Origin: an uncultured Draconibacterium sp. | GTDB taxonomy: Bacteria; Bacteroidota; Bacteroidia; Bacteroidales; Prolixibacteraceae | Assembly (NCBI RefSeq): GCF_963674925.2 | Contig: NZ_CAXXRE010000003.1 | Location: forward strand, 2,047,199-2,111,198 | Direction: 5' to 3' | DNA: 64,000 nt | Part shown: piece after piece, positions 1-64,000 of the stretch | Layout of the letters: each line of letters starts with the position of its first letter | Numbering within the stretch: the first letter of the stretch is position 1 | Translations under genes and position numbers: made by a program | The notes under the pieces: model-generated | Told to the model about the DNA's origin: nothing | What the model saw: only the letters and a program-made list of their open reading frames with translations | Database searches by the model: none

Positions 1-251
1 CCGTCGCCGCCCGTACCAACAATATCGATTGCATTGTAATCCGACAGATCAACTTTTTTACTGAGTTCCACCATTGCATCGCGAAAACCACCCAATTCTT
101 CCGACTGCAAAGGGCGCATTTTAAAAACGGTAAGGAATGCGGCAAATTCAGCTTCAGAATAGAGGCCTTTTCCAACTCCGGTTAAGGCAGCTTTTGCTTC
201 TTCGCGCGTGAGGGTGTTTCCTTCAAATAGGTATTGTAATGTTTCTTTCAT
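1..251 (-). CDS. trpD: Anthranilate phosphoribosyltransferase, 5' part (runs off window start)
   Basis: Hand translation from ATG at 251: MKETLQYLFEGNTLTREEAKAAL...AAFLTVFKMRPLQSEELGGFRDAM...IDIVGTGGD (GTGGD PRPP-binding motif); follows trpG. Confidence 0.92.
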   Translation of the reverse strand, partial: MKETLQYLFEGNTLTREEAKAALTGVGKGLYSEAEFAAFLTVFKMRPLQSEELGGFRDAMVELSKKVDLSDYNAIDIVGTGGD

Positions 252-265
252 ATCTAAGTAATTAG

Positions 266-349
266 TATTGAGATTTGAGTAGTGAGTATTGACTCAATTA
301 GTTATGCGAGATTTGTTTTAAGCCGGATCTCATTTCTCACTACTTTGTA
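266..349. repeat. Short heptamer tandem repeats with inverted partner copies (trpG-trpD spacer)
   Basis: tattgag/atttgag/tagtgag/tattgac at 266-293; inverted ctcattt/ctcacta at 329-342. Confidence 0.4.
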
Positions 350-924
350 CTATTATCTGAATTCAACCAGTTTTCGATCATTTTTTCGCCCAGTGGAGTA
401 AGTACCGATTCCGGATGGAACTGTACACTTTGCACGTCGTATTCTTTGTGCTGCATCGACATTACCAGACCGTCTTCATCGTAGCTGGTAACTTCAAAAC
501 ATTCCGGTAACTGCTCTTTCTGAACGATCCACGAGTGGTAGCGGCCCACATCGAATGATTCGGGTAATCCTTCAAATAACTGCGATTTAATTCCGGTTTG
601 TTTTACGGGCGTGGCAATTCCGTGCAAAACGCGGTTCATGTTGTGTAGTTTGCCACCAAAAGCTTCGCCAATCGCCTGGTGCCCCAGACAAACACCCAGC
701 ATACTTTTCTTTGGTGCGTAGGCTTTTATAATGTCGAGTAAAAGACCTGCTTCTTCAGGAATACCGGGACCCGGAGAAAGTACTATTTTGTCATATTTAT
801 CAATCTCATCCAACGCAATCTGATCGTTGCGATACACATCAACCGGCTGGCCGGAAATTTTTTTTATGGCATGTACCAGGTTGTAGGTAAATGAGTCGTA
901 ATTATCGATAACTAATATCTTCAT
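340..924 (-). CDS. trpG: Anthranilate synthase component II (class I glutamine amidotransferase)
   Basis: IDNYDSFTYNL, LSPGPG, GVCLGHQ, QFHPES motifs; lies between trpE and trpD. Confidence 0.95.
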   Translation of the reverse strand: MKILVIDNYDSFTYNLVHAIKKISGQPVDVYRNDQIALDEIDKYDKIVLSPGPGIPEEAGLLLDIIKAYAPKKSMLGVCLGHQAIGEAFGGKLHNMNRVLHGIATPVKQTGIKSQLFEGLPESFDVGRYHSWIVQKEQLPECFEVTSYDEDGLVMSMQHKEYDVQSVQFHPESVLTPLGEKMIENWLNSDNSTK

Positions 925-940
925 TTTTTTTCAAATTAGT

Positions 941-1013
941 TGTCATTTCGAACAAAGTGAGAAATCTGTCTCTTGAAGTCAAAGATTTCTCCTCGTTCCT
1001 CGTCGAAATGACA
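941..1013. repeat. Palindromic REP-like doublet (TGTCATTTCGA...TCGAAATGACA)
   Basis: tgtcatttcga 941-951 / tcgaaatgaca 1003-1013 and gagaaatct 959-967 / agatttctc 983-991 are inverted repeats; resembles CGTC/TGTC-tagged REP families. Confidence 0.7.
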
Positions 1014-1018
1014 GTTGG

Positions 1019-2428
1019 TTAATTAATTCCTTTAGCCATTTCAATAGCCTTTTTCAAGGCAGCCAGTTTGTTATTCACTTCCTGCAGTTCACTTTCTTCT
1101 TGCGAGTCGGCTACAATTCCGGCACCTGCCTGGTAAAAAAGTTTTTTGTCTTTGCTCAAAAACGAGCGAATCATAATCGCATGGTTCACCGAATTATCAA
1201 AACCAAGATAACCAATACATCCCCCGTAGTAACCACGGTTCTGGTTTTCGTATTTGTCGATCAGTTCCATGGCTTTATACTTTGGTGCACCGGAAAGTGT
1301 TCCGGCGGGGAAAGTTTCTCCCAGTACTTTTATCAGGTTGGTATCGCTGGTGATTTCTCCTGAAACCTGTGAAACCAGGTGAATTACATGCGAGAAGAAT
1401 TGTACCTCGCGGTAAGTTTCCACAATTACATTATTGGCATTTCTGCTCAAATCGTTACGGGCAAGGTCTACCAACATCACGTGCTCGGCATTCTCTTTAG
1501 GATCTTTGCTCAGCTTTTCAGCCAGCTCACGATCCTGGTCATCATTTCCGGTTCGTTTAAACGTTCCGGCAATCGGGTGGATGTATGCTTTATTGTCTTT
1601 AATTCTGATTTCAGCTTCCGGGCTTGAACCAAAAATACTGTAAGTGCCGTAGTCGAAATAGAACAGGTAAGGTGATGGATTTATCGAACGAAGTGCCCGG
1701 TAAACATTAAAATCGTCGCCAACAAATTCCTGCGAGAACTGGCGGCTCAAAACAATCTGAAAAACATCGCCACGGTAACAGTGCTCTTTGCCTTTGGTTA
1801 CCATGTGCTTGTATTCTTCGTCGGTGATATTCGATTTTTCTTCGCCACGCACATCGAAACTTGCTGTTGAAAAATTCAAATTCACCAACAAGTGATGAAC
1901 GTAATCCATTTGCGACTCTTCACCTTCCAAAAGGTTCTCCACAATATGGATTTGGTTTTTGTGGTGATCGATGGCAACCACATACTTATAAAAGCTGTAG
2001 TGTACTTCCGGTGTTTGATATTCTTCAGTTTTTGGCGACGAAAAACGGATGCTTTCGAAATGTTGGATGGCATCGAAATTCAGGTAACCAAATAAACCGT
2101 TGGCCGGCAATTCTATTTCATCCGAATCAACATTAAATGTTTTGAAAAACTTGTCCAGTTCATCATGCAACTTCTTTTCGGGCGAAAGACTAAAATTTTC
2201 CTGCGCTCTGCCCGGCAAATCGATTCCAACCTCGCCGTTAGTGACTTTAAAATTGGCAATTGGGTTAAAAGCGATGAACGAGTAAGCGTTTTCAACTCCG
2301 TGGTAATCGGAGCTCTCCAGCAATATCGACTTAGGATATAGCGTGCGAAGTCGTAAATAAATGCTAACCGGAGTTACGGTGTCGGCAAGTATTTTACGAA
2401 CGACAGGTTTAAAATTGAGTTTTTCCAT
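1019..2428 (-). CDS. trpE: Anthranilate synthase component I
   Basis: LLES, GDVFQIVLS, PSPYLF, GSSPE, KENAEHVMLVDLARND, FPAGTLSGAPK, QAGAGIV motifs. Confidence 0.97.
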   Translation of the reverse strand: MEKLNFKPVVRKILADTVTPVSIYLRLRTLYPKSILLESSDYHGVENAYSFIAFNPIANFKVTNGEVGIDLPGRAQENFSLSPEKKLHDELDKFFKTFNVDSDEIELPANGLFGYLNFDAIQHFESIRFSSPKTEEYQTPEVHYSFYKYVVAIDHHKNQIHIVENLLEGEESQMDYVHHLLVNLNFSTASFDVRGEEKSNITDEEYKHMVTKGKEHCYRGDVFQIVLSRQFSQEFVGDDFNVYRALRSINPSPYLFYFDYGTYSIFGSSPEAEIRIKDNKAYIHPIAGTFKRTGNDDQDRELAEKLSKDPKENAEHVMLVDLARNDLSRNANNVIVETYREVQFFSHVIHLVSQVSGEITSDTNLIKVLGETFPAGTLSGAPKYKAMELIDKYENQNRGYYGGCIGYLGFDNSVNHAIMIRSFLSKDKKLFYQAGAGIVADSQEESELQEVNNKLAALKKAIEMAKGIN

Positions 2429-2498
2429 TTTGTTTTTTATGTTTTGTTCTTTGTTTTTATTTCTATTCTAAAAATGCTGTAAGCAAGGTGTTTAAACG

Positions 2499-2530
2499 AA
2501 AAACGGCTCACCGTGAAATCCGATGAGCCG
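2499..2530 (-). terminator. Attenuator terminator 2 (proximal to trpE)
   Basis: Minus strand CGGCTCATCG-GATTTCA-CGGTGAGCCG followed by TTTTT. Confidence 0.85.
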
Positions 2531-2561
2531 CTTTAAGTTTATGCAATGACGTATCCTCTCT

Positions 2562-2618
2562 TCACGATATTTGTAAAAAGTTGCTACGCCACCACCAAAT
2601 GTTATTGTTTGTTCTCAT
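2562..2618 (-). CDS. trpL: trp leader peptide 2: MRTNNNIWWWRSNFLQIS
   Basis: Hand-translated 18-aa ORF with three consecutive TGG codons directly upstream of an intrinsic terminator and trpE. Confidence 0.85.
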   Translation of the reverse strand: MRTNNNIWWWRSNFLQIS

Positions 2619-2637
2619 AATATTTAATCTTTTGCAT

Positions 2638-2665
2638 AAAAAAACCTGCTTTTGTTAGAAGCAGG
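2638..2665 (-). terminator. Attenuator terminator 1 (distal)
   Basis: Minus strand CCTGCTT-CTAACAA-AAGCAGG followed by T7. Confidence 0.85.
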
Positions 2666-2710
2666 CCTGTCATATCTTTAAAAATAGCAATATGGCTCTT
2701 AACTCCTAAC

Positions 2711-2761
2711 TTACGTAAGAAGACCCCACCACGGAAGCCATATTGTATTTATTTTTTGCAT
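2711..2761 (-). CDS. trpL: trp leader peptide 1: MQKINTIWLPWWGLLT
   Basis: Hand-translated 16-aa ORF with three Trp codons (W8, W11, W12) followed by alternative hairpins and a terminator. Confidence 0.8.
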   Translation of the reverse strand: MQKINTIWLPWWGLLT

Positions 2762-2867
2762 TTTTCTAATCTTAATCTTCTGCAAGAAAAACGTTTTTTT
2801 TGAAATATCAAAATATTGTTGGCAGAAGCTTCAAAAAACTATTTCTCAAATAAAGTTGGTTTAACAA

Positions 2868-5800
2868 TTAGTTCGCCAGTGTGAAACGGAAACTTACTCC
2901 AAAATTCGCATTGGTTGTACGGTACGATAGCGAGGTAAACGGATCGTTAATAATACGATCGTAGTATACACGCATTTCAAATTTATCACTCAAGCGGTAG
3001 TCGGCATAGGTTTTTAAGGTAAAGTTACCTTGTCCTGCTGTAATCTGGTTGCTGTCATCGTCCAACTGGCGTAAAAGTGTTTTTGTTTTACGGTACGAAA
3101 TATCAGCACGAACATTTAAATCATTCGAGTAAGCCTGTTGCGAATTTTTTGTTTTAATGATCAAATCCATTCGTGTAAATCGATAGCCTAATCCAAAAGT
3201 ATATTCGTTGCTCAGTATCTCGGTAAGCTGGTTATTCGATAACGACAGGTTCAGGTTACGAGCACGTTTGATCTCTCCGCGTGTAGTCAGGTCGCTAAGC
3301 CACATGATGTCGATATTGATCAGCGGATTGAAAGCTTCAACGATACTTACCGTATTAAAATCGTACGCAGGAACAAAGTTATCGGCCAGGTCGCGCACCA
3401 TGGTGTAGCCATCTTCGGCAGCAATAAAATTCAGGTTGGTAGCATACGAGCCAACGTTGTAAGTTGAACGGTAGGTATGTTGGAAATTCATCGAACGCAT
3501 TACCTTATTCAGCCCCGGAATACGCGATACCATTCCTTCGTAACGAATGCTCCAGTTTGGCCGCATATATTTTAATGACGGGAACAAGCCCAGTGAAACA
3601 TCTTCAGGACTTTTATTTTGATAAGCTGCCAGGAATGCCGGAACAAGAACTTCAACCGAGTTTGGCCCGTAACCATCAGGATACCCCGGATAGTTTTCGT
3701 TTGGAGCAGATGGATCATAACCAGCACTTGTTCCACGCTGTTGTGCCAAACGGTGAGCAATTACACGGCGGTATTCTTTCATATTTTCGAAGGCATCGGA
3801 GCTGGTTACTTCTTCTTTTCCTATTTTAAAGAAGGCTGTTCCTAATGTTAGTGTCGACATACTAAAGTTTCCGCTTTCCGAGTAACTGTTGGCTACAAAA
3901 CTACCTGAGTTTGTATCGTAATTGTAGAATTCAGTAATATTTTTCGATATCGAGCGGTTCGCATTGATGTCAATACGCAAATCGGGGAGAGGTTCCCACA
4001 AGGTTCGCAAATTAATCCGCTCGTTTTCCATAATCTGGAAAGGTTGATTTAATGTTGAATCGATGGTCAGCCAGCCGTTCTCTGCAGCTTTTATCGCAAA
4101 GTTGCGGTCTTGCCAGCCAAACAGGAATGGAAGTCCCGGAGCCAGTTTCGGATCGGGTGTTTCTGTTCCCCATTGCGGATCGCCACTAAATTTACCGGTT
4201 CCAAACAACGTTGGTTCAGGCAGGAAGCCCGGCAAAACAGTACCTCCGTTTTTGCTGTAGTTTACAGTGAAGGTGCGGATTCCAATTACCATTCTTGTCG
4301 TTAAATCCAACATGTCTTTTGCGAACGTCTGATCGCCGCGTTTTCCGGTAACAGTAAGCATTGCCTGTTGCACGTCAACCGATGGAACAAATTCGATGGT
4401 ATTGGCATCAATAATATTTGTTTTTCCCGGAACCGTTTTGCCGTCGACATCGGTTACCAGAACTTTTATCTTTTTGGTATTTAGCTTGTGGGCAAATTTT
4501 TGGCCCTGGTCGGCTGTAAATTTGGCACTTCTGCTAAATGTCTCTTCCTGTTTTCGTTGCAGTGGTTCGGCTTGCTGGTTTGCTCCTCCTCTTGTACTCC
4601 GGCTGTTGAGGCTGCCACGCCCACGTCCTGTTCGCCTGAATTTTTGGTCAACCTCTTTAAAATAAGGCACCTTGTTAAACAGGGTTTGGAAGTTGGCGTT
4701 ACCGGTAAGTGTAAGGTTGCGCGAGTTGGTTATTATATTTCCAATGTTAATGTCGTCGTTGGTTAACGATCCGGCAGCCCATTCATAGGTTCCCGAGTAG
4801 CGAACGGTTCCGCTCATAAAATTCAATGCTTTAATACTTCGGAGCGGCACCTGGTAAGTGGCATTAAAACTGTGGTTGTAAATGGTTGGTCGCCCTAAAT
4901 TCCAAAGATTTGTAAGAATCGAGTCGCGTTTCCATTCATAATCGTCGTCGTTTTTATTAATCCGGCCTTCGGGTTCATCAATTCGTGAGGTTCCGCGTGA
5001 TGAGAAATCGACTTTCAGCGAACGGGTAACATCATAGCGAATATCGAGGTAACGGTTCCACAGGAAATCCTTGTCAAAAGTAGACGGCAGAATCAGGTTT
5101 GGATTGGTAATATTCCTGGAGTGACGCTCGTGGTACTTACGGAAGAGGTCGGTACGATACGAAATTTGTGTTGGCAGCGGATAAAAGTTAAAGTCGCCAA
5201 TTAATTTTAAAGGCCCTTTTTGCAGCAACTGAACTTTGCTGAACGGCTGAATCAATTTTGGCCGGTTGCTGTAATTGTACGAGAACATAAAACGGTGTGT
5301 TCTGTTCACGTTGTACTCTGTTGTAATGTTACGTTTCGAAGTTTCGTTGTACGAATAGGTAACGGCAAAGTTTTCCGGATCCCACAAATGTGTTTTCTCT
5401 TTTTGGCGCTGTGGCTCCACTTTCACGTTGGTAAAGTTGAGGCTTTTTCGCTCAATTACATCTTGCGATATATTTTTTATCGAATCCTTCTCGCTGCTGG
5501 TTCGTGCGTGAGACAGCGATTCTTTTAACTCAATATCCGGATTTATCGGATCGTATTTTGGTGTTGCTGTACTGTTGGAGTAGCCATAGTACATCGGAAT
5601 ACGCACACCGGCTCTTTCAGGGAAGAAACGTCCCCAGTCGATAGATGCCGACACATCGATTTCATCCAGATCGTCGATCATCCTGTTGTTAATATTTTCA
5701 TCAATACTTCCGAAACCCGCAGTGCGTTTACGACCGGCAACGACCACGCTACCCAAATCGGCCAAACGTGTTGAAACACGTGCGTTAGCCGCCCAGCCAC

Positions 5801-8800
5801 CTTCGTCATCAAAATCGGTAAGGCGTAATTCGTTGGCCCAAACAATTACCGATTTCGGCCCCGTGTTTACCTGTCCTCTTTTGTTGCGAACACCCATCAT
5901 CATTACCTCAACATTTCCCAGGTTCGGGCTTCCTTTTACTTTTACCCGGTTTTTACCGTCGTTCCATCCCTTGTGCGAACCTTCAAAAATGTCCTGCATC
6001 GAAATGCCTGAGCCTTCCACTCTCATGGCATCGTTACGTTCCAGTTTCAGGTTGGTAAACAGTTCGAGCGGAATATTTATCCGGTTTTGGTCGGGCCAAA
6101 CGATATAACGGTCGCTTTCAATATCTCCATTATAATTTCCTTCCGGAGTAAGCGTCAATGGTACTTCGTATTCGTAATAGTTATAATTGTAATCCGAACC
6201 CAAACGTATAAAGAAATACAGTTCATCGTTTTCCAGCGGATATTCTTCAATTTCTTCGGCGTGCACATCCATTTTCAGGGTTTTGTACCTTCTGAAATCC
6301 ATGTACAACGGTTTGTATGCCGCACGTGCGTCGCCTGTTTCCAGCTGGGTTACTTTCATTTCAATCGACTGCTCGTTTAGCTGGCGTAGCTGTGGATTGG
6401 CAGGGTCGATTACCCTTGATACTCCCGGAGGCAAAATGTAGTTCACCGGGGAGCGGCCTGAATTTTCCTCGATACTTACTGCCGAAATATCGAATTGTGC
6501 ATCTGTTGAAGGAATTCCACCATCCTCCAGAATATCGCCGGTGTAACGACGCCAATCGGCACGAACAAGGTCGAGTGTGGCAAAACGCATAACGGCAGAA
6601 TCCTGAAACCCGTGTAAGAACATTCTCATAAAGCGAATGGAACTAAAATCGTTGATACCTCCGATTACTGCATCAGGTTTAGTTACCGGAATCTTAAACT
6701 GATACCAGGCAGCTTCTCCTGTTTTGCCATTTTTTAACTGAACCGGCCGGCTTCTTTTATCAACAATGTAATTCCTTCCAACAACCATATCCTCCTTTTT
6801 AATACTAACCTTGTATTGAAAATAGCGTTCGTATTCATTCAGCGTATTGTCATCGTTAATATCTTCAATATCAGGCAGTGTGGTTGCCGAAGTAGGATAG
6901 CTTTCAGGCGACATTTCCGTAGTTGGCGAGTTGCCTTCGGGGCCGTTGTATTGTTTGTAACGTGCTAAAATGCTTACTTGATCTCTGTCGTAATCAGATC
7001 CACGGAAATAGTGGAAGTTATCTGATGATGGATCGTCCAATGCTTTCAGGTAAACCTCGTTATTTACTTTTAGTTCCAGTTCCTGCAGGTATTGCTGGAA
7101 GTGAGTCTGTTCATCGTCATCATTCAAGCCGTCAAAACCAATATCCTGGTATTCGCGCGAATTTACCGTGTTATCAAAAGCATTTACCAGCGATTGTTGT
7201 GTTGATACACGTCCCCAAATGGTGGTGTCGACATTCGTTGGTTCGGCAGTTGTAGGTAATCCGTTCTCAAATGATTTCCGCGAGTCTTTTAATACATCTT
7301 CCGAAATTTCTCCAAGGTTGAAATACAGTTCTCCTTCATTTTCCATCGGTTCAAGTGGCCCCCAATCATCATCAGGGTCAACATATGGGTCCATCATCCA
7401 GAATTCGATGTATTCGATGTTGGCATTTTCAAAGTCGCTGGTTTGTATTTCGCGCATAATACCCCCCCAGCGCGACTCCGGATCGCGTAAAGTACCATCG
7501 GGGTTTACACCTGCCGCATTACTGGAGTTACCTGTGTCGTAATTGTACGGACCACGCTCTTTCGGATAAAAAGCCAGGTCGAGCACTGCAATGTTTGTTG
7601 GCTCGCCGGTTGTAAATTCACGTTCCGGAAATATCTCTTGTTCGAACACCTCGCGCACCAGGTGGTTCGATTGTAAATCCCGGTCATTTTTTATATAATC
7701 GGGAGTAAGCGAATTGTTTCTCAAAAACAAGGGGTCGATGTTATACCATGCCAACTTTGCACGGTTCATACCATACTCGAGCGAGTTGCTCAGGTTGGCT
7801 TCCGGAAACATATTGTTTTGGTTCTGCGGTGTACTTGCCAGCATCCATGCTGAACGGGTTCGCATATCGATGGCTGTTTTTGTCGACTCAAAATCATCAA
7901 TATAAACAGCTCCGTTAATCGATTTTGAACTTCCCGGAATCAGTTGGGCAAATTCTGCCTCAACATCAATTGATGAAGTGGCGGTTGTACTATAAAACGG
8001 CAGTGCGTCTAATGCTTTGGTGATAAAAGGCGCTTCGGTGTTGTAGCGGGCATCCATTCCGTATATCATGTTCGAAATCGGATCTTCGCCATAATCCACT
8101 TTTTCAGTTAAAGGGCGTTCGTTCATCCACAACATGGTTGCTCCAATATTAAAATTATCGGAGAAAGCATAGTTGGCATGTGTTCCCATCAGGGTTTTGC
8201 GCTGCATGGTAAACAGGTCCTCGCTTTCGGTTGCAACCTGAATCGGCGTTCCGGCTTCCAACAGTGCCTGGTTAATAATTTTTACCCGGCCAAGCGTGTA
8301 GTCAACCGTATAATCGACATTTTCGGTAAGCACTTGTCCGCCGGCTGTAACCGTAACCGAACCTTGCGTAAGGTTTAAAGTACCCAGCGCAATGTCGGAA
8401 CTTGACGAACCTTTGTAACTACCGGTAAGCCTGAATTTATTGTGCTCGGCATCCTGTTCTGCTTTTACCTGGGTAGAATCGTACAGCGTTTGGAAAGTGA
8501 ATCGCTCAATGTCGGACGGATTTTGAAGTGAATCGGCCAGGTGACTGCCAAATGGTTCAACCACCGGGAAAATAATACGTCCCGAGTTGGAGTTAACCGT
8601 AATGCCTTCAACATAGTCGAACACCCCGTCTTTTGTTGGGTCGAGCTGCGAATTGAGCATATCCAGCCGCATTACCTCCAAAAGAATATGTCCCTGGATT
8701 CGCGATGCGGGCAGATAATTGATATAGGTTCCCGTAGAGTCGTTTTGGTATACCACATTTAATTCAAAATCGTCGCTGCTTAACTGGTAGGCATTCAGAT

Positions 8801-10355
8801 TATAAATGTTTTTCATCATCAGGTTCCAGGTTGGTTTTCCCGGCGACAAGTTGGTGCCTTTCAGCAACTTCATAAAAAGTGTTTGCGGCGCATCAATACC
8901 GTCGGTTGAGAATTCACCTACCTGAAATGTTTGGCCGTTGTAGGTAAAGTTAAAGGCTACTGCCAAAACTTCATCGGTATTTAAAGCACTGTTTAACGAA
9001 ATATATCCCAATTGTTTGTTGATGGTAAATTCAGTATCGTTCAGTTTTCGTGCCTGCTCAATTTTTTCAAAGTCGGTTCCGCCTTTAAAATCCTCCCCGA
9101 ATTGTGACATTACACTGGTAATATTCTGTACCTGACGAACATCACTGTAGGTGGTCTTCATTTCGTTGTAAAGGCCGTTGGCCTCGTTGTTTGGGAATAG
9201 ATTTAGAGGGTAGGGCAGTCCGTTATTTTGCTGAAACTGCGGAATCGGGTTGTAAATATGCGGATCGTGTTCGGCTAAATCCTGAAAGGCCAGAATGTTT
9301 CGCGAATCATCAAAATCGTTTGATTTATTGGTTACCCAAACTTCTACTTTGTTGATGGTGATGGGCGAACGCGGAATAGCCGTGCTTTGCAACCATTCGT
9401 TGTAGTGATCGCGGAAATATTGTGCCAGGAAAAAGTGGCGGTTGGCATCGTAATTGGCCGCTGACATATCGAAAGTGGCCACCTGGGCACCTCCTTCGGT
9501 TTCCACTGTTCTGGATTCACCGCGGTGTTGCGAAAACAGCGTGGTAACCGTAAGCTTGCCGAACTGCATTTCGGCTTTAACACCAAACAGGTTGGAAGCT
9601 CCGGTTATTAACGAACCGTTTAGGGGCAACGACACATTACCGGCTTCAATACGTTGTAGTATTTCATCTTCGTCGCCGGTGTACTCAAGGTTCATTTTGT
9701 TTTCGTAATCAAAAGTAGCCTCGGTGTTGTAGTTCACCCGCATATTCATTTTTGTACCGATCTGGCCGGTAACGTTCATCTGAATTTTCTCGTCGAAATC
9801 AAAAGTCGGAACTTTTCGCAACCGTTCGGGAATCGACGGATTTTCAGTTTTATTTACCTGGTAGCCAAAACTTACTTCAACATAACCCTGCGGCTGTATA
9901 TTGATGGTGTTTCCTCCGAAAATACGGTTAAACGCCTCGCTGCCAATTGTAAGTTTTGGCAGCAGTCCTCCACGGGCATCAATCGATTCCTGATGTGTTC
10001 TCATTCGCCAGTAATCCTGAATCGATTTATCGAAATCATATTCGAGGTAATCGTCGAGCGACATACTTTGCGGCAAACGGTAATTCAGCGATCCCACCTT
10101 TTCGTAAAACACGTACTGACCTGTAATCGGGTCGTACTCAATTTCGTATTTTATGTTGCTGGGCTTGTTGAGGTATAATTTCGACGAATCCTGGGTAGGA
10201 TATCCAAAAGCCGGCTGGTCTTCGAAGGGGTATGGCAATGTGCCCGTTGTATCTATTTCAGGCACTTCCTGAGCTTCTCCGTAGAAAGGAACTGAAAGGG
10301 CAAAAAATACAAATAGAATGAAGAATATTTTAGGTAAACTTCGGCTAAGTGTCAT
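2868..10355 (-). CDS. sprA: Type IX secretion system outer-membrane translocon SprA/Sov
   Basis: 2495 aa; FDFDEKIQMNVTGQIG, GNVSLPLNGSLITG, YIDDFE, RWGGIMR, WANELRL motifs; C-terminal Phe-rich beta strand; conserved ruvA-sprA synteny. Confidence 0.95.
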   Translation of the reverse strand: MTLSRSLPKIFFILFVFFALSVPFYGEAQEVPEIDTTGTLPYPFEDQPAFGYPTQDSSKLYLNKPSNIKYEIEYDPITGQYVFYEKVGSLNYRLPQSMSLDDYLEYDFDKSIQDYWRMRTHQESIDARGGLLPKLTIGSEAFNRIFGGNTINIQPQGYVEVSFGYQVNKTENPSIPERLRKVPTFDFDEKIQMNVTGQIGTKMNMRVNYNTEATFDYENKMNLEYTGDEDEILQRIEAGNVSLPLNGSLITGASNLFGVKAEMQFGKLTVTTLFSQHRGESRTVETEGGAQVATFDMSAANYDANRHFFLAQYFRDHYNEWLQSTAIPRSPITINKVEVWVTNKSNDFDDSRNILAFQDLAEHDPHIYNPIPQFQQNNGLPYPLNLFPNNEANGLYNEMKTTYSDVRQVQNITSVMSQFGEDFKGGTDFEKIEQARKLNDTEFTINKQLGYISLNSALNTDEVLAVAFNFTYNGQTFQVGEFSTDGIDAPQTLFMKLLKGTNLSPGKPTWNLMMKNIYNLNAYQLSSDDFELNVVYQNDSTGTYINYLPASRIQGHILLEVMRLDMLNSQLDPTKDGVFDYVEGITVNSNSGRIIFPVVEPFGSHLADSLQNPSDIERFTFQTLYDSTQVKAEQDAEHNKFRLTGSYKGSSSSDIALGTLNLTQGSVTVTAGGQVLTENVDYTVDYTLGRVKIINQALLEAGTPIQVATESEDLFTMQRKTLMGTHANYAFSDNFNIGATMLWMNERPLTEKVDYGEDPISNMIYGMDARYNTEAPFITKALDALPFYSTTATSSIDVEAEFAQLIPGSSKSINGAVYIDDFESTKTAIDMRTRSAWMLASTPQNQNNMFPEANLSNSLEYGMNRAKLAWYNIDPLFLRNNSLTPDYIKNDRDLQSNHLVREVFEQEIFPEREFTTGEPTNIAVLDLAFYPKERGPYNYDTGNSSNAAGVNPDGTLRDPESRWGGIMREIQTSDFENANIEYIEFWMMDPYVDPDDDWGPLEPMENEGELYFNLGEISEDVLKDSRKSFENGLPTTAEPTNVDTTIWGRVSTQQSLVNAFDNTVNSREYQDIGFDGLNDDDEQTHFQQYLQELELKVNNEVYLKALDDPSSDNFHYFRGSDYDRDQVSILARYKQYNGPEGNSPTTEMSPESYPTSATTLPDIEDINDDNTLNEYERYFQYKVSIKKEDMVVGRNYIVDKRSRPVQLKNGKTGEAAWYQFKIPVTKPDAVIGGINDFSSIRFMRMFLHGFQDSAVMRFATLDLVRADWRRYTGDILEDGGIPSTDAQFDISAVSIEENSGRSPVNYILPPGVSRVIDPANPQLRQLNEQSIEMKVTQLETGDARAAYKPLYMDFRRYKTLKMDVHAEEIEEYPLENDELYFFIRLGSDYNYNYYEYEVPLTLTPEGNYNGDIESDRYIVWPDQNRINIPLELFTNLKLERNDAMRVEGSGISMQDIFEGSHKGWNDGKNRVKVKGSPNLGNVEVMMMGVRNKRGQVNTGPKSVIVWANELRLTDFDDEGGWAANARVSTRLADLGSVVVAGRKRTAGFGSIDENINNRMIDDLDEIDVSASIDWGRFFPERAGVRIPMYYGYSNSTATPKYDPINPDIELKESLSHARTSSEKDSIKNISQDVIERKSLNFTNVKVEPQRQKEKTHLWDPENFAVTYSYNETSKRNITTEYNVNRTHRFMFSYNYSNRPKLIQPFSKVQLLQKGPLKLIGDFNFYPLPTQISYRTDLFRKYHERHSRNITNPNLILPSTFDKDFLWNRYLDIRYDVTRSLKVDFSSRGTSRIDEPEGRINKNDDDYEWKRDSILTNLWNLGRPTIYNHSFNATYQVPLRSIKALNFMSGTVRYSGTYEWAAGSLTNDDINIGNIITNSRNLTLTGNANFQTLFNKVPYFKEVDQKFRRTGRGRGSLNSRSTRGGANQQAEPLQRKQEETFSRSAKFTADQGQKFAHKLNTKKIKVLVTDVDGKTVPGKTNIIDANTIEFVPSVDVQQAMLTVTGKRGDQTFAKDMLDLTTRMVIGIRTFTVNYSKNGGTVLPGFLPEPTLFGTGKFSGDPQWGTETPDPKLAPGLPFLFGWQDRNFAIKAAENGWLTIDSTLNQPFQIMENERINLRTLWEPLPDLRIDINANRSISKNITEFYNYDTNSGSFVANSYSESGNFSMSTLTLGTAFFKIGKEEVTSSDAFENMKEYRRVIAHRLAQQRGTSAGYDPSAPNENYPGYPDGYGPNSVEVLVPAFLAAYQNKSPEDVSLGLFPSLKYMRPNWSIRYEGMVSRIPGLNKVMRSMNFQHTYRSTYNVGSYATNLNFIAAEDGYTMVRDLADNFVPAYDFNTVSIVEAFNPLINIDIMWLSDLTTRGEIKRARNLNLSLSNNQLTEILSNEYTFGLGYRFTRMDLIIKTKNSQQAYSNDLNVRADISYRKTKTLLRQLDDDSNQITAGQGNFTLKTYADYRLSDKFEMRVYYDRIINDPFTSLSYRTTNANFGVSFRFTLAN

Positions 10356-10441
10356 TTCATTAAAATTACTACAACAAAGGCTTTTCGAAAAAAAATGGTT
10401 GCTACTTCCCGTTAGGTTTTCTTTTTCGAAAATGGTAAATT

Positions 10442-11023
10442 TTATAACCTTTTCAATGCTTGTTTTATAACGCTTTCCACGTTTGCGTCAGGTTGTTCCT
10501 GAAGTATCTTCGTTACTACTTTTTCTGCATCTTTTTTTGCAAAACCAAGCATGACTAATGCAGATAACGATTCATTCCTGATTGTATTGTCTGCAGCAGC
10601 TAAAATTTGCCCCGAATCGGGTATTTTTCCGAGTTTATCTTTTAAGTCGATTATGATACGTTGTGCCGTTTTTGCACCAATACCTTTTACAGCTTTTAAA
10701 ACAGCCACATTTTCGGTTGTTACAGCTGCCTTTAATTCATCGGGATTTAACGACGAAAGCATCATGTTTGCCGTGCTGGCTCCAACTCCATTCACCGAAA
10801 TCAGGTTGCGAAATAATTCACGTTCGGTGGTGGTGGCAAAACCATACAATGTATGAGCATCCTCGCGAACTACCTGGTGGATAAAAACTTTCACTTCCTT
10901 TTTTCCGTTAAGTGCGCTGTAAGTGTTCAACGAAATATGAACAAAGTAGCCAACGCCGGAAGTTTCTACCACAACATGCGTTGCGCTTATTTCGGCAATG
11001 TTACCCTTAATGAATTCGTACAT
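10442..11023 (-). CDS. ruvA: Holliday junction branch migration protein RuvA
   Basis: VREDAHTLYGF, LISVNGVG, VKGIGAKTAQRIIIDLKDK, ALVMLGF. Confidence 0.97.
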   Translation of the reverse strand: MYEFIKGNIAEISATHVVVETSGVGYFVHISLNTYSALNGKKEVKVFIHQVVREDAHTLYGFATTTERELFRNLISVNGVGASTANMMLSSLNPDELKAAVTTENVAVLKAVKGIGAKTAQRIIIDLKDKLGKIPDSGQILAAADNTIRNESLSALVMLGFAKKDAEKVVTKILQEQPDANVESVIKQALKRL

Positions 11024-11035
11024 AGCAAAGCTTTT

Positions 11036-12142
11036 TTAGATTGTATCTTCCTCCTCTGATGCTTCAATATCAACACTTTCATCAACCTGGTTGGGGTTAA
11101 TGTCGTATTTTCTCAGCGGATTTTTACTGATCTCGCTGTAAATACTGCGGTTTTTATAAACATCGATAGCAAGGTACAAAGCCTGGCGGAATGATTCGGG
11201 TGATGCTTTACCTTCTCCGGCAATGGCGTAAGCGGTACCATGTGCCGGCGATGTGCGAATGGCAGGAAGTCCGGCAGTATAGTTCACGCCACGTTCGAAC
11301 GAGGCCAGCTTAAACGGAATTAAGCCCTGGTCGTGATACATGGCCAGTATGGCATCAAATTTCCGGTAATCTTCCGATCCAAAAAATCCATCGGCAGGAT
11401 AGGGACCCAGGGCCATAATGCCCTCTTTTTTAGCCTGAATAACAGCAGGCAGAATTATTTCTTTGTCTTCACTTCCAATCAATCCGTTGTCGCCGGCATG
11501 CGGATTAAGGCCAAAAACGGCAATTCGCGGTTTGGTAATGGCAAAGTCTTGCTGAAGAGATTTGGCTATGATTCTGATCTTTGAAAGAATTATATCTTTA
11601 TTCAGGCTTTCAGACACCTTCGAAATAGGAATGTGTGTGGTAACCACACCAATTTTAAGCGATTCGCTCACCATTAACATGGCGTAGTCTTTGGTGTCGA
11701 ATTTTTGTGCCAGAAACTCGGTATGTCCCGGGAAATTAAATTCTTCACTTTGAATGTTGTCTTTGTTGATTGGTGCGGTAATCAGTGCATCAATATATCC
11801 TTTTTGAAGATCGCTGGTAGCACGGTCAAGAGCTTCAAACGATGAAACTCCGGCTTCGGTGGTTGATTTTCCCAATTCAACCCGAATATTTTCGTCAACA
11901 CAATTTATTATGTTTGCTTTTCTGGGTAGCAACTCTTTGGTACTGCGAACGTGGTTAAAGCTTACATCGTTTATATCGAGTGCTTTACGGTGGTAGGCTG
12001 CTACTTTAGGAGAGCCATAAACAACAGGTGTGCACATTTCGAGAATACGCGGATCGGAAAGCGTTTTTAAAATTACTTCATATCCAATACCGTTTATATC
12101 TCCGTGAGTAATTCCTATGCGTATTGTATCTTGTTTTGCCAT
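11036..12142 (-). CDS. pdxA: 4-hydroxythreonine-4-phosphate dehydrogenase
   Basis: GDINGIGYE, TAPINK, FPGHTE, GLNPHAGDNG, AMYHDQGLIPFK, RTSPAHGTA. Confidence 0.93.
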   Translation of the reverse strand: MAKQDTIRIGITHGDINGIGYEVILKTLSDPRILEMCTPVVYGSPKVAAYHRKALDINDVSFNHVRSTKELLPRKANIINCVDENIRVELGKSTTEAGVSSFEALDRATSDLQKGYIDALITAPINKDNIQSEEFNFPGHTEFLAQKFDTKDYAMLMVSESLKIGVVTTHIPISKVSESLNKDIILSKIRIIAKSLQQDFAITKPRIAVFGLNPHAGDNGLIGSEDKEIILPAVIQAKKEGIMALGPYPADGFFGSEDYRKFDAILAMYHDQGLIPFKLASFERGVNYTAGLPAIRTSPAHGTAYAIAGEGKASPESFRQALYLAIDVYKNRSIYSEISKNPLRKYDINPNQVDESVDIEASEEEDTI

Positions 12143-12268
12143 TGTACTTTATTTCAGAAAATTTGCCCTTTTTTATAAGGTGTCGCAAAGTTAATTTATT
12201 TAATTTAAATAAGCATGATCTTATTTCTGCGCGAATACTATGCTGTTTGTGCTTAAGCGGAGTGTTTC

Positions 12269-13693
12269 TTATTTTGTTTGTGATTTCAGAAAATCATAAA
12301 GTAATCGCGTGCCAAAACCTGTTCCTCCGGCAGGGCGGTATGCCTCCTTTTCTTTCCGGAAAGCGGGTCCGGCCATGTCAACATGTATCCAGTTGTAATC
12401 GGTAAAATGTTCCAGAAATTTTCCGGCTATCGTTGTTTGTCCTTCGCGTGTACCAAGGTTATTCAGGTCGGCAATAGGTGATTTTAACGGCGCGCCGTAT
12501 TCCTCCCAAAGCGGAACTTCTATCAGGCGTTCGTAGGTGTTTAATCCCGATTTTTTTAATTGTTCCACCTTTTCGGCGGTGTTTCCCATAACCACCGCGG
12601 CGTGTGGCCCGGCAATAATATCGGCCGAGCCGGTTAAGGTTGCGCAATCAATTACCAGTTGTGGCTGGTATTTTTTTGCATAGCTTAATGCGTCGGCCAG
12701 AATGAGTCTACCTTCGGCATCGGTGTTTTTGATTTCCACCGTGGTGCCATCGAACATTTTTATGATATCGCCCGGAACGTAAGCATTGCCATCGGGACGG
12801 TTGTCGGTTGCCGGAACCAGACCAACAATATGCAAGGGAAGTTTATTGAGGGCAGCAGCGTATATGGCTGCCACAATTCCGGCGGCTCCACCCATGTCCG
12901 ACTTCATGTAATCCATTGAGTTGGGTGTTGGTTTCAGACTTAGTCCGCCGGTGTCGTAAACAACTCCTTTTCCTACCAAAACAATGGCTTGTTGGTTTGT
13001 GGCATTTTCGGGTTTCCACTCAAGAATATTAAAAGTTGGCGGATCGATACTTCCCTTGTTTACGGCAAGCAGTCCGCCCATTTTTAGCGCTTCAATCTTT
13101 TTTTTGTGAAAAACTTCCAGGGAAAAACCGGCTTCGTCGCTTAGCTTTTCAATTTCTTTTGAGAACTGGTTTGCGGTAAGAAATGACAGTGGTTCGTTAA
13201 CCAGATCACGCGCAACAAAAGTTGCCTTTGTTGTATTTACAATCTCATCGATTTCCTCATTAGTGATCTTCTCCTCAACGATTAAAATATTTTCGATTTG
13301 AAATGTCTCTTTCTCCTTTTTGTATTTCTCGAAGGTGTAGGCGTTTAGCAGCAATCCTTCTAAAAATTCAGGTAAAAACCCGGCTTCACAAAAACTAGTG
13401 ATCTGCACAGAAGTTTCACCCGTTAATTTCAGGGCATCGTAAAGTTTTGTTCCGGCGACCCTTGCCAGTTCCGATTGCTGGTAGGGTTCTTTGTCGGTTT
13501 TTATTTTGCCAAAAAACAGGATGTTTGGAATGCGTGTAATTGTGCAGGTATCTTCCTTTTCAAACTTCTTTTGCAGGAACGACTTTTCTGTTTCCGAGAG
13601 TTGAATAGAAGCAGTTTCTTTTAAATCGGTACATAAACAGGCTAAAGAATGCTCTACCGTTATTTTGGAAGTAATGGATATTTTCGGGATCAT
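12269..13693 (-). CDS. pepA: Leucyl aminopeptidase (peptidase M17)
   Basis: VGKGVVYDTGG, MKSDMGGAA, NTDAEGRLILAD, ATLTG, VHVDMAG; start moved to ATG 13693 (MIPKIS) from the ORF-track 13816. Confidence 0.9.
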   Translation of the reverse strand: MIPKISITSKITVEHSLACLCTDLKETASIQLSETEKSFLQKKFEKEDTCTITRIPNILFFGKIKTDKEPYQQSELARVAGTKLYDALKLTGETSVQITSFCEAGFLPEFLEGLLLNAYTFEKYKKEKETFQIENILIVEEKITNEEIDEIVNTTKATFVARDLVNEPLSFLTANQFSKEIEKLSDEAGFSLEVFHKKKIEALKMGGLLAVNKGSIDPPTFNILEWKPENATNQQAIVLVGKGVVYDTGGLSLKPTPNSMDYMKSDMGGAAGIVAAIYAAALNKLPLHIVGLVPATDNRPDGNAYVPGDIIKMFDGTTVEIKNTDAEGRLILADALSYAKKYQPQLVIDCATLTGSADIIAGPHAAVVMGNTAEKVEQLKKSGLNTYERLIEVPLWEEYGAPLKSPIADLNNLGTREGQTTIAGKFLEHFTDYNWIHVDMAGPAFRKEKEAYRPAGGTGFGTRLLYDFLKSQTK

Positions 13694-13838
13694 AGTTTTT
13701 ATTTTTAAGCTAAAATAACGATTAAAAACAAGTTGTATTAACTGAAATAAATTAAACAGTTGACAGCGGAGTGTTAATTCTCCGGAGAACTTTGCCTCTT
13801 CAAATAATTTAACCAATCAAATGTTGGTTAGCGGACAC

Positions 13839-13867
13839 AAAAAAGGACCTTAAATAAGGCCCTTTTT
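13839..13867. terminator. Intrinsic terminator downstream of sodN
   Basis: aaaaaaggacctta-aa-taaggccctttttc, stem with A/T tails. Confidence 0.7.
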
Positions 13868-13887
13868 CTATTTTGTAATCGTACTTT

Positions 13888-14364
13888 TTAATGATCGTCG
13901 CCAAAATAGGCGTGCTCAAAAAGGTGAAGTTTTTCGCGCAATGTATCAATAATACTTAAGTCGGTACTTTGTTTGCTTTTCATGGCAAAAACCGAAAGAT
14001 GGTGCAAAAGCTCCAGTTGTTTTACATATTTTCTATATGCTGCCTCGTCGGCCGATGAGGTTATTTTTACACGTTGGTGCAAAAAATACTGGCTAACAAT
14101 TTCCTGCATTTCTTTAGCATGCTCTTCTTTGTTCATTACCCAACGAACCAACTGGTTGTAATCGGGATTTTCCGATTTTGATAGTTCGTTGATCTGGTTC
14201 ATCGATTTTTCAATGGTTTCAATGTGTTCGTATAACAGGGCAATGCGAACCGAGTCGCCGTAAATTCCACAAGGAATTTCGCAATGTGCTTTTGCCTGAA
14301 AACCTGAAAGTGCAATAATGCCCATGATTAAGGCCGCGGAAAAAAGTTTTGTAATTTTTTTCAT
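13888..14364 (-). CDS. sodN: Nickel superoxide dismutase precursor with Sec-type signal peptide
   Basis: Ni-hook HCEIPCGIY immediately after MKKITKLFSAALIMGIIALSGFQAKA; NQLVRWVMNKEEHA, QYFLHQRVK; start ATG 14364. Confidence 0.9.
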   Translation of the reverse strand: MKKITKLFSAALIMGIIALSGFQAKAHCEIPCGIYGDSVRIALLYEHIETIEKSMNQINELSKSENPDYNQLVRWVMNKEEHAKEMQEIVSQYFLHQRVKITSSADEAAYRKYVKQLELLHHLSVFAMKSKQSTDLSIIDTLREKLHLFEHAYFGDDH

Positions 14365-14494
14365 TTCTCTATTTTGAATGTTTGTATTTAATAACTGTCT
14401 GTATAACAATAAAAGAAGAATATGGTTTGAGTTTGTTCCATATTTTCCTTTGATGAGGGATCGAATTTTTAATTGAATTTTTTTAGAAAAAAGT

Positions 14495-14524
14495 TTTGAC
14501 TTTTAAGAAAAGCTATTACTTTTG
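14495..14524 (+). promoter_or_regulatory. Bacteroidota sigma-A type promoter of tRNA-Asn
   Basis: TTTG (14495-14498), 18 nt spacer, TACTTTTG (14517-14524) matching TAnnTTTG. Confidence 0.6.
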
Positions 14525-14569
14525 CATCGCTTTTGAAAACAAAACGTATTCAAAGCTGGAAGGAAATCT

Positions 14570-14646
14570 TCCCCAGTAGCTCAGTTGGTTAGAGCGGCGG
14601 ACTGTTAATCCGTAGGTCGTTGGTTCAAGTCCAACCTGGGGAGCCA
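14570..14646 (+). tRNA. tRNA-Asn (GTT), CCA encoded
   Basis: Full cloverleaf: TCCCCAG/CTGGGGA acceptor stem, GCGGA-CTGTTAA-TCCGT anticodon arm, GTTGG-TTCAAGT-CCAAC T arm. Confidence 0.98.
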
Positions 14647-14655
14647 CCAAAAATT

Positions 14656-14683
14656 AAAGAGGTCAATTTCGACCTCTTTTTTT
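14656..14683 (+). terminator. Hairpin/terminator after tRNA-Asn (also first copy of the junction repeat arm)
   Basis: AAAGAGGTC-AATTTC-GACCTCTTT plus T run. Confidence 0.8.
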
Positions 14684-14741
14684 GTGCCCGGATTTTTGAA
14701 CCCCTTTTAAATAAGTTGATTCCTTTACGCACAAAAGACAT

Positions 14742-17700
14742 TTATTTTAATGCACTTGCGTAGGTTATAAAAGGAATGATATCCCCATTTTTAAAGGAAC
14801 TTGTACCGTCGTATTCTAAAGTTACAATAGGTATACCCGTTATTTCTTCCATCTTCGATTTCATGGCTTCGGTTACCAGTGACGGGCAGCAATACGATGG
14901 ATTTGTTTGCACGAATAAAGCAATATCCGGATAATGCTCCATTAAGTGAATGATTTTCAGTGCGTTTTCAAACGACTCTCCGTTATATGAATTATTCAGG
15001 TTAAACTTTTTCAGCTTTTCTTTGTAAGTTTTTAGCGGTTTGGAAATAGGTTCATGCAAAATTTCATTGAATAGATTTAAATATTTCTCTTCCAGTTGTG
15101 TCGCAATTGAAACAAGAAAATGTTGCAATGATGCTTTCATAAAAAAACCTTGTTTTATTAAGCGGTTATTGGTAGCATAAGCAATAATCTTAATGTATTC
15201 GCTGTAAGGTGTTGTAATTGCTTCACCCCCGTTTTTCTCGATGAATTTTATTAGGTGCTGATTAAACACATCGTTGTCGCGCACATACAAGTCACCAAAA
15301 ATTGCCACTTTGGGTCGTGATTCAGTTTTTAACTCAACCGCCTTACTCCATTCGATTACCTGTTTTAATGCCTCTTCTTTCGAGCTTCCATTCATAAAAG
15401 TTTGATAGAGAAGTTCGATTGCCTTTTTCACTAAAATATCGGTTTGCCCGAGTTGTATTTCATATGGTCTGAGTTTACATTCTATTTTGCGAAGAAATCC
15501 TCCAAACAGAAATGCCAGGTATGAATTAACAGAAGTATTGATTGAAATATCAGCAAAAGTGATTTGCCCGCAATACAATCTCAATTTCCGAAATTCCTCC
15601 TGCTGCTCTGTCAACACTTTCGACATGTAATTGATAAACATACCAAGGTTGCATGAAACCGGAGATTCGATCATCCACAACACTGTATTTGCCGGGTCGA
15701 GTTTGTTTGCCTTAATATAATCGAATGCATTTTGAAGGATAATATTTAAAGGCAAACACTGACCTGAATTTGAATTCAAACTCTGTTTTATCGATTCTTC
15801 TGTGTCGAAAAGAGTATGTGCGTCAATTCCAATCCGCCGTAAATTGGCTTCAAGCAGTTTCGATGCATATTCTCCCAAAGAGGGCAGTAATAGCGTTTTC
15901 CCTTTTAATTCAGTAGCCTGGGTTATCAAATTGTTTGCCGATTTAACCCTTCCATTTTTGCGTGATTCTTCATGCTTGTGAAAATGATTTTGGAATGAAC
16001 GAAGCGCCGCTTCAATACGTGTTTCATAACCTACATTCGAATCGTATTCATCCAGTTGTAATATTAAATACGGTTTTCCGTAAAAATCCATTATTTGCTT
16101 GAAGTATTCAATAACAAACGAATCGGGAGAACATTTAAAGGAAGAAATAAGTACAGGAAATAAATCTTTAGTTCGGGCAACATAGTCTGTCGCGGTAAGA
16201 ATTGCAGCAGCAAATTTCCATTTTGTGGAACTTAAAATTTCACGCAGACTATCGATCTCATTTTCATCTACTTTTAACATATTCTGATAAAAGGTTTTCA
16301 CTCCTTTTTTTGCAAATATTTCCGGAATATTATTATTCATTACAGGTGTTAAAACCGTGTAAGGCCTTCCCAGTAAAACTACTTTCAGGTTTGGATCAGT
16401 TGAAGATATTTTTTGAAATTCATCTTTCCATGCGGTTAATCTTTCCTGTTTTTCGCGTTTGGCCTTGTTGAATGCATTTGAAACGTCAATCAGCGTGATG
16501 CCTGTTAATCCTGCTCTTCGAAGTGATTGAAACAGCTCATTTTTTAATTTCAATTCATTTTGAAGTGAGAAAAGCAAGGGATTAATTATTTTATTTTGTT
16601 TGGCAATTTCATCAATCGAAGCAACAATAGGCGGTGCAAACTGGCTGTAGTAGCAGTACTGACGGCGCAGTTTTTTCGATTTTTGCCGTTCTTCAAGATA
16701 AGTCGGTAAAAATATAAAGTCGGATTTCGGGAGCAGAAATTTTACATGTCCATGAATGGCATTCATCGGAGAACAAAATTCAGCTCCCGAAATTCGTTTC
16801 CCCGTCTTAACAGCATCGCGACAGTTGGCACTGGTAATTGTTTTTATGTGTAGTAAATCAAAAAATCGTTGCCACAAAAACAGGTCTTCAAAAAGGTATA
16901 ATCCAGCCGGAATTCCAATCGTTATTTTAGATTGTTCTGAAAGTGTTGCTTTAAACCGAAACTGTGTATTATACGCTTTTATCAGGTTAAAACCGGAGGT
17001 ATTGTTATCGACAAATTTATTGGAGTCATAATCCCGTCCGCATAAAAATCCGTATGCTTCTTTTTCACCATCCAGTTCTGCAATTTTCAATTTACAATGA
17101 TTGGTGCATAACTCACATGTTTCAGTACGGACAGATATTTCGCTTTTTATAGAGTTTTATTCCCCTGAATTTTGTTTGAATTATCTTTTTATCAAATAAT
17201 TCAAGAGCAACTCCCATGGCACCGGTTAAATGGCAATATTTGGAAACCAAAATCGGTTTTTTCAATTTTTGCTCGAACGCAGCAACCAAAGCTTTGTTTT
17301 TAGCCGTTGCTCCCTGGAAAAAAATTTTATCCCCGATATTTTTTTCAATGGCAACTTTTAAAAGGTAATTTTCACGAACCGAATGTAAAACCGATGCCAG
17401 TATTTCGTTCGTGGAGTAATTGGCATTGAGGTAATGATTTAAATCCCGCTCCATAAAAACAGTACATCGGTCACTGGCCATCGGGGCAATTGTGTGCATT
17501 GCTTTATCCGAATATTCATTCAGGCTTACTCCCAGTTTTTTTGCCTGCTCTTCAATAAAACTACCAGTCCCGGCTGCACATACATTGTTCATCACCGAAA
17601 AAGTAACGCTTCCGTTTTTTAAGGTTGTAAATTTTGAATCCTGCCCGCCAATTTCAATAATGGTATCTACATCTGAATCCAATTCAATGGCGGCCCGTGC

Positions 17701-18950
17701 ATGCGCTGTAATCTCGTCCGGAATAATATCGGCGCCAATTATTTTTCCAGTAAACTTTCGTCCCGAGCCGGTCGTACCAGCTCCCCGAATATTTATTTTG
17801 CGGTTTTTTGTTGAAAATATTTCATAAATGGATTCGAATATAATGCGAACTGCATTTACCGGTTGACCTGAAGTACGCGTATAAAAACCTGCCAGAACAT
17901 TTTTGTTCTCATCCAGAAGAATTGCTTTTGTACTTGTTGAGCCGATATCAACACCTAAAAAAGCATTGTATTTCCGGCTTTTAATTTCCGAATAAATATC
18001 AACTTCAACTTCCGGAAAGTCTTTTACAATTTTAGATTTATAGTTGTATTTTTTAATGAAGTAAAATCAGGATAATCAGATAACTCCAGTTTCAACGGTT
18101 GGTGAAAATAGTTTCTTTCTTTAGTTTCTTTTAGAAGAATATCCTGTGGAGACTCAATACTAAAATCAAGCTGTTCCTTTTTATCATCAATAAGATTAAT
18201 TCCTGCACCAATTGCCCCATAAAGATGAGCATTTTTGCCAACCTCCGGTTTAATTCCGGTAAGGGATTCAATATGACCGGCGACAGCTTTGTTTTGAGAA
18301 ACTCCGCCTGCAAAAATTACGGGCGTGTTAATTTTTGCCTCGTTAAAGAGGGTATCGACAATGTTTTTAGCTAATCCGTAGCACAATCCATCACATATTT
18401 CAGCAAGTGAATAACCTTCCTGCTGAACATGAATAAGGTCGGTTTTAGCAAAAACGGAGCATCGGGATGCAATTTTTGGAAAGTCTCCACTGTTTTGGTT
18501 GGCCAGGTCACTAAAATCGGAAATGTCCTCCAGGTTTAGTCTTTTGGATTGTTGATCTAAAAAACTTCCCGTTCCCGCCGCGCACGATGAGTTTCCTTTA
18601 AATTTTCGGTAGTGTTGTTGATCATCGAATAAAACAAGACCAAATTTTTCGCCACCAACAATTAGTATCGAACCAACGTTTTTATGCAAAAATTTTGAAG
18701 CTGTTATGAATGCAACACGATCATCGTAAACAGCAGTATTTCTAATATAGAAAGGAGTAGACGAAGTTGTTGCTATACCACAAATATTTTTGAGGTTGAG
18801 CGGATTAAGAAGGTTGATCAATTTATTAGCGATTTGGCCTTCATGAAAACCGTATGCCGTTTCCAATATTTCCTTTTTTTGATTAAGGATAGCTACCGAA
18901 ATGGCAACCGAACCGACATCAATCGCTAAATATGTTTTTTCAACGCCCAT
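14742..18950 (-). pseudogene. Acyl-CoA dehydratase activase fusion (two BadF/BcrA-type ATPase domains + DUF2229 + HgdD-like), split by two frameshifts
   Basis: AIDVGS and GVDIGSTSTK ATPase motifs, twice CAAGTGSF, CxxCxxxC at TCELCTNHC; frames join at A6 run (18049-18054) and A5 run (17144-17148); restored length 1402 aa. Confidence 0.82.
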
Positions 18951-19141
18951 AGTGAATTCAATAATTTGAGGAACGTTAAGTTGTAATTAACCAAATTTAC
19001 GGATATATTGCGACTTGGTTATGGATTAGATGCGATCATTTTTATAAGTCCAATAGTAATTTGTACCTTAATCTTTTAAAATCTCTCCTGATTAATCTCT
19101 TTAATTGATATTTTGAGTTTGATTGTAATTCATTCCAAACT

Positions 19142-19301
19142 TTAAATCAGGTTGCAACTTCCAATTGTATGGGGAGCCACACAGGAAAAGAGGTCATAAG
19201 CGACCACTTTTTTTCGTGCCCGAAATTTTGAAAACCTTGCTGGTATTGAGGAGTAACTCTATCGGTTTTGTTGCATATCCAGATAGTACTTTTGGTAAAG
19301 A
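19142..19301 (-). pseudogene. C-terminal remnant of a putative site-specific recombinase overlapping an att-like junction
   Basis: SLPKVLSGYATKPIELLLNTSKVFKISGTKK/(1-nt shift)VVAYDLFSCVAPHTIGSCNLI*; recombinase identity is recall-based inference. Confidence 0.5.
19153..19236 (+). repeat. att-like junction copy J2
   Basis: TGGGGAGCCAC (19170-19180) identical to tRNA 14637-14647; followed by aaagaggtc..gacc..T7..gtgcccg; preceded by ttgcaacttccaa. Confidence 0.85.
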
Positions 19302-19331
19302 TCAGTCCTGAAATATACACATGATGATTTT

Positions 19332-20855
19332 TTAAATGGGTTTTGAGAGTACATTGTGATTATAGGTTAAAGTCTTGTTTGGCAGAAAGTGCCACATTGG
19401 ACCGAGATCCCTTTTTACTTTTTCAATCATAAATTTAGGAATTTGATTTGTTTCTTTTTTTACAAAAGATTGAAATTCGCGTTCTTTATGAAGACTCTTA
19501 AGAACAGATGATAAATGGCTTGCTTTACCTCTGCCTCCAATACTTAATGAAAGAAGAAGTGTAATCCATTTTGGCGCCAACGCTTTATTGGCATTAAATC
19601 GATTATTAATGGCTCTGGCTGAGAAACAATATGTTAATAAATCAATAAAATAGATATAGAACTCTTCCCAGGTATAATTTTTTGGTATAATATTCATTGT
19701 ATGTACCGACATCATATAGTGAAATGGAAAAGGAATTATTCGCTTTTCGGTTTCATATTTAATATTGTTTTTATTGCCTTGCCCAAATATTGACAGCAAA
19801 GCAAATGATGGATAGACAGCGGGAGCAAGATCAATGAATTTCTTGGTGAGTTCAAACGGGGCACTTCCTTCATCTACATCAAGACCAAACATGAAATTGG
19901 TTTGTACCTGAGGGATATAACGTTGTATCATATTAACTTGGTCAGCAATTTTTTTAACCTTCTCAATTCCAAAATTTGAACCTGTTTTTGACTTATTTCC
20001 ATAACCAAACCATGATTCTATACCGGGCATAATCATTTTAAATCCGTTACGATTAAGTCTTTTAATTCTTTCTTCATTCAAGCCCGATAGACTGCATTCA
20101 GCAATGAAATCGATATTGCCAGACGGAACCACAGATTCAATAGTCTCCATAATCGAATCGAATTTGACACCAAAATTTGGATCATACCAGCTAACTCTTG
20201 GATGTTTAATTTTTTTGATGAGAAATTGTAGGTCTTTCTTTATCATTTCCATGTCGAGAGGTTGATACGGAATTTCAGAGTCTACACAGAAATCACATTT
20301 ATAGGGGCATCCAAAACTCCCTAATATTGGCGTTATTTTAATAATATTTAGTGGATTGTGTACTTTTTTAATAAGCTCCCATCTTTCTTGCACTCCTGGA
20401 ATATGAGATGGTTGTGATGACGAAGATAATTGTATCCCAAGTGGAGAATTAATTTCAAAACTGCTTAGCAAATCTTTTATCAAATCTTTATTAGTCAATC
20501 CCAAAACATAGTCAAAATATTGGCGGGCATCATCAGGATACGATCTGGCGTGTGGCCCACCAAGTATAGTTACAATGCCTTGCCTACGGGCATAATTGCT
20601 CAAAGCATAGGCAAGTTGAGCGGTGTAAGTAAAAGAACTGATAAAAACAAGATCCGCTTGATTTGGTATAAGCTTCTGTAAATCTTGTGATCCCGTAAAT
20701 ATAGAATATTCTACATCATGTCCTTCCTCCATACACCATACTCCTATTATTTGCGGCATGATACTAATGTAGTTAGGAAACATAATCCTCCTGTAAAGAG
20801 AATTAGAAGGGCCATTATGAATCAGGTCGATAATACAGATTTGGAGCTTCTTCAT
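19332..20855 (-). CDS. B12-binding-domain radical SAM protein
   Basis: GCPYKCDFC (CxxxCxxC), N-terminal ILGGPHA cobalamin-binding-like segment, YDPNFG, PGIES. Confidence 0.85.
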   Translation of the reverse strand: MKKLQICIIDLIHNGPSNSLYRRIMFPNYISIMPQIIGVWCMEEGHDVEYSIFTGSQDLQKLIPNQADLVFISSFTYTAQLAYALSNYARRQGIVTILGGPHARSYPDDARQYFDYVLGLTNKDLIKDLLSSFEINSPLGIQLSSSSQPSHIPGVQERWELIKKVHNPLNIIKITPILGSFGCPYKCDFCVDSEIPYQPLDMEMIKKDLQFLIKKIKHPRVSWYDPNFGVKFDSIMETIESVVPSGNIDFIAECSLSGLNEERIKRLNRNGFKMIMPGIESWFGYGNKSKTGSNFGIEKVKKIADQVNMIQRYIPQVQTNFMFGLDVDEGSAPFELTKKFIDLAPAVYPSFALLSIFGQGNKNNIKYETEKRIIPFPFHYMMSVHTMNIIPKNYTWEEFYIYFIDLLTYCFSARAINNRFNANKALAPKWITLLLSLSIGGRGKASHLSSVLKSLHKEREFQSFVKKETNQIPKFMIEKVKRDLGPMWHFLPNKTLTYNHNVLSKPI

Positions 20856-20944
20856 GATTTGGAATATGGATTATTCGTGCTGCTACGTTGGATTTTAAAA
20901 AAAGGTTGCAAAAAACGGTACCGACAAGAACAATCAAATGATAT

Positions 20945-20981
20945 CGTGTTGGCATGGGGAGCAATGTAATAAGAAGTAGTC
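20945..20981 (+). repeat. Degenerate att-like junction copy
   Basis: gttggcatggggagcaat; minus frame reads TSYYIAPHANTI, similar to SCVAPHTI of J2. Confidence 0.45.
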
Positions 20982-21300
20982 GGGAATGGTTGAAGAAAAC
21001 CCGTAATAAAAATGGTGATACGGTACAAAACTAACATGCAAATGGTTTAGCGAAGCGTTTCAACCTTAAATCTACTTTTGGTCTTATTAATCTCGTTCAG
21101 TCGGTATAGTTTATTAAAACTTCAGTCCCTTGTGCTCATCAGAAATGTTGATGGATGCATTGGTAATTAATGCATTATCCTTAAATTGCTAAAAAATCAT
21201 ATCAGCATTCTTATTGATAGAACATTCTTTTAAAAAGTCATAATTTGATTAAAAATTCCCGAGTGAACAGTGTTTATACACGATTATAAAAATATTCGTT

Positions 21301-23676
21301 ATGATAAAAAATATTTTAAAAACGGCGATCAGACATATTTTTAAGTATTTTGGATACAGCTTTTTAAATATTATTGGTCTTACTCTGGGGATTACAAGCT
21401 CGCTCTTTTTGATAATTTATGTTGCCGATGAGCTTAGTTACGATAATTATCACGAAAAAGCTGATCGCATTTATCGTGTTTCTTCAACAATAACGGAACC
21501 CGATGACCAATTTACATGGATTGTTGCCCAGATTCCGTTTGGACCCCAGGTTGCACAAGATTATCCCGAAGTTGAGTCTTTTGTACGATTTATAAATATG
21601 CCCCGTCAATTGTATAAGTATGAAGACAATGAATATAACGAGGATAATTTCTATTACGCAGACTCAACACTGTTTAGTATTTTCAGTTATAATGTAATCG
21701 AGGGAGATGCAATAGCTGCTGTATCAGAACCCAATAAAATAGCACTTACTGAAAAAGTAGCGCTAAAATATTTTGGGAATACTAATGCCATCGGGAAAAC
21801 ATTAACTGCCGGAGCTAATTCTTATGAGGTTGTAGCAATACTTGAAAATGTTCCGTCCAATTCTCATTTTCGTTTTGATGCTATTGCGGCCCGAAATAAT
21901 CTACCGAAACAATTGGGCAGTTGGGGGAATTTTGGCGTTTTTACCTATTTGTTATTGCCTGATAATATTGACGTAAAAGCATTTGAGACGAAACTTGACG
22001 ATATGTACGATAACTATATGAAGTCGATATTTGAAGCAATGAATATTACCATAAAATATAGTTTAGAGCCATTAAAAGATATTCATCTATATTCAACTAA
22101 TGCTAGCGAACCAGAACCAACCGGAAGCATAACTTATGTATATATTTTTGGGATAGTGGCGTTTTTTCTGGTATTAATTGCGGCAATGAATTATATGAAC
22201 CTGGCAACGGCACGGTCGGCCAAAAGAGCGAAAGAAGTTGGTTTAAGAAAAGTAGCAGGAACGAGTAGGGGACCACTACTTTTTCAGTTTCTTGCAGAAT
22301 CTGTTTTTCTCACTTTGGTTTCACTTCTTTTTAGTATTGTTCTTGTTATTATTCTATTGCACCAGTTCAATATTGTTGCAGGTAAATCATTCGATCTTAG
22401 TATTCTTATAAGTCCGATATTTTTAGCGGCACTTTTTAGTATTGTTTTAATTATTGGTATTCTTGGCGGGTGTTATCCTGCATTTTATTTATCTCGATTC
22501 AACCCTGGCGCTGTACTTAAGGGCGAAGTAACTCAGGGAGCTTCAGGTAGCTCTTTCCGAAAAGTTTTGGTGGTTATTCAATTCTCCATTTCTGTGATAA
22601 TGATTATTTGCACCTTGGTTGTCTATAATCAATTGAATTTCTTAAAAACAATGGATCAGGGATTCGATCAGGAGAATGTAATTAGCTTAAGACTGGACGG
22701 AGAAATGATAAATAAATACCCCGTTTTAAAAACATCATTACTAAATCATCCGGGGATAAAATATGTTAGTTCAACAAATACACCTATTGGTGAGGGATCG
22801 GGTAAATTAGTATTCAATGTTGAAACTAACCAGGGAATGATGGAAAAGGGAGTAAACTTTAGTGTTGTTGACCACGATTTTATCGATGCACTTGGAATTA
22901 AAATTTCTGAAGGAAGAAACTTTAGACAGGATATGCGATCGGATACACTTCAAGCCGTTATTGTTAATGAAACCTTTGTTAAACGTATGGCCTGGAGCAA
23001 AGCACTTGGAAAAAAAATACAGTTGGGACAAAATGCAGGTGCTTTAAATGCAAGAGTTGTTGGTGTTATGGCAGATTACCATCAAACCGGTATGTATAAT
23101 GAAACGGAATCGCTGCTTCTTGCCTACCGAATTAATAACAACATCGTATACATAAAAATTAATGAAGACGAAACAGATAAAACACTTAGTCATATCGAAA
23201 CTCAATGGAATGAGGTGTTTCCTGATAAGCCGTTTGAATATACTTTTTTAGAAGAAAGGTTTAATAATCAGTTTGAAGCAGACGAAAAGAGGGGCGTTAT
23301 TTTTACTTTATTTACTATTCTCGCCATAATAATAGCATGTTTGGGGCTTTTTGGCTTGGTATCGTATATGGTTGAACAAAGAACAAAGGAAATTGGAGTA
23401 AGAAAGACATTTGGTGCAAATGAAATTTCAATTCTGGAACTAATTATTAAGTATTTCCTGAAGCTTGCACTTATTGCGATTATTATAGCATTACCAATCG
23501 CCTATTACTTTATGAGTAGATGGTTGGAAAACTATGTGTACAGAACAAAAATTAGTATTTATCTTTTGATTATTGCAGCATTATCAACCGTTCTCATTTC
23601 TATAATAACCATAAGTTTCAAAGCGTATCAGGCTGCCAATCTTAATCCCGCTGAGTCAGTAAAAATGCGATCGTAA
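21301..23676 (+). CDS. MacB/FtsX-like ABC transporter permease (duplicated architecture)
   Basis: NYMNLATARSAKRAKEVGLRK, VLVVIQFSIS, EQRTKEIGVRK; 791 aa; no ATPase gene adjacent. Confidence 0.9.
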   Translation: MIKNILKTAIRHIFKYFGYSFLNIIGLTLGITSSLFLIIYVADELSYDNYHEKADRIYRVSSTITEPDDQFTWIVAQIPFGPQVAQDYPEVESFVRFINMPRQLYKYEDNEYNEDNFYYADSTLFSIFSYNVIEGDAIAAVSEPNKIALTEKVALKYFGNTNAIGKTLTAGANSYEVVAILENVPSNSHFRFDAIAARNNLPKQLGSWGNFGVFTYLLLPDNIDVKAFETKLDDMYDNYMKSIFEAMNITIKYSLEPLKDIHLYSTNASEPEPTGSITYVYIFGIVAFFLVLIAAMNYMNLATARSAKRAKEVGLRKVAGTSRGPLLFQFLAESVFLTLVSLLFSIVLVIILLHQFNIVAGKSFDLSILISPIFLAALFSIVLIIGILGGCYPAFYLSRFNPGAVLKGEVTQGASGSSFRKVLVVIQFSISVIMIICTLVVYNQLNFLKTMDQGFDQENVISLRLDGEMINKYPVLKTSLLNHPGIKYVSSTNTPIGEGSGKLVFNVETNQGMMEKGVNFSVVDHDFIDALGIKISEGRNFRQDMRSDTLQAVIVNETFVKRMAWSKALGKKIQLGQNAGALNARVVGVMADYHQTGMYNETESLLLAYRINNNIVYIKINEDETDKTLSHIETQWNEVFPDKPFEYTFLEERFNNQFEADEKRGVIFTLFTILAIIIACLGLFGLVSYMVEQRTKEIGVRKTFGANEISILELIIKYFLKLALIAIIIALPIAYYFMSRWLENYVYRTKISIYLLIIAALSTVLISIITISFKAYQAANLNPAESVKMRS

Positions 23677-23709
23677 ATAGGAGTATTTGAAGGAATTTAT
23701 TCGCAAGAT

Positions 23710-23854
23710 GCTTTTCCTGTAAGCCGGAGGTTGGTTTTTGCTTACCAACTAAAAACCTCAACACTTTTGGCTCTTCATAAAATTCAAGTCGGCCAATAAG
23801 CTTTCTGTTCTCGTAAAGCCATGCAATTCTGTCGATGGTATATTTTACCTGCGA
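23710..23854 (-). pseudogene. 145-bp decayed duplicate of the 3' end of the beta-eliminating lyase at 32435-33883
   Basis: Ungapped match to 32476-32620; translates SQVKYTIDRIAWLYENRKLIGRLEFYEEPKVLRFLVGKQKPTS. Confidence 0.88.
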
Positions 23855-23875
23855 GAAATTTTAACTGTTGTGCAG

Positions 23876-24826
23876 TTATTTCAATTCTATTTTTTCTTTG
23901 TTAGCATCGAGCCAATCATCAAATGAAAGCAGTTCCGGATTCAACGATTTTGTTTGCTTAATATTTCTTACCCCGGAAAAATATTCTTCAAAATCACGAT
24001 TAAACTGAAACATATTACCAAGGTCTTCTGCTCCCGGGAATCCAAAACTTCTGTAGACAGAGGGTGGAACATCATTAAATGCGACATCCACTCCAAGCGC
24101 TTTTGAGAACGAATTGGCCATTTGTTGACCTGTTAAATGCTCTCCGGCAATAGAAATCGTTTCGCCTTGATATTTTTTACCTGCTGCAAAAATTCCATAT
24201 ACGGATTTGCCAATATCAGCTGCAGCTATACCTGGAAGTTTCTTTTCTCCCATTGGCAGTGTTATGGACAGTTTCCCGTCAGGGCCTTTTTGTGGCCCCA
24301 TGCCAAAATAAATGAAATTGTCCCAATAAAATGAGGTCTGTAGTAAGGTGTATGGAACTCCGCTGTTTTCAAAAAATACATTGGATTCTCCCTTTGCATC
24401 AAAGTGAGGAACTTTATATTGTTCCATAAGCGTTGGCATTCGATCATCATCGAGTGGTACCCACTTTCGTGTATCCTCAAGTGTTGACCATATAATATGT
24501 TTTATGTCGGCTTCTTTGGCTGCTTCAGCCATGTTTTTAGCATGCGCTTTTTCCTTTTCGGGGGAAAAATGTTCCCAGAAAAATGTTACACAAAAGGCAC
24601 CATATGCTCCATCGAAGGCTTTAACCAGGCTTTCTTTATCATCGACATTAGCTTCTACGACTTCAGCTCCCATATTAGCCAATGCTTTCGCTTTATCTGA
24701 ACCTGCATTACGGGTTATGGCCCGGGCCTGAAATTCTCCGTTTTTGTCGTTTAATATAGCACGGACCAAACCACCACCCTGTGCTCCGGTGGCTCCTATA
24801 ACTGCAATAACCTTTTTTTCATTCAT
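23876..24826 (-). CDS. NmrA/HSCARG family NAD(P)-binding protein
   Basis: VIGATGAQGG, VPHFDAK, FYWDNF. Confidence 0.9.
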   Translation of the reverse strand: MNEKKVIAVIGATGAQGGGLVRAILNDKNGEFQARAITRNAGSDKAKALANMGAEVVEANVDDKESLVKAFDGAYGAFCVTFFWEHFSPEKEKAHAKNMAEAAKEADIKHIIWSTLEDTRKWVPLDDDRMPTLMEQYKVPHFDAKGESNVFFENSGVPYTLLQTSFYWDNFIYFGMGPQKGPDGKLSITLPMGEKKLPGIAAADIGKSVYGIFAAGKKYQGETISIAGEHLTGQQMANSFSKALGVDVAFNDVPPSVYRSFGFPGAEDLGNMFQFNRDFEEYFSGVRNIKQTKSLNPELLSFDDWLDANKEKIELK

Positions 24827-25278
24827 AGCTTTATTGTTTAATGTAAAATGTTGATAGATATAAATTTACTAATTTTTTAACCCAAAAACATAAAAACATC
24901 TTTTAATCTTTCAAAACTATCCAGTTAGCACTTATAGGTGAGTGAATGGCTTTATGATTGCGAATCAGATGGAGTGTTTATCGGGGAAGAATAGCAATGG
25001 TGGGGCATGAACTGGGAAGAGCAAAATAGTTTTCATCAATTCTTAAATTCCGAAACATTAGGTTTGGGAAGCATCAACAAAAATTTGGGAAAATCCATCA
25101 ACGTGCTTCGTGCTATTGCTTGTAAATTGGATCAAGGTAAAGTCAATTGGATGTGAGTTTTTAATAAGCTCATTCCAATGAAAACCAAATCCTGAAAAAG
25201 TTCGTAAAGCCTTAAGCCGGTTGATGGATTTACAATTCAATACTGTATTACTTAGTCAATTAATCTAAAAAAATTGCC

Positions 25279-27438
25279 ATGAGTTCCACCCCGATTTATG
25301 AGAATTTTAAAGCAAGATTAAACTATTTGTTGTTCGACCGTTTTGATACCAGAGAAAAAGAAATGAGAAAATTTCATTTTGGTACGCAAATGGGTTTTCT
25401 GGTGGGTATGCTTCTTTTAATAGGTAATTCTTTTGTCGGAAAGGTTCCAATTCTTGGCTATTTGGGATTGAGTGGAATTATCTACGGATTCATCTTACTT
25501 TTTATTTTTCCTTTTGTCAATAAAGTGAAGTATTTAATATTGGCAAAGGAACTTGGATTACTGGGCATCGTATTCTATTTCACTTATCATACAGGCGGTC
25601 TTTTAACCTGCGGGGGAATCATTCTTGTGGGAATAGTGCCTGTATTGGTATCGCTAAGTTTTAAAAATTACCGTTGGATTGTACTGGTTTTTTTTATCTA
25701 TTTTATTTCTGTAATGTACCTGCTAATCGTGGATAAACAACTTCCGGGAAAAGATTTAATCCCACCAGACTGGAATCTCTATTTTTTTGCCACAACCTTA
25801 CTGGTTTGCACCATCGTTCTTTTCATTTTTGCCGTGTTGGCGCAACGAATTTACACAAACCTGGAACGAAGGGAAACAGAGCACCAAAAAGAAATTAATG
25901 ATGCAAAAACCCGGCTATACACCAACATAACCCACGAGTTCCGTACACCACTTACCGTAATTCTCGGCTTAGCCGATTCGGCTAAAGATAACGGGCAGAA
26001 CAACAATCCGGCGAAAATGGACACCATTATTAAAAACGGCAAAAACCTGCTTCAACTCGTCGATCAAATGCTGGATCTAAGTAAACTGGAATCGGGCCGG
26101 ATGTCGGTAAATAAAATAAGTGCCAACATCATTCCTTTCCTGAAATATGTTTTTCAATTGCAGGAATTTTATGCCGAGGAGAAAAATATTTCCATGTACT
26201 TTTCGTCTGAGGACCAGTCCTATGATGTTGAATTTGACCCGGAAAAATTGGCATCAGTAGTATCTAACCTCTTGAGTAATGCCATAAAATTTACCCACGA
26301 TGGCGGACAGATCAGCATGAAAGTGTACCAGGCAGATGAAAATATCTGCATGGAAATTAAGGACAACGGCATTGGAATTCCGGAGGAAAAACAGGAAACC
26401 ATATTCGACCGTTTTTACCAGATAGATGGTGAAACCACGCGAAAAGAAGGTGGTGCCGGAATTGGCCTGGCCATTACACGCGAACTGGTGCAATTGTTGA
26501 ATGGCACGATAGAAGTAAAAAGCAGTATGGGAATTGGAACCGTTTTTACGGTTAAACTGCCCTATATTTCCGGTTCAGGTAAAAAAGTTGTGGCAACCAC
26601 TTTTGAAGAAGAATTTGAATCGGATACCAACGAACCTGTGCAACCCGGTTTTATCGGTCGTCAACGTTTGCTGATTGTTGAAGATAATCCCGATGTAGTT
26701 GGCTATCTGAAAGCCTGTTATAAAAACCATTTTTTCATTCATACCGCAAAAGACGGGAAAGAAGGCATTCATCTGGCGATAGCTGAGATACCTGATATTA
26801 TCATCAGCGATGTGATGATGCCCGGATTGGATGGTTTTGAGTTGTGCAAAAAACTGAAAAACGACTTCCGGACCAGTCATATACCCATCATTTTTTTGAC
26901 AGCAAAAGCCGATATTCCATCACGCATCGAGGGGCTGGAAACCGGCGCCGATGCCTACATTGTAAAACCTTTCAACCAACGCGAATTGCTGGTGCGGATG
27001 CAAAAACTATTGGAACTGAGAAGAAAGCTGTTTCGCCGTTACAGTAACGAAAACGGTCTCGAATTCTCTTCGGACCCTGTGATTCAGCGGGAAGACCAGT
27101 TCTTCAAAAAGCTTAATGAGATAATCCTAAGAAACCTGGGGGATGAATTCTTTACCATCCAGGTGCTTTGTGATGAAATGGCCATGAGCAAATCGCAACT
27201 GTACCGTAAATTTAGTGCACTTACCAGTATTCCTGCTGCAAAATACATCCGCACCCTGCGCATGAAAAAAGCCAAAGAACTGTTGCAAACCACCTCGATG
27301 AACATTACTGAAGTGGGTTACGAAGTAGGTATGAAAAGCGTATCGGTTTTTAGCAAGGTATTCAAAGAAGAGTTTGGTTACAGCCCTTCCGAATATGTAC
27401 AAAAAAATTTGAGTACAATGAATTCATCCGGCACCTGA
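25279..27438 (+). CDS. Hybrid sensor kinase / receiver / AraC protein with multi-TM N-terminus
   Basis: H-box THEFRTPLT, NLLSNAIKFT, DNGIG, GAGIGL; receiver SDVMMPGLDG, FLTAK; AraC tail LYRKF...ITEVGYEVG...FSKVFKEEFG. Confidence 0.92.
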   Translation: MSSTPIYENFKARLNYLLFDRFDTREKEMRKFHFGTQMGFLVGMLLLIGNSFVGKVPILGYLGLSGIIYGFILLFIFPFVNKVKYLILAKELGLLGIVFYFTYHTGGLLTCGGIILVGIVPVLVSLSFKNYRWIVLVFFIYFISVMYLLIVDKQLPGKDLIPPDWNLYFFATTLLVCTIVLFIFAVLAQRIYTNLERRETEHQKEINDAKTRLYTNITHEFRTPLTVILGLADSAKDNGQNNNPAKMDTIIKNGKNLLQLVDQMLDLSKLESGRMSVNKISANIIPFLKYVFQLQEFYAEEKNISMYFSSEDQSYDVEFDPEKLASVVSNLLSNAIKFTHDGGQISMKVYQADENICMEIKDNGIGIPEEKQETIFDRFYQIDGETTRKEGGAGIGLAITRELVQLLNGTIEVKSSMGIGTVFTVKLPYISGSGKKVVATTFEEEFESDTNEPVQPGFIGRQRLLIVEDNPDVVGYLKACYKNHFFIHTAKDGKEGIHLAIAEIPDIIISDVMMPGLDGFELCKKLKNDFRTSHIPIIFLTAKADIPSRIEGLETGADAYIVKPFNQRELLVRMQKLLELRRKLFRRYSNENGLEFSSDPVIQREDQFFKKLNEIILRNLGDEFFTIQVLCDEMAMSKSQLYRKFSALTSIPAAKYIRTLRMKKAKELLQTTSMNITEVGYEVGMKSVSVFSKVFKEEFGYSPSEYVQKNLSTMNSSGT

Positions 27439-27617
27439 ATAATTCTCATTTCTCCTGACAATATTTCCTATAGGCTTTGTCAATAAACTAATATGGCGAT
27501 GTCAGACTGAAATTATTTCAGCATCTCACCATAATATCAGATTCCGAAATATCCCGATAATTATCGGGACAAAATACCGTCAAAAGGCATGTGGTTTGAC
27601 ACCACAGATCCTTTTGA

Positions 27618-27651
27618 GAAGAACCGACAAACATGCGGGAAGAACCGACAA
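27618..27651 (+). promoter_or_regulatory. 13-bp direct repeat with 21-bp period: candidate AraC-type activator site
   Basis: GAAGAACCGACAA at 27618 and 27639, upstream of TAATTTGC (27673-27680) and the lipoprotein gene. Confidence 0.65.
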
Positions 27652-27717
27652 CGCAAAGCCAGTTATTCGGCCTAATTTGCGATCGTAATTCAATGTTTAA
27701 CCTTAAATTTTAGAATC

Positions 27718-28287
27718 ATGAAACGAGTATTTTTTTTATTGATTGGAATCCTGGTATTAAGTGTAGCCTGTCAGGATGATTTTGTTGAACCTGATAACGA
27801 TCTGATGGCACTTGAAAAAAGTGCCAAATATGAAAAAGTTAAAACCTTTCCCGTTAAAGGCTGGACCCAAATTATTCCTGATGAAACAGCTCCGAGGTTT
27901 CAGTGTATGCCTGTGGAAGCCGGAGTTGATATGTGTTCCTTTGGTTGGTTAGCCGGACAGATGAACATTTCCGGCAAGATCATTCAGGAAGAAAGCACCT
28001 ACACAAAATTGTATTGTGAGCTGATGCTTACACCCGAAGGACCTGTAATTTATAATGAAGTAAGTGCTGATGTCAAATTCGCAAGTGGCGAGAGAGTTTC
28101 TGCATTGGGATTCGTATCGATTAATACGGTAACCGGAGAGGTAACCGGACACACAGACTATGTTGGAGGGACTGGCCGTTTTGAAGGAATTAATGGCACA
28201 TCACAAGTTGTGAATGGAGTAGTGTTGCCCGATGGAGGATTGTATTGGGATTTGAAAGGCGAAATTACACTGGTGTTGAAAGATTAG
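27718..28287 (+). CDS. Hypothetical lipoprotein
   Basis: Lipobox LSVA-C followed by acidic QDD..E..D (surface-export-signal-like). Confidence 0.75.
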   Translation: MKRVFFLLIGILVLSVACQDDFVEPDNDLMALEKSAKYEKVKTFPVKGWTQIIPDETAPRFQCMPVEAGVDMCSFGWLAGQMNISGKIIQEESTYTKLYCELMLTPEGPVIYNEVSADVKFASGERVSALGFVSINTVTGEVTGHTDYVGGTGRFEGINGTSQVVNGVVLPDGGLYWDLKGEITLVLKD

Positions 28288-28361
28288 AAGCACGCGCTCG
28301 GATTTGCTATAAAATTGAACCAATTTGGCGGCATTTTACACCCTCCTTTCACGGATTAGCA

Positions 28362-28440
28362 TGCAACTTCCAACTGTCAGGGGAGCACAAAAATTTAAAG
28401 AGGTCAATTTCGACCTCTTTTTTTTTGACCAAATTTTTGA
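28362..28440 (+). repeat. att-like junction copy J3
   Basis: tgcaacttccaactgtcaggggagc, then 30-bp identity ttaaagaggtcaatttcgacctc+T7 (from 28395) with 14654-14683. Confidence 0.88.
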
Positions 28441-28662
28441 AAGGAATCACCAAATTCTCAGGGTGGAGTTTCATCGAATATCTTTAAATTCAGTTGATTT
28501 TAGTGTGGTAAATCCTCAATAGTAGTTACTATTTCAAATTATTTTTTGCTGCCAAAAACTCACGTTTCCTCTGAAAGAGTATTGAATGCGAAAATGGTGC
28601 AATGCGAAGATAAAGAGTTTGTTACACCTCTATCGCTGTATGCTGTTTTGATTGTAAAACAA

Positions 28663-28722
28663 GAATAATGTATAACATAGTACCAAGCAAAAAAGAGAAG
28701 CATATTAAAAAAAGTACTATGT
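28663..28722. promoter_or_regulatory. Candidate PadR operator(s)
   Basis: ACATAGTAC (28675-28683) and its exact reverse complement GTACTATGT (28714-28722); ATGT-ATA-ACAT dyad; upstream of the operon containing padR. Confidence 0.45.
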
Positions 28723-28815
28723 AAGTGTAACGTTGTGTGAAATATTGCGTCATATTAATGAAAACAATTACAAAAAGATTTTACAGAAAACAATAAAACA
28801 ACTGGAGGATAAGTC

Positions 28816-29259
28816 ATGAAAACAAAAAACAATGTTCAGAAAGTAACTACAAGATTATTAGCATTAGGATTCGTTTTAGTAGCTCTGGGTATTAGTGTAA
28901 ATGCTCAGAATTTAGGAAAATCATTACCATTAACTATTAGCTTTAAGGGAATGGCCCTGGCAATGGTTGATAACTCTACCTACTACAAATCATCATCAAC
29001 CGAGGCGGATGTTTATACATCAAATTTCGATGTGGAGACAGAAGAAGCATTAGCACTGGAAGCTTGGATGACAGATGAAGCCAGCTTTGATGTTTATGCA
29101 CAATATGTTCAAGCAGAACAGGAAGAAGCTTTGGAAGTAGAAGCCTGGATGATTGATGAAGCTACTTTTAATCACTGGTCTTTTCAGTTTACCGAAGAAA
29201 CTGAATCTCCGTTGGAATTGGAAGACTGGATGACTTCTGACAAACTATGGAATCGTTAG
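28816..29259 (+). CDS. Secreted acidic protein with three E-x-L-x-[LV]-E-x-W-M repeats
   Basis: Signal-peptide-like N-terminus; EALALEAWMTD, EALEVEAWMID, SPLELEDWMTS. Confidence 0.75.
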   Translation: MKTKNNVQKVTTRLLALGFVLVALGISVNAQNLGKSLPLTISFKGMALAMVDNSTYYKSSSTEADVYTSNFDVETEEALALEAWMTDEASFDVYAQYVQAEQEEALEVEAWMIDEATFNHWSFQFTEETESPLELEDWMTSDKLWNR

Positions 29260-29312
29260 TTCCATATAAAATTGTCAACAAGAAAATTATAAATCTTAAA
29301 AAGTCAGAAATC

Positions 29313-29645
29313 ATGAAATTAGAGAATACAAAAGCACAAATGAGAAAAGGGGTATTGGAATACTGTATCTTACTTGTTTGTAAACAAGAGCCGGTGTATG
29401 CAGTGAATGTTATCAAAGGTTTACGTGATGCCAATATGATAGTAGTGGAAGGTACTGTTTATCCGTTACTTACCCGGCTAAAGAATGACGGTTTATTATC
29501 CTACCGCTGGGAAGAATCGACCCAGGGACCACCCCGAAAATATTATGAACTCACCGAAAAAGGCAGACACGTTTTACAAGAGTTGGAAGACTCATGGGGT
29601 GAATTAGTTGACGCTGTTGGAAGAGTCAAAACAAACAGGGCATAA
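29313..29645 (+). CDS. PadR family transcriptional regulator
   Basis: MRKGVLEYCIL, EGTVYPLLTRL, GPPRKYYELTEKG; start ATG 29313. Confidence 0.92.
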   Translation: MKLENTKAQMRKGVLEYCILLVCKQEPVYAVNVIKGLRDANMIVVEGTVYPLLTRLKNDGLLSYRWEESTQGPPRKYYELTEKGRHVLQELEDSWGELVDAVGRVKTNRA

Positions 29646-29691
29646 TAGCAAAAAATCAGAAGAATAGTAATAACTTAAAAAAACAATAAAA

Positions 29692-30321
29692 ATGAAAAGG
29701 ACATTGACAATAAACATAAGCGGGACTGTATTTCATATTGAAGAAGACGCATATGAGGCCTTACAGAAATACATGGTATTACTGAAAAATTATTTTGGTA
29801 AAGATGATGACGGCAAAGAAATTTTCGCTGATATTGAAGCGAGGATAGCAGAGATTTTTACAGAAAAATCGGGCAAGAAAAACCAGGCGATTACTTTGGA
29901 GTGGGTAGAGGAACTCATCGAGACACTCGGTACACCCGAAAATTTTTCGGAGGAGGCAGGTGAAGAAGAACCATTGGCAGGACATAAATCGCGCAAGAGA
30001 AAACTTTATCGCGATCCTGAACAAACAATTATCGCAGGAGTCTGTGGTGGTCTGGCTGCTTATTTTGACATGGATCCGGTGGTTATCAGATTAATAGTTG
30101 TATTGCTTGCACTGTTTACATCAGGGGCAGGACTATTGGTTTATTTGCTTCTTTGGGTAATTGTTCCAAAGGCTGTAACTACAACACAGCGACTTGAAAT
30201 GAAAGGCGAGGAGGTAACCATTAAAAACATTGAGAAATTTTTGAAAGATGAAGTGGATGCTGTAAAAGAGAGTTATAAGAAAATCAAAAAATCCAAATTC
30301 TTTTCAAAAGGAAAAGCTTAA
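29692..30321 (+). CDS. HAAS + PspC domain membrane protein
   Basis: TINISGTVFHIEEDAY..L..Y, DIEARIAE, LGTPE; PspC motif KLYRDPEQTIIAGVCGGLAAYF and YLLLWVIVP. Confidence 0.87.
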   Translation: MKRTLTINISGTVFHIEEDAYEALQKYMVLLKNYFGKDDDGKEIFADIEARIAEIFTEKSGKKNQAITLEWVEELIETLGTPENFSEEAGEEEPLAGHKSRKRKLYRDPEQTIIAGVCGGLAAYFDMDPVVIRLIVVLLALFTSGAGLLVYLLLWVIVPKAVTTTQRLEMKGEEVTIKNIEKFLKDEVDAVKESYKKIKKSKFFSKGKA

Positions 30322-30370
30322 AAGAGTCTTGTTAATACGGAAGGAACCTGATCACTATAAAATGTCATTA

Positions 30371-30460
30371 TCAAATCAGATTGTAATTGGCAACTGGCAG
30401 GGGAGCAATAAACAAAAGAGGTCTTTTAGACCTCCTTTTTTCATGCCCGGATTTTGGAAA
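30371..30460 (+). repeat. att-like junction copy J4
   Basis: aaatcagattgtaattggcaactggcaggggagc, aaaagaggtc..gacctc..T6..atgcccggatttt; minus frames read FQNPGMKK..DLF and IAPLPVANYNLI*. Confidence 0.8.
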
Positions 30461-30673
30461 ACTATACCAAAATGAAAGCGGGTGTTGAATATTGGCTTGA
30501 ATTTGTGGGCCACAATTATCTCTTTCACACCAATAGACTACTTGCAAAAACTACCCTGCAGAATTGAACAAATAACCTGGTTGTTTGTACTAAATCATTA
30601 TGGCTTAGTATATAAGCTATAATTTGAATATGTTTCATAATCAATTTGAATACGAATGAATACCTTATAATAC

Positions 30674-31537
30674 ATGCTTGATCTGCATTCATATATCAGA
30701 AATAACAGTCACTATAAAAAGCTAACTATAGATGATTTGCTATTTGTTGAATACAAATGTGTATATGAAGAGACCAGGGCTGGTATTTGGTCGGATACCA
30801 ATTATTTTGTGTTTGTTACCAGCGGAAAAAAAATGTGGAAAAGCATATATAATGAGTATGTTGTTGAAACAGGTGATTCGTTATTTGTAAAAAAGGGGGC
30901 GAATTTAGTTCATCAGTATTTTGAAGAGGATTACTGTGCATTGATGATATTTATTCCTGATGATTTTATTAAAAAATTTATGGCCCGTTTTACTGAAGTT
31001 GTTCATATATCATCCGAAGACATATCTGAACTGGATTCTGTAATTCGCATCCAGCTTGACGAGTATCTGGAATCATACGTTAATTCTCTGGCATATTTTC
31101 TTGAGGCTGAGCTTGTTCCCGATAAAAATTTGCTGGTTCACAAATTGGAAGAATTGTTGTTAAATATTTTTACCCGCCCATTGCATAAAAATGTTGCCAA
31201 ATACCTTCATTCCCTCAGCAAAGATCAAAGCACACAGCTGAGGCAGGTAATGGAAGATAATTTTGCCTTTAATCTCAAACTGGAAGAATTTGCAAAACTG
31301 TGCAACATGAGTTTGAGCTCTTTTAAAAGAATGTTTAACTCCGTTTATAATACATCTCCCGGCAAGTGGCTAACCCAAAAAAGGCTCGATCTTGCTGCCC
31401 ACCTTTTGTTAACTTCGGATAAAACGGTAGGCCAGATTGCATTTGAAAGTGGTTTTGAAGAACCCTCCAGTTTTATTCGTGTATTCAAACAAAAACTTAA
31501 TTGTACTCCGCTTCAGTATCGATCAGTTAGAGCCTAA
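30674..31537 (+). CDS. AraC family transcriptional regulator
   Basis: LEEFAKLCNMSLSSFKRMF, IAFESGFEEPSSFIRVFKQK. Confidence 0.9.
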   Translation: MLDLHSYIRNNSHYKKLTIDDLLFVEYKCVYEETRAGIWSDTNYFVFVTSGKKMWKSIYNEYVVETGDSLFVKKGANLVHQYFEEDYCALMIFIPDDFIKKFMARFTEVVHISSEDISELDSVIRIQLDEYLESYVNSLAYFLEAELVPDKNLLVHKLEELLLNIFTRPLHKNVAKYLHSLSKDQSTQLRQVMEDNFAFNLKLEEFAKLCNMSLSSFKRMFNSVYNTSPGKWLTQKRLDLAAHLLLTSDKTVGQIAFESGFEEPSSFIRVFKQKLNCTPLQYRSVRA

Positions 31538-31658
31538 CCCACACGATATCCTTTGTTTTTAGCGTTAAAATCCTTCAAAAAACGATAAAAAAGACCAATT
31601 GGGCTTTTTTGTAGATTTTATGGACCAAAGTGTCTATCTCTAAGGCATTGTTTGCCTC

Positions 31659-31666
31659 TATCTTTG
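31659..31666 (+). promoter_or_regulatory. -7 promoter element of the OsmC-family gene
   Basis: TATCTTTG matches TAnnTTTG, 40 nt before ATG. Confidence 0.55.
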
Positions 31667-31705
31667 CATTGTTACTTGATTTTTTAACCTTAAAAAATAA
31701 TTAAA

Positions 31706-32260
31706 ATGGAAACAAAAGTAAAAACAATTAATGGCTTCAATGCTGAAGGAATTATGAACACAGTAACTGCAATTCAGGGCAATCCTGAAATTGCAAAATT
31801 TGAACTACGTGCAACAAATACCTGGATTTCAGGCGGACACAACCGCAGTTTTGTGCAGGGATTTTACGGTGCCTGCCAGGAAGATACTTCGCGTGAAACT
31901 CCTTTTGTATTTGACAATGATGAGCCACCGGTATTGCTGGGTGAAAATAAAGGAGCAAATCCGGGCGAAGTGCTATTACATGGTTTGCTTGCCTGTATGA
32001 CAACAGCAATGGTGTTGCTGGCAGCTGGGAAAGGAATTGAAGTTACAGGAGTTTCTTCCAGTATCGAAGGCGATGTTGATCTTCAGGGATTTTTAGGAAT
32101 GAATCCAGATGTTCCTAAAGCGTTCAGTCAGATTCGAGTTAAATTCGATATCGATGGAGCAAGCGATATGGAAAAAGAACAACTGATTAGTTTTGCAAAA
32201 CAATCACCTGTTTTTAACACTTTGATTAATCCGATTGATGTGCAAGTATCAGTTCAATAA
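31706..32260 (+). CDS. OsmC family protein
   Basis: DEPPVLLGENKGANPGEVLLHGLLACMT, QSPVFNTL. Confidence 0.85.
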   Translation: METKVKTINGFNAEGIMNTVTAIQGNPEIAKFELRATNTWISGGHNRSFVQGFYGACQEDTSRETPFVFDNDEPPVLLGENKGANPGEVLLHGLLACMTTAMVLLAAGKGIEVTGVSSSIEGDVDLQGFLGMNPDVPKAFSQIRVKFDIDGASDMEKEQLISFAKQSPVFNTLINPIDVQVSVQ

Positions 32261-32288
32261 TCATCAGGGGAATTGTATAACATAAATG

Positions 32289-32320
32289 AAAAAGGTCAAT
32301 CGAATTCGGTTGACCTTTTT
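32289..32320 (+). terminator. Intrinsic terminator after OsmC gene
   Basis: aaaaaggtcaatcga..tcggttgaccttttt. Confidence 0.75.
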
Positions 32321-32376
32321 GATTTACGTCTTGTTTTTAAGTAGATGACACAGGTTTTAAATTGTATAAATTATTC

Positions 32377-32410
32377 AAAAAAAAATCCTGCTCACTTTTG
32401 AGCAGGATTT
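32377..32410 (-). terminator. Intrinsic terminator after the lyase
   Basis: aaatcctgctca-cttt-tgagcaggattt with A run on the left. Confidence 0.8.
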
Positions 32411-32434
32411 ATAATATTTAATAATCAATATTAA

Positions 32435-33883
32435 CTACAGACTATCGCCAAAATCGGCTTTAAATTTCTCCACAAGCTTTTCCTGCCAGTCGGAGGTTGG
32501 TTTTAGCTTACCAAAGAAAAACCGCAATACTTTTGGCTCGTCGTAAAATTCGAGTCCGCCAATAAGCTTTCTGTTTTCGTAAAGCCATGCAATTCTGTCG
32601 ATGGTATATTTTACCTGCGATAAGGTGAAAACACGGCGGGGAAGCGCAAGCCTTAGAAGCTCAACTGCAGCAAAATGGTCGCTGCCATCTTCTTCTCTTT
32701 CCTCCGAAATTGTACCTCTTTCCATGCCTCGTACTCCACTTGCAATGTATAAAGCGGCTGCTAATGAACCTGCCCTGTATTCCTTTTGTGGCACATGATC
32801 AAGAAAAGCCATGGCATCAAGGTGGGCTCCCAAACCTCCCGGAGGTGTTATTACAGGAACTCCGAGTTTAACCAATTCATCAATCATATATTTAATAAAA
32901 ATAGGACCCTGGTTAATCATTTCTTCGTCCATGGTTTCATCCAGTCCAACTACCATTGCCTCCATCTCGCGGGTTGACATACCTCCGTAAGTTGAAAAAC
33001 CTTCGTAAAGCGGCAGCATTTCCAATAGTTTTTTGTAGGCAGCCTCGTCGTTGGTAATTATACCACCCCCTCTTACGTGCCCCAGTTTACGTGCTGAGAA
33101 ATAAACGATATCAGCAGAATCAGATAAAATCCGGGTTATTTCACGGGTGGAGTGATTTTTATACTTTTCGTCGCGGGTTTTGATGAAATGCAGGTTATCA
33201 GCCCACAAACTTGCATCAATAATAAACGGAATGTTGTATTTTCGGGCAATCTTACCTGTCTCAATAAAGTTGTCTAAAGCAACAGGCTGTCCTCCAATCA
33301 GGTTGGTTCCGGCTTCAATTCGAATAAATGAAATCTTATCAGCACCTTCCTCATCTATTAATTTCTGTAACTGATTTAAATCAATATTCCCCTTAAATGG
33401 CTTCGAACTAACCGAATCTAAAGCATCGGGTAAAAACAGTTCGAGCACTTTGCCACCATTTACCATAATATGGGCTTTTGTTGTGGTAAAGTGGTAGTTC
33501 ATCGGAATGTAGGTATCTTTCTTTACAAAGGCCAGTGATAGTAGGTTTTCACAAGCACGTCCCTGGTGTACAGGCAGAAAATATTTCTTTCCAAAAATTT
33601 CCTCGATTTTGTCTTTTAGCCGGGTAAATGTTGCCGAACCCGCATAACTATCATCAACTGTGAGCATTGCAGCAGTTTGTTTGTCACTCATTGCATTTAC
33701 TCCACTGTCAGTAAGCATGTCAAGGTAAATGTCTTTATTGTAGAGGAGAAATGTATTATTGCCGGCCTCCTCAATAGCCTTAAGCCTTCTTTCAACCGGA
33801 ACCAGATCAAGGCGTTGAACCATTCGAACTTTATGCATCTCCAACGGAAGCTCTTCGCCTAAAAAAAATTTAATATTAGCCAT
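32435..33883 (-). CDS. PLP-dependent beta-eliminating lyase (tryptophanase/tyrosine phenol-lyase family; TPL-type specificity residues)
   Basis: DMLTDSG, DSYAGS, HQGRACE, FSARK (PLP Lys), YEGFSTYGGM, LRLALPRRV. Confidence 0.9.
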   Translation of the reverse strand: MANIKFFLGEELPLEMHKVRMVQRLDLVPVERRLKAIEEAGNNTFLLYNKDIYLDMLTDSGVNAMSDKQTAAMLTVDDSYAGSATFTRLKDKIEEIFGKKYFLPVHQGRACENLLSLAFVKKDTYIPMNYHFTTTKAHIMVNGGKVLELFLPDALDSVSSKPFKGNIDLNQLQKLIDEEGADKISFIRIEAGTNLIGGQPVALDNFIETGKIARKYNIPFIIDASLWADNLHFIKTRDEKYKNHSTREITRILSDSADIVYFSARKLGHVRGGGIITNDEAAYKKLLEMLPLYEGFSTYGGMSTREMEAMVVGLDETMDEEMINQGPIFIKYMIDELVKLGVPVITPPGGLGAHLDAMAFLDHVPQKEYRAGSLAAALYIASGVRGMERGTISEEREEDGSDHFAAVELLRLALPRRVFTLSQVKYTIDRIAWLYENRKLIGGLEFYDEPKVLRFFFGKLKPTSDWQEKLVEKFKADFGDSL

Positions 33884-34349
33884 AATGAAATAGGTAATTG
33901 TTATTGGTTTTTAATAAATGTAGCTATACAGCTTTTTAGAAGGTATAAATATAATAATATGTAACAGATTGCCTAGTTTTAGTAAGTAGATTGTTAGATA
34001 AGTATCGAAAGAAGTACGAAATTATAAAACGAGGCTTGGAGTAAATTCTAAAATAATAAGAATTTTTTTAGTTTACGATTTTACTTTTTATGTTTTCAAT
34101 AGTCAAACACCAGGTATTCGAAAACAAATAAATAAAGACATTTACCATTGGTTGGCATGTTTGAGTATCTGAAAAACAATTGTTGCTCTGCCAAAGCTTT
34201 GGTGTTGTTCTCTGAATCGGATGTAAAAGTTAAAATCGACAATAAGTTGAGGTATGAAATTGGTAAAAATATGAACTGTATTTTACACCGGGGGATTACC
34301 TTATTACTAATTAAATCAATTCAATCATTCAAAAACTAATTTAATTGAC

Positions 34350-34850
34350 ATGAAAAAAAATTACACAAACAAACAAATGAGTTTTTTGCGAATGTTATCA
34401 GTTGTTATGTGCTTAATGCTAATTGTTCCGGCAATGGCAAAAGCACAGGGTAAATCTAATTTTGCAGGCAGTTGGGCTTTAAATGAATCAAAAAGTAAAT
34501 TGGGCGATAGCGGCCGCCGATTTGGAGGTGGCGACTTTGTTGTAAAACAAGAGGCCAATCTTCTTTCAGTTGAAAGATCGTTTAACGATCAGAGTTTTAC
34601 AAGTAAATACACCCTTGATGGGAAAGAAAGTGTAAACTCTTTTGGAAGAGGTGAAAGCAAATCGACAGCCAACTGGTCTGATGATGGAAAATCGCTAACT
34701 ATCGTAACTAAAATGAATTTCAACGATATGGAAATAAAATCGACCCAGGTTTGGACACTGAACGATGCTAAAACGCTTTCAATTGTATCAACCAGGCCAA
34801 ACAGGGACGGAGGTACCGTAACAACCACATCGGTTTACGACAAAAAATAG
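34350..34850 (+). CDS. Hypothetical secreted protein
   Basis: Signal peptide ending AMAKA-Q; NFAGSWALNESKS; beta-rich; followed by strong terminator. Confidence 0.75.
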   Translation: MKKNYTNKQMSFLRMLSVVMCLMLIVPAMAKAQGKSNFAGSWALNESKSKLGDSGRRFGGGDFVVKQEANLLSVERSFNDQSFTSKYTLDGKESVNSFGRGESKSTANWSDDGKSLTIVTKMNFNDMEIKSTQVWTLNDAKTLSIVSTRPNRDGGTVTTTSVYDKK

Positions 34851-34865
34851 ACTCAAGCAGAAGCT

Positions 34866-34899
34866 AAAAAGAGACCTATGATACATAGGTCTCTTTTTT
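34866..34899. terminator. Bidirectional intrinsic terminator
   Basis: aaaaagagacctatg-ata-cataggtctctttttt perfect stem. Confidence 0.85.
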
Positions 34900-35153
34900 A
34901 TCCCTAATTCTTTATTCAGCTCTGAGTAATACACTCTTTAAACATGCTAGTCCAGTTCGTTGTTTTCGTCGTCGGCAGAAGAAACGCCTGCGAAAGATTG
35001 TGCTGTTCTTCACGAATCGTTTATACCGGCTGCAACACGCAAGGTCGATTCAACTATAATTTATGTGGCACATATGGTTGCCATTTGGTTGATCGGTTCG
35101 CTTTTATCATTGAAGGCTAAACCGGAAGTTCGTAGAACCCGGCAACTGATTAT

Positions 35154-36302
35154 TCATCGATCAATAGTATTTAGTGTGTTTTTTTGTCTGTATTCAGTTG
35201 GCGTTAATCCCGTATGTTTTTTGAATGCCGTGTTAAACGACGATTTGGAGTTAAATCCTACTTCGTATAAGATTTCCAAAACGGTGTATTCTTTTCGGTC
35301 GGTAGAAGCAAGTAATTCCATCGCTTTTTCAATTCTGTACTCATTAACAAAATCAAAAAAGTGTTTGTTGAGGTGGTGGTTGATCAAAATCGAAAGTTCG
35401 CGTGATGAGATTTGGGTTTTTTCAGCCAGGGTATGTAGTGTTAACGTTGCATCAAGAAACGGTTCTTCTTCTTTCATATATTGATTAACACGCTCAGCCA
35501 GTTTGTTGTTTTCCTCTGCCGATTTTAATGTTAAATCACCGGAATTCTGCTTTACCAACTTTTGTACCGAGGGTTGTGCTTCGGTCTCGTCGATAAAAAG
35601 TTCGGGCGATCGTAAACCAAGGATGATAAGCCAGCAAAACAGAATTAAAATAGCTGTTATTACCACGTACGAGATAAATGAAAAACTCTCGAAATGAAAA
35701 ACCCACCGGGTAATTATATTTACCATCGATAAGGAATAAAGCACGGCAACAAAAAGAATTAGATTTGATATATAACCATATCTGTTGGTGTTTGTGTTGG
35801 AATAGTTTTCAAAGAAAATTTCTTTGTGCTTTTTTAAAAGGCGGTATGAAAAATACAAATACAGGAAAGTCTGCAAATACAAAACGGCGTAAAAAAACAG
35901 TCCAACAATTCGTTCAATTTCCTCCGTCACACTTCCTTTTGTGTATTCAATAATAAGCAGGGAAAAAACAACGCCGAGAAGTAAAAAAAAAGGTAAGGTA
36001 TGCCAGAAGTCCTTTCCCTTTAAATTGTAGCCCGGGAACAACGAAGTTTTTATGTGTAAATACAAAGCCGGTGCCGCCAGGTAAATCAGGAGTTGTAGAA
36101 ATGTCGTAATGTTCTCCGACCAGCGGTTTAAAATGAAATCGGCAAAAAAATCCAGAACATTATAGGCCAGCAACAGGATAAAAATGGCGATAAAGTAGTT
36201 GCTTAACTTTTTCCCTTCATTATTAAATAGCAGGTAAATGGCAAACAGAAATGCCTGAAATCCGGCAAGTAATTCGATTGCATTTAAGAACGTAATTTCC
36301 AT
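35154..36302 (-). CDS. Membrane-anchored (about 7 TM) AraC family regulator
   Basis: Hydrophobic N-terminal two-thirds; FLDATLTL, FFDFVNEYR, ILYEVGFNSKSSFNTAFKKHTGLTP. Confidence 0.9.
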   Translation of the reverse strand: MEITFLNAIELLAGFQAFLFAIYLLFNNEGKKLSNYFIAIFILLLAYNVLDFFADFILNRWSENITTFLQLLIYLAAPALYLHIKTSLFPGYNLKGKDFWHTLPFFLLLGVVFSLLIIEYTKGSVTEEIERIVGLFFYAVLYLQTFLYLYFSYRLLKKHKEIFFENYSNTNTNRYGYISNLILFVAVLYSLSMVNIITRWVFHFESFSFISYVVITAILILFCWLIILGLRSPELFIDETEAQPSVQKLVKQNSGDLTLKSAEENNKLAERVNQYMKEEEPFLDATLTLHTLAEKTQISSRELSILINHHLNKHFFDFVNEYRIEKAMELLASTDRKEYTVLEILYEVGFNSKSSFNTAFKKHTGLTPTEYRQKNTLNTIDR

Positions 36303-36366
36303 TTAGTCAATATTTGCTTCATACAATTATACAAATAATTGAAGATTGTATTAAATGGATACGCTT

Positions 36367-37068
36367 CTAGCTCAGGAAGAAAAATATGTGCTCCTGTGCC
36401 CAGTTGGTAATGATACGTTCTTTATCAAGAAAAATCATCGTAATTCCAAATACGTCGTAAAAACCATGTGTAAGAACCAGTACCCAAAGGTTTTTTTGAT
36501 TTTTGTAGAAAATCGAACTAAATAGCAGTGCCACAAATCCGGTGGTAATTATGCCCGAAGCTCCCTGATACAAATGCGCAAAACCAAATGCTAAAGATGA
36601 AATAAGAATTGCTGCTGCCCATGCCGGCTGACTGTTGCCAAAAATACGGGCCAGTTGTTTAAGCATGTAACCGCGATATAAAAATTCCTCGCCAAACGCG
36701 GCGAAGATCCACATTATGGCCAAAAAGACAAGGTAGTTTTGCCAGTTTCCTTTTAAGCCTTCGAAGTTGCTTAAATCGGTAGCACCATAAAAATATTCGA
36801 TGACGGGTTGAAAAAGAAAGTCGTTTGCAACGATGATGAGAATGGTATATAAAATGGCTTTGAGAACGGTTTTTACAAGCGGATTTTTTTGAATTGAAAA
36901 AAACGACCAGTCCCATTTTACCGCCCAGGCAGTGACTAAAACGATTACATATCCCAGGATAGTGCCATAATTGCTGGTAGCAATTGATAAGGTTAGAATA
37001 ATGGAAATAAATGTTAGAATTACGGCCGGTTGCGTAAGAAAAGTTGCGGCTTTTTGTCTTGCTTTCAT
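36367..37068 (-). CDS. CPBP (CAAX/Abi) intramembrane metalloprotease
   Basis: GEEFLYRG, FGFAHLYQG, HGFYD motifs. Confidence 0.9.
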   Translation of the reverse strand: MKARQKAATFLTQPAVILTFISIILTLSIATSNYGTILGYVIVLVTAWAVKWDWSFFSIQKNPLVKTVLKAILYTILIIVANDFLFQPVIEYFYGATDLSNFEGLKGNWQNYLVFLAIMWIFAAFGEEFLYRGYMLKQLARIFGNSQPAWAAAILISSLAFGFAHLYQGASGIITTGFVALLFSSIFYKNQKNLWVLVLTHGFYDVFGITMIFLDKERIITNWAQEHIFFFLS

Positions 37069-37074
37069 TTTTTA

Positions 37075-38367
37075 CTAGTTAAAGGTTACCGATGCATATT
37101 TAAAACTGATTATCATTTCATCAAATTGTTTAATGTAATCTTGTCCAAAGTTTCCGTGAAAATTATTTTCCGCACCTCCAATATCTTCAATGTGCAGGCG
37201 AACGCTGTCAATTTGGGCCGCTGAATCTGCAACCTTTAAATTCAGCTTGTCGATTATATAACCTTCAAACTCAATAATACCACCGCCACTTCCGGCAGTA
37301 AATTTTTCTTTCTCAAAATTTCGTTCAACCTGGTTTTTATAGTCTTTATAAAATTGTGGATACAACGATGTGGTTGTGGCTCCTGTATCAAAATTAAAAC
37401 GCAAAGTATCGCCGTTATATTCGGCAGCAATAATCGGCATCAAACCATCCAACGCAAAATTATTGTACGCGTATTCTACCGGATTTTTCGGCACAAAAAT
37501 CTGGTTGTCTTTACTCACCCGAATTTCATCCATGGCTTCAATAACCGGAAATCCAATTGCTCCGTTTATATAATAATCGATTTGCGGAAAAGAAAGGTCC
37601 TTGTCGTCGAGTACCAAAAAGAAAACATTCTTAAAAATAATACCGGCAATGGTGAGTTCGGGCGCAATTGCTATGTCGCTTTTAACGCGTAAACCGGTTG
37701 CAGCAGTTACATAAAAATCGGCCTCTGTTATTTCTAAATTCAGTTTTTTTGCCAGCGACCGAACCATCACCGAAAAGTTGGCGCCGGTATCAAAAAGCAG
37801 GTTTTTGGTTGAGTCCCCAAAACTTACATCGATATTAAATAAGCCCACTTTATCCTTTGTCATTGGAATCAACGCATCAGCGGTTTTAACAATTTCCTGA
37901 CGGGGAACATCTTTTAATGCCTCCCAAATTTTTATTTCATTTTGCAGGTTTTCTAATTCTGATGAATCGTTCAGTGCTGCAAAATTGTTTAATATAAATT
38001 CACTGGCTTTTGCGGTCTCTGAATATTCGTACAGATTTACATGGTTTAAAAGTTTTGTACTGTACAGTTCGTTAAGCATCGTATCGGTAAGTGAGGCACC
38101 GTGTTTTTCGAGTAGTTCATCAATGGCCTTGTTCGATTCTTCTGCATTATTAAATACATTGCTGATTAATGCGCTGTAGTAAAGTTTATGCGTTTCTGAA
38201 AGCTGATCGATATTTTGATTGTAGGTTTCTTTGAGTTTGAAAAAGTCGGAAACTTCAATTAAATCTTCCAGCTTGTTCAGTACCTGCTGATTGGATATTT
38301 TGGTAGTCGATATTCCACAGCCAAATAAACTGGCAACGATAATAAGTATTGATAGAATTCTTTTCAT
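37075..38367 (-). CDS. Lipoprotein with two retropepsin-like aspartyl protease domains
   Basis: Lipobox LFG-C; LLFDTGA and FNFDTGA catalytic motifs; GAIG and GNFG closing motifs. Confidence 0.85.
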   Translation of the reverse strand: MKRILSILIIVASLFGCGISTTKISNQQVLNKLEDLIEVSDFFKLKETYNQNIDQLSETHKLYYSALISNVFNNAEESNKAIDELLEKHGASLTDTMLNELYSTKLLNHVNLYEYSETAKASEFILNNFAALNDSSELENLQNEIKIWEALKDVPRQEIVKTADALIPMTKDKVGLFNIDVSFGDSTKNLLFDTGANFSVMVRSLAKKLNLEITEADFYVTAATGLRVKSDIAIAPELTIAGIIFKNVFFLVLDDKDLSFPQIDYYINGAIGFPVIEAMDEIRVSKDNQIFVPKNPVEYAYNNFALDGLMPIIAAEYNGDTLRFNFDTGATTTSLYPQFYKDYKNQVERNFEKEKFTAGSGGGIIEFEGYIIDKLNLKVADSAAQIDSVRLHIEDIGGAENNFHGNFGQDYIKQFDEMIISFKYASVTFN

Positions 38368-38373
38368 GGTATT

Positions 38374-39048
38374 TTAGTCTTTTAATTTTAATGAATGGCG
38401 CAATGCCTCCTGAAGTTCTCTGTTTTTATCCAGTGCTTTTCTGTAGTGATTATTGTTTTGTTGAATAAGGGAAATTACGCCAAGATACATATTGGTAAAT
38501 TCCAGAGATTGATAACTTGCTTCATTTACAAATTCCTGCGATAGTAAATTGACGGTTTTGTATAAAACAGGAAACCCGTAATTATCCATATGTTTTTGGT
38601 GAAACTGCTCCACATTCTTTATCTCATTCAGAAAAGTGTAATACGAACTAATTTTCTCCTTTAACTGATAATCTGAGATCAAATTCAGATTTCCACTGTT
38701 GATAATGTCTTCATAGGTATCGTTCCCGGCCGACAACCATTCGATGTAGATAATTTCAGTTACAATCTCGCGTGCCTGGTCTTCGTTAAGAGGCTTATTA
38801 ACCAGTTCTGTTTCTTTTAAAATGGCAATTAATTTGTCAGATTTTAACTGACTACTTGAAATAAGCGAATCGATTTCATTTTCATTATTCTGAACGTCTC
38901 TGTAAAAACTGTTGAGGTATTTATATTCCAGCTTTTTCTCAGCAGCATTTTCACGCCAGTTATTCAGAATAAATCCGGCGGTTACGCCAATAAATACTAC
39001 CAGTAACTCTAAAGTATAATGCCACTTGTTGGTTCTATTCTTGCTCAT
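38374..39048 (-). CDS. DUF6090-like membrane protein
   Basis: YTLELLVVFIGVTAGFILNNWRE..E..YL; start ATG 39048. Confidence 0.7.
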   Translation of the reverse strand: MSKNRTNKWHYTLELLVVFIGVTAGFILNNWRENAAEKKLEYKYLNSFYRDVQNNENEIDSLISSSQLKSDKLIAILKETELVNKPLNEDQAREIVTEIIYIEWLSAGNDTYEDIINSGNLNLISDYQLKEKISSYYTFLNEIKNVEQFHQKHMDNYGFPVLYKTVNLLSQEFVNEASYQSLEFTNMYLGVISLIQQNNNHYRKALDKNRELQEALRHSLKLKD

Positions 39049-39313
39049 TCTGTTTTTATTTGAAAACAAATGTGCTTCAAAAAACGAAGCTGTGCGACCG
39101 AATAAATAAAGTCGAACGCTTTTGGTCGTGATATTTTTAAAGAAAATTACAGGAAAGTCATTAAGAAGAAACAAACAGATAGTAATGCACAAGTACAAAA
39201 TGATATTTTAAATTGATAAATTGAATGCGAGTTTTTTATTCAAACACAGTTTTTAAGTAGCTTTGTGTTATTAGAAACAAGATGAACAATTTTATTCATC
39301 AAAATAAATAACA

Positions 39314-40300
39314 ATGAACAAACTAAAACCTATTATTTTATTGATTGCAATTGCACTAACGGCTTTTGTTCCGGTGCAGGCACAGCGCGTTGAAAGCGAC
39401 TCGCCATTAATTGGCAAGTGGGATTTAACTATTAATATGACTCAACAACAGATCGAAAATCTCGGTCTTTTTCGACACGGTTTAATGGCTTCCGACGGTT
39501 TCCCCGGATGGCTTATGGTTAAATTATCAGGTTTCTCTACTTTAACCGGCTACTATGTTGGCTACGAGGGAAGTGCCCGTCCAATTGCCGAAGTCGTTTA
39601 CGATGAAGCTACGGATAAATATCATTTCACCATTCCGCCGCAATGGATGGATATTGATGATCTTTATTTTGAGTTTTCGCTAAAAGACGATAAACTTACA
39701 GGCTATCAAATGCTCGATGGTAATAAGCTGGAATGGACAGGTGTTCGGGCTCCATCACTTAAAAGAACTGAACCGCCAATTTGGGGAAATCCTATTGAGA
39801 TGATTACCGAAAACATGGAAAAATGGGTTATTCCGCAGAACAACAAATTTCAGATGATTGATGGTGTAATGGTTAACACTGAGTCGGGCGGTAACCTGGT
39901 TAGTATTCAGAAATTTGAGGATTTTAAACTTCACGTTGAATTCCGTTATCCGGCAGGAAGTAACAGTGGAATTTATCTTCGTGGCCGTCACGAATTGCAG
40001 ATTGAAGATTCAAAAGGAAGAACTGACGATGTGAGTATTGGTGGTATCTACGGGTTTATCGCTCCGGCAGTTTATGCGGCTAACGCACCGGGCGAATGGC
40101 AGACTTATGACGTGACACTTGTTGGGCGTCATGTTACAGTTTTGCTGAATGGAACAGAAGTTATTTCCAATCGCCCTATTCCCGGAATTACAGGTGGCTC
40201 GTTGGATAGCAAAGAAGGAGAACCTGGCCCATTTCAGATTCAGGGGGATCACGGACCGGTGGAATTCCGCAAATTTACCGTTACTCCGGCGGTTAACTAG
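39314..40300 (+). CDS. DUF1080 (3-keto-glycoside hydrolase/eliminase-like) secreted protein
   Basis: FEDFKLHVEF, NSGIYLRGRHELQI, GGIYG, GEWQTYDV, LQGDH-like IQGDHG. Confidence 0.85.
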   Translation: MNKLKPIILLIAIALTAFVPVQAQRVESDSPLIGKWDLTINMTQQQIENLGLFRHGLMASDGFPGWLMVKLSGFSTLTGYYVGYEGSARPIAEVVYDEATDKYHFTIPPQWMDIDDLYFEFSLKDDKLTGYQMLDGNKLEWTGVRAPSLKRTEPPIWGNPIEMITENMEKWVIPQNNKFQMIDGVMVNTESGGNLVSIQKFEDFKLHVEFRYPAGSNSGIYLRGRHELQIEDSKGRTDDVSIGGIYGFIAPAVYAANAPGEWQTYDVTLVGRHVTVLLNGTEVISNRPIPGITGGSLDSKEGEPGPFQIQGDHGPVEFRKFTVTPAVN

Positions 40301-40336
40301 ATTATGTGCTAAATATTCCAGAACATAAATTTACTT

Positions 40337-40366
40337 AAAGAGAGGCCTTTTCGGCCTCTTTTTTTT
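40337..40366 (+). terminator. Intrinsic terminator
   Basis: agaggcc-tttc-ggcctct followed by T run. Confidence 0.75.
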
Positions 40367-40474
40367 CTGAAAGTCCCCATCTTTTTATGTGTATTGCCGT
40401 TTGAGTTTCGTCCGGGAGAACCATCTGGCTTCGATCTGCTTTCTTCGCCGGACGATTTCCTTTTGTCATTTCAT

Positions 40475-40633
40475 CCCGGCGCTACGCACCGGGTTATTCA
40501 CATTAGACGCTTCCAGCGTCATAAAAACTTGCAATTGCAACATTGCAGATCAATAAACTCATCTTAATTTTGTAATTCAGCTTAATATCCCGAAGGGATA
40601 AAATGTGACTAACCTCGGGTGAAACCCGGGGTT
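40475..40633. repeat. Inverted pair of bipartite REP-like elements
   Basis: Hairpins at 40475-40493, 40506-40520, 40586-40600, 40611-40633; linker GGTTATTCACATT on plus and GGTTAGTCACATT on minus. Confidence 0.7.
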
Positions 40634-40880
40634 GATGTGCGGTAATTTAAAGGCGCAATCAGTAAGCTGTTCAATGCGCAATCGTTGTGTGCGCCTTGTA
40701 ATCTGGTCATTTTTATGAAATGCGTTTAACAGACTTTACTTTCATTCATGTTGGTGATTCCCGTGAATCATGATTGTTTTGTGCTATTCGGAAAAAGCAC
40801 GCTTCCTTAAATTCGAGTCAGACAAGGAGGGATTTCTATTTTTGCTAACTTACAGCACTAAACCAATAAAACGTAAGACA

Positions 40881-42029
40881 ATGTTGAAATCTTCTAAACT
40901 TTTCCTGCTGTCCGGATTAATGCTCATCACATTTTCGCAATGTTCAAATAAAACCGAAAAGTCGGTTAAGTTTTTGCTCCCTTTTACAAAAAATGCAGAA
41001 GTAAATCCGTGTTTATTGCCAACTACTAATCGCAGCTTTGTTTGTCCGGTGCGCCAAACGGAAGTGCTTTGGGAAGAAAAAGATGTTTTTAATCCCGCAA
41101 GTGTGGTAAAAGGCGACACGCTTTTTTTACTTTATCGTGCCGAGGATGTGCTGGGTAAATATCACGGAACTTCGCGTATTGGGCTGGCGTACAGTCTAGA
41201 TGGTTATCATTTTGAAAAATACAATGAACCGGTGTTGTTTCCCGATAATGATGAACTGAAAAAGTTTGAGTGGGAAGGAGGATGTGAAGATCCGCGGGTT
41301 GTGGAAGATCAAAATGGTGTTTATTACATGACTTACACGGCATATGACGGCGATAAAGCGCGTTTATTTGTGGCAACTTCAAGTGATTTGCGGCAATGGA
41401 CCAAACACGGTTCGGTATTTAAAAAAGCCGGAAACGAATATGTTGACATGTGGTCGAAATCGGGTTCAATATTGTGTCGCGAGGAAAACGGAAAAATGAT
41501 TGCCCAAAAAGTAAACGGTAAATACTGGATGTATTGGGGCGAGTCGAATATCTACATGGCAACTTCCGACAACCTGATTGATTGGAATCCTATTTTAGAA
41601 ACCGATCCCGATAAAATGGTGATTGATAAAATGCGCAACTACACCGTTCCGTTTAAGATTTTATTTTCAACGCGAAAAGGAAAATTCGACAGCGAATTAG
41701 TTGAGCCCGGTCCGCCGGCATTGTACACCGACAATGGATTTATATTCATTTACAACAGTAAAAACAGCCCCGACTTTGGAGACAAGAATCTGGCGCAAGG
41801 CTCTTATGCAGCCGGACAAATTCTTACCGATAAAAACGACCCGACAAAAGTGCTGGATCGCCTGGATAATTATTTTATCACTCCTGATCAACCGTTTGAA
41901 ATAACCGGACAGGTAAACAACGTGTGTTTTGTTGAAGGACTGGCACATTTTAAAAATAAATGGTTGTTGTATTATGGTACGGCCGACTCGAAAATTGCGG
42001 TTGCTGAATCGGGATCAGTTGATTTTTAA
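40881..42029 (+). CDS. Glycoside hydrolase family 130 protein, lipoprotein
   Basis: DVFNPA, LLYRAED, SRIGLAYS, GCEDPR, MTYTAYDG, WSKSG, VEPGPP, VCFVEGL, YYGTADS; FSQ-C lipobox; start ATG 40881. Confidence 0.88.
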   Translation: MLKSSKLFLLSGLMLITFSQCSNKTEKSVKFLLPFTKNAEVNPCLLPTTNRSFVCPVRQTEVLWEEKDVFNPASVVKGDTLFLLYRAEDVLGKYHGTSRIGLAYSLDGYHFEKYNEPVLFPDNDELKKFEWEGGCEDPRVVEDQNGVYYMTYTAYDGDKARLFVATSSDLRQWTKHGSVFKKAGNEYVDMWSKSGSILCREENGKMIAQKVNGKYWMYWGESNIYMATSDNLIDWNPILETDPDKMVIDKMRNYTVPFKILFSTRKGKFDSELVEPGPPALYTDNGFIFIYNSKNSPDFGDKNLAQGSYAAGQILTDKNDPTKVLDRLDNYFITPDQPFEITGQVNNVCFVEGLAHFKNKWLLYYGTADSKIAVAESGSVDF

Positions 42030-42173
42030 AGTATCGCTGATTTGGGAAATCAGCATGTTGTCTTTATGATATAGATCGGCGTGTTCGATAAACTTTACTT
42101 GCAGTTGGAAACACCGCTTAAAGAAAGTCTTCGAACCAAAGAAATCTGGTTCTGTCATTCAAAACAAGCTATT

Positions 42174-42244
42174 TTGTAATTCATGGTACGGTAATGGCGT
42201 GATCGTTTTTTAACAATTTTCAACCTCGTTTTGTGCCCGGATTT
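42174..42244 (+). repeat. Degenerate att-like junction copy upstream of the gsh operon
   Basis: caattttcaacctcgttttgtgcccggattt vs caatttcgacctctttttttgtgcccggattt at 14664-14695; minus frames read NPGTK/EVEN and ITPLP. Confidence 0.55.
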
Positions 42245-42414
42245 GTTACAAGACAATTTGGTGGCTGGTTGCATTGGCATTTCACCCAAACTTTAAATTA
42301 CAGGCAATATTTCATTCTTTGGAAACTATTCTGAAGACAATGTGTTAATTTCAAAAGTTATTACGAAAAGGGATGGTTAATCGCGATGGGCGATTTCCCG
42401 AAAAGCAATTTATT

Positions 42415-43419
42415 ATGATGGGAAAAAGCAATTATAATTTTAAACCGCTATCTGGTTATGAGCATTTTGAAGCCACCACGCAGATTATTATTGTCGAAAT
42501 TCTCCGTCGTAATTTAGCTTTTGAGATTATTGATGCCGATAATAATCTTATTTCAGTTCAGCACAACAATAAAGAATATATCATTCATGAAGGGACCATT
42601 TCGGATGCCAACAGCTTGATTGCCTTTTGGATATCAAACGATAAATGGATGACCCGGCAGTTTCTTCAGCGAAAAGGTATTCATCAGGCAAAAGGTATTT
42701 TGATCAAGCCCGGGTATCAGGCCGACGTTTTGGATGCGATTCCTTTACCGGCAGTGGTAAAACCAGCTGACACTGATCATGGAATTGCAGTAAGTACAAA
42801 TATTAAATCCCGCGAAGAGCAAATTGCCGCCATTAACAATGCTTTTAAATATTCCAAAAAAGTTATTGTTGAAGAATTTTGCCCGGGCCAGGAATATCGT
42901 TTTCTGGTAATTGATTATGTGGTTCGGGCCATAGCCTGGCGCGAACCCGCCAATGTTAGCGGCGATGGGAAATCTTCCATTCAACAATTGGTTAACGAGA
43001 AGAATAAAGGACGCGGAACGGATTACACGCACCCTTTACTAAAAATAAATATTGATGAGGAAGTGATCCGACATTTGAATGCGCTTTTGATGACACCTGA
43101 AACGATTTTGAAAAATGGGGAGAAAGTGTATTTACGGAAAAATTCAAACCTTAGTACCGGTGGCGACAGCATCGATGTAACCGATGATATCCCGGATTTT
43201 TACAAAAATGTAGCCGTTGAAGCAGCAAAGTCGGCAGGCCTGAAAATTGCAGGAATCGACATTATAATTAAGGATATGGAACAGCCTGCAACGCATGATA
43301 ATTACATTGTGGTAGAACTGAATGCTCCGGCCATGTTGTCGATGCATGACTATCCGTACATCGGGAAAAACCGCCATGTGGAAAAATATGTTCTCGACAG
43401 CATTCTGAATTCGAAGTAA
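42415..43419 (+). CDS. Stand-alone ATP-grasp ligase homologous to the glutathione-synthetase domain of GshF/GshAB
   Basis: TQIII.E..RR, VVKP, EYRFLV, PANVSGDG, YLRKNSNLSTGGDSIDVTD, GIDIII, MHDYPY; probable start ATG 42415/42418. Confidence 0.8.
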   Translation: MMGKSNYNFKPLSGYEHFEATTQIIIVEILRRNLAFEIIDADNNLISVQHNNKEYIIHEGTISDANSLIAFWISNDKWMTRQFLQRKGIHQAKGILIKPGYQADVLDAIPLPAVVKPADTDHGIAVSTNIKSREEQIAAINNAFKYSKKVIVEEFCPGQEYRFLVIDYVVRAIAWREPANVSGDGKSSIQQLVNEKNKGRGTDYTHPLLKINIDEEVIRHLNALLMTPETILKNGEKVYLRKNSNLSTGGDSIDVTDDIPDFYKNVAVEAAKSAGLKIAGIDIIIKDMEQPATHDNYIVVELNAPAMLSMHDYPYIGKNRHVEKYVLDSILNSK

Positions 43420-43450
43420 CTGATCGAGGCAAACAAACAAGAAAGTCAAA

Positions 43451-44818
43451 ATGACAGAAAAAGAAAAGAAGATAGAAATAAACCATAAATCGCAACTGAT
43501 CGACTATTTCGAACGAGGAAGTAAACCGCCGGAGAGGTGGGGAATCGGTACCGAAAACGAAAAGTTTTTATTTCGCAAAAAAGATTTCGGGCGCCTTTGT
43601 TTTGAACAGGATGGCGGAATTTTGAAGATCCTGAACAAGATGCAACAGGATGGCTGGGCGCCAATTCTTGAGAACGATATCGCAATCGGCCTTCGGAAAA
43701 ACGGTGCTTCCATTACGCTGGAACCCGGCGGGCAATTTGAACTATCGGGCGATAACTTTAGCACGATTCACGAAACGTACCGCGAAACCAAAAAGCATTT
43801 TCAGGAACTCAATACGATAAGTCAGTACTATAACTTTTTTAGTCTGCCAATGGGCGTTGACCCGTTGTCGGATGTGGCCGACGTGCCGTGGGTGCCTAAA
43901 GAGCGCTACCGTTGGATGCGCAATTACATGCCTACAAGAGGTGAGCTTGGATTGCATATGATGACAAACACCGCATCAACGCAGGTAAACCTGGATTTTG
44001 GCAGCGAAAGCGATATGGTAAAAAAGATGCGCGTGTCGCAGGCATTACAAGCGGTTGTTACTGCCATTTTTGCTAACTCTCCGTTTTCGGCAGGAAAACC
44101 CAATGGCTATTTATCGTATCGTTCGCATATCTGGAACCATACCGATCCGGATCGCTGTGGTTTTTTACCATTTGTTTTTGACGAGGGATTTGGTTTTGAG
44201 CGCTGGGTGGACTATTTACTGGATATACCAATGTATTACATTTTACGCGAGGGGGAATATATTACGGCAAACGGACTTACCTTTCGTGGATTTTTTGAGG
44301 GCAAGCATTCGCTAAAGCCAACTCAGGAAGACTGGGAAAATCACGTTTCCACTATTTTCCCGGATGTACGACTCAAACAGTTTATTGAAATGCGGGGTGC
44401 TGATGCCAGCTGTGTATCGCACATTGCAGCGGTTTCGGCTTTGTGGGTTGGCTTATTGTACGATGGTGAAAGTCTGGCAGAAGCCGATGAACTTATTTCG
44501 AAATGGGACGTTGACACCATGCAGGAGCTTCGTGCCCAGGTACCGGTAAAAGCGCTGAATGCAGAAAGCGGCAATCTGCACGCCGGAACAATTGCAAAAC
44601 AAATTTGCCGCATTGCTTCGGATGGACTTTCCCGGCGCGCGAAGGTGTGTTGCTGCGAAGATGAAAGTAAGTTTTTGGCTCCGGTTCGCGAAATTACCGA
44701 AAGCGGAATTACTGTGGCAGAAAAACTTTTGAAACGCTTCCACGAGGGCAACGAGACGCTGCCGGAATTGGTGTATAACTGGCAAAACGAACAGATGCAA
44801 AAATATATTGACGCCTAA
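43451..44818 (+). CDS. gshA: Glutamate--cysteine ligase, plant/alphaproteobacterial type
   Basis: GIGTENEKF, ITLEPGGQFELSG, PKERYRWMRNYMP, QVNLDF, FANSPF, IFPDVRLKQFIEMRGAD, WVGLLYD. Confidence 0.9.
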   Translation: MTEKEKKIEINHKSQLIDYFERGSKPPERWGIGTENEKFLFRKKDFGRLCFEQDGGILKILNKMQQDGWAPILENDIAIGLRKNGASITLEPGGQFELSGDNFSTIHETYRETKKHFQELNTISQYYNFFSLPMGVDPLSDVADVPWVPKERYRWMRNYMPTRGELGLHMMTNTASTQVNLDFGSESDMVKKMRVSQALQAVVTAIFANSPFSAGKPNGYLSYRSHIWNHTDPDRCGFLPFVFDEGFGFERWVDYLLDIPMYYILREGEYITANGLTFRGFFEGKHSLKPTQEDWENHVSTIFPDVRLKQFIEMRGADASCVSHIAAVSALWVGLLYDGESLAEADELISKWDVDTMQELRAQVPVKALNAESGNLHAGTIAKQICRIASDGLSRRAKVCCCEDESKFLAPVREITESGITVAEKLLKRFHEGNETLPELVYNWQNEQMQKYIDA

Positions 44819-44836
44819 ACGGCAAAAACAGGAATC

Positions 44837-46603
44837 ATGTTATCGAAACTTAAATTCTTATTAAAATACACGCATCAATACCGGTGGTGGTACACGGGAG
44901 GAATTATCTTTCTGATACTTACTGTCTGGACTTCGATTACGATTCCCGGTTTTATTCAGAAAACCATCGACCTGATAGCCGCTGGCCGTGAGGGAAATGA
45001 AGCTGAGTTTCATAAAAATGTATTGATAATTGTTGGATTGGCTGCCGGACTGATTTTGGTAAGAACGCTTTCACGGATTTTGATCTTTTTCCCGGCCCGC
45101 CTGATTGAACGACAATTAAAAGGCGAAATGTTTCAAAAACTGGCCTCGTTCGGAAAGGATTATTACGATAAAAACTCAACTGGAAATATTATTTCGCGAG
45201 TGAATAATGATATTAATGGGGTGCGAATGATTACCGGATTTGGCATTTTACAAATCGGGAATATTCTGTTATCCTTGTCGCTTACGCCATACATGATGTG
45301 GAAATTGTCACCCATGCTTACGCTGTACTGTGTAATTCCAATGGTAGTGGTTTTTGTAATTGTTCGTTATGGAATGAAGGTGATGGTTAAAAACACACAC
45401 GCAAGAATGGATACCTTGCAAAAACTTTCAGGGAAAATCATTTCCTTTCTTTCGGGAAACAGCGTAATAAAAAGCTATAATATATACGAGCATGCCGAAA
45501 ATGTTGTTCAAAAGGACAATATTGATTATTACGATGCCACGCTAAAAATCTCGTGGATTCGCTCCTTTGTAATTCCCTTGCTTGGCAACCTCGGACAGAT
45601 TTTAAAAATCATCATCTTTTTTGTTGGTGGTATGTATGTGATAAATGGCAAATTTACCATTGGGCAGTTGACAGAATACATTGCGTATGCCGCGCTGCTG
45701 GCCCATCCGATTATGGGATTGGGATGGGTACTCACCGTTTTTCAGCAAGGATTTGTGGGAATCAGCAGTATTCAAACCATTATGGACAGGGAAGGAATAG
45801 ATGATGAACGGAAGGCGCTGCCCGAAACGAAAAAGCAAGAACTTTTTAAAGATGGAATTCACGTTAGAAACCTGAATTATACCTACCACAACGGTGATAA
45901 ACCGGTATTGAAAGATATTTCATTTTCGATTAAACCCGGCCAGATTGTTGGCATAACCGGTAAAGTTGGATCGGGTAAAACCACATTAATTCAGTGTTTA
46001 AATGGCTATTTACGCCCCGGTGAAGGCCAGATCTTTTATGGAGATGTTGATGCCGATTCGATAAGAAGTGAAGACATTCGTTCAGTTGTAAATACAGTTA
46101 GTCAGGAAGTTTTTCTGTTTTCCGATTCGATTGAAAACAACATCGGTTTAACCTCTGACGAAACGATTGACGAGAAACGTTTTGACGATGTGATTTACAA
46201 AAGTGCTTTTGCCGACGAACTGTTGCGTTTTCCGAAGAAAGGGAAAACAATGGTGGGCGAAAAAGGAATTATGCTTTCGGGAGGACAAAAACAACGCATT
46301 AGCCTGGCACGGGCACTTTACACGCAAGGCGAGCTGTTGATTCTCGATGATGTGTTTTCGGCTGTCGACACAGATACCGAGCGCTTTCTGATAAAACAAA
46401 TTGTGGAAAACCATGCGGTAAAAAGTCTGGTAGTGATTTCGAACCGCGTTAGTGTGCTGGAGAAAACCGATTTTACCATTGTACTGGAAGATGGGAAAAT
46501 GGCGGCTATAGGAAATCATCAGGAATTATTGAAACAATCTGACTTTTACCGCGACATCTCGAAATTGCAGCAGGAAGGTGAAACAAAAAAGGAGAAGGTG
46601 TAA
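44837..46603 (+). CDS. Heterodimeric ABC exporter subunit (non-catalytic Walker B)
   Basis: 6-TM N-terminus; GKVGSGKT, LSGGQKQ, LILDDVFSAVD (Asp for Glu), ISNR (no His switch). Confidence 0.9.
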   Translation: MLSKLKFLLKYTHQYRWWYTGGIIFLILTVWTSITIPGFIQKTIDLIAAGREGNEAEFHKNVLIIVGLAAGLILVRTLSRILIFFPARLIERQLKGEMFQKLASFGKDYYDKNSTGNIISRVNNDINGVRMITGFGILQIGNILLSLSLTPYMMWKLSPMLTLYCVIPMVVVFVIVRYGMKVMVKNTHARMDTLQKLSGKIISFLSGNSVIKSYNIYEHAENVVQKDNIDYYDATLKISWIRSFVIPLLGNLGQILKIIIFFVGGMYVINGKFTIGQLTEYIAYAALLAHPIMGLGWVLTVFQQGFVGISSIQTIMDREGIDDERKALPETKKQELFKDGIHVRNLNYTYHNGDKPVLKDISFSIKPGQIVGITGKVGSGKTTLIQCLNGYLRPGEGQIFYGDVDADSIRSEDIRSVVNTVSQEVFLFSDSIENNIGLTSDETIDEKRFDDVIYKSAFADELLRFPKKGKTMVGEKGIMLSGGQKQRISLARALYTQGELLILDDVFSAVDTDTERFLIKQIVENHAVKSLVVISNRVSVLEKTDFTIVLEDGKMAAIGNHQELLKQSDFYRDISKLQQEGETKKEKV

Positions 46604-48384
46604 TGAGCACAGGCAAAAGCAATATTATCAAAAATGTAGACTGGAAGTTGTTCCGAAAGTTTGCCGGCTATTTTAAACCGCACAAAAAGTGGTTTTTCCT
46701 GAGTCTCGCTTCCATTCCTATCACCACCGGGGCAGGTATTTTATTTCTTTGGTTGATTGAAGATATAATTGATAATTACATCGTGCCGGGCAATGTGGAT
46801 GGCTTGATCAGGCAAACCATTTTTCTGGCCATAGCATTGCTTCTAAACATTCTGTTCGACGGAGTTTACAGTTACTCTTTTTCAAAAGCAGGAGGGTTGG
46901 CTGTTGTTGATTTACGCAGGCGTTTATTTGGAAAATCCTTACGTTTTCCGTTGAGTTATTTTGATAAAAAACCAATTGGTGTAACCTTATCGCGCCTTAC
47001 CAGCGATATGGAATCGGTTTCGGATTCGTTTGCTGCCGGAGTGCTTGGTTTACTGGCCGACAGTATAAAAACGCTGGCCTTGGTGGGTTATCTTTTTTAC
47101 ATCAACTGGCGCCTTACGCTGGTGTTGTTACTGGTGGTTCCGGTAATTATTCTGGTGATAAACTTTCTGCGGAAAAAGATTAGAAAAGCATACAATACTT
47201 CACGAACCAGTTTGGCAAAATCGGCCGCTTATTTGCAGGAAGCTTTAACTGGAATGAAAACGGTTCAGCTTTTTGCTGCTGAAGATAAGGTGCTGAATAA
47301 ATACGACAATCTGAACAAAGAATTTTGCGACGCACAAAATAAATCGAATGTTTACGATTCATTTCTTTATTCGATTGTGGAAGGGATCACTTCAGTAGCC
47401 ACGGCATTGGTGATTTGGTATGGCGCTATTCAAATATGGGATTACGGTTATACGTTGGGGATTCTGATTGTGTTTGTAACTACTTTGGAGCGTCTTTTTG
47501 TTCCGGTAAAACAGTTTGCCCAGCAAATTTCAACTATTCAGCGGGCCATGTCGGCGCTTGAGCACATTAGCGAAATGTTCGATCAGCAAGTTGAAGATCC
47601 GAAAGCAGAATCATCACAAACGGTTCCCGAAGCAATAGCTTTGCAGGAAATCGAGTTTAAAAATGTAAGTTTTCGGTATTCGGAAGATACGCCGGATGTG
47701 CTGAAAGATGTATCGTTTAAGTTGCAAAAAGGCGATCGTCTGGCGTTAGTCGGAACAACAGGATCGGGGAAATCTACGATTATCCGGTTATTGGCGAAAA
47801 CATACACCGGTTATCGCGGATCGATTAAAATTAATGGAACCGAGTTGTCGGATATACCCATCGGACAGGTTCGAGAAACGATCTCCATTATGCAACAGGA
47901 TATTTACATGTTTAACGATACCGTTGAATTTAATATCTCGCTGGGGCGAAAATATATTTCCCATAGTGATGTGGAACAGTCGGCATCTTTTGTTTATGCC
48001 AATTATTTTATCGATCAGTTGCCCCACGGCTACAACTTTGTTATTCAGGATAATGGCGATAATCTTTCGAAAGGACAGGCACAGTTAATTTCTTTTGCAA
48101 GAGCCATTGCCGGAAACAGCGAGTTGATAATCCTGGACGAAGCAACCAGTGCTGTTGATTCAATTACCGAGCAGTACATACAAAAAGCGATTGCCAATAT
48201 TTTTTCTAAAAAAACGGTAATTGCAGTGGCGCATAGGTTAAGCACTATTAAAAATTCAAATATGATTTTAGTGTTGGAAGACGGGCAGATTATCGAACGT
48301 GGTAATCACGAACAGCTCCTGAAATTCGGCGGAAAATATGCACGGCTTTTACATCAGTTTGAGGAGGAAGAGCAACAAGCTTAA
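46603..48384 (+). CDS. Heterodimeric ABC exporter subunit (catalytic Walker B, degenerate signature)
   Basis: GTTGSGKS, LSKGQAQ, IILDEATSAVD, VAHRLST; TAATG overlap with the previous gene. Confidence 0.9.
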   Translation: MSTGKSNIIKNVDWKLFRKFAGYFKPHKKWFFLSLASIPITTGAGILFLWLIEDIIDNYIVPGNVDGLIRQTIFLAIALLLNILFDGVYSYSFSKAGGLAVVDLRRRLFGKSLRFPLSYFDKKPIGVTLSRLTSDMESVSDSFAAGVLGLLADSIKTLALVGYLFYINWRLTLVLLLVVPVIILVINFLRKKIRKAYNTSRTSLAKSAAYLQEALTGMKTVQLFAAEDKVLNKYDNLNKEFCDAQNKSNVYDSFLYSIVEGITSVATALVIWYGAIQIWDYGYTLGILIVFVTTLERLFVPVKQFAQQISTIQRAMSALEHISEMFDQQVEDPKAESSQTVPEAIALQEIEFKNVSFRYSEDTPDVLKDVSFKLQKGDRLALVGTTGSGKSTIIRLLAKTYTGYRGSIKINGTELSDIPIGQVRETISIMQQDIYMFNDTVEFNISLGRKYISHSDVEQSASFVYANYFIDQLPHGYNFVIQDNGDNLSKGQAQLISFARAIAGNSELIILDEATSAVDSITEQYIQKAIANIFSKKTVIAVAHRLSTIKNSNMILVLEDGQIIERGNHEQLLKFGGKYARLLHQFEEEEQQA

Positions 48385-49001
48385 AAAATCCCGAAAATTA
48401 CAAGTGCATAAATTATAAAACGCATGTAGCGGAAAAGCGACCACAGTAAGTAGCTTTTAAAATTGTATCCGATAAGGCCCGAAGCAAGACTTACAACAGA
48501 GTGGGGAACCGGCGAAACAGCTCCCAGAAAAACAAAGATGCCACCCCACTTCCGGAGATTGACAATGTGTTTTTGAATTTTGTTTTCGATATGGTTTTTC
48601 ACCGAAGGAATTAGAAACAAACGTGTTCCCAGGAAATAGGAAATTATTCCTCCAACATAGGATAGTGTTGCCAAAATAAACAACGCTCCCCACGGAATCT
48701 CCAATTTCGAGGCCCAGGCAATAAACATTTCAGGAGGTACCAACCCTAAAAATGTTTCGGATAAAAGAAATACCGAATAAATGATCTTTGGCGAATAGGT
48801 ATCCACCAGGTTGTTGAGGATTAAATTAAAATCCAATAGAAAAATTTCGAGGCTAACCAGCAAAAGCACAAACACTGTTGCAATTGTTGCGGCTTTGTAG
48901 GCTGTGCTTTTCAGAAACGGATAAAACTGCGTAATGCGGTAATATCTGTTCAATATCGAAAGGCGCCTGGGGGAGAAGTTATATCGTAAATACCTAATCA
49001 T
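48381..49001 (-). CDS. DedA/YqaA (VTT domain) membrane protein
   Basis: LSETFLGLVPPE, AVSPVPHSVVSLASG, FRYMRF. Confidence 0.7.
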   Translation of the reverse strand: MIRYLRYNFSPRRLSILNRYYRITQFYPFLKSTAYKAATIATVFVLLLVSLEIFLLDFNLILNNLVDTYSPKIIYSVFLLSETFLGLVPPEMFIAWASKLEIPWGALFILATLSYVGGIISYFLGTRLFLIPSVKNHIENKIQKHIVNLRKWGGIFVFLGAVSPVPHSVVSLASGLIGYNFKSYLLWSLFRYMRFIIYALVIFGIF

Positions 49002-49575
49002 TGTTTTCTGTTATGTCTATCGTAAAATCGAAAAACGATACTATATAACACATATTAATTTTGAAATGTTGTGATGTGAGGCATAAAAAATCAACTTTAA
49101 CATCTTTTTAACCATTATGTAGCCGAAAGCAACTATTTCTAATTGTAAAAGATATGAAACGAAAGTAATTTGGGAATGGACTTTTATCTGGTTTAGTGGT
49201 GGATCTACATACTATATTTGGGGAAGAATGAAAAAGTTTTGATCCGATACCAATGAGAAAGGAACAGTAGTAGAGGCCTTTGGTGTCGACGGTTTCAGAA
49301 CCGTCTCAAAATTTATGAACCATGTGGCATAGGAACAATTTGAAGAGGGGAAGTAAAAAATCAAATATAAAGCTCAAACTCCCGCTATCATCTCTGGCAG
49401 ACATTGCGTTCTGCTTTTTTTTGATCAAAGATCAATGCGCTACATTTCTGATAAAAGTAAATTTCAATCAGCATATGAGTAATTACCGGAAAATTTGAGC
49501 TTAAAAAATTGCCCGGGTAGTTTCAGGCAATAGGAGGTGGTGTAGATTTTTTTATACAAACTGAGGAATGAGATA

Positions 49576-49983
49576 CTAGTGAACAACATCCTCAATCAAT
49601 AACTCTATAAAATCGGAAGAAACCGGTTTTTCAAGGTATGCACTCACAAAAGGATATTTCATAACCTTATTCCGGTCGTCCTGCTTTTGCGAAGATGAAC
49701 ACACAAAAACCTCAATCGATTTTTTCAATTTTTTCAGTTCGTTAAAATACTGTAGAAACTTAAATCCGTCCATAACCGGCATGTACAGGTCTAAAAGGAT
49801 GTAATCCGGTAAATCTTCTTTATTCTTTATTTGTTTTAGATATTCGATACCTTTCTTAGCGTTTTCGAAATGTATCAGATAATCCGATAATTTCTTTTGT
49901 TCCAAAATAGAGTTATAATTACGAACCATCTCCGTATCGTCATCTATGAATATAATCTTCTTATATCCTGTAGTCATCCCCAT
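49576..49983 (-). CDS. Single-domain response regulator
   Basis: IFIDDD, ILLDLYMPVMDGFKFL, SSS, YLEKP; start 49983 or 49977. Confidence 0.88.
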   Translation of the reverse strand: MGMTTGYKKIIFIDDDTEMVRNYNSILEQKKLSDYLIHFENAKKGIEYLKQIKNKEDLPDYILLDLYMPVMDGFKFLQYFNELKKLKKSIEVFVCSSSQKQDDRNKVMKYPFVSAYLEKPVSSDFIELLIEDVVH

Positions 49984-50064
49984 TTCATAATTTGTTTTGC
50001 TATAAGTAATCCAAATACTATTCCAAAGTACGAACAGCAAACGTCATTATTGAACGCTTTTAAA

Positions 50065-51435
50065 CTATAGTTTTATATCGTACAATTTAATTTTGTTGTA
50101 GAGTGTTTTGCGGTCGATATTCAGAATTTTTGCCGCCTTCGATTTATTGTAACCGGCTTCCTGAATGGTTTCAATTATCAGCTTTTTTTCAATTTCGGAA
50201 GAAGCATGTTTTAATTTTGAATCGGTGTTAATGTCGTGTGCCGTAATGGTTTGAGTGTGGCTGTTGCTGATGCCGGGGTGCAGAATTTCGGAGGGAAAGC
50301 AGTCGGTGTCAATTTGTTCTCCTTCAGCCATTAACACAGCTCTCTTTAGCACATTTTTAAGTTCGCGAAGGTTACCGTACCACGGATATTTTAAGATAAC
50401 GGATTCGGCCTCGGGACTAACTCCGGTAATATTCCGGTTAAGCTCTTTGTTGGCACTTTCGATAAAATAGCTCATAAACACTTTAATATCCTCGGGGCGC
50501 TCGCGCAATGGCGGCATTGCAATTTTAAATTCGTTGAGGCGGTGATACAGATCTTCTCTGAAATTATTTTCTTTCACTTCATAATTTAAATCCTCGTTGG
50601 TAGCCGCAATAATACGTATGTCAATTTGTTTGGCTTTGTCATCTCCTAAACGCACAACTACCCGTTCCTGAATGGCCCGCAACAACTTTAGCTGAACATC
50701 GTAACTCAGGTTTCCGATTTCATCGAGAAAAAGTGTGCCGCCATCGGCTTTTTGAAACACTCCAATTTTGTCGGAAATTGCACCAGTGAATGAGCCTTTT
50801 ATGTGCCCGAAAAGTTCGCTGTTGGCCAGTTCTTTCGGAATGGCACCACAATCGATTGCCAGAAACGGCTTGTCTTTTCGCAGGCTGTTTTCGTGTATAA
50901 AACGGGCAATATATTCTTTCCCAATTCCGGTTTCGCCCGAAATAATTACCGACATATCGGTTGGAGCCACCTTACGCGCAAGGTTAATTACATACTTTAT
51001 TTTCGCGCTTTCGCCAATAATAAAATCGCCGTTTGAATAAACCGTTTTACGGCTCTTTTTAGCAGCTGAAGGGCCTTGATTTTTCATCAGTTTTTTTATC
51101 AGCCCCAAAAGTTCCTCTTGTTGAATGGGCTTTGTGATGTAATCGCTGGCTCCCAGTTTCATTAATTTCACAGCCATTCTAACATCGGCGTAGGCTGTCA
51201 TTATAATTACCGGAACCGACTGATTTATCGACTTTAGTTGTTGCATGAGGTCGAGCCCACTGGTATCAGGCAACCTGAAATCGCATAAAACAAGGTCGAA
51301 TTTGTTTTCTTTAAAAAGTTTGAGTGCGCCTTTTCCGTTAAAGGCAATTTCGGCACTGTACTTATTGTTTTGAAGATGTTTTTTTAAAATCTCGCAGATG
51401 AATGTGTCATCGTCAATAATCAATATCTTCTTCAT
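50065..51435 (-). CDS. Sigma54-dependent response regulator (NtrC family)
   Basis: Receiver; GETGIGKE, ELFGHIKGSFTGA, GGTLFLDEIG, REDLYHRLN, WYGNLREL; Fis HTH. Confidence 0.95.
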   Translation of the reverse strand: MKKILIIDDDTFICEILKKHLQNNKYSAEIAFNGKGALKLFKENKFDLVLCDFRLPDTSGLDLMQQLKSINQSVPVIIMTAYADVRMAVKLMKLGASDYITKPIQQEELLGLIKKLMKNQGPSAAKKSRKTVYSNGDFIIGESAKIKYVINLARKVAPTDMSVIISGETGIGKEYIARFIHENSLRKDKPFLAIDCGAIPKELANSELFGHIKGSFTGAISDKIGVFQKADGGTLFLDEIGNLSYDVQLKLLRAIQERVVVRLGDDKAKQIDIRIIAATNEDLNYEVKENNFREDLYHRLNEFKIAMPPLRERPEDIKVFMSYFIESANKELNRNITGVSPEAESVILKYPWYGNLRELKNVLKRAVLMAEGEQIDTDCFPSEILHPGISNSHTQTITAHDINTDSKLKHASSEIEKKLIIETIQEAGYNKSKAAKILNIDRKTLYNKIKLYDIKL

Positions 51436-51501
51436 TTATTGAATTTATGTTGGTATAAGTTTATACAATAGTGCACCCAAAAAGTTTAATGGGCTTTGTT
51501 T

Positions 51502-53931
51502 CTATTTTTTAGCTGCTTGTGCTTGTTTTACTATTTCTTCTATTTGCCCCGAAACCTTGCTTACCGTCTTAGGCAGTGCCGCAAATTGCGCATCTCTTAA
51601 CGCCAGGTCTTCTATTTTTGAAAGTACGTTTGCCGTGCCGTTTAGTTTAAAAAATTTGAACGACGGAATGGCTTTGTGTGCTTTTTCGCCAATTATTTTC
51701 CAGTCTTCATTTTCCAATCCAACTTTAAACTCCGCGAGCAATGTTTCTGCATTTTCGGTAAAATTGTCGATCATCGTATTAAAAAACTTTTTGTCGCCTG
51801 CAGCTGTTTTTTCCAGGTCGTGTACATTAAATGTGTCGTCGACTACCGGTTCTTCAAACGTTGTTTCAATGGTTGCCGGGCTTTGTTTATCGTTGTTCTC
51901 TATCTGCAAAATATTACAAATTTTATTGTATAATTCAATTTCGTAGAAAGGTTTAATAACATAATCGTTAAACCCAACTTTCAGATAGCTGTTAATATCG
52001 GTTTTTAGCGCGTTTGCGGTTAATGCCACAAATGGAGTATCCGCATTCAATTCGTTATTTGCACGTACTTTTTTTACCACATCAACACCATTTTTTCGTG
52101 GCATATGTATGTCGAGCAACACCAGATCGAACTGTTTAGTTTTGAGTGCATTTAAGGCTTCCTCTCCGTCTACTACCAGCATGAAATCGGTATGCCAGCC
52201 TTTTAAAACCAATTCGGATAGCATGCGGTTGTGTTTATCGTCGTCGGCCAAAAGAATTTTTTTACCACGTAAAAGACTGTCATCAAGATTGTACGATTTT
52301 TCTTTTTCTTTCTCAGGTTCCGCATCGGATAATTCCAACGGAATGTTTACCCTGAAAGTACTGCCTTCGTTCTTATTACTGGTAACGGTAATGTCGCCTT
52401 TAAAAAGAGTAACGAGCTTTTTGCATATTCCCAAACCCAGTCCGGCGCCGCCACGAATCTTTTCTGTTCGTTTGTTTCCCTGCTCAAATACATCAAAAAT
52501 ATAAGGCAGGTCTTTTTCCTCAATTCCAATACCCGTATCACTTACCTCGAAAACCAGTTCAACCACTTTTTTTGTTTTTCGGGCAACCTCAGTGCTTAAT
52601 TTTACCTGTCCTCTTTCGGTGTATTTAAAGGCGTTGACAAGTAAATTCATCAATATCTGTCGTAAGCGAAAAGGATCTCCTTTTACAAAATCGGGGATAG
52701 CCTTGTCGGTCGATATTTTGAATTCCAGGTTTTTCTCAGCAGCTTGTTTTGTGTATACATCTGCCAGCTCGTTGAGTAATTCTTTTATCGAAAAGCTTGT
52801 TTTTTCAATGTAAACTTTATTCATTCCCAGCTTAAAAAGGAATACAATTTCGTTCACCAGGTAAAGCAAATGTTCGGATGAATGATTGATTAGCGAAATA
52901 AATTTCTGCTGCTGCTTATCCAGTTTTGTTTTCTTTAGCTGGTCGGTGAATCCTATAATTGAATTAAGCGGTGTCCGAATTTCGTGGCTCATATTGGCCA
53001 GGAATATTGATTTTGCCTTATTGGCTCGCTGCGCTTCCTCTTTACTTTTTATAAGTTTTTCTTCCAGTATCTTATCTTTTGTAACATTCTGTGAAATAAG
53101 AATTCCGGCCAGCGTATTTCCCTCAATGTCTTTTACCGGAGCCGCAGCAATGTAATACACGTCTTTTTTATAACGAACTTCTCCTTCGGTAAATTCTCCG
53201 TTTATCGCTTTGTTATAAAATGGAAAATAACGACGCTGATCTTGTTTTGTATACACGTCGAAAAGTGTTTTCCCTATAAAGCTGGAGTTTGTTAAATTAT
53301 ACTTTTCTTTTTCCTTTCCACCAGCGAGAATATAGCGGTATTCCGTGTCGAACAGAAATACATCCATCCCCGGGAGGTTGTTTAAAACGATGGATTGGAA
53401 ATCAGCCAGGTGCACGTGCTGAAGGTCCTTGAACGAATAGTAAACAATAACCCGGTTATTATCGGTATTACTGGCCAGCATATCAAATTCAAGAACACAT
53501 TCCCGCTGCCGGTTTATACCCGTTTTAAGCAGCACTTCGGCTTTAGTATTTTTCTTCTCGCTCAAGGCCTCAAGAAATGCTGAATTAAATTCGTTTAGCG
53601 TACTTTCTTCAACCAGATCGGCGAGATTTAGCCTTTCCGGACTTTCAGTATAGTCGTTATGATAATTCTGGAACCCGGGGGAGAGAATAATCTCTGCGGC
53701 GGTATTTATAATAAAAACGCCATCTTTTTTTGTGCGTTCATCTGTTTCCTTTTCTCCAACGATGGAAACATCCTCGAGTTTTCTTATTCGTATTTTATTG
53801 AGATGAAATGACAGCCACTGTTCTATCTGAACCAGATTTTCTTCGTTCAGTTCCTTTTTATTCAGTAAACTGTTAATTGTTTTTGAAAGTGAATTAAGGG
53901 AAAGTCTAAAATTATTTGAGTTCTCGGGCAT
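51502..53931 (-). CDS. Hybrid histidine kinase PAS-HisKA-HATPase-REC-HPt
   Basis: SHEIRTPLN, GDPFRLRQILMNLLVNAFKYT, DTGIG, GAGLGL, LLDIHMP, HPt AHKAIPS. Confidence 0.92.
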   Translation of the reverse strand: MPENSNNFRLSLNSLSKTINSLLNKKELNEENLVQIEQWLSFHLNKIRIRKLEDVSIVGEKETDERTKKDGVFIINTAAEIILSPGFQNYHNDYTESPERLNLADLVEESTLNEFNSAFLEALSEKKNTKAEVLLKTGINRQRECVLEFDMLASNTDNNRVIVYYSFKDLQHVHLADFQSIVLNNLPGMDVFLFDTEYRYILAGGKEKEKYNLTNSSFIGKTLFDVYTKQDQRRYFPFYNKAINGEFTEGEVRYKKDVYYIAAAPVKDIEGNTLAGILISQNVTKDKILEEKLIKSKEEAQRANKAKSIFLANMSHEIRTPLNSIIGFTDQLKKTKLDKQQQKFISLINHSSEHLLYLVNEIVFLFKLGMNKVYIEKTSFSIKELLNELADVYTKQAAEKNLEFKISTDKAIPDFVKGDPFRLRQILMNLLVNAFKYTERGQVKLSTEVARKTKKVVELVFEVSDTGIGIEEKDLPYIFDVFEQGNKRTEKIRGGAGLGLGICKKLVTLFKGDITVTSNKNEGSTFRVNIPLELSDAEPEKEKEKSYNLDDSLLRGKKILLADDDKHNRMLSELVLKGWHTDFMLVVDGEEALNALKTKQFDLVLLDIHMPRKNGVDVVKKVRANNELNADTPFVALTANALKTDINSYLKVGFNDYVIKPFYEIELYNKICNILQIENNDKQSPATIETTFEEPVVDDTFNVHDLEKTAAGDKKFFNTMIDNFTENAETLLAEFKVGLENEDWKIIGEKAHKAIPSFKFFKLNGTANVLSKIEDLALRDAQFAALPKTVSKVSGQIEEIVKQAQAAKK

Positions 53932-54114
53932 TGAATTATAAATTGAAATAGACTGTTATTAAAAGTAAAAGATAAAGATACTTTTGCGGATTAAGGAATA
54001 AAGTGTCTATTATTTATACGATTTAACGAATTGCCCTACTTTGGTTAGAGTAGATATGCGCCCGGAAATATAGTATTTAGCTTACATCTTGATGAAATGA
54101 GGTGTTGTACATTT

Positions 54115-54339
54115 TTATTCATCTTCTTCTTCCGTTTCGTGAGCCCGGTTTTTCCTGTTGCGAATTAAATCCAGAAATAAATGGGTACCAAATTCAAAGG
54201 CCCAGTCTTTTAGCCCATCGGTAAAATTGTTAATAATACCCACCGACGAACCAAGCAGTTGCTTTTCGTTTAATTTCTGGCGGTACTCCAGGTTTTCCTT
54301 CATGAGCTCCAGTTCCCGCATATTTTTTACTTGCTTCAT
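54115..54339 (-). CDS. Small hypothetical protein, third gene of YtxH operon
   Basis: 74 aa, collinear with YtxH and holin-like genes. Confidence 0.6.
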   Translation of the reverse strand: MKQVKNMRELELMKENLEYRQKLNEKQLLGSSVGIINNFTDGLKDWAFEFGTHLFLDLIRNRKNRAHETEEEDE

Positions 54340-54377
54340 ATTTGTAATGGTTTTTGCAACTATTCTTCCGGCTCGGC

Positions 54378-54743
54378 TTATTTATGGTTTACTTCATCAT
54401 CCTCGAACAGTATTTCCGAGAAATTAGATAGGAAGAACGAGGTCAATAGTTTTTTTCGGGTTAAAAGAAAAACGATAAGAAGTACAACTAAAATTCCCAG
54501 CACTATAAATGCACCTTCCAGGTAATTGCCATAGGTTTCGCCATACCAAAAGGTAAATACTACTCCGGCAAAAGCCAGTATTAGTGTGCACAATAAAATT
54601 ATTATGAGCATCCCGAACAGAATGCTCATGTATTTCGATGTTTTCTTTAAAAACAGGAGCTTAACCAAGTCGATTCGGGTCTGCACATATTGTTTAACGG
54701 CTTCGTTAAGCCCTGCTATACTTTCTGTTAAATTGTCGCTCAT
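54378..54743 (-). CDS. Phage-holin-like/DUF1469-type two-TM membrane protein
   Basis: YVQTRIDLVKL then two TM helices; typical partner of YtxH. Confidence 0.75.
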   Translation of the reverse strand: MSDNLTESIAGLNEAVKQYVQTRIDLVKLLFLKKTSKYMSILFGMLIIILLCTLILAFAGVVFTFWYGETYGNYLEGAFIVLGILVVLLIVFLLTRKKLLTSFFLSNFSEILFEDDEVNHK

Positions 54744-54776
54744 TTTTTTACTTCTAATTGTGAAAAATTACAATTA

Positions 54777-55073
54777 TTAGTTCGCGGCTGCATCTTTGGC
54801 TGATTTAGCCTTCGAATTCACTTTTTCTTTAATTTTTTCTTCCGCTTCTTCTGCTTTTGAGCGCATTTCTGAAACAACATCGTTCAGCTTTTCTTTAATT
54901 TCGTCTACTTTGTCTCCAATAGTTTCTGAAACATCTTGCGTAGTTCTTTTAATCTGTTTGTTTAATTTTTTACGTGTTTTCACACCTTTGTCGGGAGCTA
55001 CCAGAATTCCTGTTAAAGTTCCTGCTGCTGCACCGGCAATAAATCCCATTAATACGTTTGTTGCTTTACTCAT
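54777..55073 (-). CDS. YtxH domain protein
   Basis: GFIAGAAAGTLTGILVAPDKGVKTRKKL followed by coiled coil. Confidence 0.9.
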   Translation of the reverse strand: MSKATNVLMGFIAGAAAGTLTGILVAPDKGVKTRKKLNKQIKRTTQDVSETIGDKVDEIKEKLNDVVSEMRSKAEEAEEKIKEKVNSKAKSAKDAAAN

Positions 55074-55234
55074 AATAAATCTTTTTAAGGTTACTATTAA
55101 ATTGTTTTCTAATCTCTGTTACCCTTCTTAGAAAATTCCATTCCATTCTGCCAATGTATTAGTTGAAATAGTATAAGGGCCAGATTTAAAGAGGTGTACG
55201 AGGTTTTCGTACTTTAGTTGCATGCCCGCGTTGT

Positions 55235-55278
55235 TGAGAATATTCTACAGTTATTGTGTAATGTGTAGAATTGTTTCA
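55235..55278. promoter_or_regulatory. Candidate tandem enhancer (bEBP) sites in divergent intergenic region
   Basis: TGAGAATATTCTACA (palindromic core AGAATATTCT) and TGTAGAATTGTTTCA. Confidence 0.35.
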
Positions 55279-55324
55279 AGAGCAAATGTGTTGAATCACT
55301 GCGTTTTAAAAGCTTTTGTGTAAG

Positions 55325-55340
55325 TGGCACAATTTTGCCA
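55325..55340 (+). promoter_or_regulatory. TGGCA motif (sigma54 -24-like; also a TGGCA-N6-TGCCA dyad)
   Basis: TGGCACAATTTTGCCA; shares AGTGGCACAATT with the minus-strand site at 57753-57764; -12 spacing is off by one. Confidence 0.35.
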
Positions 55341-55372
55341 ACAGTAAATACGAAACGTTAAATACGAATATT

Positions 55373-55582
55373 ATGAAAGCATTAGGAACGATTTTACTCT
55401 TAATAGGATTAGCCGGAACGATATTTTTTGGAATAGAGGCTGTAAATAACTCAGAAACATTTAGCTTTTTAGGTTTGGATGTAGCCTTAAGTAGTGCCAA
55501 CTGGACACCCGTTATTATAAGTGGTGCTGTAGTGATTTTAGGCATTGTTTTTCTTTCGGTGAAAAAGAAGAAACTGGCATAG
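55373..55582 (+). CDS. Small two-TM membrane protein
   Basis: MKALGTILLLIGLAGTIFFG...NWTPVIISGAVVILGIVFLSVKKKKLA; followed by terminator. Confidence 0.75.
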   Translation: MKALGTILLLIGLAGTIFFGIEAVNNSETFSFLGLDVALSSANWTPVIISGAVVILGIVFLSVKKKKLA

Positions 55583-55612
55583 ATTTTCAATATAATAGAA
55601 TGACTTAAACAT

Positions 55613-55650
55613 AAAAAGACAGCTGCAATCAACAATGCAGTTGTCTTTTT
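55613..55650. terminator. Bidirectional terminator
   Basis: aaaaagacagctgca...tgcagttgtcttttt. Confidence 0.75.
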
Positions 55651-55721
55651 ATGTTAATAGTTGCAGGTGTGTAATTGTTTAGAATATGTAAAAGGCACCA
55701 GCTGTTATTATTCCTGTGTCG

Positions 55722-56630
55722 CTAGTCATCTGCCGCGCTGATTTTAAATGGCTCGGCAAATTTTAATGGCTTGTTCTCGTGATTATAAAAACGTGAATAC
55801 TGATAGCTTAGCTGAACACCGAAATAAAAGATTATCGACACATAATAAATCCAGAGCAGGATAACCACAAACGAACTGGCAGCCCCGTAAATTACGCCAA
55901 GCTGGCTTTTGCCAATAAAAATACTGATGAGGTATTTTCCAATAAAAAACAATATAGAAGTACAAACGGCTGCAAACCCACTTGCTTTCCATTTTACGAC
56001 TATATCCGGAAGGTAGCGGAAAATTAGCGTGAATACTAGGGCTGTGATAATTAAAGATGCGCCCATTTCGAGGAGATTAAAAAGGGTAATAAACTCGGGG
56101 TTGAATGTGTTGGATAACCAGTCCTGAAAAATACTCATTGATGCATCGAGAACCAGTGAAATAAGCAGTACCAGCCCCAGGCTTAAAATCAGCCCGAAAG
56201 AGAAAAGGCGGTCTCTTAAAAATTTGAGCACATTAAGCTTTAGATTTGATTTTACCCGAATTCGCCAGATATAGTTAATCGAGTTTTGCATGATACTAAA
56301 AAGTGTAGTTGCCGAAATGAGAAAAATACCACCCCCGATAAGTGCTCCCAATCCGCTTTTTTCGCCAATGTTATAGTTGTCGATGGCGGTTTGCAAAAGT
56401 CGGCTGCTGTCGTTGCCAATCAGTCGCGATACTTCGTTAAAAAGCTTTGCCCGGATAATAGCATCGTTGGTAAACATTCCAAGCACCGAAATAATGATAA
56501 TAAGAATGGGCGCAATGGAAAAAATAGCAAAAAACGATGTTGTCGCAGCCATTCCAACAGGATTGTTCGCGCTAAATTTTTTTATTGCTTTCAAAACTAT
56601 TTTTAGGTGATCGCTGAGTATTCTAATCAT
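55722..56630 (-). CDS. YihY/virulence factor BrkB family protein
   Basis: AATTSFFAIFSIAP, YGAASSFVVILLWIYY..IIFYFG. Confidence 0.92.
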   Translation of the reverse strand: MIRILSDHLKIVLKAIKKFSANNPVGMAATTSFFAIFSIAPILIIIISVLGMFTNDAIIRAKLFNEVSRLIGNDSSRLLQTAIDNYNIGEKSGLGALIGGGIFLISATTLFSIMQNSINYIWRIRVKSNLKLNVLKFLRDRLFSFGLILSLGLVLLISLVLDASMSIFQDWLSNTFNPEFITLFNLLEMGASLIITALVFTLIFRYLPDIVVKWKASGFAAVCTSILFFIGKYLISIFIGKSQLGVIYGAASSFVVILLWIYYVSIIFYFGVQLSYQYSRFYNHENKPLKFAEPFKISAADD

Positions 56631-57721
56631 TTGTTATTCTTATTTCTTCGTTTAAACAATTTGAGTCTGTATTGCTCAGTGCCTCGGTCGCTGATGAGAA
56701 ATGCATAAGGTTGCAAACTGTCGATTTGCCGCATAATAATTTTTAGAGTTGCCAAAACCGGGATTACTACCAGCATACCGGCTATCCCCCAAATAATATT
56801 CGCAAACAATAAACTTAGAATAATCGCCAACGGGTTGATTTTAATGCTGTTGCCCACGATATTTGGTGTTAATAGATTATTCTCAATAAACTGAATGATA
56901 ACAAACAGTATTACAATTTTTAGCATTGTTGGCAATGGATGTGGAACGGTGAAAAAGACATACATAAACGGAATAAAACCTCCCAAAAACGTTCCGATAT
57001 AGGGAATAAGGTTTAGCAATGCAGCCAGCACACCAAGAACCATAGCATGTTTAACTCCGACTATTAACAGTCCTACTGAATTAAGGACGGCTAATATGGC
57101 AACAACTAAAGAAAGTCCGCCAAGATATTTGGTAATAACTTTCGATATTTCGCGCAGAATAGTGAGTGTTACCAACTTTTTGTCTTTTGAGGTGATTCGT
57201 AAAATGAAGTGAGCTGTTTTTGTGCGGTAAAACAACAGAAAGAAGGTAAAGACCGGCAAAATACCAATCTGAAAAATTGTTGTTGTCGTTGTTGTAAAAA
57301 GATTACCTATTCCCGATTGCCAGGTGTCAATCACATCTTCTACCGCCTTGTCTAAATAATAATCTACAGTTGAGGCATCGATTTCGAATTTGTCCGTCAG
57401 CGCATTTTGCAAACTAAGACTTTTGCTATCAAAATGTTGTTTTACATCGTTAAAATCGATTTCAATGTTTGAGGCTTTTAGTGAGAATAAAAGGGTAATT
57501 CCTCCAATAAGAATAATTACTACCAACAACACCATCAAAATAGAGATGGCCCGGTTAACACCCCAGCGTTCAATTTTCCAAACCAAGGGGTAAATTAAAT
57601 AGGAAAAGAATATGGCTATTACAAGTGGAATAAGAATGTTTTTGGCCAGGATTATAAAAGTCAAAATTAGTGAAGTTATAATCAGGTAAAGAGCTGTTTT
57701 TGTTAATCCGGTAATTTTCAT
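56627..57721 (-). CDS. AI-2E family transporter
   Basis: LNLIPYIG, QFIENNLLTPNIVG, INPLAIILSLL, WGIAGMLVVIP; start ATG 57721. Confidence 0.92.
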   Translation of the reverse strand: MKITGLTKTALYLIITSLILTFIILAKNILIPLVIAIFFSYLIYPLVWKIERWGVNRAISILMVLLVVIILIGGITLLFSLKASNIEIDFNDVKQHFDSKSLSLQNALTDKFEIDASTVDYYLDKAVEDVIDTWQSGIGNLFTTTTTTIFQIGILPVFTFFLLFYRTKTAHFILRITSKDKKLVTLTILREISKVITKYLGGLSLVVAILAVLNSVGLLIVGVKHAMVLGVLAALLNLIPYIGTFLGGFIPFMYVFFTVPHPLPTMLKIVILFVIIQFIENNLLTPNIVGNSIKINPLAIILSLLFANIIWGIAGMLVVIPVLATLKIIMRQIDSLQPYAFLISDRGTEQYRLKLFKRRNKNNK

Positions 57722-57747
57722 TTCGTTAGTGCATTTGTATTTTCTAA

Positions 57748-57762
57748 GTAATAATTGTGCCA
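57748..57762 (-). promoter_or_regulatory. Candidate sigma54 promoter of AI-2E/YihY operon
   Basis: TGGCAC-AATTA-TTAC, GG-N10 spacing, 27 nt before ATG. Confidence 0.45.
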
Positions 57763-57858
57763 CTAATCTTATTCTGATCGCCTTGGTCTGTGCGGGAAGG
57801 AGGCCGGGCAATAATTCTCGTCTATTTAAAAGTGTGTATGTTAAACCTGACCTGAATC

Positions 57859-57873
57859 TGGCAAGGTATTTTC
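57859..57873 (+). promoter_or_regulatory. Candidate sigma54 promoter of the Rho-N gene
   Basis: TGGCAA-GGTAT-TTTC. Confidence 0.35.
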
Positions 57874-57904
57874 TGACTATAACGTAAATCAAAACAAATT
57901 AGTT

Positions 57905-58156
57905 ATGGCGAGAAAGAATAATATTCCTCAAGTGAAAAACGAAGAACAATATGAAGCCTTAAGAGAAAAAGGCTACAGTAAACAAAAATCTGCCAGAATA
58001 GCCAATACCCCTGATTCAGGGACAAAAGGTGGGAGTAGCAGCAAATATGAAGAACGTACAAAACAAGAGTTGTACAAGAAAGCCCAACAAGTGGGAATTG
58101 AAGGGCGAAGTACGATGAATAAGGCAGAGTTAATTGAGGCCTTACGAAATAACTAA
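57905..58156 (+). CDS. Small protein with C-terminal Rho-N-like domain
   Basis: YEALREKGYSKQKSARIAN; TKQELYKKAQQVGIEGRSTMNKAELIEALR. Confidence 0.85.
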   Translation: MARKNNIPQVKNEEQYEALREKGYSKQKSARIANTPDSGTKGGSSSKYEERTKQELYKKAQQVGIEGRSTMNKAELIEALRNN

Positions 58157-58213
58157 GGCCAGCTGGGTAAATAAAAAACCAAGGTGATGAAGTGTGTCGC
58201 TGAAAAAATTTGT

Positions 58214-58456
58214 CTAAGGAATGATCATTTCCACACGGCGGGGTAAAATTTCCACATTTAGATGTTGCGGCTGACCAATAATTTCCCCATCAATTTGGAG
58301 GGTCTTGCACTCCTTATTTTTAATTTTTAGCTTCTTGCATTTGTAGGCATCTACAAAATCGAGGGTGTGAATCTTTTGAGTGTAGAAAGGAACCAGCATT
58401 TCTAAAAGCTGCGTGAAATTTTGTTGAAGGAAGACATAGCCGCTATCCGAAATGTT
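58214..58456 (-). pseudogene. C-terminal remnant of a YegS/BmrU-type lipid kinase
   Basis: ISDSGY...KLKIK...LQIDGE...VEILPRRVEMIIP; N-terminal catalytic domain absent. Confidence 0.6.
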
Positions 58457-58808
58457 TTTTTAGACATGAGTTCTGTTTGTCAAAGTACGAAGTCCGACTC
58501 GGGTATGAACTGTTCAAATTTCAGTTTCTTCAGCTAAATAGTTCATCAACAGAAAGTGGCTTTGATGTGATTATAAAACTCAGTTCCATTTAGTTCACGA
58601 AGTAAAGATTAACGGCATAATTTCAAATTCAGGATGAAGTTTTTAAAATGGGGCTTTGCTAAGTGGTTTATTAACAGAAGAGTGTAAATATTATTTCTGT
58701 TCTGTTTTTTGTTAAATTACGATTTTGCGGTGGCTTTACAATTTCAGTATAACTATATTTGCTGCAAATTCGTAGGTGTAGTACCGGATAAAACTGAAGA
58801 GAGATAAA

Positions 58809-60422
58809 ATGAATAAAATCGTATACTCCTTATTGATACTGCTTTTTTCGTTTTCCCTCAAAGCACAAAATGATACCGGGTTTCGTTCGCTTTTGCAGCA
58901 ACTTCAGCAGGCTGACGATGATGCGACCAGAACGGAAATCTTAATCGAACTTTCAAGAGAAACCCGGGCCCAAAACCTTTCTGAAAGTTTGAGTTATGCA
59001 CAACAGGCTTTAGCTACTTCTGAAGAAGTAGATGATCCTTTGTTAACAGCACAGGCGCACAATAACATGGGAATTATTTTGTATCATATTGGCGGGTACG
59101 ACAGGTCTTTGGAGCATTTTCTCGAAAGCAAAAAGATATATGAAAATGCCGGTGAAGATAACCTTTTGATTGGGCAGATAAATAACATTTGCGGGGTGCA
59201 TTTGCAATTGGAAGAATATGATAAAGCCTGGAATTTGTACCAGGAACTGTTTGACAAACAGAACGAATTGCTGGCACGAGGCGACTCGTCGAATTTACCA
59301 CAAATGCATGTCTTCTATAACAGCATGGGAATTATCAGCGAAAAACGGGGAGAGCTTAAAAAGGCGCAATCGTTTTTTGAAATGGCAGTTGAAAATGCTA
59401 CGAAATACAACTACCAAAACCGGCTGGCCTCGATTTATAATTCGATGGCAGAGAATTATTTCCACTTAAATCTTGAGGAAGAAGCGCTGCAAACCCTGCA
59501 ACTGGCTGTAAAATATAGCCGGGAGTTTGATGACATGATCGAATTGTCGCGGGCAAACCGGCAGATTGCCCAGTATCTTTACGAAAAGAACAATATCGAA
59601 GAAGCACAGGCAAAAGCCTTACAAAGTTTGCAGGCCGCCGAAAAAACAAAGTCGTTTGTGTTGGAGAGTGAAGCTTATTACCTCTTGTACCAGATTGTGC
59701 AAAGCGCCGGCAATTTCTCCGATGCGCTTGATTATTATAAAAATTATACCACCCGGCAGGATAGCATTTTTAACGAGCAAACCATTAAGGAAATTACGCG
59801 TCTTGAGCTGACGCACGATTTTGAAAAAGAACAGGAACAATACAAAAGCCAAAATGCGCGCATAAAACTGATATACGGAGTAATAATTCTGGGGCTGCTA
59901 CTTGGTCTTATTATTTTTGTATTGTATTTCAGGTTAAATAAAAGCAAAGATAAAGGCGCATATCTTGCGATGAAAACACTGGAAAAAGATCTGGAATTGC
60001 GCGAAAGGGAACTGGTAATGAAGGAACTTTACCTGGTAGAGAAAAACCAAACCTTGCAGAAAGTTATAAAACAGCTTTCGGATGCCAAAGGTAAGGCCAG
60101 GGCGGAAGTGAAAGTGATAATTGAAGATTCAGCCAAGTTATTAAAGTCCAGTTTAAACAGTTCGGTTTGGGAAGAATTTGAAATAAGATACCAGCAGGTG
60201 CACGAAGGTTTTTATGAAAAAATACGCGAACGATTCCCTGATCTGTCGCCAACCGAAGAAAAATTATGTGCTTTATTACGACTCGGAATGTCGTCGAAAG
60301 AAATTGCCGAGCTGTCGCAACAAAGTGTAAAAAGTGTTGAAGTTGCCCGTTCAAGACTGCGAAAAAAGCTAAATCTTACCAATACCAATGTTAATTTAAG
60401 CACATTTCTCGCCAATCTGTAA
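58809..60422 (+). CDS. TPR-repeat membrane sensor with LuxR-type HTH
   Basis: Signal peptide, TPR-like helices, one TM, coiled coil, PDLSPTEEKLCALLRLGMSSKEIA...RSRLRKKL. Confidence 0.85.
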   Translation: MNKIVYSLLILLFSFSLKAQNDTGFRSLLQQLQQADDDATRTEILIELSRETRAQNLSESLSYAQQALATSEEVDDPLLTAQAHNNMGIILYHIGGYDRSLEHFLESKKIYENAGEDNLLIGQINNICGVHLQLEEYDKAWNLYQELFDKQNELLARGDSSNLPQMHVFYNSMGIISEKRGELKKAQSFFEMAVENATKYNYQNRLASIYNSMAENYFHLNLEEEALQTLQLAVKYSREFDDMIELSRANRQIAQYLYEKNNIEEAQAKALQSLQAAEKTKSFVLESEAYYLLYQIVQSAGNFSDALDYYKNYTTRQDSIFNEQTIKEITRLELTHDFEKEQEQYKSQNARIKLIYGVIILGLLLGLIIFVLYFRLNKSKDKGAYLAMKTLEKDLELRERELVMKELYLVEKNQTLQKVIKQLSDAKGKARAEVKVIIEDSAKLLKSSLNSSVWEEFEIRYQQVHEGFYEKIRERFPDLSPTEEKLCALLRLGMSSKEIAELSQQSVKSVEVARSRLRKKLNLTNTNVNLSTFLANL

Positions 60423-60670
60423 ACAAATTTATTTCCCCTTTTGATTTTTACTCCTTTTTCTAAAGAATCAGGAGGTTTTATATGTGTAAGTGTCCTATAG
60501 TTAGCGATTTAAGATCGTTGTTTTAATCTGGTCTTTTCGGTGTGTTTTACGTGTGAGTGGTATTGTTATGGTCGTTTTTTAGGTTGTAGTGCACAAGCTA
60601 AGGGGCATCTTATATAATAATATCTGTTGAATTTGATATTTGTGTTCCATAAAATATAAAAATTCTAAAA

Positions 60671-63600
60671 ATGCGAAATTTCTACATCTCTAAAAAGATT
60701 GCTTTTCTTTTCCTGATGCTGTTCCTGGTAACGGGGAAATTGTTTGCACAAGAGCCGGATGCCAGTCCGGTAAAAGGTGTTATCCGGGTAAAACTAACCC
60801 AGGAGGCTGCACTTCAAATGGAGGGACATTCGGATGTTTCTCAGATAAACCCGCTTCAAACTGCTATTCCCGGGTTTAACATTCTGAACGAAGAATACAA
60901 CGCAACAAGCATGAAGCCGGTTTTTCATGTAGCTGGTAAATTTGCAGAACGTCAACGAAAATACGGTTTGCATTTGTGGTACGAGATCAATATCGACAGC
61001 ACCACAAATTTAAGCGACGCACTTTCGAAATACGGGGATTTGGATGCGATTGAATCAGCTGAATCAAAAAACCACTATTTCAGTTTCTCAGATGGCGAAA
61101 TGGTTGAAACTTCACCTGTATCAGAAAGAACTTTAGAAGAAAAACCCAACGATCCGCTGCTTTATACGCAGTGGCATTACGAAAATACAGGACAAACCGG
61201 TGGTACTCCGGGTGCTGATATTAACCTGATAAAAGCCTGGAAGCTTGAAACCGGAAATCCGGATGTTGTTGTGGCTGTTATTGATGGTGGAGTAGACTAC
61301 CAGCACGAAGATCTGGCCGCCAACATGTGGACTAACGAAGACGAAATTCCCGGTAACGGAATTGACGACGACAACAACGGTTACATTGATGATTTTTACG
61401 GATGGAACTTTGTAATGGGTGTTCCAACCATCATCCCGCACGAACACGGAACACACGTGGCAGGTACTATTGCCGCCGTAAACAATAACGGAAAAGGTGT
61501 TGCCGGTGTTGCCGGAGGAAGTGGAAACGGCGATGGTGTTCGCATCATGTCGTGCCAGGTGTTTAGTACTGTACCTGGTGGAACGGATGAATATGCCGGA
61601 GGTTTTGAAGAGGCATTTATTTACGCTGCCGATAATGGTGCTACTATTTCGAATAACTCGTGGGGTGGTGGAGCTCCAAGCCAGGTAATGCTGGATGCCA
61701 TCAACTATTACATTGATAACGCCGGTATCGACGAAAACGGTAATTCAACCGGCCCGGTTCAAGGTGGTGGACTTCCTATTTTTGCTGCAGGTAACTTCAA
61801 TAGCTACAGCGACTACATTGGTTTACCACGCGCCGCATACCCATCACAATACGATCTGGGAATTTCGGTGGCTAATACCAACCACTACGATATGAAATCT
61901 ACCTCGTCGTATTTTAGCGAGGTGGTTGACATTTCTGCTCCCGGCGACCAGATTTATTCAACCTTGCCGGGCAACCGCTACGGTGGTCCGCATTGGGGAG
62001 GAACATCAATGGCTTCGCCACATGTTACAGGTGTTGCTGCTCTTATCGCGTCAAAATATGCATATCATATTACTACTGACGAAATTACAGAGCGTTTATT
62101 AAGCACTGCAAAAGATATTTATCACCTGAATCCGGCATTTACAGGTTACCTTGGAAAAGGTCGTTTGGATGCCTACGCTGCTTTGGTTGACGATCCGGGA
62201 TCTGTTCCGGCAATTGAAGACTGGGGATTTTACAGCATCGATGAAAACACTTTCCACATTGGTTGGATGCTGGTAAAAAACATTCAGGATATTACCATCA
62301 CTGATTACGAAATTTTGGTAGCAGAAGGAGAACACACTGATACAACATTTTTCTTATCAGCTGCCAGTGTTACTCCATTCCATTCAACTGCCAGTCAATC
62401 GTTCGATCAGTTCCTTATCGAGAATCTGGAGCCGGGAACTACCTATACAATTGCTGTTCGTGCCAAAGATCGTTTTGGTAATGTTTCAGGTCTTTCTGAA
62501 CTGTTTTCAGCAACAACCTGGAAAGCTGCCGATCTGGAATTGCTTTCAAACGATACACTGGAAGTAAATATTGATGTTCAGAAAACTTCTCTGGGCTATG
62601 ATAGTTATTCGTTCCAAAATAAAGGTGAGGCCTACTCGCGTTACGATTGGTTGGTAAAAGGTTACGAAACTTTAGAGCTAAAATCGGCAGAGACTTTACC
62701 ATCTACATATGGTTTCCGTTTGGCCATGCAGGAATTAAGCGATGATGGCCAGATTAGTATCGGAACGTTTGCCAGCCCTAGCTGGAACGAGGAAACGCCG
62801 TCTTACAGTTTCACCGACTCGGTGAGCCACGAAGATTTAAGCCAGCCTGATGAAATGGTTGGACCCGGAACATTGAGTTATGCCCAGGAAACGACTTACG
62901 AAAGCTGGATGTATGCCAATAAATTTGTAGCCGAGCGCGATATGGACCTCTCGCACATTGGAGCATACATCGCCACTGAAATGTACGATGGCTCGCACTT
63001 CGATTTCTCCATTCATGTGGGTGGAGCAGATTATCCTGCAGGTGAACCGGTGGCATCAACCGGAAGTTATGTAAGTGGTTACCGCGATGGCGGATGGTAT
63101 TACACCACACTTTCGCGAAATGTTTCGGTGAACGAAGGAGACATTTTCTGGGTGACCGTAACTGCACCACGCGGAGTTTATTTGCCAATTGGAGCTAAAA
63201 ATGCAACAGAATCAAGCTACCTGCGTAAAGACAAAAGTTTTGCCCGTGTAGCTCCTGAACAAAACTACATGACCGATATAGGTTCGGTCTTCGGAAAGTA
63301 CCTGATGATTCGTGCCTACGAGTCGGTGCGTAACAGCAGTCTGGTTCGGTTTACTCCTAAAAACGGCGATATTCAACCTGATTCTGTTCAAAAGATCGAC
63401 ATCGAAGTAAACGGAAATTATTTCGATAACGGTACTCACCTTGTTGAGTTGGTGATGAAACACGACGATCCTAAAAAAGGAGCATTATCGAAGTTTGTAA
63501 AAGTTAATATAAGCGGGCAGGAACCTAAATTGGAAACTAACCTGAGCTCTGTTGATTTTGGTACTCAGTTTTTCGGAACTACAGAAAGTATTGAACTGGA

Positions 63601-64000
63601 GTTGATGAACAAGGGAAAAGGAACCCTGAAAAATATTAACCTGAGTGGTTTAAATACTGACTACGTTACCGTTTATCCGGCTTCAATTTCGGAATTGAAA
63701 CCGGGACACAAAACCGTTGTTACTTTAAAAACGAAAGCACAAAATACAGTGGCCAATTACCAGGGAGCATTAACCATTGGCAGCAACGATGGTCAGTTAC
63801 AGATTCCGGTTCTGGCGAATTTTATTGAAGGTCCGGTTTTGGAGGCTCCTGCATCAATGGAATGGTTAGGCGAAAACGCCCGTTTGTCAGGCGACATTAT
63901 CGATACCTCCATTGTAATCCGCAATGTTGGAACTTATCCGGCAACTTTCAGTATTTCGGCATTTAGCTACATTCAGAATATTACTCCTGAAAGTGGTGTT
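60671..64000 (+). CDS. Large secreted S8 (subtilisin-like) serine protease with FN3 and Ig-like domains, 3'-truncated by the window
   Basis: Absent from the ORF track; hand-checked frame from ATG 60671 stays in register at 61136, 62042 and 63962; triad VIDGG, HGTHVAG, GTSMASPHV; FN3 LEPGTTYTIAVRAKD. Confidence 0.92.
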   Translation, partial: MRNFYISKKIAFLFLMLFLVTGKLFAQEPDASPVKGVIRVKLTQEAALQMEGHSDVSQINPLQTAIPGFNILNEEYNATSMKPVFHVAGKFAERQRKYGLHLWYEINIDSTTNLSDALSKYGDLDAIESAESKNHYFSFSDGEMVETSPVSERTLEEKPNDPLLYTQWHYENTGQTGGTPGADINLIKAWKLETGNPDVVVAVIDGGVDYQHEDLAANMWTNEDEIPGNGIDDDNNGYIDDFYGWNFVMGVPTIIPHEHGTHVAGTIAAVNNNGKGVAGVAGGSGNGDGVRIMSCQVFSTVPGGTDEYAGGFEEAFIYAADNGATISNNSWGGGAPSQVMLDAINYYIDNAGIDENGNSTGPVQGGGLPIFAAGNFNSYSDYIGLPRAAYPSQYDLGISVANTNHYDMKSTSSYFSEVVDISAPGDQIYSTLPGNRYGGPHWGGTSMASPHVTGVAALIASKYAYHITTDEITERLLSTAKDIYHLNPAFTGYLGKGRLDAYAALVDDPGSVPAIEDWGFYSIDENTFHIGWMLVKNIQDITITDYEILVAEGEHTDTTFFLSAASVTPFHSTASQSFDQFLIENLEPGTTYTIAVRAKDRFGNVSGLSELFSATTWKAADLELLSNDTLEVNIDVQKTSLGYDSYSFQNKGEAYSRYDWLVKGYETLELKSAETLPSTYGFRLAMQELSDDGQISIGTFASPSWNEETPSYSFTDSVSHEDLSQPDEMVGPGTLSYAQETTYESWMYANKFVAERDMDLSHIGAYIATEMYDGSHFDFSIHVGGADYPAGEPVASTGSYVSGYRDGGWYYTTLSRNVSVNEGDIFWVTVTAPRGVYLPIGAKNATESSYLRKDKSFARVAPEQNYMTDIGSVFGKYLMIRAYESVRNSSLVRFTPKNGDIQPDSVQKIDIEVNGNYFDNGTHLVELVMKHDDPKKGALSKFVKVNISGQEPKLETNLSSVDFGTQFFGTTESIELELMNKGKGTLKNINLSGLNTDYVTVYPASISELKPGHKTVVTLKTKAQNTVANYQGALTIGSNDGQLQIPVLANFIEGPVLEAPASMEWLGENARLSGDIIDTSIVIRNVGTYPATFSISAFSYIQNITPESGV

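Follow-up and report, generated by a model that had tools for sequence, protein, structure and literature searches.

The tryptophan operon trpEGDCFBA in the window, by which we mean the whole 64,000-nucleotide stretch of Draconibacterium (Prolixibacteraceae) DNA that was analyzed, is quite probably preceded by one promoter and then by two independent ribosome-mediated Trp attenuators in series; the start site, the Trp dependence and the independence of the two units are inferred from sequence. Both units are located in the minus-strand interval between a 2495-aa open-reading frame (stop codon at 2868) and trpE (2428–1019), whose product is 99.8% identical to TrpE of D. mangrovi, the closest named species, over the 431 residues compared. 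The G+C content of the genome is 40.8%. Each unit has a short ORF with clustered Trp codons upstream of the operon, the frame of which is preserved across species, an intrinsic terminator (T1 or T2) between this ORF and trpE, and an antiterminator that is exclusive with the terminator, which for unit 2 appears only in nascent-transcript folds. An earlier note on this DNA had described two complete Trp attenuators in tandem upstream of trpE, and all ORFs, helices, and terminators were found as it described them; its interpretation of the pair as ribosome-mediated attenuators is likewise supported, as both units carry every required part, conserved with covariation over many species.

Table 1 Features of the trp leader region of the window and of related loci. 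Rows giving L numbers refer to loci of other species
Feature	Position	Strand	Details
Promoter-like motif	2783–2812	−	−33 TTTG (2812–2809) and −7 box TTTTCTTG (2790–2783); conserved 5′ of leader 1
Leader ORF 1, MQKINTIWLPWWGLLT	2711–2761	−	ATG 2761–2759, TAA 2713–2711
Unit 1 helices P1 and P2 (anti-antiterminator)	2682–2750	−	Minimum free energy (MFE) fold
Unit 1 antiterminator	2654–2710	−	GUUAGGAGU (2710–2702) with GCUUCUAAC (2662–2654); ribosome-constrained folds
Terminator 1 (T1)	2638–2668	−	10-bp stem (2668–2642), 7-nt loop, T7 run (2644–2638)
Leader ORF 2, MRTNNNIWWWRSNFLQIS	2562–2618	−	ATG 2618–2616, TGA 2564–2562
Unit 2 helices P1 and P2	2543–2595	−	Fold, z = −7.0
Unit 2 antiterminator	2509–2569	−	UAUCGUGAAG (2569–2560) with UUUCACGGUG (2518–2509); nascent-transcript fold
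Terminator 2 (T2)	2494–2534	−	14-bp stem (2534–2501), 7-nt loop, then T-rich tail TTTTTCGTTT
trpE, first gene of trpE-G-D-C-F-B-A	1019–2428	−	Pfam matches for all seven genes, one orientation
MntA/HepT pair, L043	2141–2467 and 1843–2172	−	Between T1 and leader 2
MntA/HepT pair, L089	4947–5273 and 4643–4978	−	Between T1 and leader 2
MntA/HepT pair, further loci			L048, L052, L098, L103, L110; decayed in L056, L062
Loci without leader-1 start and T1			L131, L132, L134, L138, L154, L165–L170; core AAATACAATATGGCTTCCGTGGTGGGGTCTTCTT .. AGCCATATTGGTATTTT as in the window

The Trp codons of leader 1 are at positions 8 (2740–2738), 11 (2731–2729), and 12 (2728–2726), and its stop codon is located within the loop of helix P2. 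Its frame is retained in all 116 loci that have T1, with 16 or 17 codons and an ATG or GTG start. Leader 2 has its Trp codons at positions 8–10 (2597–2589), and its UGA stop falls inside the CGUGA strand of the antiterminator. T1 was detected by a consensus terminator scan. When both strands of the genome (5.8 Mb) were scanned for a short TGGTGG-containing ORF followed by a terminator, nine matches were obtained, two of which are these adjacent leaders.

The two units are built on a shared plan, in which an outer helix P1 that includes Trp codons and an inner helix P2 at the end of the ORF are followed by the terminator. In unit 1, P1 joins 2750–2735 to 2699–2682 (strands AAAUACAAUAUGGCUU and ..AGCCAUAUUGCUAUUU) and includes Trp codon 8, P2 joins CUUCUUAC (2722–2715) to GUUAGGAG (2710–2703), and an internal loop of 11 nt, UCCGUGGUGGG, lies between them. 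The antiterminator strand GCUUCUAAC consists of the upper part of the 5′ arm of T1 together with the first bases of its loop, and the inner pairs of this antiterminator are AG:CU, GCC:GGC, and AUAUU:GAUAU. Alternative pairings proposed from first inspection of the letters were recovered in both units: CAAUAUGGC with GCCAUAUUG (2696–2688), as part of helix P1, and GUUAGGAG with CUUCUAAC in unit 1, and UGGCGUA with UACGUCA and CGUGAAG with UUUCACG in unit 2. In constrained folds with a ribosome at Trp 8, 11, or 12 of leader 1, the antiterminator displaces T1, and with a ribosome at the leader 1 stop codon, P1 and T1 form. By reckoning, a stall at Trp 8 leaves the 5′ strand of P2 uncovered, yet T1 is replaced in the equilibrium fold. 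A pairing of the 5′ UTR (AGAAGAUU with GGUCUUCU) seen in the Trp-8 fold was dropped, as the UTR segment is not conserved. Also set aside was an alternative-frame ORF (MASVVGSSYVS, 2741–2706, minus strand) that begins at the invariant AUG in AUAUGG, as it is devoid of Trp codons and stops at different positions in different species; its N-terminus is constant only because the nucleotides are.

In unit 2, P1 is formed by GUGGUGGCGUA (2595–2585) and UACGUCAUUGC (2553–2543) and includes Trp codons, and P2, a hairpin at the end of the ORF, by CUUUUUAC (2580–2573) and GUGAAGAG (2565–2558). The antiterminator strand UUUCACGGUG comprises the T2 loop and the first bases of the adjoining 3′ arm, and weaker antiterminator pairs extend to the 5′ arm. 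This antiterminator forms on the nascent transcript (−12.4 kcal/mol). T2 is far more stable and wins all full-length equilibrium folds, and therefore unit 2 must act kinetically. In E. coli, too, the terminator is more stable than the antiterminator.

In the mechanism that we propose, a promoter ~25 nt upstream of leader 1 would drive a single transcript through both attenuators into trpEGDCFBA. Stalling at Trp codons 11–12 of leader 1 would place a ribosome over the 5′ strands of P1 and P2, and the freed GUUAGGAGU would pair with the upper 5′ arm and the first loop bases of T1, which would block T1; with a ribosome at the stop codon, or with none, P1 and P2 would stay intact and T1 would terminate. 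A second ribosome would initiate ~20 nt past the T1 U-run, and its stalling at the WWW codons would free the ..UCGUGAAG.. strand, which would capture the loop and first 3′-arm bases of T2, and more weakly the 5′ arm, as these emerge, preventing nucleation of the hairpin. Read-through into the operon would require two successful stalls, so that the regulatory range should multiply and basal leakage should fall.

The doubled layout is kept in about a hundred related species, with both leaders and both terminators recurring across the genus and related genera. A search of relatives by TrpE found both units in 22 of the 22 assessable genomes of the genus, including two in which unit 1 at first seemed to be missing but lies at a greater upstream distance, separated from unit 2 by inserted genes. 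When the unit 1 core was searched for as an exact pattern, hits were obtained in 82 species, belonging to Draconibacterium, Maribellus, Mariniphaga, Tangfeifania, and other Prolixibacteraceae; every evaluable hit is located 5′ of trpE, and both units are present in each of the 77 loci whose sequence extends far enough.

Over 40 diverse species, 98% of cells in the terminated structure of unit 1 are paired, and three T1 stem pairs have changed on both sides. P1 is invariant, so no covariation is available there. The antiterminator of unit 1 has one free position, pair 78–147 of alignment A1, in which the partner is the first T1 loop base, and this pair covaries (GC 12, UA 9, CG 5, UG 2, AU 1). 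None of 500 shuffles reached this level, and on a trpE tree column 78 has undergone at least 10 changes. For unit 2, 90.7% of cells in the terminated structure are paired and eight pairs have changed on both sides, with compensatory pairs in T2 at 108–136 (AU 22, GC 13) and 109–135. Its antiterminator pair 65–128 of alignment A2 (CG 21, UA 10, UG 5, other 4) rests on few independent events within the family, and the independent-pairs test of it gave p = 1, with too few independent contrasts for power. Joint changes of the strand NCGUGA, the terminator segment UCACGN′, and the end of the 5′ arm are seen in other families of the order, as in AUCGUGAA:UUCACGAU, ACCGUGA:UCACGGU, GCUGUGAU:AUCACAGC, and CCGUAA:UUACGG. 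Covariation of the unit 2 antiterminator is thus thin within the family and clear across families of the order.

The promoter-like motif upstream of leader 1 recurs in ~80 species as a TTG element followed 18–21 nt later by TTCTTTTG, TTTCTTG, or ATATTTG, 22–28 nt before the leader-1 start. It resembles the Bacteroidota promoter consensus, TTTG/TAnnTTTG, and we infer a transcription start upstream of leader 1. The spacer from the T1 U-run to the leader-2 ATG has a median length of 13 nt (mostly 1–19 nt), and a motif resembling the −33/−7 arrangement is present in just 1 of 64 distinct spacers. RNA-library contigs of relatives (Logan, metatranscriptomes) bridge T1, unit 2, and T2 and continue into trpE; they offer weak support for one transcript, as such contigs show neither ends, strand, nor level and DNA can occur in RNA libraries. 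Upstream of the promoter, the 2495-aa ORF (window 2868–10355, minus strand), possibly an SprA-like type IX secretion protein judging by its size and phylum, ends 56 nt before the trp promoter, and one RNA-library contig of a relative covers both the end of this ORF and leader 1.

In ~11 species of Prolixibacteraceae, the gap between T1 and leader 2 is occupied by genes for an MntA-like nucleotidyltransferase and a HepT-like RNase (Pfam PF18765/PF01909 and PF01934), a pair that is absent from the window genome. These genes start 5–10 nt past the T1 U-run and extend as far as the leader-2 ATG, which the HepT stop codon abuts; they leave no room for a promoter in those species. If there is no internal promoter, transcription of the toxin–antitoxin pair would require read-through at T1. 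In the Mariniphaga group (L075, L086), the spacers of ~60 nt resemble a remnant of the HepT ORF, and for this reason the insertion seems to be old and to have been lost repeatedly.

The presence of this pair between the units, together with its apparent remnant, would fit a scheme of separate transcription units, with unit 1 as a stand-alone small gene or a regulator of the toxin–antitoxin genes and unit 2 under its own promoter, and a −7-like octamer does occur in 13 of the 64 spacers. We regard this scheme as very unlikely: the octamers arise from chance overlap with the U-run, the scarcity of the full arrangement and the short median spacer argue against a second promoter, as does the abutting HepT stop, T1 is bridged by the RNA-library contigs, and unit 1 is near-invariant in ~70 species that do not have the toxin–antitoxin pair. 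A transcription start between the units, which the earlier note had named as grounds for refutation, is not supported by spacer length, motif count, or the genes filling the gap, and we consider it unlikely that unit 2 has its own start. As the typical gap of 13 nt is without a promoter motif, operation in series on a single transcript is the most likely arrangement for the two units. Scarcely credible is the possibility that Trp-containing ORFs and hairpins arose by chance in an AT-rich spacer, or that T1 is the terminator of the 2495-aa gene. No separate terminator was detected directly 3′ of the stop codon of that gene at 2868, which speaks for the latter version, but a conserved promoter lies between the gene and leader 1, conservation and covariation span genera, and the genome background is only seven other matches in 11.6 Mb of strand.

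Unit 1 is more conserved than attenuation would seem to need. In a 40-species set that was picked by the core pattern, mean pairwise identity reaches 94% in the unit 1 core but 74% in the core of unit 2 and 73% in trpE DNA, in which third codon positions are at 49%; the genus sample picked by TrpE shows equal core invariance. The core consists of P1, the loop UCCGUGGUGGG, and P2; 34 and 17 nt of it are identical across ~15 genera, its wobble positions are almost fixed, and it is present in one copy per genome, always beside trpE. Much of this invariance can come from bases that take part in two or three exclusive helices plus coding, the bases concerned being those of P1, the inner pairs of the antiterminator, and the AUAU and GGCC palindromes. 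Neither T1 nor a start codon for the leader-1 frame exists in 11 loci from ~7 genera, and the 34-nt and 17-nt segments are still identical there. The leader-2 ATG lies 10–25 nt past the core in these loci, trpE is ~64–67% identical to that of the window in those measured, the 3′ strand of P2 is remodelled and pairs perfectly, and some retain an out-of-frame AUG-AUA-UAA mini-ORF. The leader-1 start and T1 are thus both present in 116 loci, both missing from 11, and never found one without the other, a count in which some species were entered twice and the 11 may derive from one event. This joint retention or loss favors control of T1 as the purpose of leader 1. The invariance of the core in the 11 loci without either shows what appears to be a further RNA-level constraint, for which attenuation alone would be insufficient.

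Given this conservation, it might be argued that unit 2 alone is a working trp attenuator and that unit 1 is mainly a sequence-specific RNA element (P1, UCCGUGGUGGG, and P2) bound by a protein, small molecule, or RNA, or else a terminated small RNA or a peptide acting in trans, its attenuator features being secondary. The excess identity of the core over unit 2 and trpE, its nearly fixed wobble positions, and its persistence in the start-less loci all favor such a role, for which Sinorhizobium rnTrpL and peTrpL, a trp attenuator RNA and peptide with extra roles in trans (PMC7298713, PMC7968998), would be a precedent and a possible model by analogy. We nevertheless consider it rather improbable that this is the main role of unit 1, as the in-frame start that accompanies T1 throughout and the covarying antiterminator are predictions of a working attenuator, the invariance can largely stem from multi-helix bases and coding, the genome yielded no TRAP homologue, and the core was in every case found as a single copy beside trpE. 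Such an element is in any case compatible with two attenuators in series and does not exclude them. T-box-like sensing of tRNA-Trp was considered and rejected, as neither the tRNA 3′ end, ..CCCGUGCCA, nor the anticodon loop, CUCCAAA, has convincing complementarity to the core, and UGGC and UGG in the core are too near each other to reach both tRNA ends. As a speculative extension of the series arrangement, to which we assign a low likelihood, the core may be a sequence-specific RNA element reading a second tryptophan-related input, with a protein, a partner RNA, or free tryptophan as candidates; the element would act on T1 here and on leader 2 translation in relatives without T1 and the leader-1 start codon.

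The arrangement resembles E. coli trpL (Yanofsky model; RF00513) in its short Trp-codon ORF, its exclusive 1:2, 2:3, and 3:4 helices, the terminator before trpE, and the antitermination that is proposed to follow ribosome stalling. It differs in that there are two complete units, no Shine–Dalgarno sequence, and no TrpR found, and in that the unit 2 antiterminator pairs with the loop and 3′ arm of the terminator and not solely with the 5′ arm. No homologue of TrpR (PF01371) or TRAP (PF02081) was found in the organism's own genome, rated 100% complete, which suggests a reason for the doubling, in that two attenuators in series could replace the repressor layer of E. coli. The Bacteroid-trp leader (RF01692; Weinberg et al. 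2010, PMC2864571) shares the phylum, the site 5′ of trp genes, the Trp-codon ORF, and the terminator, and was described as a single leader, whereas two units are present here. A single attenuator normally controls biosynthetic genes (PMC3641672). Two translated leader ORFs on one RNA, each governing elongation, are known from the Salmonella mgtCBR leader, in which mgtM and mgtP sense ATP and proline and act additively (Lee and Groisman 2012, PMC3641672); in the present case both units would respond to one signal, and each is followed by a terminator of its own, unlike mgtM and mgtP, which do not each have a classical intrinsic terminator. Tandem T-boxes and riboswitches (PMC7583486, PMC5912903) place two sensor-plus-terminator modules for one ligand in series, as would be the case here, and presumably make the response sharper or deeper, their mode of action being called unknown for T-boxes in PMC7583486, but there the RNA senses tRNA or metabolite directly, whereas the sensor here would be the translating ribosome.

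In the literature searched, outside subscription journals, no natural same-signal tandem leader-peptide attenuators were found. The doubled same-signal trp attenuators appear to be a well-supported variant of a known mechanism. A same-signal pair that is conserved over a subfamily and arises again in other families may be a natural test of stacked kinetic switches, in which stacking two attenuators could give a multiplied range, a lower leak, or a steeper response, and the differing antiterminator geometries (5′ arm versus loop and 3′ arm) allow a side-by-side comparison. The core that stays invariant after loss of the ORF start and terminator, and the nested toxin–antitoxin pair, add further testable questions.

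With regard to the origin of the doubling, the earlier note had pointed to the similar motifs that precede the two leaders, TGCAGAAGATTAA and TGCAAAAGATTAA. The likeness is real, with 12 of 13 positions matching in this genome, but as evidence of duplication the motif fails: it is not conserved in relatives, most of which have the second copy missing or altered, and the first copy coincides in part with the promoter's −7 box and start region. Duplication is instead supported by the common architecture and the P2 motif of both candidate paralogues. The consensus P1 of RF01692 (AAAUACauauUGG .. aauauG.UAu) aligns to P1 of unit 1, which scores 26.9 bits against a gathering cut-off of 49 bits; RF01692 gave no match to unit 2 and none in a whole-genome search, and RF00513 scores 26.3 bits on unit 1 against a cut-off of 41 bits. 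A positive control from another family, L118, scores 61.4 bits with RF01692 (leader MSKQLVNTFWWWCLQLKQVVRS), and its segment GUCGUGAGGAGCUAAGCC unites the CGUGA strand of unit 2 with the AGGAG strand of unit 1. Because L118 combines strands of both units and P1 aligns to the consensus, the units are best read as putative diverged paralogues of one Bacteroid-trp-like ancestor that are outside RF01692 by the Rfam threshold.

Within the family, genera with TrpE at most ~61% identical to that of the window mostly have a single WWW attenuator, and in nearer genera the pair is present, some of it with a more diverged unit 1 (IWLWWG..TFL). Outside the family but within the order, 3 of 21 genomes with trpE (L027, L114, and L123) have tandem WWW attenuators. 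In these, paired WWW leaders, each with its own terminator, are located 5′ of trpE and are unlike unit 1, so the three pairs probably arose independently.

Follow-up and report, generated by a model that had tools for sequence, protein, structure and literature searches.

A stack of foreign gene blocks of about 28 kb behind the sole tRNA-Asn gene of a Draconibacterium genome, parted by dead tRNA-tail copies with terminators

Tandem accretion of ICEs or IMEs with CIMEs is described for ICESt1 and ICESt3 of Streptococcus thermophilus (Pavlovic 2004; Bellanger 2011; review PMC5704250), and the tycheposon islands of Prochlorococcus sit at tRNA genes, where one integration after another extends them and moves older elements further inside (Hackl et al., bioRxiv 10.1101/2020.12.28.424599). 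These are the closest known cases to the locus described here, where foreign gene blocks are stacked over about 28 kb behind the sole tRNA-Asn gene of an uncultured Draconibacterium sp. (Prolixibacteraceae, Bacteroidota) and are parted by dead copies of the tRNA tail with terminators. The stretch that was analysed, 64,000 nt of contig NZ_CAXXRE010000003.1 from a genome of 5.8 Mb, is called the window; genomes of the comparison carry handles such as G009. Judged by sequence, the modules appear to resemble CIMEs in retaining att sites, lacking genes for integration and transfer, and lying one behind the other at a single target gene end. Chimeric att sites inside the array, from site-specific integration beside a resident element, and integrase decay in older elements (here seen in relatives), are further likenesses to CIME accretion. 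Unlike ICESt and CIMEs, this array resides in a family of Bacteroidota and targets tRNA-Asn, its cassettes go down to 0.75 kb (a single toxin-antitoxin pair with a site of ~32 nt) and hence hardly look like decayed ICEs, and one conserved pseudo-tRNA left arm is found at ~100 junctions together with several right-arm families. With tycheposon islands it shares the tRNA anchor, stepwise growth, scattered partial tRNAs and fragmented integrases, and niche-adaptive or defence cargo. However, the window has no integration and replication module of tycheposon type, the repeats are a specific diverged pseudo-tRNA instead of plain partial tRNAs, and the present array differs in lineage as well as in its integrase clade (Bacteroidota Arm-DNA-bind_5 type).

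Other systems are similar in part. The ssrA-specific genomic islands of Dehalococcoides (McMurdie et al. 2011, PMC3146451) are likewise reported to be tandem at a single-copy small-RNA gene, bordered by direct repeats of its 3′ end, and variable in cargo between strains. Their target, unlike here, is the tmRNA gene. Each of these islands reportedly has its own integrase. NBU1 and NBU2 of Bacteroides have a common core of 13-14 bp, and NBUs carry their own integrase, a mob gene and oriT; they are not known to occur as arrays of integrase-less cassettes. Common to both systems are a short core and a Bacteroidota tyrosine integrase adjoining a tRNA 3′ end. In the present system every junction has 7 nt of core in common, and the G031 element as many as 24 nt. 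Integrons and CALINs likewise are arrays of small, promiscuous, recombinase-less cassettes, as are those here, which in relatives are rich in toxin-antitoxin pairs, with a conserved site ending each cassette and insertion at a single anchor site. On the other hand, there is no IntI here, the site, with no hairpin in its left arm, does not correspond to a folded attC, a tRNA 3′ end is the anchor, cargo lies in either orientation, and a terminator opens each cassette in place of reliance on a common promoter.

The tRNA-Asn(GTT) gene is present in a single copy among the 48 tRNAs of the genome, and the common core is formed by GGGGAGC (14638-14644) at its end. Further copies of the core stand at 19171, 28380 and 30400; all four are on the + strand and lead into a GAGGTC/GACC hairpin, then a T-run, then a TGCCCG-like arm. 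Pattern search and nhmmer agree on this arrangement, which a preliminary description of the DNA had proposed. Its 30-bp identity between 14654-14683 and the copy from 28395 was recovered at 28395-28424, and its left arm without counterpart in the tRNA (aATCAGgTTGCAACTTCCAACTGtCA) is common to all three internal copies. The three internal junctions (~105-175 nt) are alike in having a conserved left arm, the 7-nt core and a terminator arm; of these, tRNA-Asn has core and right arm. In an nhmmer search of the whole 5.8-Mb genome the internal copies reached E = 3e-28, 3e-26 and 6e-26 and the tRNA copy 5e-14, with the next unrelated locus at E = 0.22; the pattern of core and hairpin has exactly 4 genome-wide matches, every one at the tRNA-Asn locus. 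Since nhmmer finds no copy elsewhere in the genome, the repeat is not a generic terminator family.

Two weaker copies, claimed at 20955 and ~42200, found no match at E <= 0.1 with a profile of 255 positions built from 82 junctions and run with --max, and the former is a bare GGGGAGC, a word that occurs 218 times in the genome. Hence the certain internal junctions are three, not five. The modules formerly given as 1.8 and 7.4 kb form one block of 9.2 kb, inside which this profile finds no junction, and the supposed 11.8-kb module is a composite of several blocks. The GC content of the array is 33-40%, that of the flanks 43-46% (41% genome-wide). No recombinase gene is present in 14.6-42.3 kb or elsewhere in the 64-kb window.

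Table 1. Features of the tRNA-Asn locus (positions in the window).
Feature	Position	Strand	Evidence
tRNA-Asn(GTT), anchor (attB side)	14570-14646	+	ARAGORN; Rfam 74 bits
Type-A right arm directly 3′ of tRNA	14645-14761	+	nhmmer E=1.4e-16, profile positions 59-161; terminator scan
Module 1, 4.5 kb core to core	14762-19118	-	Pfam; tblastn with 1460-aa homologue of G001
Junction 1: left arm (pseudo-tRNA 3′ part), core 19171-19177, type-A arm	19119-19293	+	nhmmer E=1.4e-38
Module 2/3, 9.2 kb	19294-28323	mixed	Pfam; repeat D1
Module 2/3: B12-binding radical SAM	19332-20855	-	Pfam
Module 2/3: MacB/FtsX permease	21301-23676	+	Pfam
Module 2/3: 158-nt relic of lyase gene 3′ end	23700-23857		repeat D1
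Module 2/3: NmrA-like	23876-24826	-	Pfam
Module 2/3: hybrid histidine kinase-receiver-AraC	25279-27438	+	Pfam
Module 2/3: 189-aa ORF	27718-28287	+	
Junction 2: left arm, core 28380-28386, type-A arm	28324-28445	+	nhmmer E=5.3e-29
Module 4, discrete 2.0-kb cassette: 147-aa ORF, PadR regulator, PspC-domain protein	28446-30365	+	Pfam
Junction 3: left arm, core 30400-30406, type-A arm	30366-30527	+	nhmmer E=1.2e-19
AraC(ExsA_N) and OsmC block	30528-32285	+	Pfam
Blocks without recognisable junctions	32286-39123	mixed	Pfam; block-wise matches
beta-eliminating lyase	32435-33883	-	Pfam
AraC	35154-36302	-	Pfam
3-keto-disaccharide-hydrolase-domain gene block, 1.1 kb	39207-40305	+	Pfam; comparison with relatives
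MITE-like 425-bp repeat inserted in array	40359-40783		~10 near-full genome copies, 88-95% identity
GH130-family gene	40770-42029	+	Pfam
Possible decayed terminal junction	42160-42310	+	by eye; not significant in nhmmer

The type-A arm after the tRNA, a bidirectional terminator hairpin (AAAGAGGTC-AATTTC-GACCTCTTT), a T-run and then TGCCCGGATTTTTGAA, is read as the P′ end of module 1. The cargo of this module is one CoA-enzyme activase gene (2x BcrAD_BadFG and DUF2229), spread over three frames with frameshifts near 17145 and 18050 (tblastn). Mismatches in the three left arms of the window number 1, 3 and 7 out of 26, that of junction 2 being best kept (1) and that of junction 3 decayed (7); the right arm of junction 2 and the one behind the tRNA have 89% identity over 56 nt. 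The AraC-OsmC block has a junction on either side in G002, and its right junction in the window is lost. No recognisable junctions were found in the distal half of the array (32-42 kb). Its blocks up to 39123, which also include a 166-aa ORF, an Rce1-like protease, an aspartyl protease and a 274-aa ORF, are found in G009 and G002 with other insertions in between. In G018 the 3-keto block is parted from the tRNA by one small block, in G002 it comes after a junction, and in G007 ~100 nt lie between it and a left-arm/core copy; it is downstream of 8 junctions across the family, and a hairpin relic (~40338-40370) lies 3′ of it in the window. The MITE-like repeat has many copies in G018 and G009 and stands outside the junction system. 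The GH130-family gene is not at the corresponding position in G009, G018 and G002. Synteny with these three genomes resumes at 42274, coinciding with the possible terminal junction, where half a hairpin (AACCTCGTTTTGTGCCCGGATTT), TGCCCGGATTT and a left-arm-like stretch are discernible by eye.

A pattern scan displays 61 loci in Draconibacterium, Maribellus, Mariniphaga, Mangrovibacterium, Tangfeifania and other Prolixibacteraceae, with 101 unique left-arm/core sites in the family; within the genus the distribution is patchy (16 of 61 genomes positive), and a reversed control pattern gave 0 matches. Within arrays nearly all copies are co-oriented, and they lie downstream of tRNA-Asn wherever the fetched stretch includes that gene. 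The left arm (consensus TTAGGTTGCAACTTCCAACTGTCA) is a diverged version of the T-arm and acceptor end of the tRNA, with the same indels in ~100 copies across genera and the tRNA 5′ half nowhere; much of its conservation is ascertainment, as the search which yielded the copies was for the arm itself. Conservation falls immediately 3′ of GGGGAGC, and this sharp switch is a signature of site-specific recombination. The 101 right arms fall into type A (57), type C (21), type D (4), an integrase type (4) and singletons (15), and nearly all begin with a terminator. The same types are found behind true tRNA-Asn genes (A 5, C 4, integrase type 3); hence left arm and tRNA end can stand in for each other as left partners. 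No gene family recurs beside the junctions, the largest cluster comprising 8-9 of 103.

Relatives differ by gain and loss of junction-bounded modules and in module order. Neither of the two observations which the preliminary description gave as refuting it, a repeat at many non-tRNA loci or relatives with all modules in one order, was thus made. The PadR-PspC cassette (cluster c3; 2020, 1987 and 1988 bp core to core, 78-81% identity) is third in the array of the window, first (tRNA-proximal) in G009, and between two cores at L071. Core-to-core lengths are 763-778 bp for an MNT/HEPN cassette, which takes the tRNA-proximal place in 3 genomes and an internal one in 2, and 749-802 bp for a YoeB cassette, which has differing neighbours in its 4 genomes; the left arm borne by a cassette can measure as little as ~32 nt, abutting a stop codon. 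Identity is discordant for module 4 (78-81% to G009 versus 91% for the flank) and for AraC-OsmC (90% to G002 versus 80-85% for the flanks). G018 retains solely the 3-keto block and one small ORF, the modules of G002 are in different order, and G009 has neither 30.4-32.29 kb with the AraC-OsmC block nor 14.7-28.38 kb, the latter gap running exactly from the tRNA arm to junction 2.

Intact tyrosine integrases (Arm-DNA-bind_5, SAM_5 and Phage_integrase) are encoded on the + strand ~330 nt after tRNA-Asn in G012, G002 and G031. At its end the G031 element (34.6 kb) repeats 24 nt of the tRNA end exactly, and a type-A arm follows; like that of G002, it closes with the true tRNA repeat and not with the left-arm variant. 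The earlier claim that each element lost its recombinase is borne out only for integrase-type right arms in relatives, where 5 of 5 left-arm/core/P′(int) joints are without an intact integrase. A recombinase may at no time have been part of the type-A cassettes of the window.

We consider it likely that 14.6-~42.3 kb represents an integration hotspot at the tRNA-Asn 3′ end, filled by tandem site-specific accretion of mobile modules, in keeping with the earlier central reading of integrase-less modules joined as P arm, core and P′ arm by repeated integration at one tRNA. Each module would consist of a right arm starting with an intrinsic terminator, cargo, left arm and GGGGAGC. A tyrosine integrase would recombine the module, as a circle with attP in the form left arm-GGGGAGC-right arm, with the identical 7 bases of the tRNA end or of an earlier junction. 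The tRNA would remain intact, its transcription unit now ended by the terminator of the incoming module, and older modules would be shifted distally, giving rise to left arm-core-right arm junctions between modules.

Alternatively, there may have been no site-specific step, the junctions being portable homology blocks of ~60-240 bp at which RecA-dependent homologous recombination, following conjugation or DNA uptake, added, removed and swapped cassettes. Arms of 56 nt at 89% identity with a perfect block of 30 nt suffice for occasional homologous deletion or Campbell-type insertion, neither the window nor the 39-kb array of G007 contains an integrase, and the lack of modules 1-3 in G009 fits a repeat-mediated deletion; indeed, RecA acting on the 56-nt direct repeats could account for this particular loss equally well. 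As an account of the whole array this appears unlikely, however, since at least 5 unrelated right-arm families with differing terminators join the left arm or the tRNA at one nucleotide after GGGGAGC, and since it leaves unexplained both the ~32-nt left arm abutting a stop codon and the integrase-bearing elements that use the same core. Quite improbable is a functional RNA or terminator family, or remnants of tandem tRNA-Asn duplicates, unrelated to mobile DNA. Every junction does hold a strong bidirectional intrinsic terminator, and the left arm resembles part of a tRNA; however, there are merely 4 copies in 5.8 Mb, all at one locus, junction 1 terminates neither neighbour because both flanking genes are on the minus strand, an Rfam search gave no match for the junctions, and the shared indels come without any tRNA 5′ half. 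Moreover, the left arm shows no RNA fold (-0.86 kcal/mol) and no covariation among 30 sequences, as expected for a DNA site. Least probable of all is a serine-recombinase cassette array with junctions as leftover recombinase-gene tails reading across the core on the minus strand, an idea from a companion note based on related minus-strand peptides across junctions, since minus-strand cargo genes end before the junction hairpin, the recombinases at the site in relatives are + strand tyrosine integrases, and six-frame searches of G000, G007 and G012 gave no Resolvase (PF00239) or Recombinase (PF07508) domain, with one exception in G007 and none in the present genome. That exception is a small resolvase gene (219 aa) on an unrelated contig; the same domains gave one 79-aa fragment alone in G010, no Resolvase match in G035 and no Recombinase match in G033.

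Returning to site-specific accretion, the array of the present genome is probably a fossil, because the array contains no integrase and the rest of the genome no cognate one, the junctions show partial decay, and one cargo gene has become a pseudogene. In this genome the tRNA-Asn integrase has at best homologues of 39-42% identity, located at tRNA-Pro, tRNA-Leu and tRNA-Lys. The suggestion that the junctions could still serve a recombinase supplied in trans is thus unlikely for this genome, as the closest homologue (42%, at tRNA-Pro) is so distant, the left arms are mismatched and the module 1 cargo is frameshifted. The dead tRNA tails are probably attachment-site scars left by mobile cassettes, and genomic islands are known to be built in this way; the form present here is undescribed, unusually cassette-like, and recurs across the Prolixibacteraceae.

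The array is anchored at an intact tRNA-Asn(GTT) gene (14570-14646, plus strand; ARAGORN and Rfam), the single tRNA-Asn copy among 48 tRNA genes in a genome of 5.8 Mb and 41% GC. A repeat finder applied to the window returned a 56-nt repeat family in four co-oriented copies, one beside the tRNA gene and three internal ones (see the table), together with a 38-nt family that occurs in the three internal copies only, immediately left of the 56-nt repeat. Every copy is composed of the core GGGGAGC, a spacer followed by a bidirectional terminator hairpin, and a TGCCCGGATTTTTGAA-like arm; within tRNA-Asn, GGGGAGC represents the 3' strand of the acceptor stem plus the discriminator base. The hairpin (AAAGAGGTC...GACCTCTTT, followed by a T-run) is strong in both directions and ranks among the top terminator-like sites of the region in a terminator scan. 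The first internal junction lies between two minus-strand genes, hence its plus-strand terminator serves no adjoining gene. The displaced copies are a diverged pseudo-tRNA form that shares the core and the downstream arm with the tRNA; exact tRNA repeats were not seen. Left arms of the three junctions in the window carry 1, 3 and 7 mismatches.

The preliminary description had placed this repeat at tRNA-Asn and at three internal co-oriented sites, which a profile of the internal copies recovers clearly (E = 3e-28, 3e-26 and 6e-26 for the internal copies, 5e-14 for the tRNA copy), and the identity it reported between 14654-14683 and 28395-28424 holds letter for letter. On the other hand, an unfiltered search with a profile of 255 positions, derived from 82 members of the family, did not recover the weaker copies that it proposed at 20955 and about 42200. 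The former site is a bare GGGGAGC 7-mer and nothing more; the latter is a relic recognized by eye at 42160-42310, its sole independent support being the synteny with three relatives, which resumes at 42274.

Features of the tRNA-Asn array, of related loci and of the host genome
Feature	Position	Strand	Remark
56-nt repeat copy	14645-14700	+	immediately 3' of tRNA-Asn
56-nt repeat copy	19176-19231	+	internal
56-nt repeat copy	28386-28441	+	internal
56-nt repeat copy	30404-30459	+	internal
CoA-enzyme activase	14760-18944	-	module 1; three reading frames, shifts near 17145 and 18050
PadR-PspC pair	28386-30406		further cargo; cassette of 2020 bp, third in array
B12-binding radical SAM protein			further cargo
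MacB/FtsX permease			further cargo
NmrA-like protein			further cargo
Hybrid kinase-AraC regulator			further cargo
AraC-OsmC pair			further cargo
Beta-eliminating lyase			further cargo
Rce1-like protease			further cargo
Aspartyl protease			further cargo
3-keto-disaccharide-hydrolase-domain protein			further cargo
GH130 enzyme			further cargo
Hairpin insertion	L063 6596-6755 (= L009 14596-14755)		type-A junction
Hairpin insertion	L048 6267-6424		type-A junction
Hairpin insertion	L059 3575-3721		type-A junction
Hairpin insertion	L044 7170-7318		type-A junction
Hairpin insertion	L030 3722-3851		type-A junction
Three-recombinase element copy	C3:3102209-3105016		outside the window
Three-recombinase element copy	C5:26082-28889		outside the window
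Three-recombinase element copy	C5:1347603-1350410		outside the window

Accessory genes free of recombinases lie between the junctions, and core-bearing junctions delimit modules 1, 2/3 and 4, which hold cargo only, as judged by Pfam. The modules had been described as integrase-less from the start, in agreement with our searches: PF00589 gave no match in the window, and no ORF of 14.7-46.6 kb contains an integrase domain. The GC content of the array is 33-40%, versus 43-46% in the flanks, which encode PdxA, M17 aminopeptidase and Ni-SOD upstream and ATP-grasp, GCS2 and ABC proteins downstream, with no recombinase among them. The two frameshifts in the activase gene of module 1, judged against a single 1460-aa homologue in the relative G001, reflect either a pseudogene or a sequencing error. 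Homologues of module 1 in G001 and G007 reside at other, junction-free loci and are therefore uninformative on cassette mobility.

Two further features of the cargo region were observed. The 3' end of the beta-eliminating lyase gene recurs as a 158-nt copy (23700-23857 versus 32466-32623, 89% identity), which is intergenic in module 2/3, beside the NmrA-like gene, and looks like a recombination scar; a counterpart of the lyase gene is found in G009, 3' of its PadR-PspC block. A MITE-like repeat of about 425 bp (40359-40783) separates the 3-keto block from the GH130 gene; it has about 10 near-full-length copies in the genome at 88-95% identity, and many in G018 and G009.

The composition of the junctions is best seen across the family. 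Conservation drops right after GGGGAGC, and the right arms of 101 unique left-arm copies fall into type A (57, the type of the window), type C (21), type D (4), an integrase-type arm (4) and 15 singletons. These right-arm families are mutually unrelated, and nearly all of them open with an intrinsic terminator, which makes sense for DNA destined to sit directly 3' of a tRNA gene. The right arms of 12 distinct true tRNA-Asn genes belong to the same families (A 5, C 4, integrase-type 3). On the left side, then, the tRNA end and the left arm can stand in for each other, and both meet the right arms at one and the same nucleotide position, exactly as predicted by reciprocal site-specific recombination at a 7-bp core (tRNA end-core-right arm, or B-O-P', and left arm-core-right arm, or P-O-P'). 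The earlier proposal that each internal junction consists of P arm, core and P' arm is supported by this swap of left partners before the same right arms at GGGGAGC.

Homologous recombination between junctions probably contributes to losses, but it cannot account for the common switch point; acting within the arms, it does not predict interchangeable partners. Another reading takes the type-A right arm as the native downstream sequence of the tRNA, which would turn the junctions into attR-type sites (P-core-B'). In its favour, type A is found at the attR sites of G031 and G002; it was rejected because types C and integrase-type occur 3' of both the tRNA and the left arm. A second AGGTTGCAACTT motif, located distally in type-A arms, was considered as the crossover point and rejected as well, since it is not kept in the window; it may be an arm-type binding site. 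A generic terminator or REP family, dispersed throughout the genome, was looked for as an outcome that would speak against an array at this tRNA. All four matches to the pattern of core plus hairpin lie at the tRNA-Asn locus, nhmmer found no other site in 5.8 Mb, and the best unrelated locus for the profile of the three internal copies across the whole genome has E = 0.22. A known RNA family is likewise dismissed, with the tRNA as the only Rfam match and neither structure nor covariation found by RNAalifold on 30 left arms.

Comparison of relatives at the same locus, in a collection with one genome per species, displays a left flank of PdxA, M17 aminopeptidase, Ni-SOD and tRNA that is kept throughout the genus, followed by sequence that varies by genome. 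In the closest species, G009 (flank identity 91%), the tRNA arm leads directly into the PadR-PspC block, hence 14.7-28.38 kb of the window is absent exactly between the tRNA arm and junction 2; the AraC-OsmC block (30.4-32.29 kb) is missing too. In G018, one small block and the 3-keto block are all that is left between the tRNA and the right flank. In G002, the tRNA is followed by a 23.6-kb integrase-bearing element, then by AraC-OsmC with a junction on either side, and further on by the 3-keto block and the protease block, in an order unlike that of the window. An identical module order in relatives, which would have weakened the case for gain and loss at junctions, is accordingly not observed. 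Block identities are discordant with those of the flanks: PadR-PspC is 78-81% identical to G009 against 91% in the flank, and AraC-OsmC is 90% identical to G002 against 80-85% in the flanks. No empty tRNA-Asn site was found among the relatives compared, since only the closest of them retain synteny on the right side of the array. The right-flank operon of ATP-grasp, GCS2 and ABC genes (42373-48384) is present only in G009, G018 and G002, and was not found in G007, G008 and G012; the variable region may thus reach past 42.3 kb.

When one genome per prokaryotic species is scanned with an exact pattern, the left arm plus core turns up in 61 stretches, nearly all from Prolixibacteraceae and related MAGs, including the genera Draconibacterium, Maribellus, Mariniphaga, Mangrovibacterium and Tangfeifania. 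Copies at a locus almost all share one orientation, and they lie 3' of tRNA-Asn on the same strand wherever that gene is on the stretch; G007 has at least 6 junctions across 39 kb, and an array is also present in the cultured strain Maribellus mangrovi FJH33. With up to 3 mismatches in 26, the left-arm motif occurs patchily, in 16 of the 61 genomes sampled from the genus, and a reversed control pattern has no matches. The left arm has the consensus GGTGGTAATTCACACCAAACTTTCACAAATTAGGTTGCAACTTCCAACTGTCAGGGGAGCCA, its conservation being partly a matter of ascertainment, and its final 30 nt align to AGGTTCAAGTCCAACCTGGGGAGCCA of the tRNA with small insertions that are identical in all copies. The left arm is thus a propagated pseudo-tRNA end, and not a product of repeated independent decay.

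Some junctions of the family depart from this form. The hairpin of type-A junctions is interrupted at one identical spot by an insertion of about 45 nt at five loci, recognized from split nhmmer matches (see the table). On contig 500 of G010 (L014/L066, 240-342), an inverted pair of left arm plus core copies, 45 nt apart, lies directly 3' of a complete junction; the right arm of this junction abuts another left arm, which makes an 'empty cassette' of 130 bp. On contig 2 of the same genome (L008, 7034-7102), the sequence before a type-A arm reads ...CCTAATCGGGGGAGCCA and is neither a left arm nor the end of tRNA-Asn; a tRNA-Leu(gag) gene is 1.6 kb away from this arm.

When arrays are cut at their cores and the pieces compared with one another, entire modules recur from one end to the other, their length conserved. 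An MNT/HEPN toxin-antitoxin cassette of 763-778 bp has a type-C arm followed by two genes, and its left arm begins 5 nt past the stop codon. Three genomes have this cassette in the tRNA-proximal position; in Maribellus mangrovi and one further genome, it is enclosed by two left arms. A YoeB cassette (749-802 bp) is found in four genomes labelled as different genera, at 73-90% identity and with differing neighbours. The PadR-PspC cassette measures 1987 bp in G009, where it is first, and 1988 bp at L071, where it lies between two cores. Recurrent junction-adjacent cargo comprises nucleotidyltransferase and YoeB toxins, PIN/HTH pairs, Schlafen-AlbA_2, Fic, AAA_14/DUF4143, hybrid kinases, AraC regulators and 3-keto-disaccharide-hydrolase-domain proteins, and is typical accessory material. 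No recombinase family recurs beside the junctions, the largest neighbour family being present at 8-9 of 103. On contig 45 of G012, a second tRNA-Asn locus (L009, 6339-12353) continues with a TOTE conflict-system AEP primase-helicase gene split by an IS21 element, then with a Schlafen-AlbA_2 gene and after that with PIN/HTH, YoeB and ADH cassettes.

Islander-type tRNA islands combine an intact target tRNA, a displaced direct repeat of its 3' end at the far end and a tyrosine integrase gene (PMC4383910). The window displays the intact tRNA and three co-oriented displaced copies; the integrase is missing there and present at the same tRNA in G002, G012 and G031. In these relatives (the syntenic locus of G002, contig 43 of G012), an intact tyrosine integrase of 397-405 aa is encoded about 330 nt 3' of tRNA-Asn, with the domains Arm-DNA-bind_5, Phage_int_SAM_5 and Phage_integrase, the architecture of Bacteroides integrases; the 397-aa protein is encoded at L011:3015-4208. 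The element of G031 spans 34.6 kb; at its distal end, 24 nt of the tRNA end are repeated exactly and adjoin a type-A arm, with a left-arm junction 3.3 kb beyond. The arm of the integrase-bearing elements also occurs 3' of a left arm at five loci, with the integrase truncated (L035, L043) or gone (L050, L056, L094). Integrases are therefore intact in 3 of 3 tRNA-proximal copies and in 0 of 5 displaced ones, in a small set of copies that are not independent; entry of new elements at the tRNA, with decay of the older ones, would be expected to leave this pattern. A metagenome scan for the left arm joined via the core to the integrase-type arm with an intact integrase yielded one contig, integrase-less too.

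Integrases of the same clade are found at tRNA-Thr and tRNA-Met elsewhere, and more distant ones at tRNA-Asn in G008 and G015; hence identity alone does not reveal target choice. The closest paralogues in the genome of the window (39-42% identity), of the Arm-DNA-bind_5 type, adjoin tRNA-Pro(tgg), tRNA-Leu(cag) and tRNA-Lys(ttt) at C5:1345028, C5:30829 and C3:2309223, which marks other occupied tRNA hotspots. The same genome holds three copies, with identical scores, of an element encoding three consecutive tyrosine recombinases (see the table). An SCC-like array moved by a serine recombinase was rejected, as no large serine recombinase was found in the genomes searched (PF00239 in G000, the genome of the window, G007, G012, G010 and G035; PF07508 in G000, G007, G012, G010 and G033). 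There were no matches in G000, and the sole ones elsewhere were a 219-aa small resolvase on an unrelated contig of G007 and a 79-aa fragment in G010.

That genomic islands can stack in tandem at tRNA genes is textbook knowledge. The tRNA-Asn array follows the same logic as CIME accretion (PMC5704250), tycheposon-built islands (10.1101/2020.12.28.424599) and the Dehalococcoides ssrA islands (PMC3146451). As in CIMEs, modules 1, 2/3 and 4 are att-flanked and without integration and transfer genes. CIMEs derive from ICEs or IMEs by decay; in relatives, stubs of integrase or of its arm lie after the left arm at five loci, and the type-A and type-C cassettes are free of mobility-gene traces. Tycheposon islands contain partial tRNAs and degraded integrases, whereas the window has neither a tRNA-targeting tyrosine recombinase of the tycheposon clade nor a replication module. 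What sets the array apart from all three systems is the very small size and discreteness of its cassettes, the sharing of one conserved pseudo-tRNA site of about 32 nt by many cassette types, and the terminator that each cassette brings along. The likeness to integrons and CALINs is functional: IntI next to attI and folded attC sites are absent here, the left arm lacks fold and covariation, the only hairpin being a plain terminator, and the window lacks an integrase. NBU-type elements carry their own tRNA-proximal integrase, a mob gene and an oriT; the relatives have integrases with the domain set given above, and the window has none of these parts.

Tandem site-specific accretion at the 3' end of tRNA-Asn is the best-supported explanation. 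It would proceed via a circular intermediate, and an enzyme would have to act on the left-arm cassettes. Type-A and type-C cassettes may or may not once have carried an integrase; no trace of lost mobility genes is left in them, those of the window included. Judged by its sequence, the array of the window is probably a partly decayed and currently immobile example, given the left-arm mismatches, the lost distal junctions, the probable cargo pseudogene, the MITE insertion and the lyase-gene fragment. Beyond this genome, we tentatively entertain, with more doubt than confidence, that the left arm plus GGGGAGC (about 32 + 7 nt) is the minimal site of a living, integron-like gene-capture system of Prolixibacteraceae served by a tyrosine integrase in trans. 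Integrase-free cassettes of 0.75-10 kb, each with its own terminator and carrying toxin-antitoxin pairs, defence genes, regulators or carbohydrate-active enzymes, would then be inserted at the 3' end of tRNA-Asn, excised and shuffled by the integrase of a resident tRNA-Asn element.

We found no paper on such arrays in Prolixibacteraceae, and the literature searched contains no description of a very short conserved pseudo-tRNA site that delimits about 100 small recombinase-less cassettes in several genera of Bacteroidota from marine and sediment habitats. For this genome the message is modest: 14.6-42.3 kb should be annotated as an accreted, partly decaying accessory island. Classical integrons are rare in Bacteroidota. 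If the integron-like reading were true, cassette capture would have been solved a third time, independently of integrons and SCC-type systems. If the cassettes are still mobile, they would provide a compact pair of site and integrase as a testable genetic tool for Bacteroidota, and an integron-like route of gene capture and exchange in this phylum.

Follow-up and report, generated by a model that had tools for sequence, protein, structure and literature searches.

A conserved four-gene module of Draconibacterium and related Bacteroidales predicted to make and export a γ-glutamyl-cysteine-based peptide

Four tightly packed genes of an uncultured Draconibacterium sp., a marine member of the Bacteroidota, located within a 64,000-nucleotide stretch of DNA (hereafter, the window), probably form one module that makes a γ-glutamyl-cysteine-based peptide and pumps it from the cytoplasm. 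ORF calling gave four ORFs on the same strand (42373/42415-43419, 43451-44818, 44837-46603, and 46603-48384), which encode, in this order, an ATP-grasp ligase, a plant-type GshA, and two ABC half-transporters. The tight packing noted in the preliminary description was read directly from the sequence: gaps of 31 nt and 18 nt are followed by a TAATG overlap. The proposed start of the first gene at 42415 is likely, and homologues of this gene are 333–336 aa long. The features are as follows.

42321..42353, + strand: upstream motif, GGAAACTATTC-N7-(G/C)AATGTGTT, then TAATTTCA; candidate operator plus -7-like promoter element
42415..43419, + strand: stand-alone ATP-grasp peptide ligase, 334 aa (homology, tree, active-site signature)
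43451..44818, + strand: plant/alphaproteobacterial-type glutamate-cysteine ligase GshA, GCS2 family, 455 aa (TIGR01436, PF04107)
44837..46603, + strand: ABC exporter half-transporter A, 588 aa (PF00664 + PF00005; degenerate-site residues)
46603..48384, + strand: ABC exporter half-transporter B, 593 aa (PF00664 + PF00005; its start overlaps the stop of the third gene, TAATG)

In the proposed pathway, the plant-type GshA would join glutamate and cysteine, as its family membership suggests. The stand-alone ATP-grasp enzyme would then phosphorylate the C-terminal carboxylate of γ-Glu-Cys and add a third residue, a step to which its homology, its pairing with GshA, and the lack of another candidate point; if this residue were glycine, the product would be glutathione. 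Finally, a heterodimeric ABC exporter in which, as in TM287/288, TmrAB, and BmrCD, one ATP site is catalytic and the other degenerate would carry the peptide through the inner membrane into the periplasm or the medium, a role suggested by its strict co-inheritance with the ligases. The product is very likely based on γ-Glu-Cys, and export of the free peptide is probably the main job of the pump, whereas the chance that the product is exactly glutathione falls slightly short of even.

With 527.6 bits over residues 10-442, the GshA protein exceeded the cut-off of the plant-type equivalog TIGR01436 (463.15 bits), and it matched PF04107 with E = 1.5e-69. Its residues 13-431 of 455 aligned with the plant GCL structures 6GMO/2GWC (E = 1.2e-115, about 390 bits), including long identical blocks. 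The first enzyme of the module belongs to the GshA family that works with classical GshB in plants and alphaproteobacteria (TIGR01436; Brassica juncea GCL, 2GWC/2GWD). Here, however, the genome encodes no classical GshB of the PF02955/PF02951 type, and the second step is putatively assigned to an unrelated ATP-grasp lineage. In the host genome, which is 100% complete, the only PF02955 match is a RimB-RimK fusion that passes the RimK equivalog; PF03917 had no match there, and this profile gave no match in any genome searched. The genome encodes no second candidate for the second-step ligase. Glutathione synthesis had been described as uncommon in the phylum, and plant-type GshA was found in none of 300 other Bacteroidota genomes.

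Both half-transporters consist of PF00664 and PF00005 (TMD-NBD) and share about 25% identity with each other. In subunit A, Walker B is followed by Asp, the H-loop carries Asn, and the signature is the canonical LSGGQ; in subunit B, the signature is degenerate (LSKGQ), and both the Glu of Walker B and the His of the H-loop are canonical. This asymmetry, noted beforehand as one degenerate ATP site, is common to all orthologues: a Walker B Asp-Asp was combined with an H-loop Ser-Asn-Arg in 31/31 subunit A orthologues, and canonical Glu and His were accompanied by a degenerate signature (LS[K/R]GQ in 27, ISKGQ in 1) in 28/28 subunit B orthologues. The best solved relatives were TmrB/BmrC for subunit A and, among bacterial half-transporters, TM288/TmrA for subunit B. 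The assignment to the TM287/288-like class therefore held, with two adjacent half-transporters and one degenerate plus one canonical site kept in the orthologues. TM287/288, TmrAB, and BmrCD likewise consist of two half-transporters, one with Asp in place of the catalytic Glu and no H-loop His, the other with a degenerate signature; they are, however, generalist drug and peptide pumps without a dedicated biosynthetic partner, whereas the pump described here occurs only with a specific ligase pair. Outward transport is presumed from the fold.

The Escherichia coli CydDC complex has been described as a glutathione/cysteine exporter, although its NCBIfam name is heme transporter. The preliminary description had compared the pump with CydDC, also a heterodimeric ABC exporter linked to periplasmic thiol delivery. 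The comparison stands as a functional analogy but not as family membership, because the CydD/CydC equivalogs were not passed and the scores of 154-246 bits lie far below the cut-offs of 329-435 (TIGR02857, 200 and 246 bits against 435; TIGR02868, 154 and 205 bits against 329).

We searched the rest of the genome for thiol machinery. There was no BshC, no glutaredoxin, no GST (GST_N_3/PF13417), and no glutathione reductase, the best matches to the last being two lipoamide dehydrogenases. GGT and glutaredoxin were not co-distributed with the module. This pattern is compatible with an export role, but just as compatible with a product other than glutathione. Fused GshF was found in ten genomes of the family, and no genome had both fused GshF and the ligase module, a mutual exclusion consistent with the two being equivalent pathways. 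The GshF-bearing members lacked this pump; therefore, the pump is not needed for glutathione as such. These observations bear on an alternative in which glutathione serves ordinary cytoplasmic functions and the ABC pair exports conjugates or disulfides (GS-X/GSSG export, MRP-like detoxification) rather than the free thiol. The ligase genes would be the same under synthesis plus export, the closest solved relatives of the pump are multidrug and peptide exporters, and strict co-inheritance (see below) would also be expected if the substrates were peptide derivatives. Nevertheless, this genome lacks the enzymes needed to form conjugates or recycle disulfides, and the GshF-bearing relatives manage without the pump, so that we regard this alternative as unlikely.

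The ATP-grasp ligase, which NCBI names only 'glutamate ligase', had its best NCBIfam matches to the GshF C-terminal module (292 bits; residues 424-752 of PRK02471) and to the cyanophycin synthetase G domain (268 bits), neither of which reached its whole-protein cut-off; the NAGGN synthetase model also matched. Its best solved relatives were GshF (3LN7/3LN6), followed by CphA1. Homology to the GshF module was full length (3LN7 residues 421-749, E = 4e-49, about 35–41% identity). In a careful maximum-likelihood tree, the ligase clade (support 100/99) was sister to the GshF clade (97/84), and a quick tree agreed. The GshF clade itself, comprising fused and unfused modules, had support of 100/100 and excluded the ligase; the next clade outward contained tandem multi-ATP-grasp proteins. 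The ligase therefore does not cluster with cyanophycin synthetases, and its lineage is an uncharacterised sister of GshF. As the neighbouring clade consists of GshF modules, either fused to or standing beside gamma-type GshA, the wider clade appears to comprise second-step ligases of Glu-Cys pathways.

Three positions separate GshF from CphA1: Phe/Tyr in the P-loop, Leu at the Glu215 position, and Met/Tyr at the Arg458 position (PMC9427784). In the 85 GshF modules of our analysis, the Arg458 position was mostly His/Tyr. The ligase differs from GshF at all three positions (H136/W86/S323 against Phe-Tyr/Leu/His-Tyr): its P-loop His is that of CphA1, Trp replaces the GshF Leu, and Ser replaces the GshF His/Tyr. 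His136, Trp86, and Ser323 were invariant in 10 aligned rows of the clade, and the signature was kept in about 70 further members, save for one Lys at position 86. A wider signature also distinguished the ligase (His/Trp/Ala-Pro-Ala/Ser) from GshF (Phe-Tyr/Leu/Phe-Asn-Pro/His-Tyr).

The preliminary description had proposed a free GshF-type ATP-grasp paired with a plant/alpha-type GshA. The free domain and the pairing were confirmed, but 'GshF-type' was not, as the ligase falls in a sister clade of its own, whose active-site signature differs; we rejected a detached GshF domain for the same reasons. We also rejected CphA1 itself, because the ligase has a single ATP-grasp domain with Trp/Ser at the Glu215/Arg458 positions and branches away from CphA.

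Comparison with GshF (GshAB) of Streptococcus agalactiae, Listeria, and Pasteurella multocida (3LN6, 3LN7) suggests a shared chemistry, namely, extension of the γ-Glu-Cys C-terminus by the homologous C-terminal module. The arrangement differs: the ligase here is unfused, it is paired with a plant-type GshA (GCS2) instead of the gamma-proteobacterial-type domain, and both are tied to an ABC exporter. PF04262, the gamma-proteobacterial-type GshA, had no match anywhere in the genome; the ligase is not fused to such a domain, and its neighbour is GCS2. True unfused GshF-type ligases were present in four loci on metagenome and MAG contigs (L104, L110, L111, L112), where a PF04262 GshA is followed by a 328-aa ATP-grasp protein. 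These pairs resemble the module in having separate, adjacent or overlapping ligase genes and a stand-alone ATP-grasp. They differ in that the ligases lie inside the GshF clade with the GshF signature, GshA comes first and is of the gamma type, and no heterodimeric ABC exporter is linked.

These results suggest that the ligase is a candidate second-step enzyme that adds a residue X to the C-terminus of γ-Glu-Cys. The assignment of its substrate by homology is weak, because the ligase branches outside the GshF clade and differs at all three positions described above. For the same reason, namely, a separate clade with its own active-site signature, glycine is not secured as the third residue; the residues of the incoming-amino-acid site differ from those of GshF, so it may be another amino acid. 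Tentatively, then, the sister-clade ligase may add a residue other than glycine, giving an undescribed low-molecular-weight thiol, γ-Glu-Cys-X, that would be secreted via a dedicated pump for an extracytoplasmic role. If so, γ-Glu-Cys-X would serve as a periplasmic or extracellular reductant, a sulfide/metal buffer, or a metallophore in hosts otherwise without glutathione, bacillithiol, and glutaredoxin machinery.

It appears improbable that the two ligases build, instead of a thiol tripeptide, another γ-glutamyl peptide or short polymer, formed by CphA-like iterative extension or as an osmolyte-type dipeptide derivative and then secreted. Several features of the ligase would suit this alternative: the CphA1-type P-loop His without the GshF signature, the close NCBIfam scores for GshF and CphA (292 and 268 bits) along with the NAGGN synthetase match, and the tandem multi-ATP-grasp proteins in the next clade out. 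The CphA1 G domain (7LG5, 7WAC) indeed shares its ATP-grasp subfamily with the ligase. However, the ligase has neither the N nor the M domain of CphA1 and lacks Glu215 and Arg458, through which CphA holds both its Asp-Arg primer and the Asp to be added; the tree groups its clade with GshF, not CphA; and the neighbouring GshA scores above its equivalog cut-off and can be aligned with plant GCL over nearly its whole length.

The link between ligases and pump was examined in 121 genomes of the host's family and in an order-level sample of 151 genomes. In the family, the ligase was present in 35/121 genomes, with an adjacent GshA in 34/35 and a pump orthologue in 34/35; GshA and the pump orthologue were both absent from 86/86 family genomes without the ligase. 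In the order-level sample, only 3/151 genomes had this type of ligase, and the pump orthologue was detected only in two of them, G000 and G037 (2/3 against 0/148 without the ligase). The pump was unlinked from the ligases yet kept in genus g162 (G164 was checked) and in G037 of one other family, and one genome, G014, had the ligases without the pump orthologue. Co-conservation of ABC genes and ligases is strict, even where the genes are unlinked. Retention of the unlinked pump in one genus and one other family indicates that the association is functional, not only positional. Among the 36 loci of this type, the full four-gene order was found in 28, six were ended by contig ends, and two were exceptions. 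Flanking genes were not conserved among 38 loci, any flank recurring in at most 4/38, which indicates that the four genes are the conserved unit.

Siderophore import is known for some type IV heterodimers, so the ABC pair could be an importer with an exporter fold (YbtPQ/IrtAB-type metallophore uptake) that retrieves a metal complex of a secreted thiol peptide. At L102, a related locus, the module is followed by genes for a TonB-dependent receptor and a PepSY_TM protein. This neighbourhood is not conserved, with flanks recurring in at most 4/38 loci, no separate exporter is linked to the module, and the best solved relatives are exporters; we consider import very improbable. Chance-inherited adjacency of unrelated ligases and pump is already disfavoured and scarcely credible: the full clusters all come from one group of related families, whose shared ancestry could explain the synteny, but the pump orthologue occurs only in ligase-bearing genomes in both samples, is kept when relocated, and lies among surrounding genes that are not conserved.

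The module had been proposed to start just after a degenerate junction and to have been acquired as cargo, but neither idea found support. No second copy of the 385-bp spacer before the operon exists in the genome, and its score of 17 against the junction repeat of the window was no better than that of shuffled sequence (true copies, 65 and 56). A search for flanking repeats around the operon found none, and its GC content (0.42, against 0.408 +/- 0.022 for the genome) was not anomalous. Recent acquisition is thus unsupported by junction repeat, flanking repeats, or GC. The module is present in 2/7 genomes of the host's genus, and it ranges over Prolixibacteraceae, Marinilabiliaceae, and several families close to them within Bacteroidales. 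We conclude that it is an old trait, inherited vertically and patchily, and not recent cargo in this genome.

Upstream of the operon, the 140 bp preceding the ligase start are conserved with a same-genus genome (G255). A regular-expression search detected the upstream motif, a putative operator and promoter element, 78-173 bp 5' of the ATP-grasp start in 8/34 orthologous loci from several genera; the copy in the window is a one-base variant.

The four genes of the module stand head to tail on the forward strand. Direct reading of the sequence bore out the tight linkage noted in the preliminary description, with spacers of 31 nt and 18 nt followed by a TAATG stop/start overlap. The features of the locus are listed below in window coordinates.

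40350-40769: dispersed non-coding repeat of ~410 bp, MITE-like, flanked by the 3-keto-disaccharide hydrolase gene and the GH130 gene
42321-42353: upstream motif copy (one-base variant), matching GGAAACTATTC-N7-GAATGTGTT
42373/42415-43419, + strand: gene 1, ATP-grasp ligase (ORF call, Pfam/NCBIfam)
43451-44818, + strand: gene 2, plant-type GshA (ORF call, TIGR01436)
44837-46603, + strand: gene 3, TMD-NBD half-transporter (ORF call, Pfam/NCBIfam)
46603-48384, + strand: gene 4, TMD-NBD half-transporter (ORF call, Pfam/NCBIfam)
48381-49001, - strand: VTT/DedA-family membrane protein gene, convergent with gene 4 and overlapping its stop codon by 4 nt

The gene 1 start at 42415 is favored over the upstream ATG at 42373, because its homologues are 333-336 aa long and the same-genus orthologue begins at the equivalent Met. 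The nearest named proteins were those of Draconibacterium orientale and D. halophilum. Gene 1 encodes a single ATP-grasp domain, for which the top models were the GshF C-terminal half (292 bits) and the cyanophycin synthetase G domain (268 bits), and gene 2 clears the plant-type GshA equivalog TIGR01436 (527.6 bits; cut-off 463). Genes 3 and 4 reached no named equivalog in NCBIfam, and the CydD/CydC models fell far under their cut-offs. Matches of the gene products to solved structures were unambiguous by sequence: GshF (3LN7/3LN6) ranked ahead of CphA1 for gene 1, plant GCL aligned with gene 2 across residues 13-431 of 455, TmrB/BmrC was nearest to gene 3, and TM288/TmrA were the bacterial half-transporters nearest to gene 4. 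In gene 3, Asp replaces the catalytic Glu and Asn replaces the H-loop His, whereas gene 4 keeps canonical Glu and His and reads LSKGQ at its signature. The single degenerate ATP site ascribed to the exporter was thus confirmed, and the asymmetry was unchanged in all orthologues that could be extracted (31/31 for gene 3, 28/28 for gene 4); therefore, the degenerate site is a maintained design and not decay.

To place the ligase, 63 ATP-grasp domains were put into a careful maximum-likelihood tree, with the RimK of the source genome as root. The gene 1 protein and its orthologues formed one clade (support 100/99), GshF modules, both fused and as unfused 328-aa proteins, formed another (100/100), and the two were sisters (97/84). 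Clustering of the ATP-grasp with cyanophycin synthetases had been set in advance as a refutation test; in the tree, CphA branched outside both clades, as did the tandem multi-ATP-grasp proteins. A quick tree of 158 rows gave the same picture. In four of five contexts examined, unfused GshF-type ligases lay directly after a gamma-type GshA (PF04262). Free GshF-type ligases therefore exist, but with a GshF-type partner, and pairing with plant-type GshA is specific to the gene 1 clade. The preliminary description, which paired a free GshF-type ATP-grasp with a plant-type GshA, was accordingly right about the stand-alone ligase and its partner but not about a freed GshF domain, since the ligase belongs to its own sister clade.

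Three positions have been reported to part GshF from CphA1 (PMC9427784): the P-loop residue is His267 in CphA1 and Phe/Tyr in GshF, CphA1 Glu215 is Leu in GshF, and CphA1 Arg458 is Met/Tyr in GshF. At these positions our aligned GshF rows had Phe/Tyr, Leu, and His/Tyr, and the CphA rows had His/Gln, Asp/Glu, and Arg. The gene 1 clade had His136, Trp86, and Ser323, with Ala-Pro-Ala at the GshF Phe-Asn-Pro site, and these residues were kept in nearly all of ~80 clade members. The predicted substrate pocket is thus like neither that of GshF nor that of CphA1. Both ATP-binding Lys, both Arg, and the Mg-binding Asp/Glu were invariant in the clade alignments, so the ligase keeps the catalytic framework. 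With the framework kept but the pocket different, the enzyme likely functions like the GshF module, whereas GshF-type glutathione synthetase would be too firm a name for it. Judged from sequence, it is best viewed as a new lineage, sister to the GshF module and with a pocket of its own, and this clade offers a living outgroup for the origin of the GshF fusion.

The locus scan over species-representative genomes was run with an 8-sequence alignment (one of 26 diverse sequences varied too much for the purpose). It returned 36 loci with the gene 1 type of ligase, from Prolixibacteraceae, Marinilabiliaceae, and unnamed Bacteroidales. The full order ligase-GshA-ABC-ABC was present in 28 of them; contig ends cut six, and two were exceptions (L046 from Mangrovibacterium, and L047). 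Scan matches under ~50% identity were all GshF fusions, among them those of Marinifilum, Labilibaculum, and Ancylomarina, which belong to the same group of families. When the ORFs flanking 38 loci were clustered, no gene was common to more than four, which speaks against conserved extra module genes. In one genome (G156) the ligase gene appears disrupted, but it sits at a contig end and is therefore not called a pseudogene.

Co-conservation of the ABC genes with the ligases, the other preset refutation test, was assessed in an evenly drawn sample of 121 Prolixibacteraceae genomes, with a match to ABC subunit A of E <= 1e-90 counted as the pump orthologue. The gene 1 type of ligase was present in 35 genomes. 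Plant-type GshA was found in 34 of these, always adjoining the ligase (the remaining one was cut by a contig end), and the pump orthologue also in 34 (the remaining genome was 77% complete), whereas among the 86 ligase-free genomes both were found in 0/86. Ten of the 86 had a fused GshF instead, and the two systems occurred together in 0/121. In an order sample of 151 Bacteroidales genomes, one per family, the ligase type was present in three and the pump orthologue in two of those three and nowhere else. A further 300 Bacteroidota genomes yielded no plant-type GshA, and each of the best 120 matches to GshA came from the group of families that carries the module. The association also held without linkage: in one genus (g162), all four genomes had the pump orthologue on a different contig from the ligases, and in one of them (G164) an unrelated 508-aa ORF came after the ligases and both pump genes were together on another contig, and in a genome of another family (G037) the pump orthologue was away from the ligases. 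One small genome (G014) had the ligases and no pump. This co-inheritance, linked and unlinked, amid flanks that change is the strongest evidence that the pump serves the product of the ligases. The thiol-peptide synthesis and export proposed in the preliminary description was right in outline and survived both sequence-based tests.

The source genome (5.8 Mb, 100% complete, with the window on contig C3) was searched for other enzymes of thiol metabolism. It had no gamma-type GshA, no BshC, no glutaredoxin domain, and no GST_N_3, and no flavoprotein at the glutathione reductase cut-off, the best two being lipoamide dehydrogenases. Its only PF02955 match was a RimB-RimK fusion, a 460-aa ORF on contig C5 (L004:640-2022) with an N-terminal RimB-like retropepsin domain. 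One GGT and three GSHPx-family genes were present; both families occur in glutathione-free organisms too. The lack of cytoplasmic recycling and consuming enzymes, together with the dedicated pump, is in keeping with a product that acts mainly beyond the cytoplasm, and leaves room for a product other than glutathione; a third residue other than glycine would make it a new bacterial thiol. GGT as partner in a periplasmic gamma-glutamyl cycle showed no association with the module (18/35 module genomes vs. 39/86 others), nor did glutaredoxin (12/35 vs. 26/86). Within Draconibacterium, the module-free genomes G154, G189, G215, G236, and G269 each carried a glutaredoxin-domain ORF of ~200 aa that the module-bearing genomes (source genome and G255) did not, but this anticorrelation failed across the family.

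Gene-content surveys place glutathione synthesis in Proteobacteria, Cyanobacteria, and eukaryotes, and bacillithiol is predicted for Bacteroidetes (PMC6282198). Such surveys would miss the module, since its second step relies on an enzyme other than GshB or GshF. Full-text literature searches found nothing on glutathione in the module taxa or on the plant-type GshA/ATP-grasp pairing, and no published description of the four-gene unit. It represents a third way to assemble a Glu-Cys pathway, from a plant-type first enzyme and a ligase of the lineage sister to the GshF module. In addition, it is a rare case in which the physiological substrate of a heterodimeric, 'multidrug-like' ABC exporter with one degenerate site can be guessed, here from strict co-inheritance with a biosynthetic pair, and the substrate question for this class thereby becomes directly testable. 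As product and export role are both directly testable, the module is of moderate to high interest.

The module was present in two of seven genomes of its own genus. In the other (G255) it occupies the same site, between a 3-keto-disaccharide hydrolase gene and a VTT/DedA-like gene; in G269 these two genes are 2.1 kb apart with two other ORFs between them. Compared with G255, the source genome has the 410-bp dispersed repeat and the GH130 gene inserted upstream of the module. These differences show that the site is variable. The segment missing from the G255 site is 40300-42274, comprising the repeat and the beta-1,2-mannosidase-like GH130 gene, and 273 bp separate the hydrolase and ligase genes there. 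The repeat has at least 10 further near-full-length copies (88-95% identity) on contigs C3 and C5 of the source genome. In G255, a ~6-kb insert (M48 peptidase, MscS channel, and others) separates the VTT gene from a response-regulator gene, and the VTT/DedA neighbor of gene 4 is conserved within the genus only.

The preliminary description had the operon start just past a degenerate junction, consistent with acquisition as cargo. The upstream spacer had no second copy in the source genome and no similarity to the junction repeat of the window, though positive controls scored; the module flanks had no direct or inverted repeats above chance, and the module had no integrase, no compositional deviation, and normal GC. 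On these results the junction and cargo idea was rejected, and the rest of the observation held. The module was more likely present early and lost repeatedly, or exchanged among relatives, than acquired recently as cargo of the neighboring element; the ligase tree groups sequences broadly by taxon.

Among the wider ATP-grasp proteins, many (P0127-P0263) were 700-2400 aa long with two to three tandem domains of the gene 1 subfamily; they formed a separate clade, placed between CphA on one side and GshF with its sister clade on the other, and could be candidate iterative peptide synthetases. At L103:6621-10431, an unfused GshF-type ATP-grasp had a glutathione-reductase-like flavoprotein (Pyr_redox_2/Pyr_redox_dim) and a DUF2099 protein as neighbors, with no recognisable GshA; DUF2099 may be a candidate first-step enzyme.

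A scan of sigma-70 promoters and terminators gave counts no better than chance, its one notable feature being a hairpin after the GH130 gene. The upstream motif was found in 9 of 34 upstream regions, 78-173 bp before the start, counting the one-base variant of the window. The Bacteroidota-type TAnnTTTG box occurred <=150 bp before the start in 12 of the 34, including all seven Sunxiuqinia loci. The shared motif and these boxes hint that the module has its own predicted promoter region. In one locus (L021, a Maribellus MAG), a tandem array of ~7 GGAAGAC heptamers precedes the ligase start by ~70 bp.
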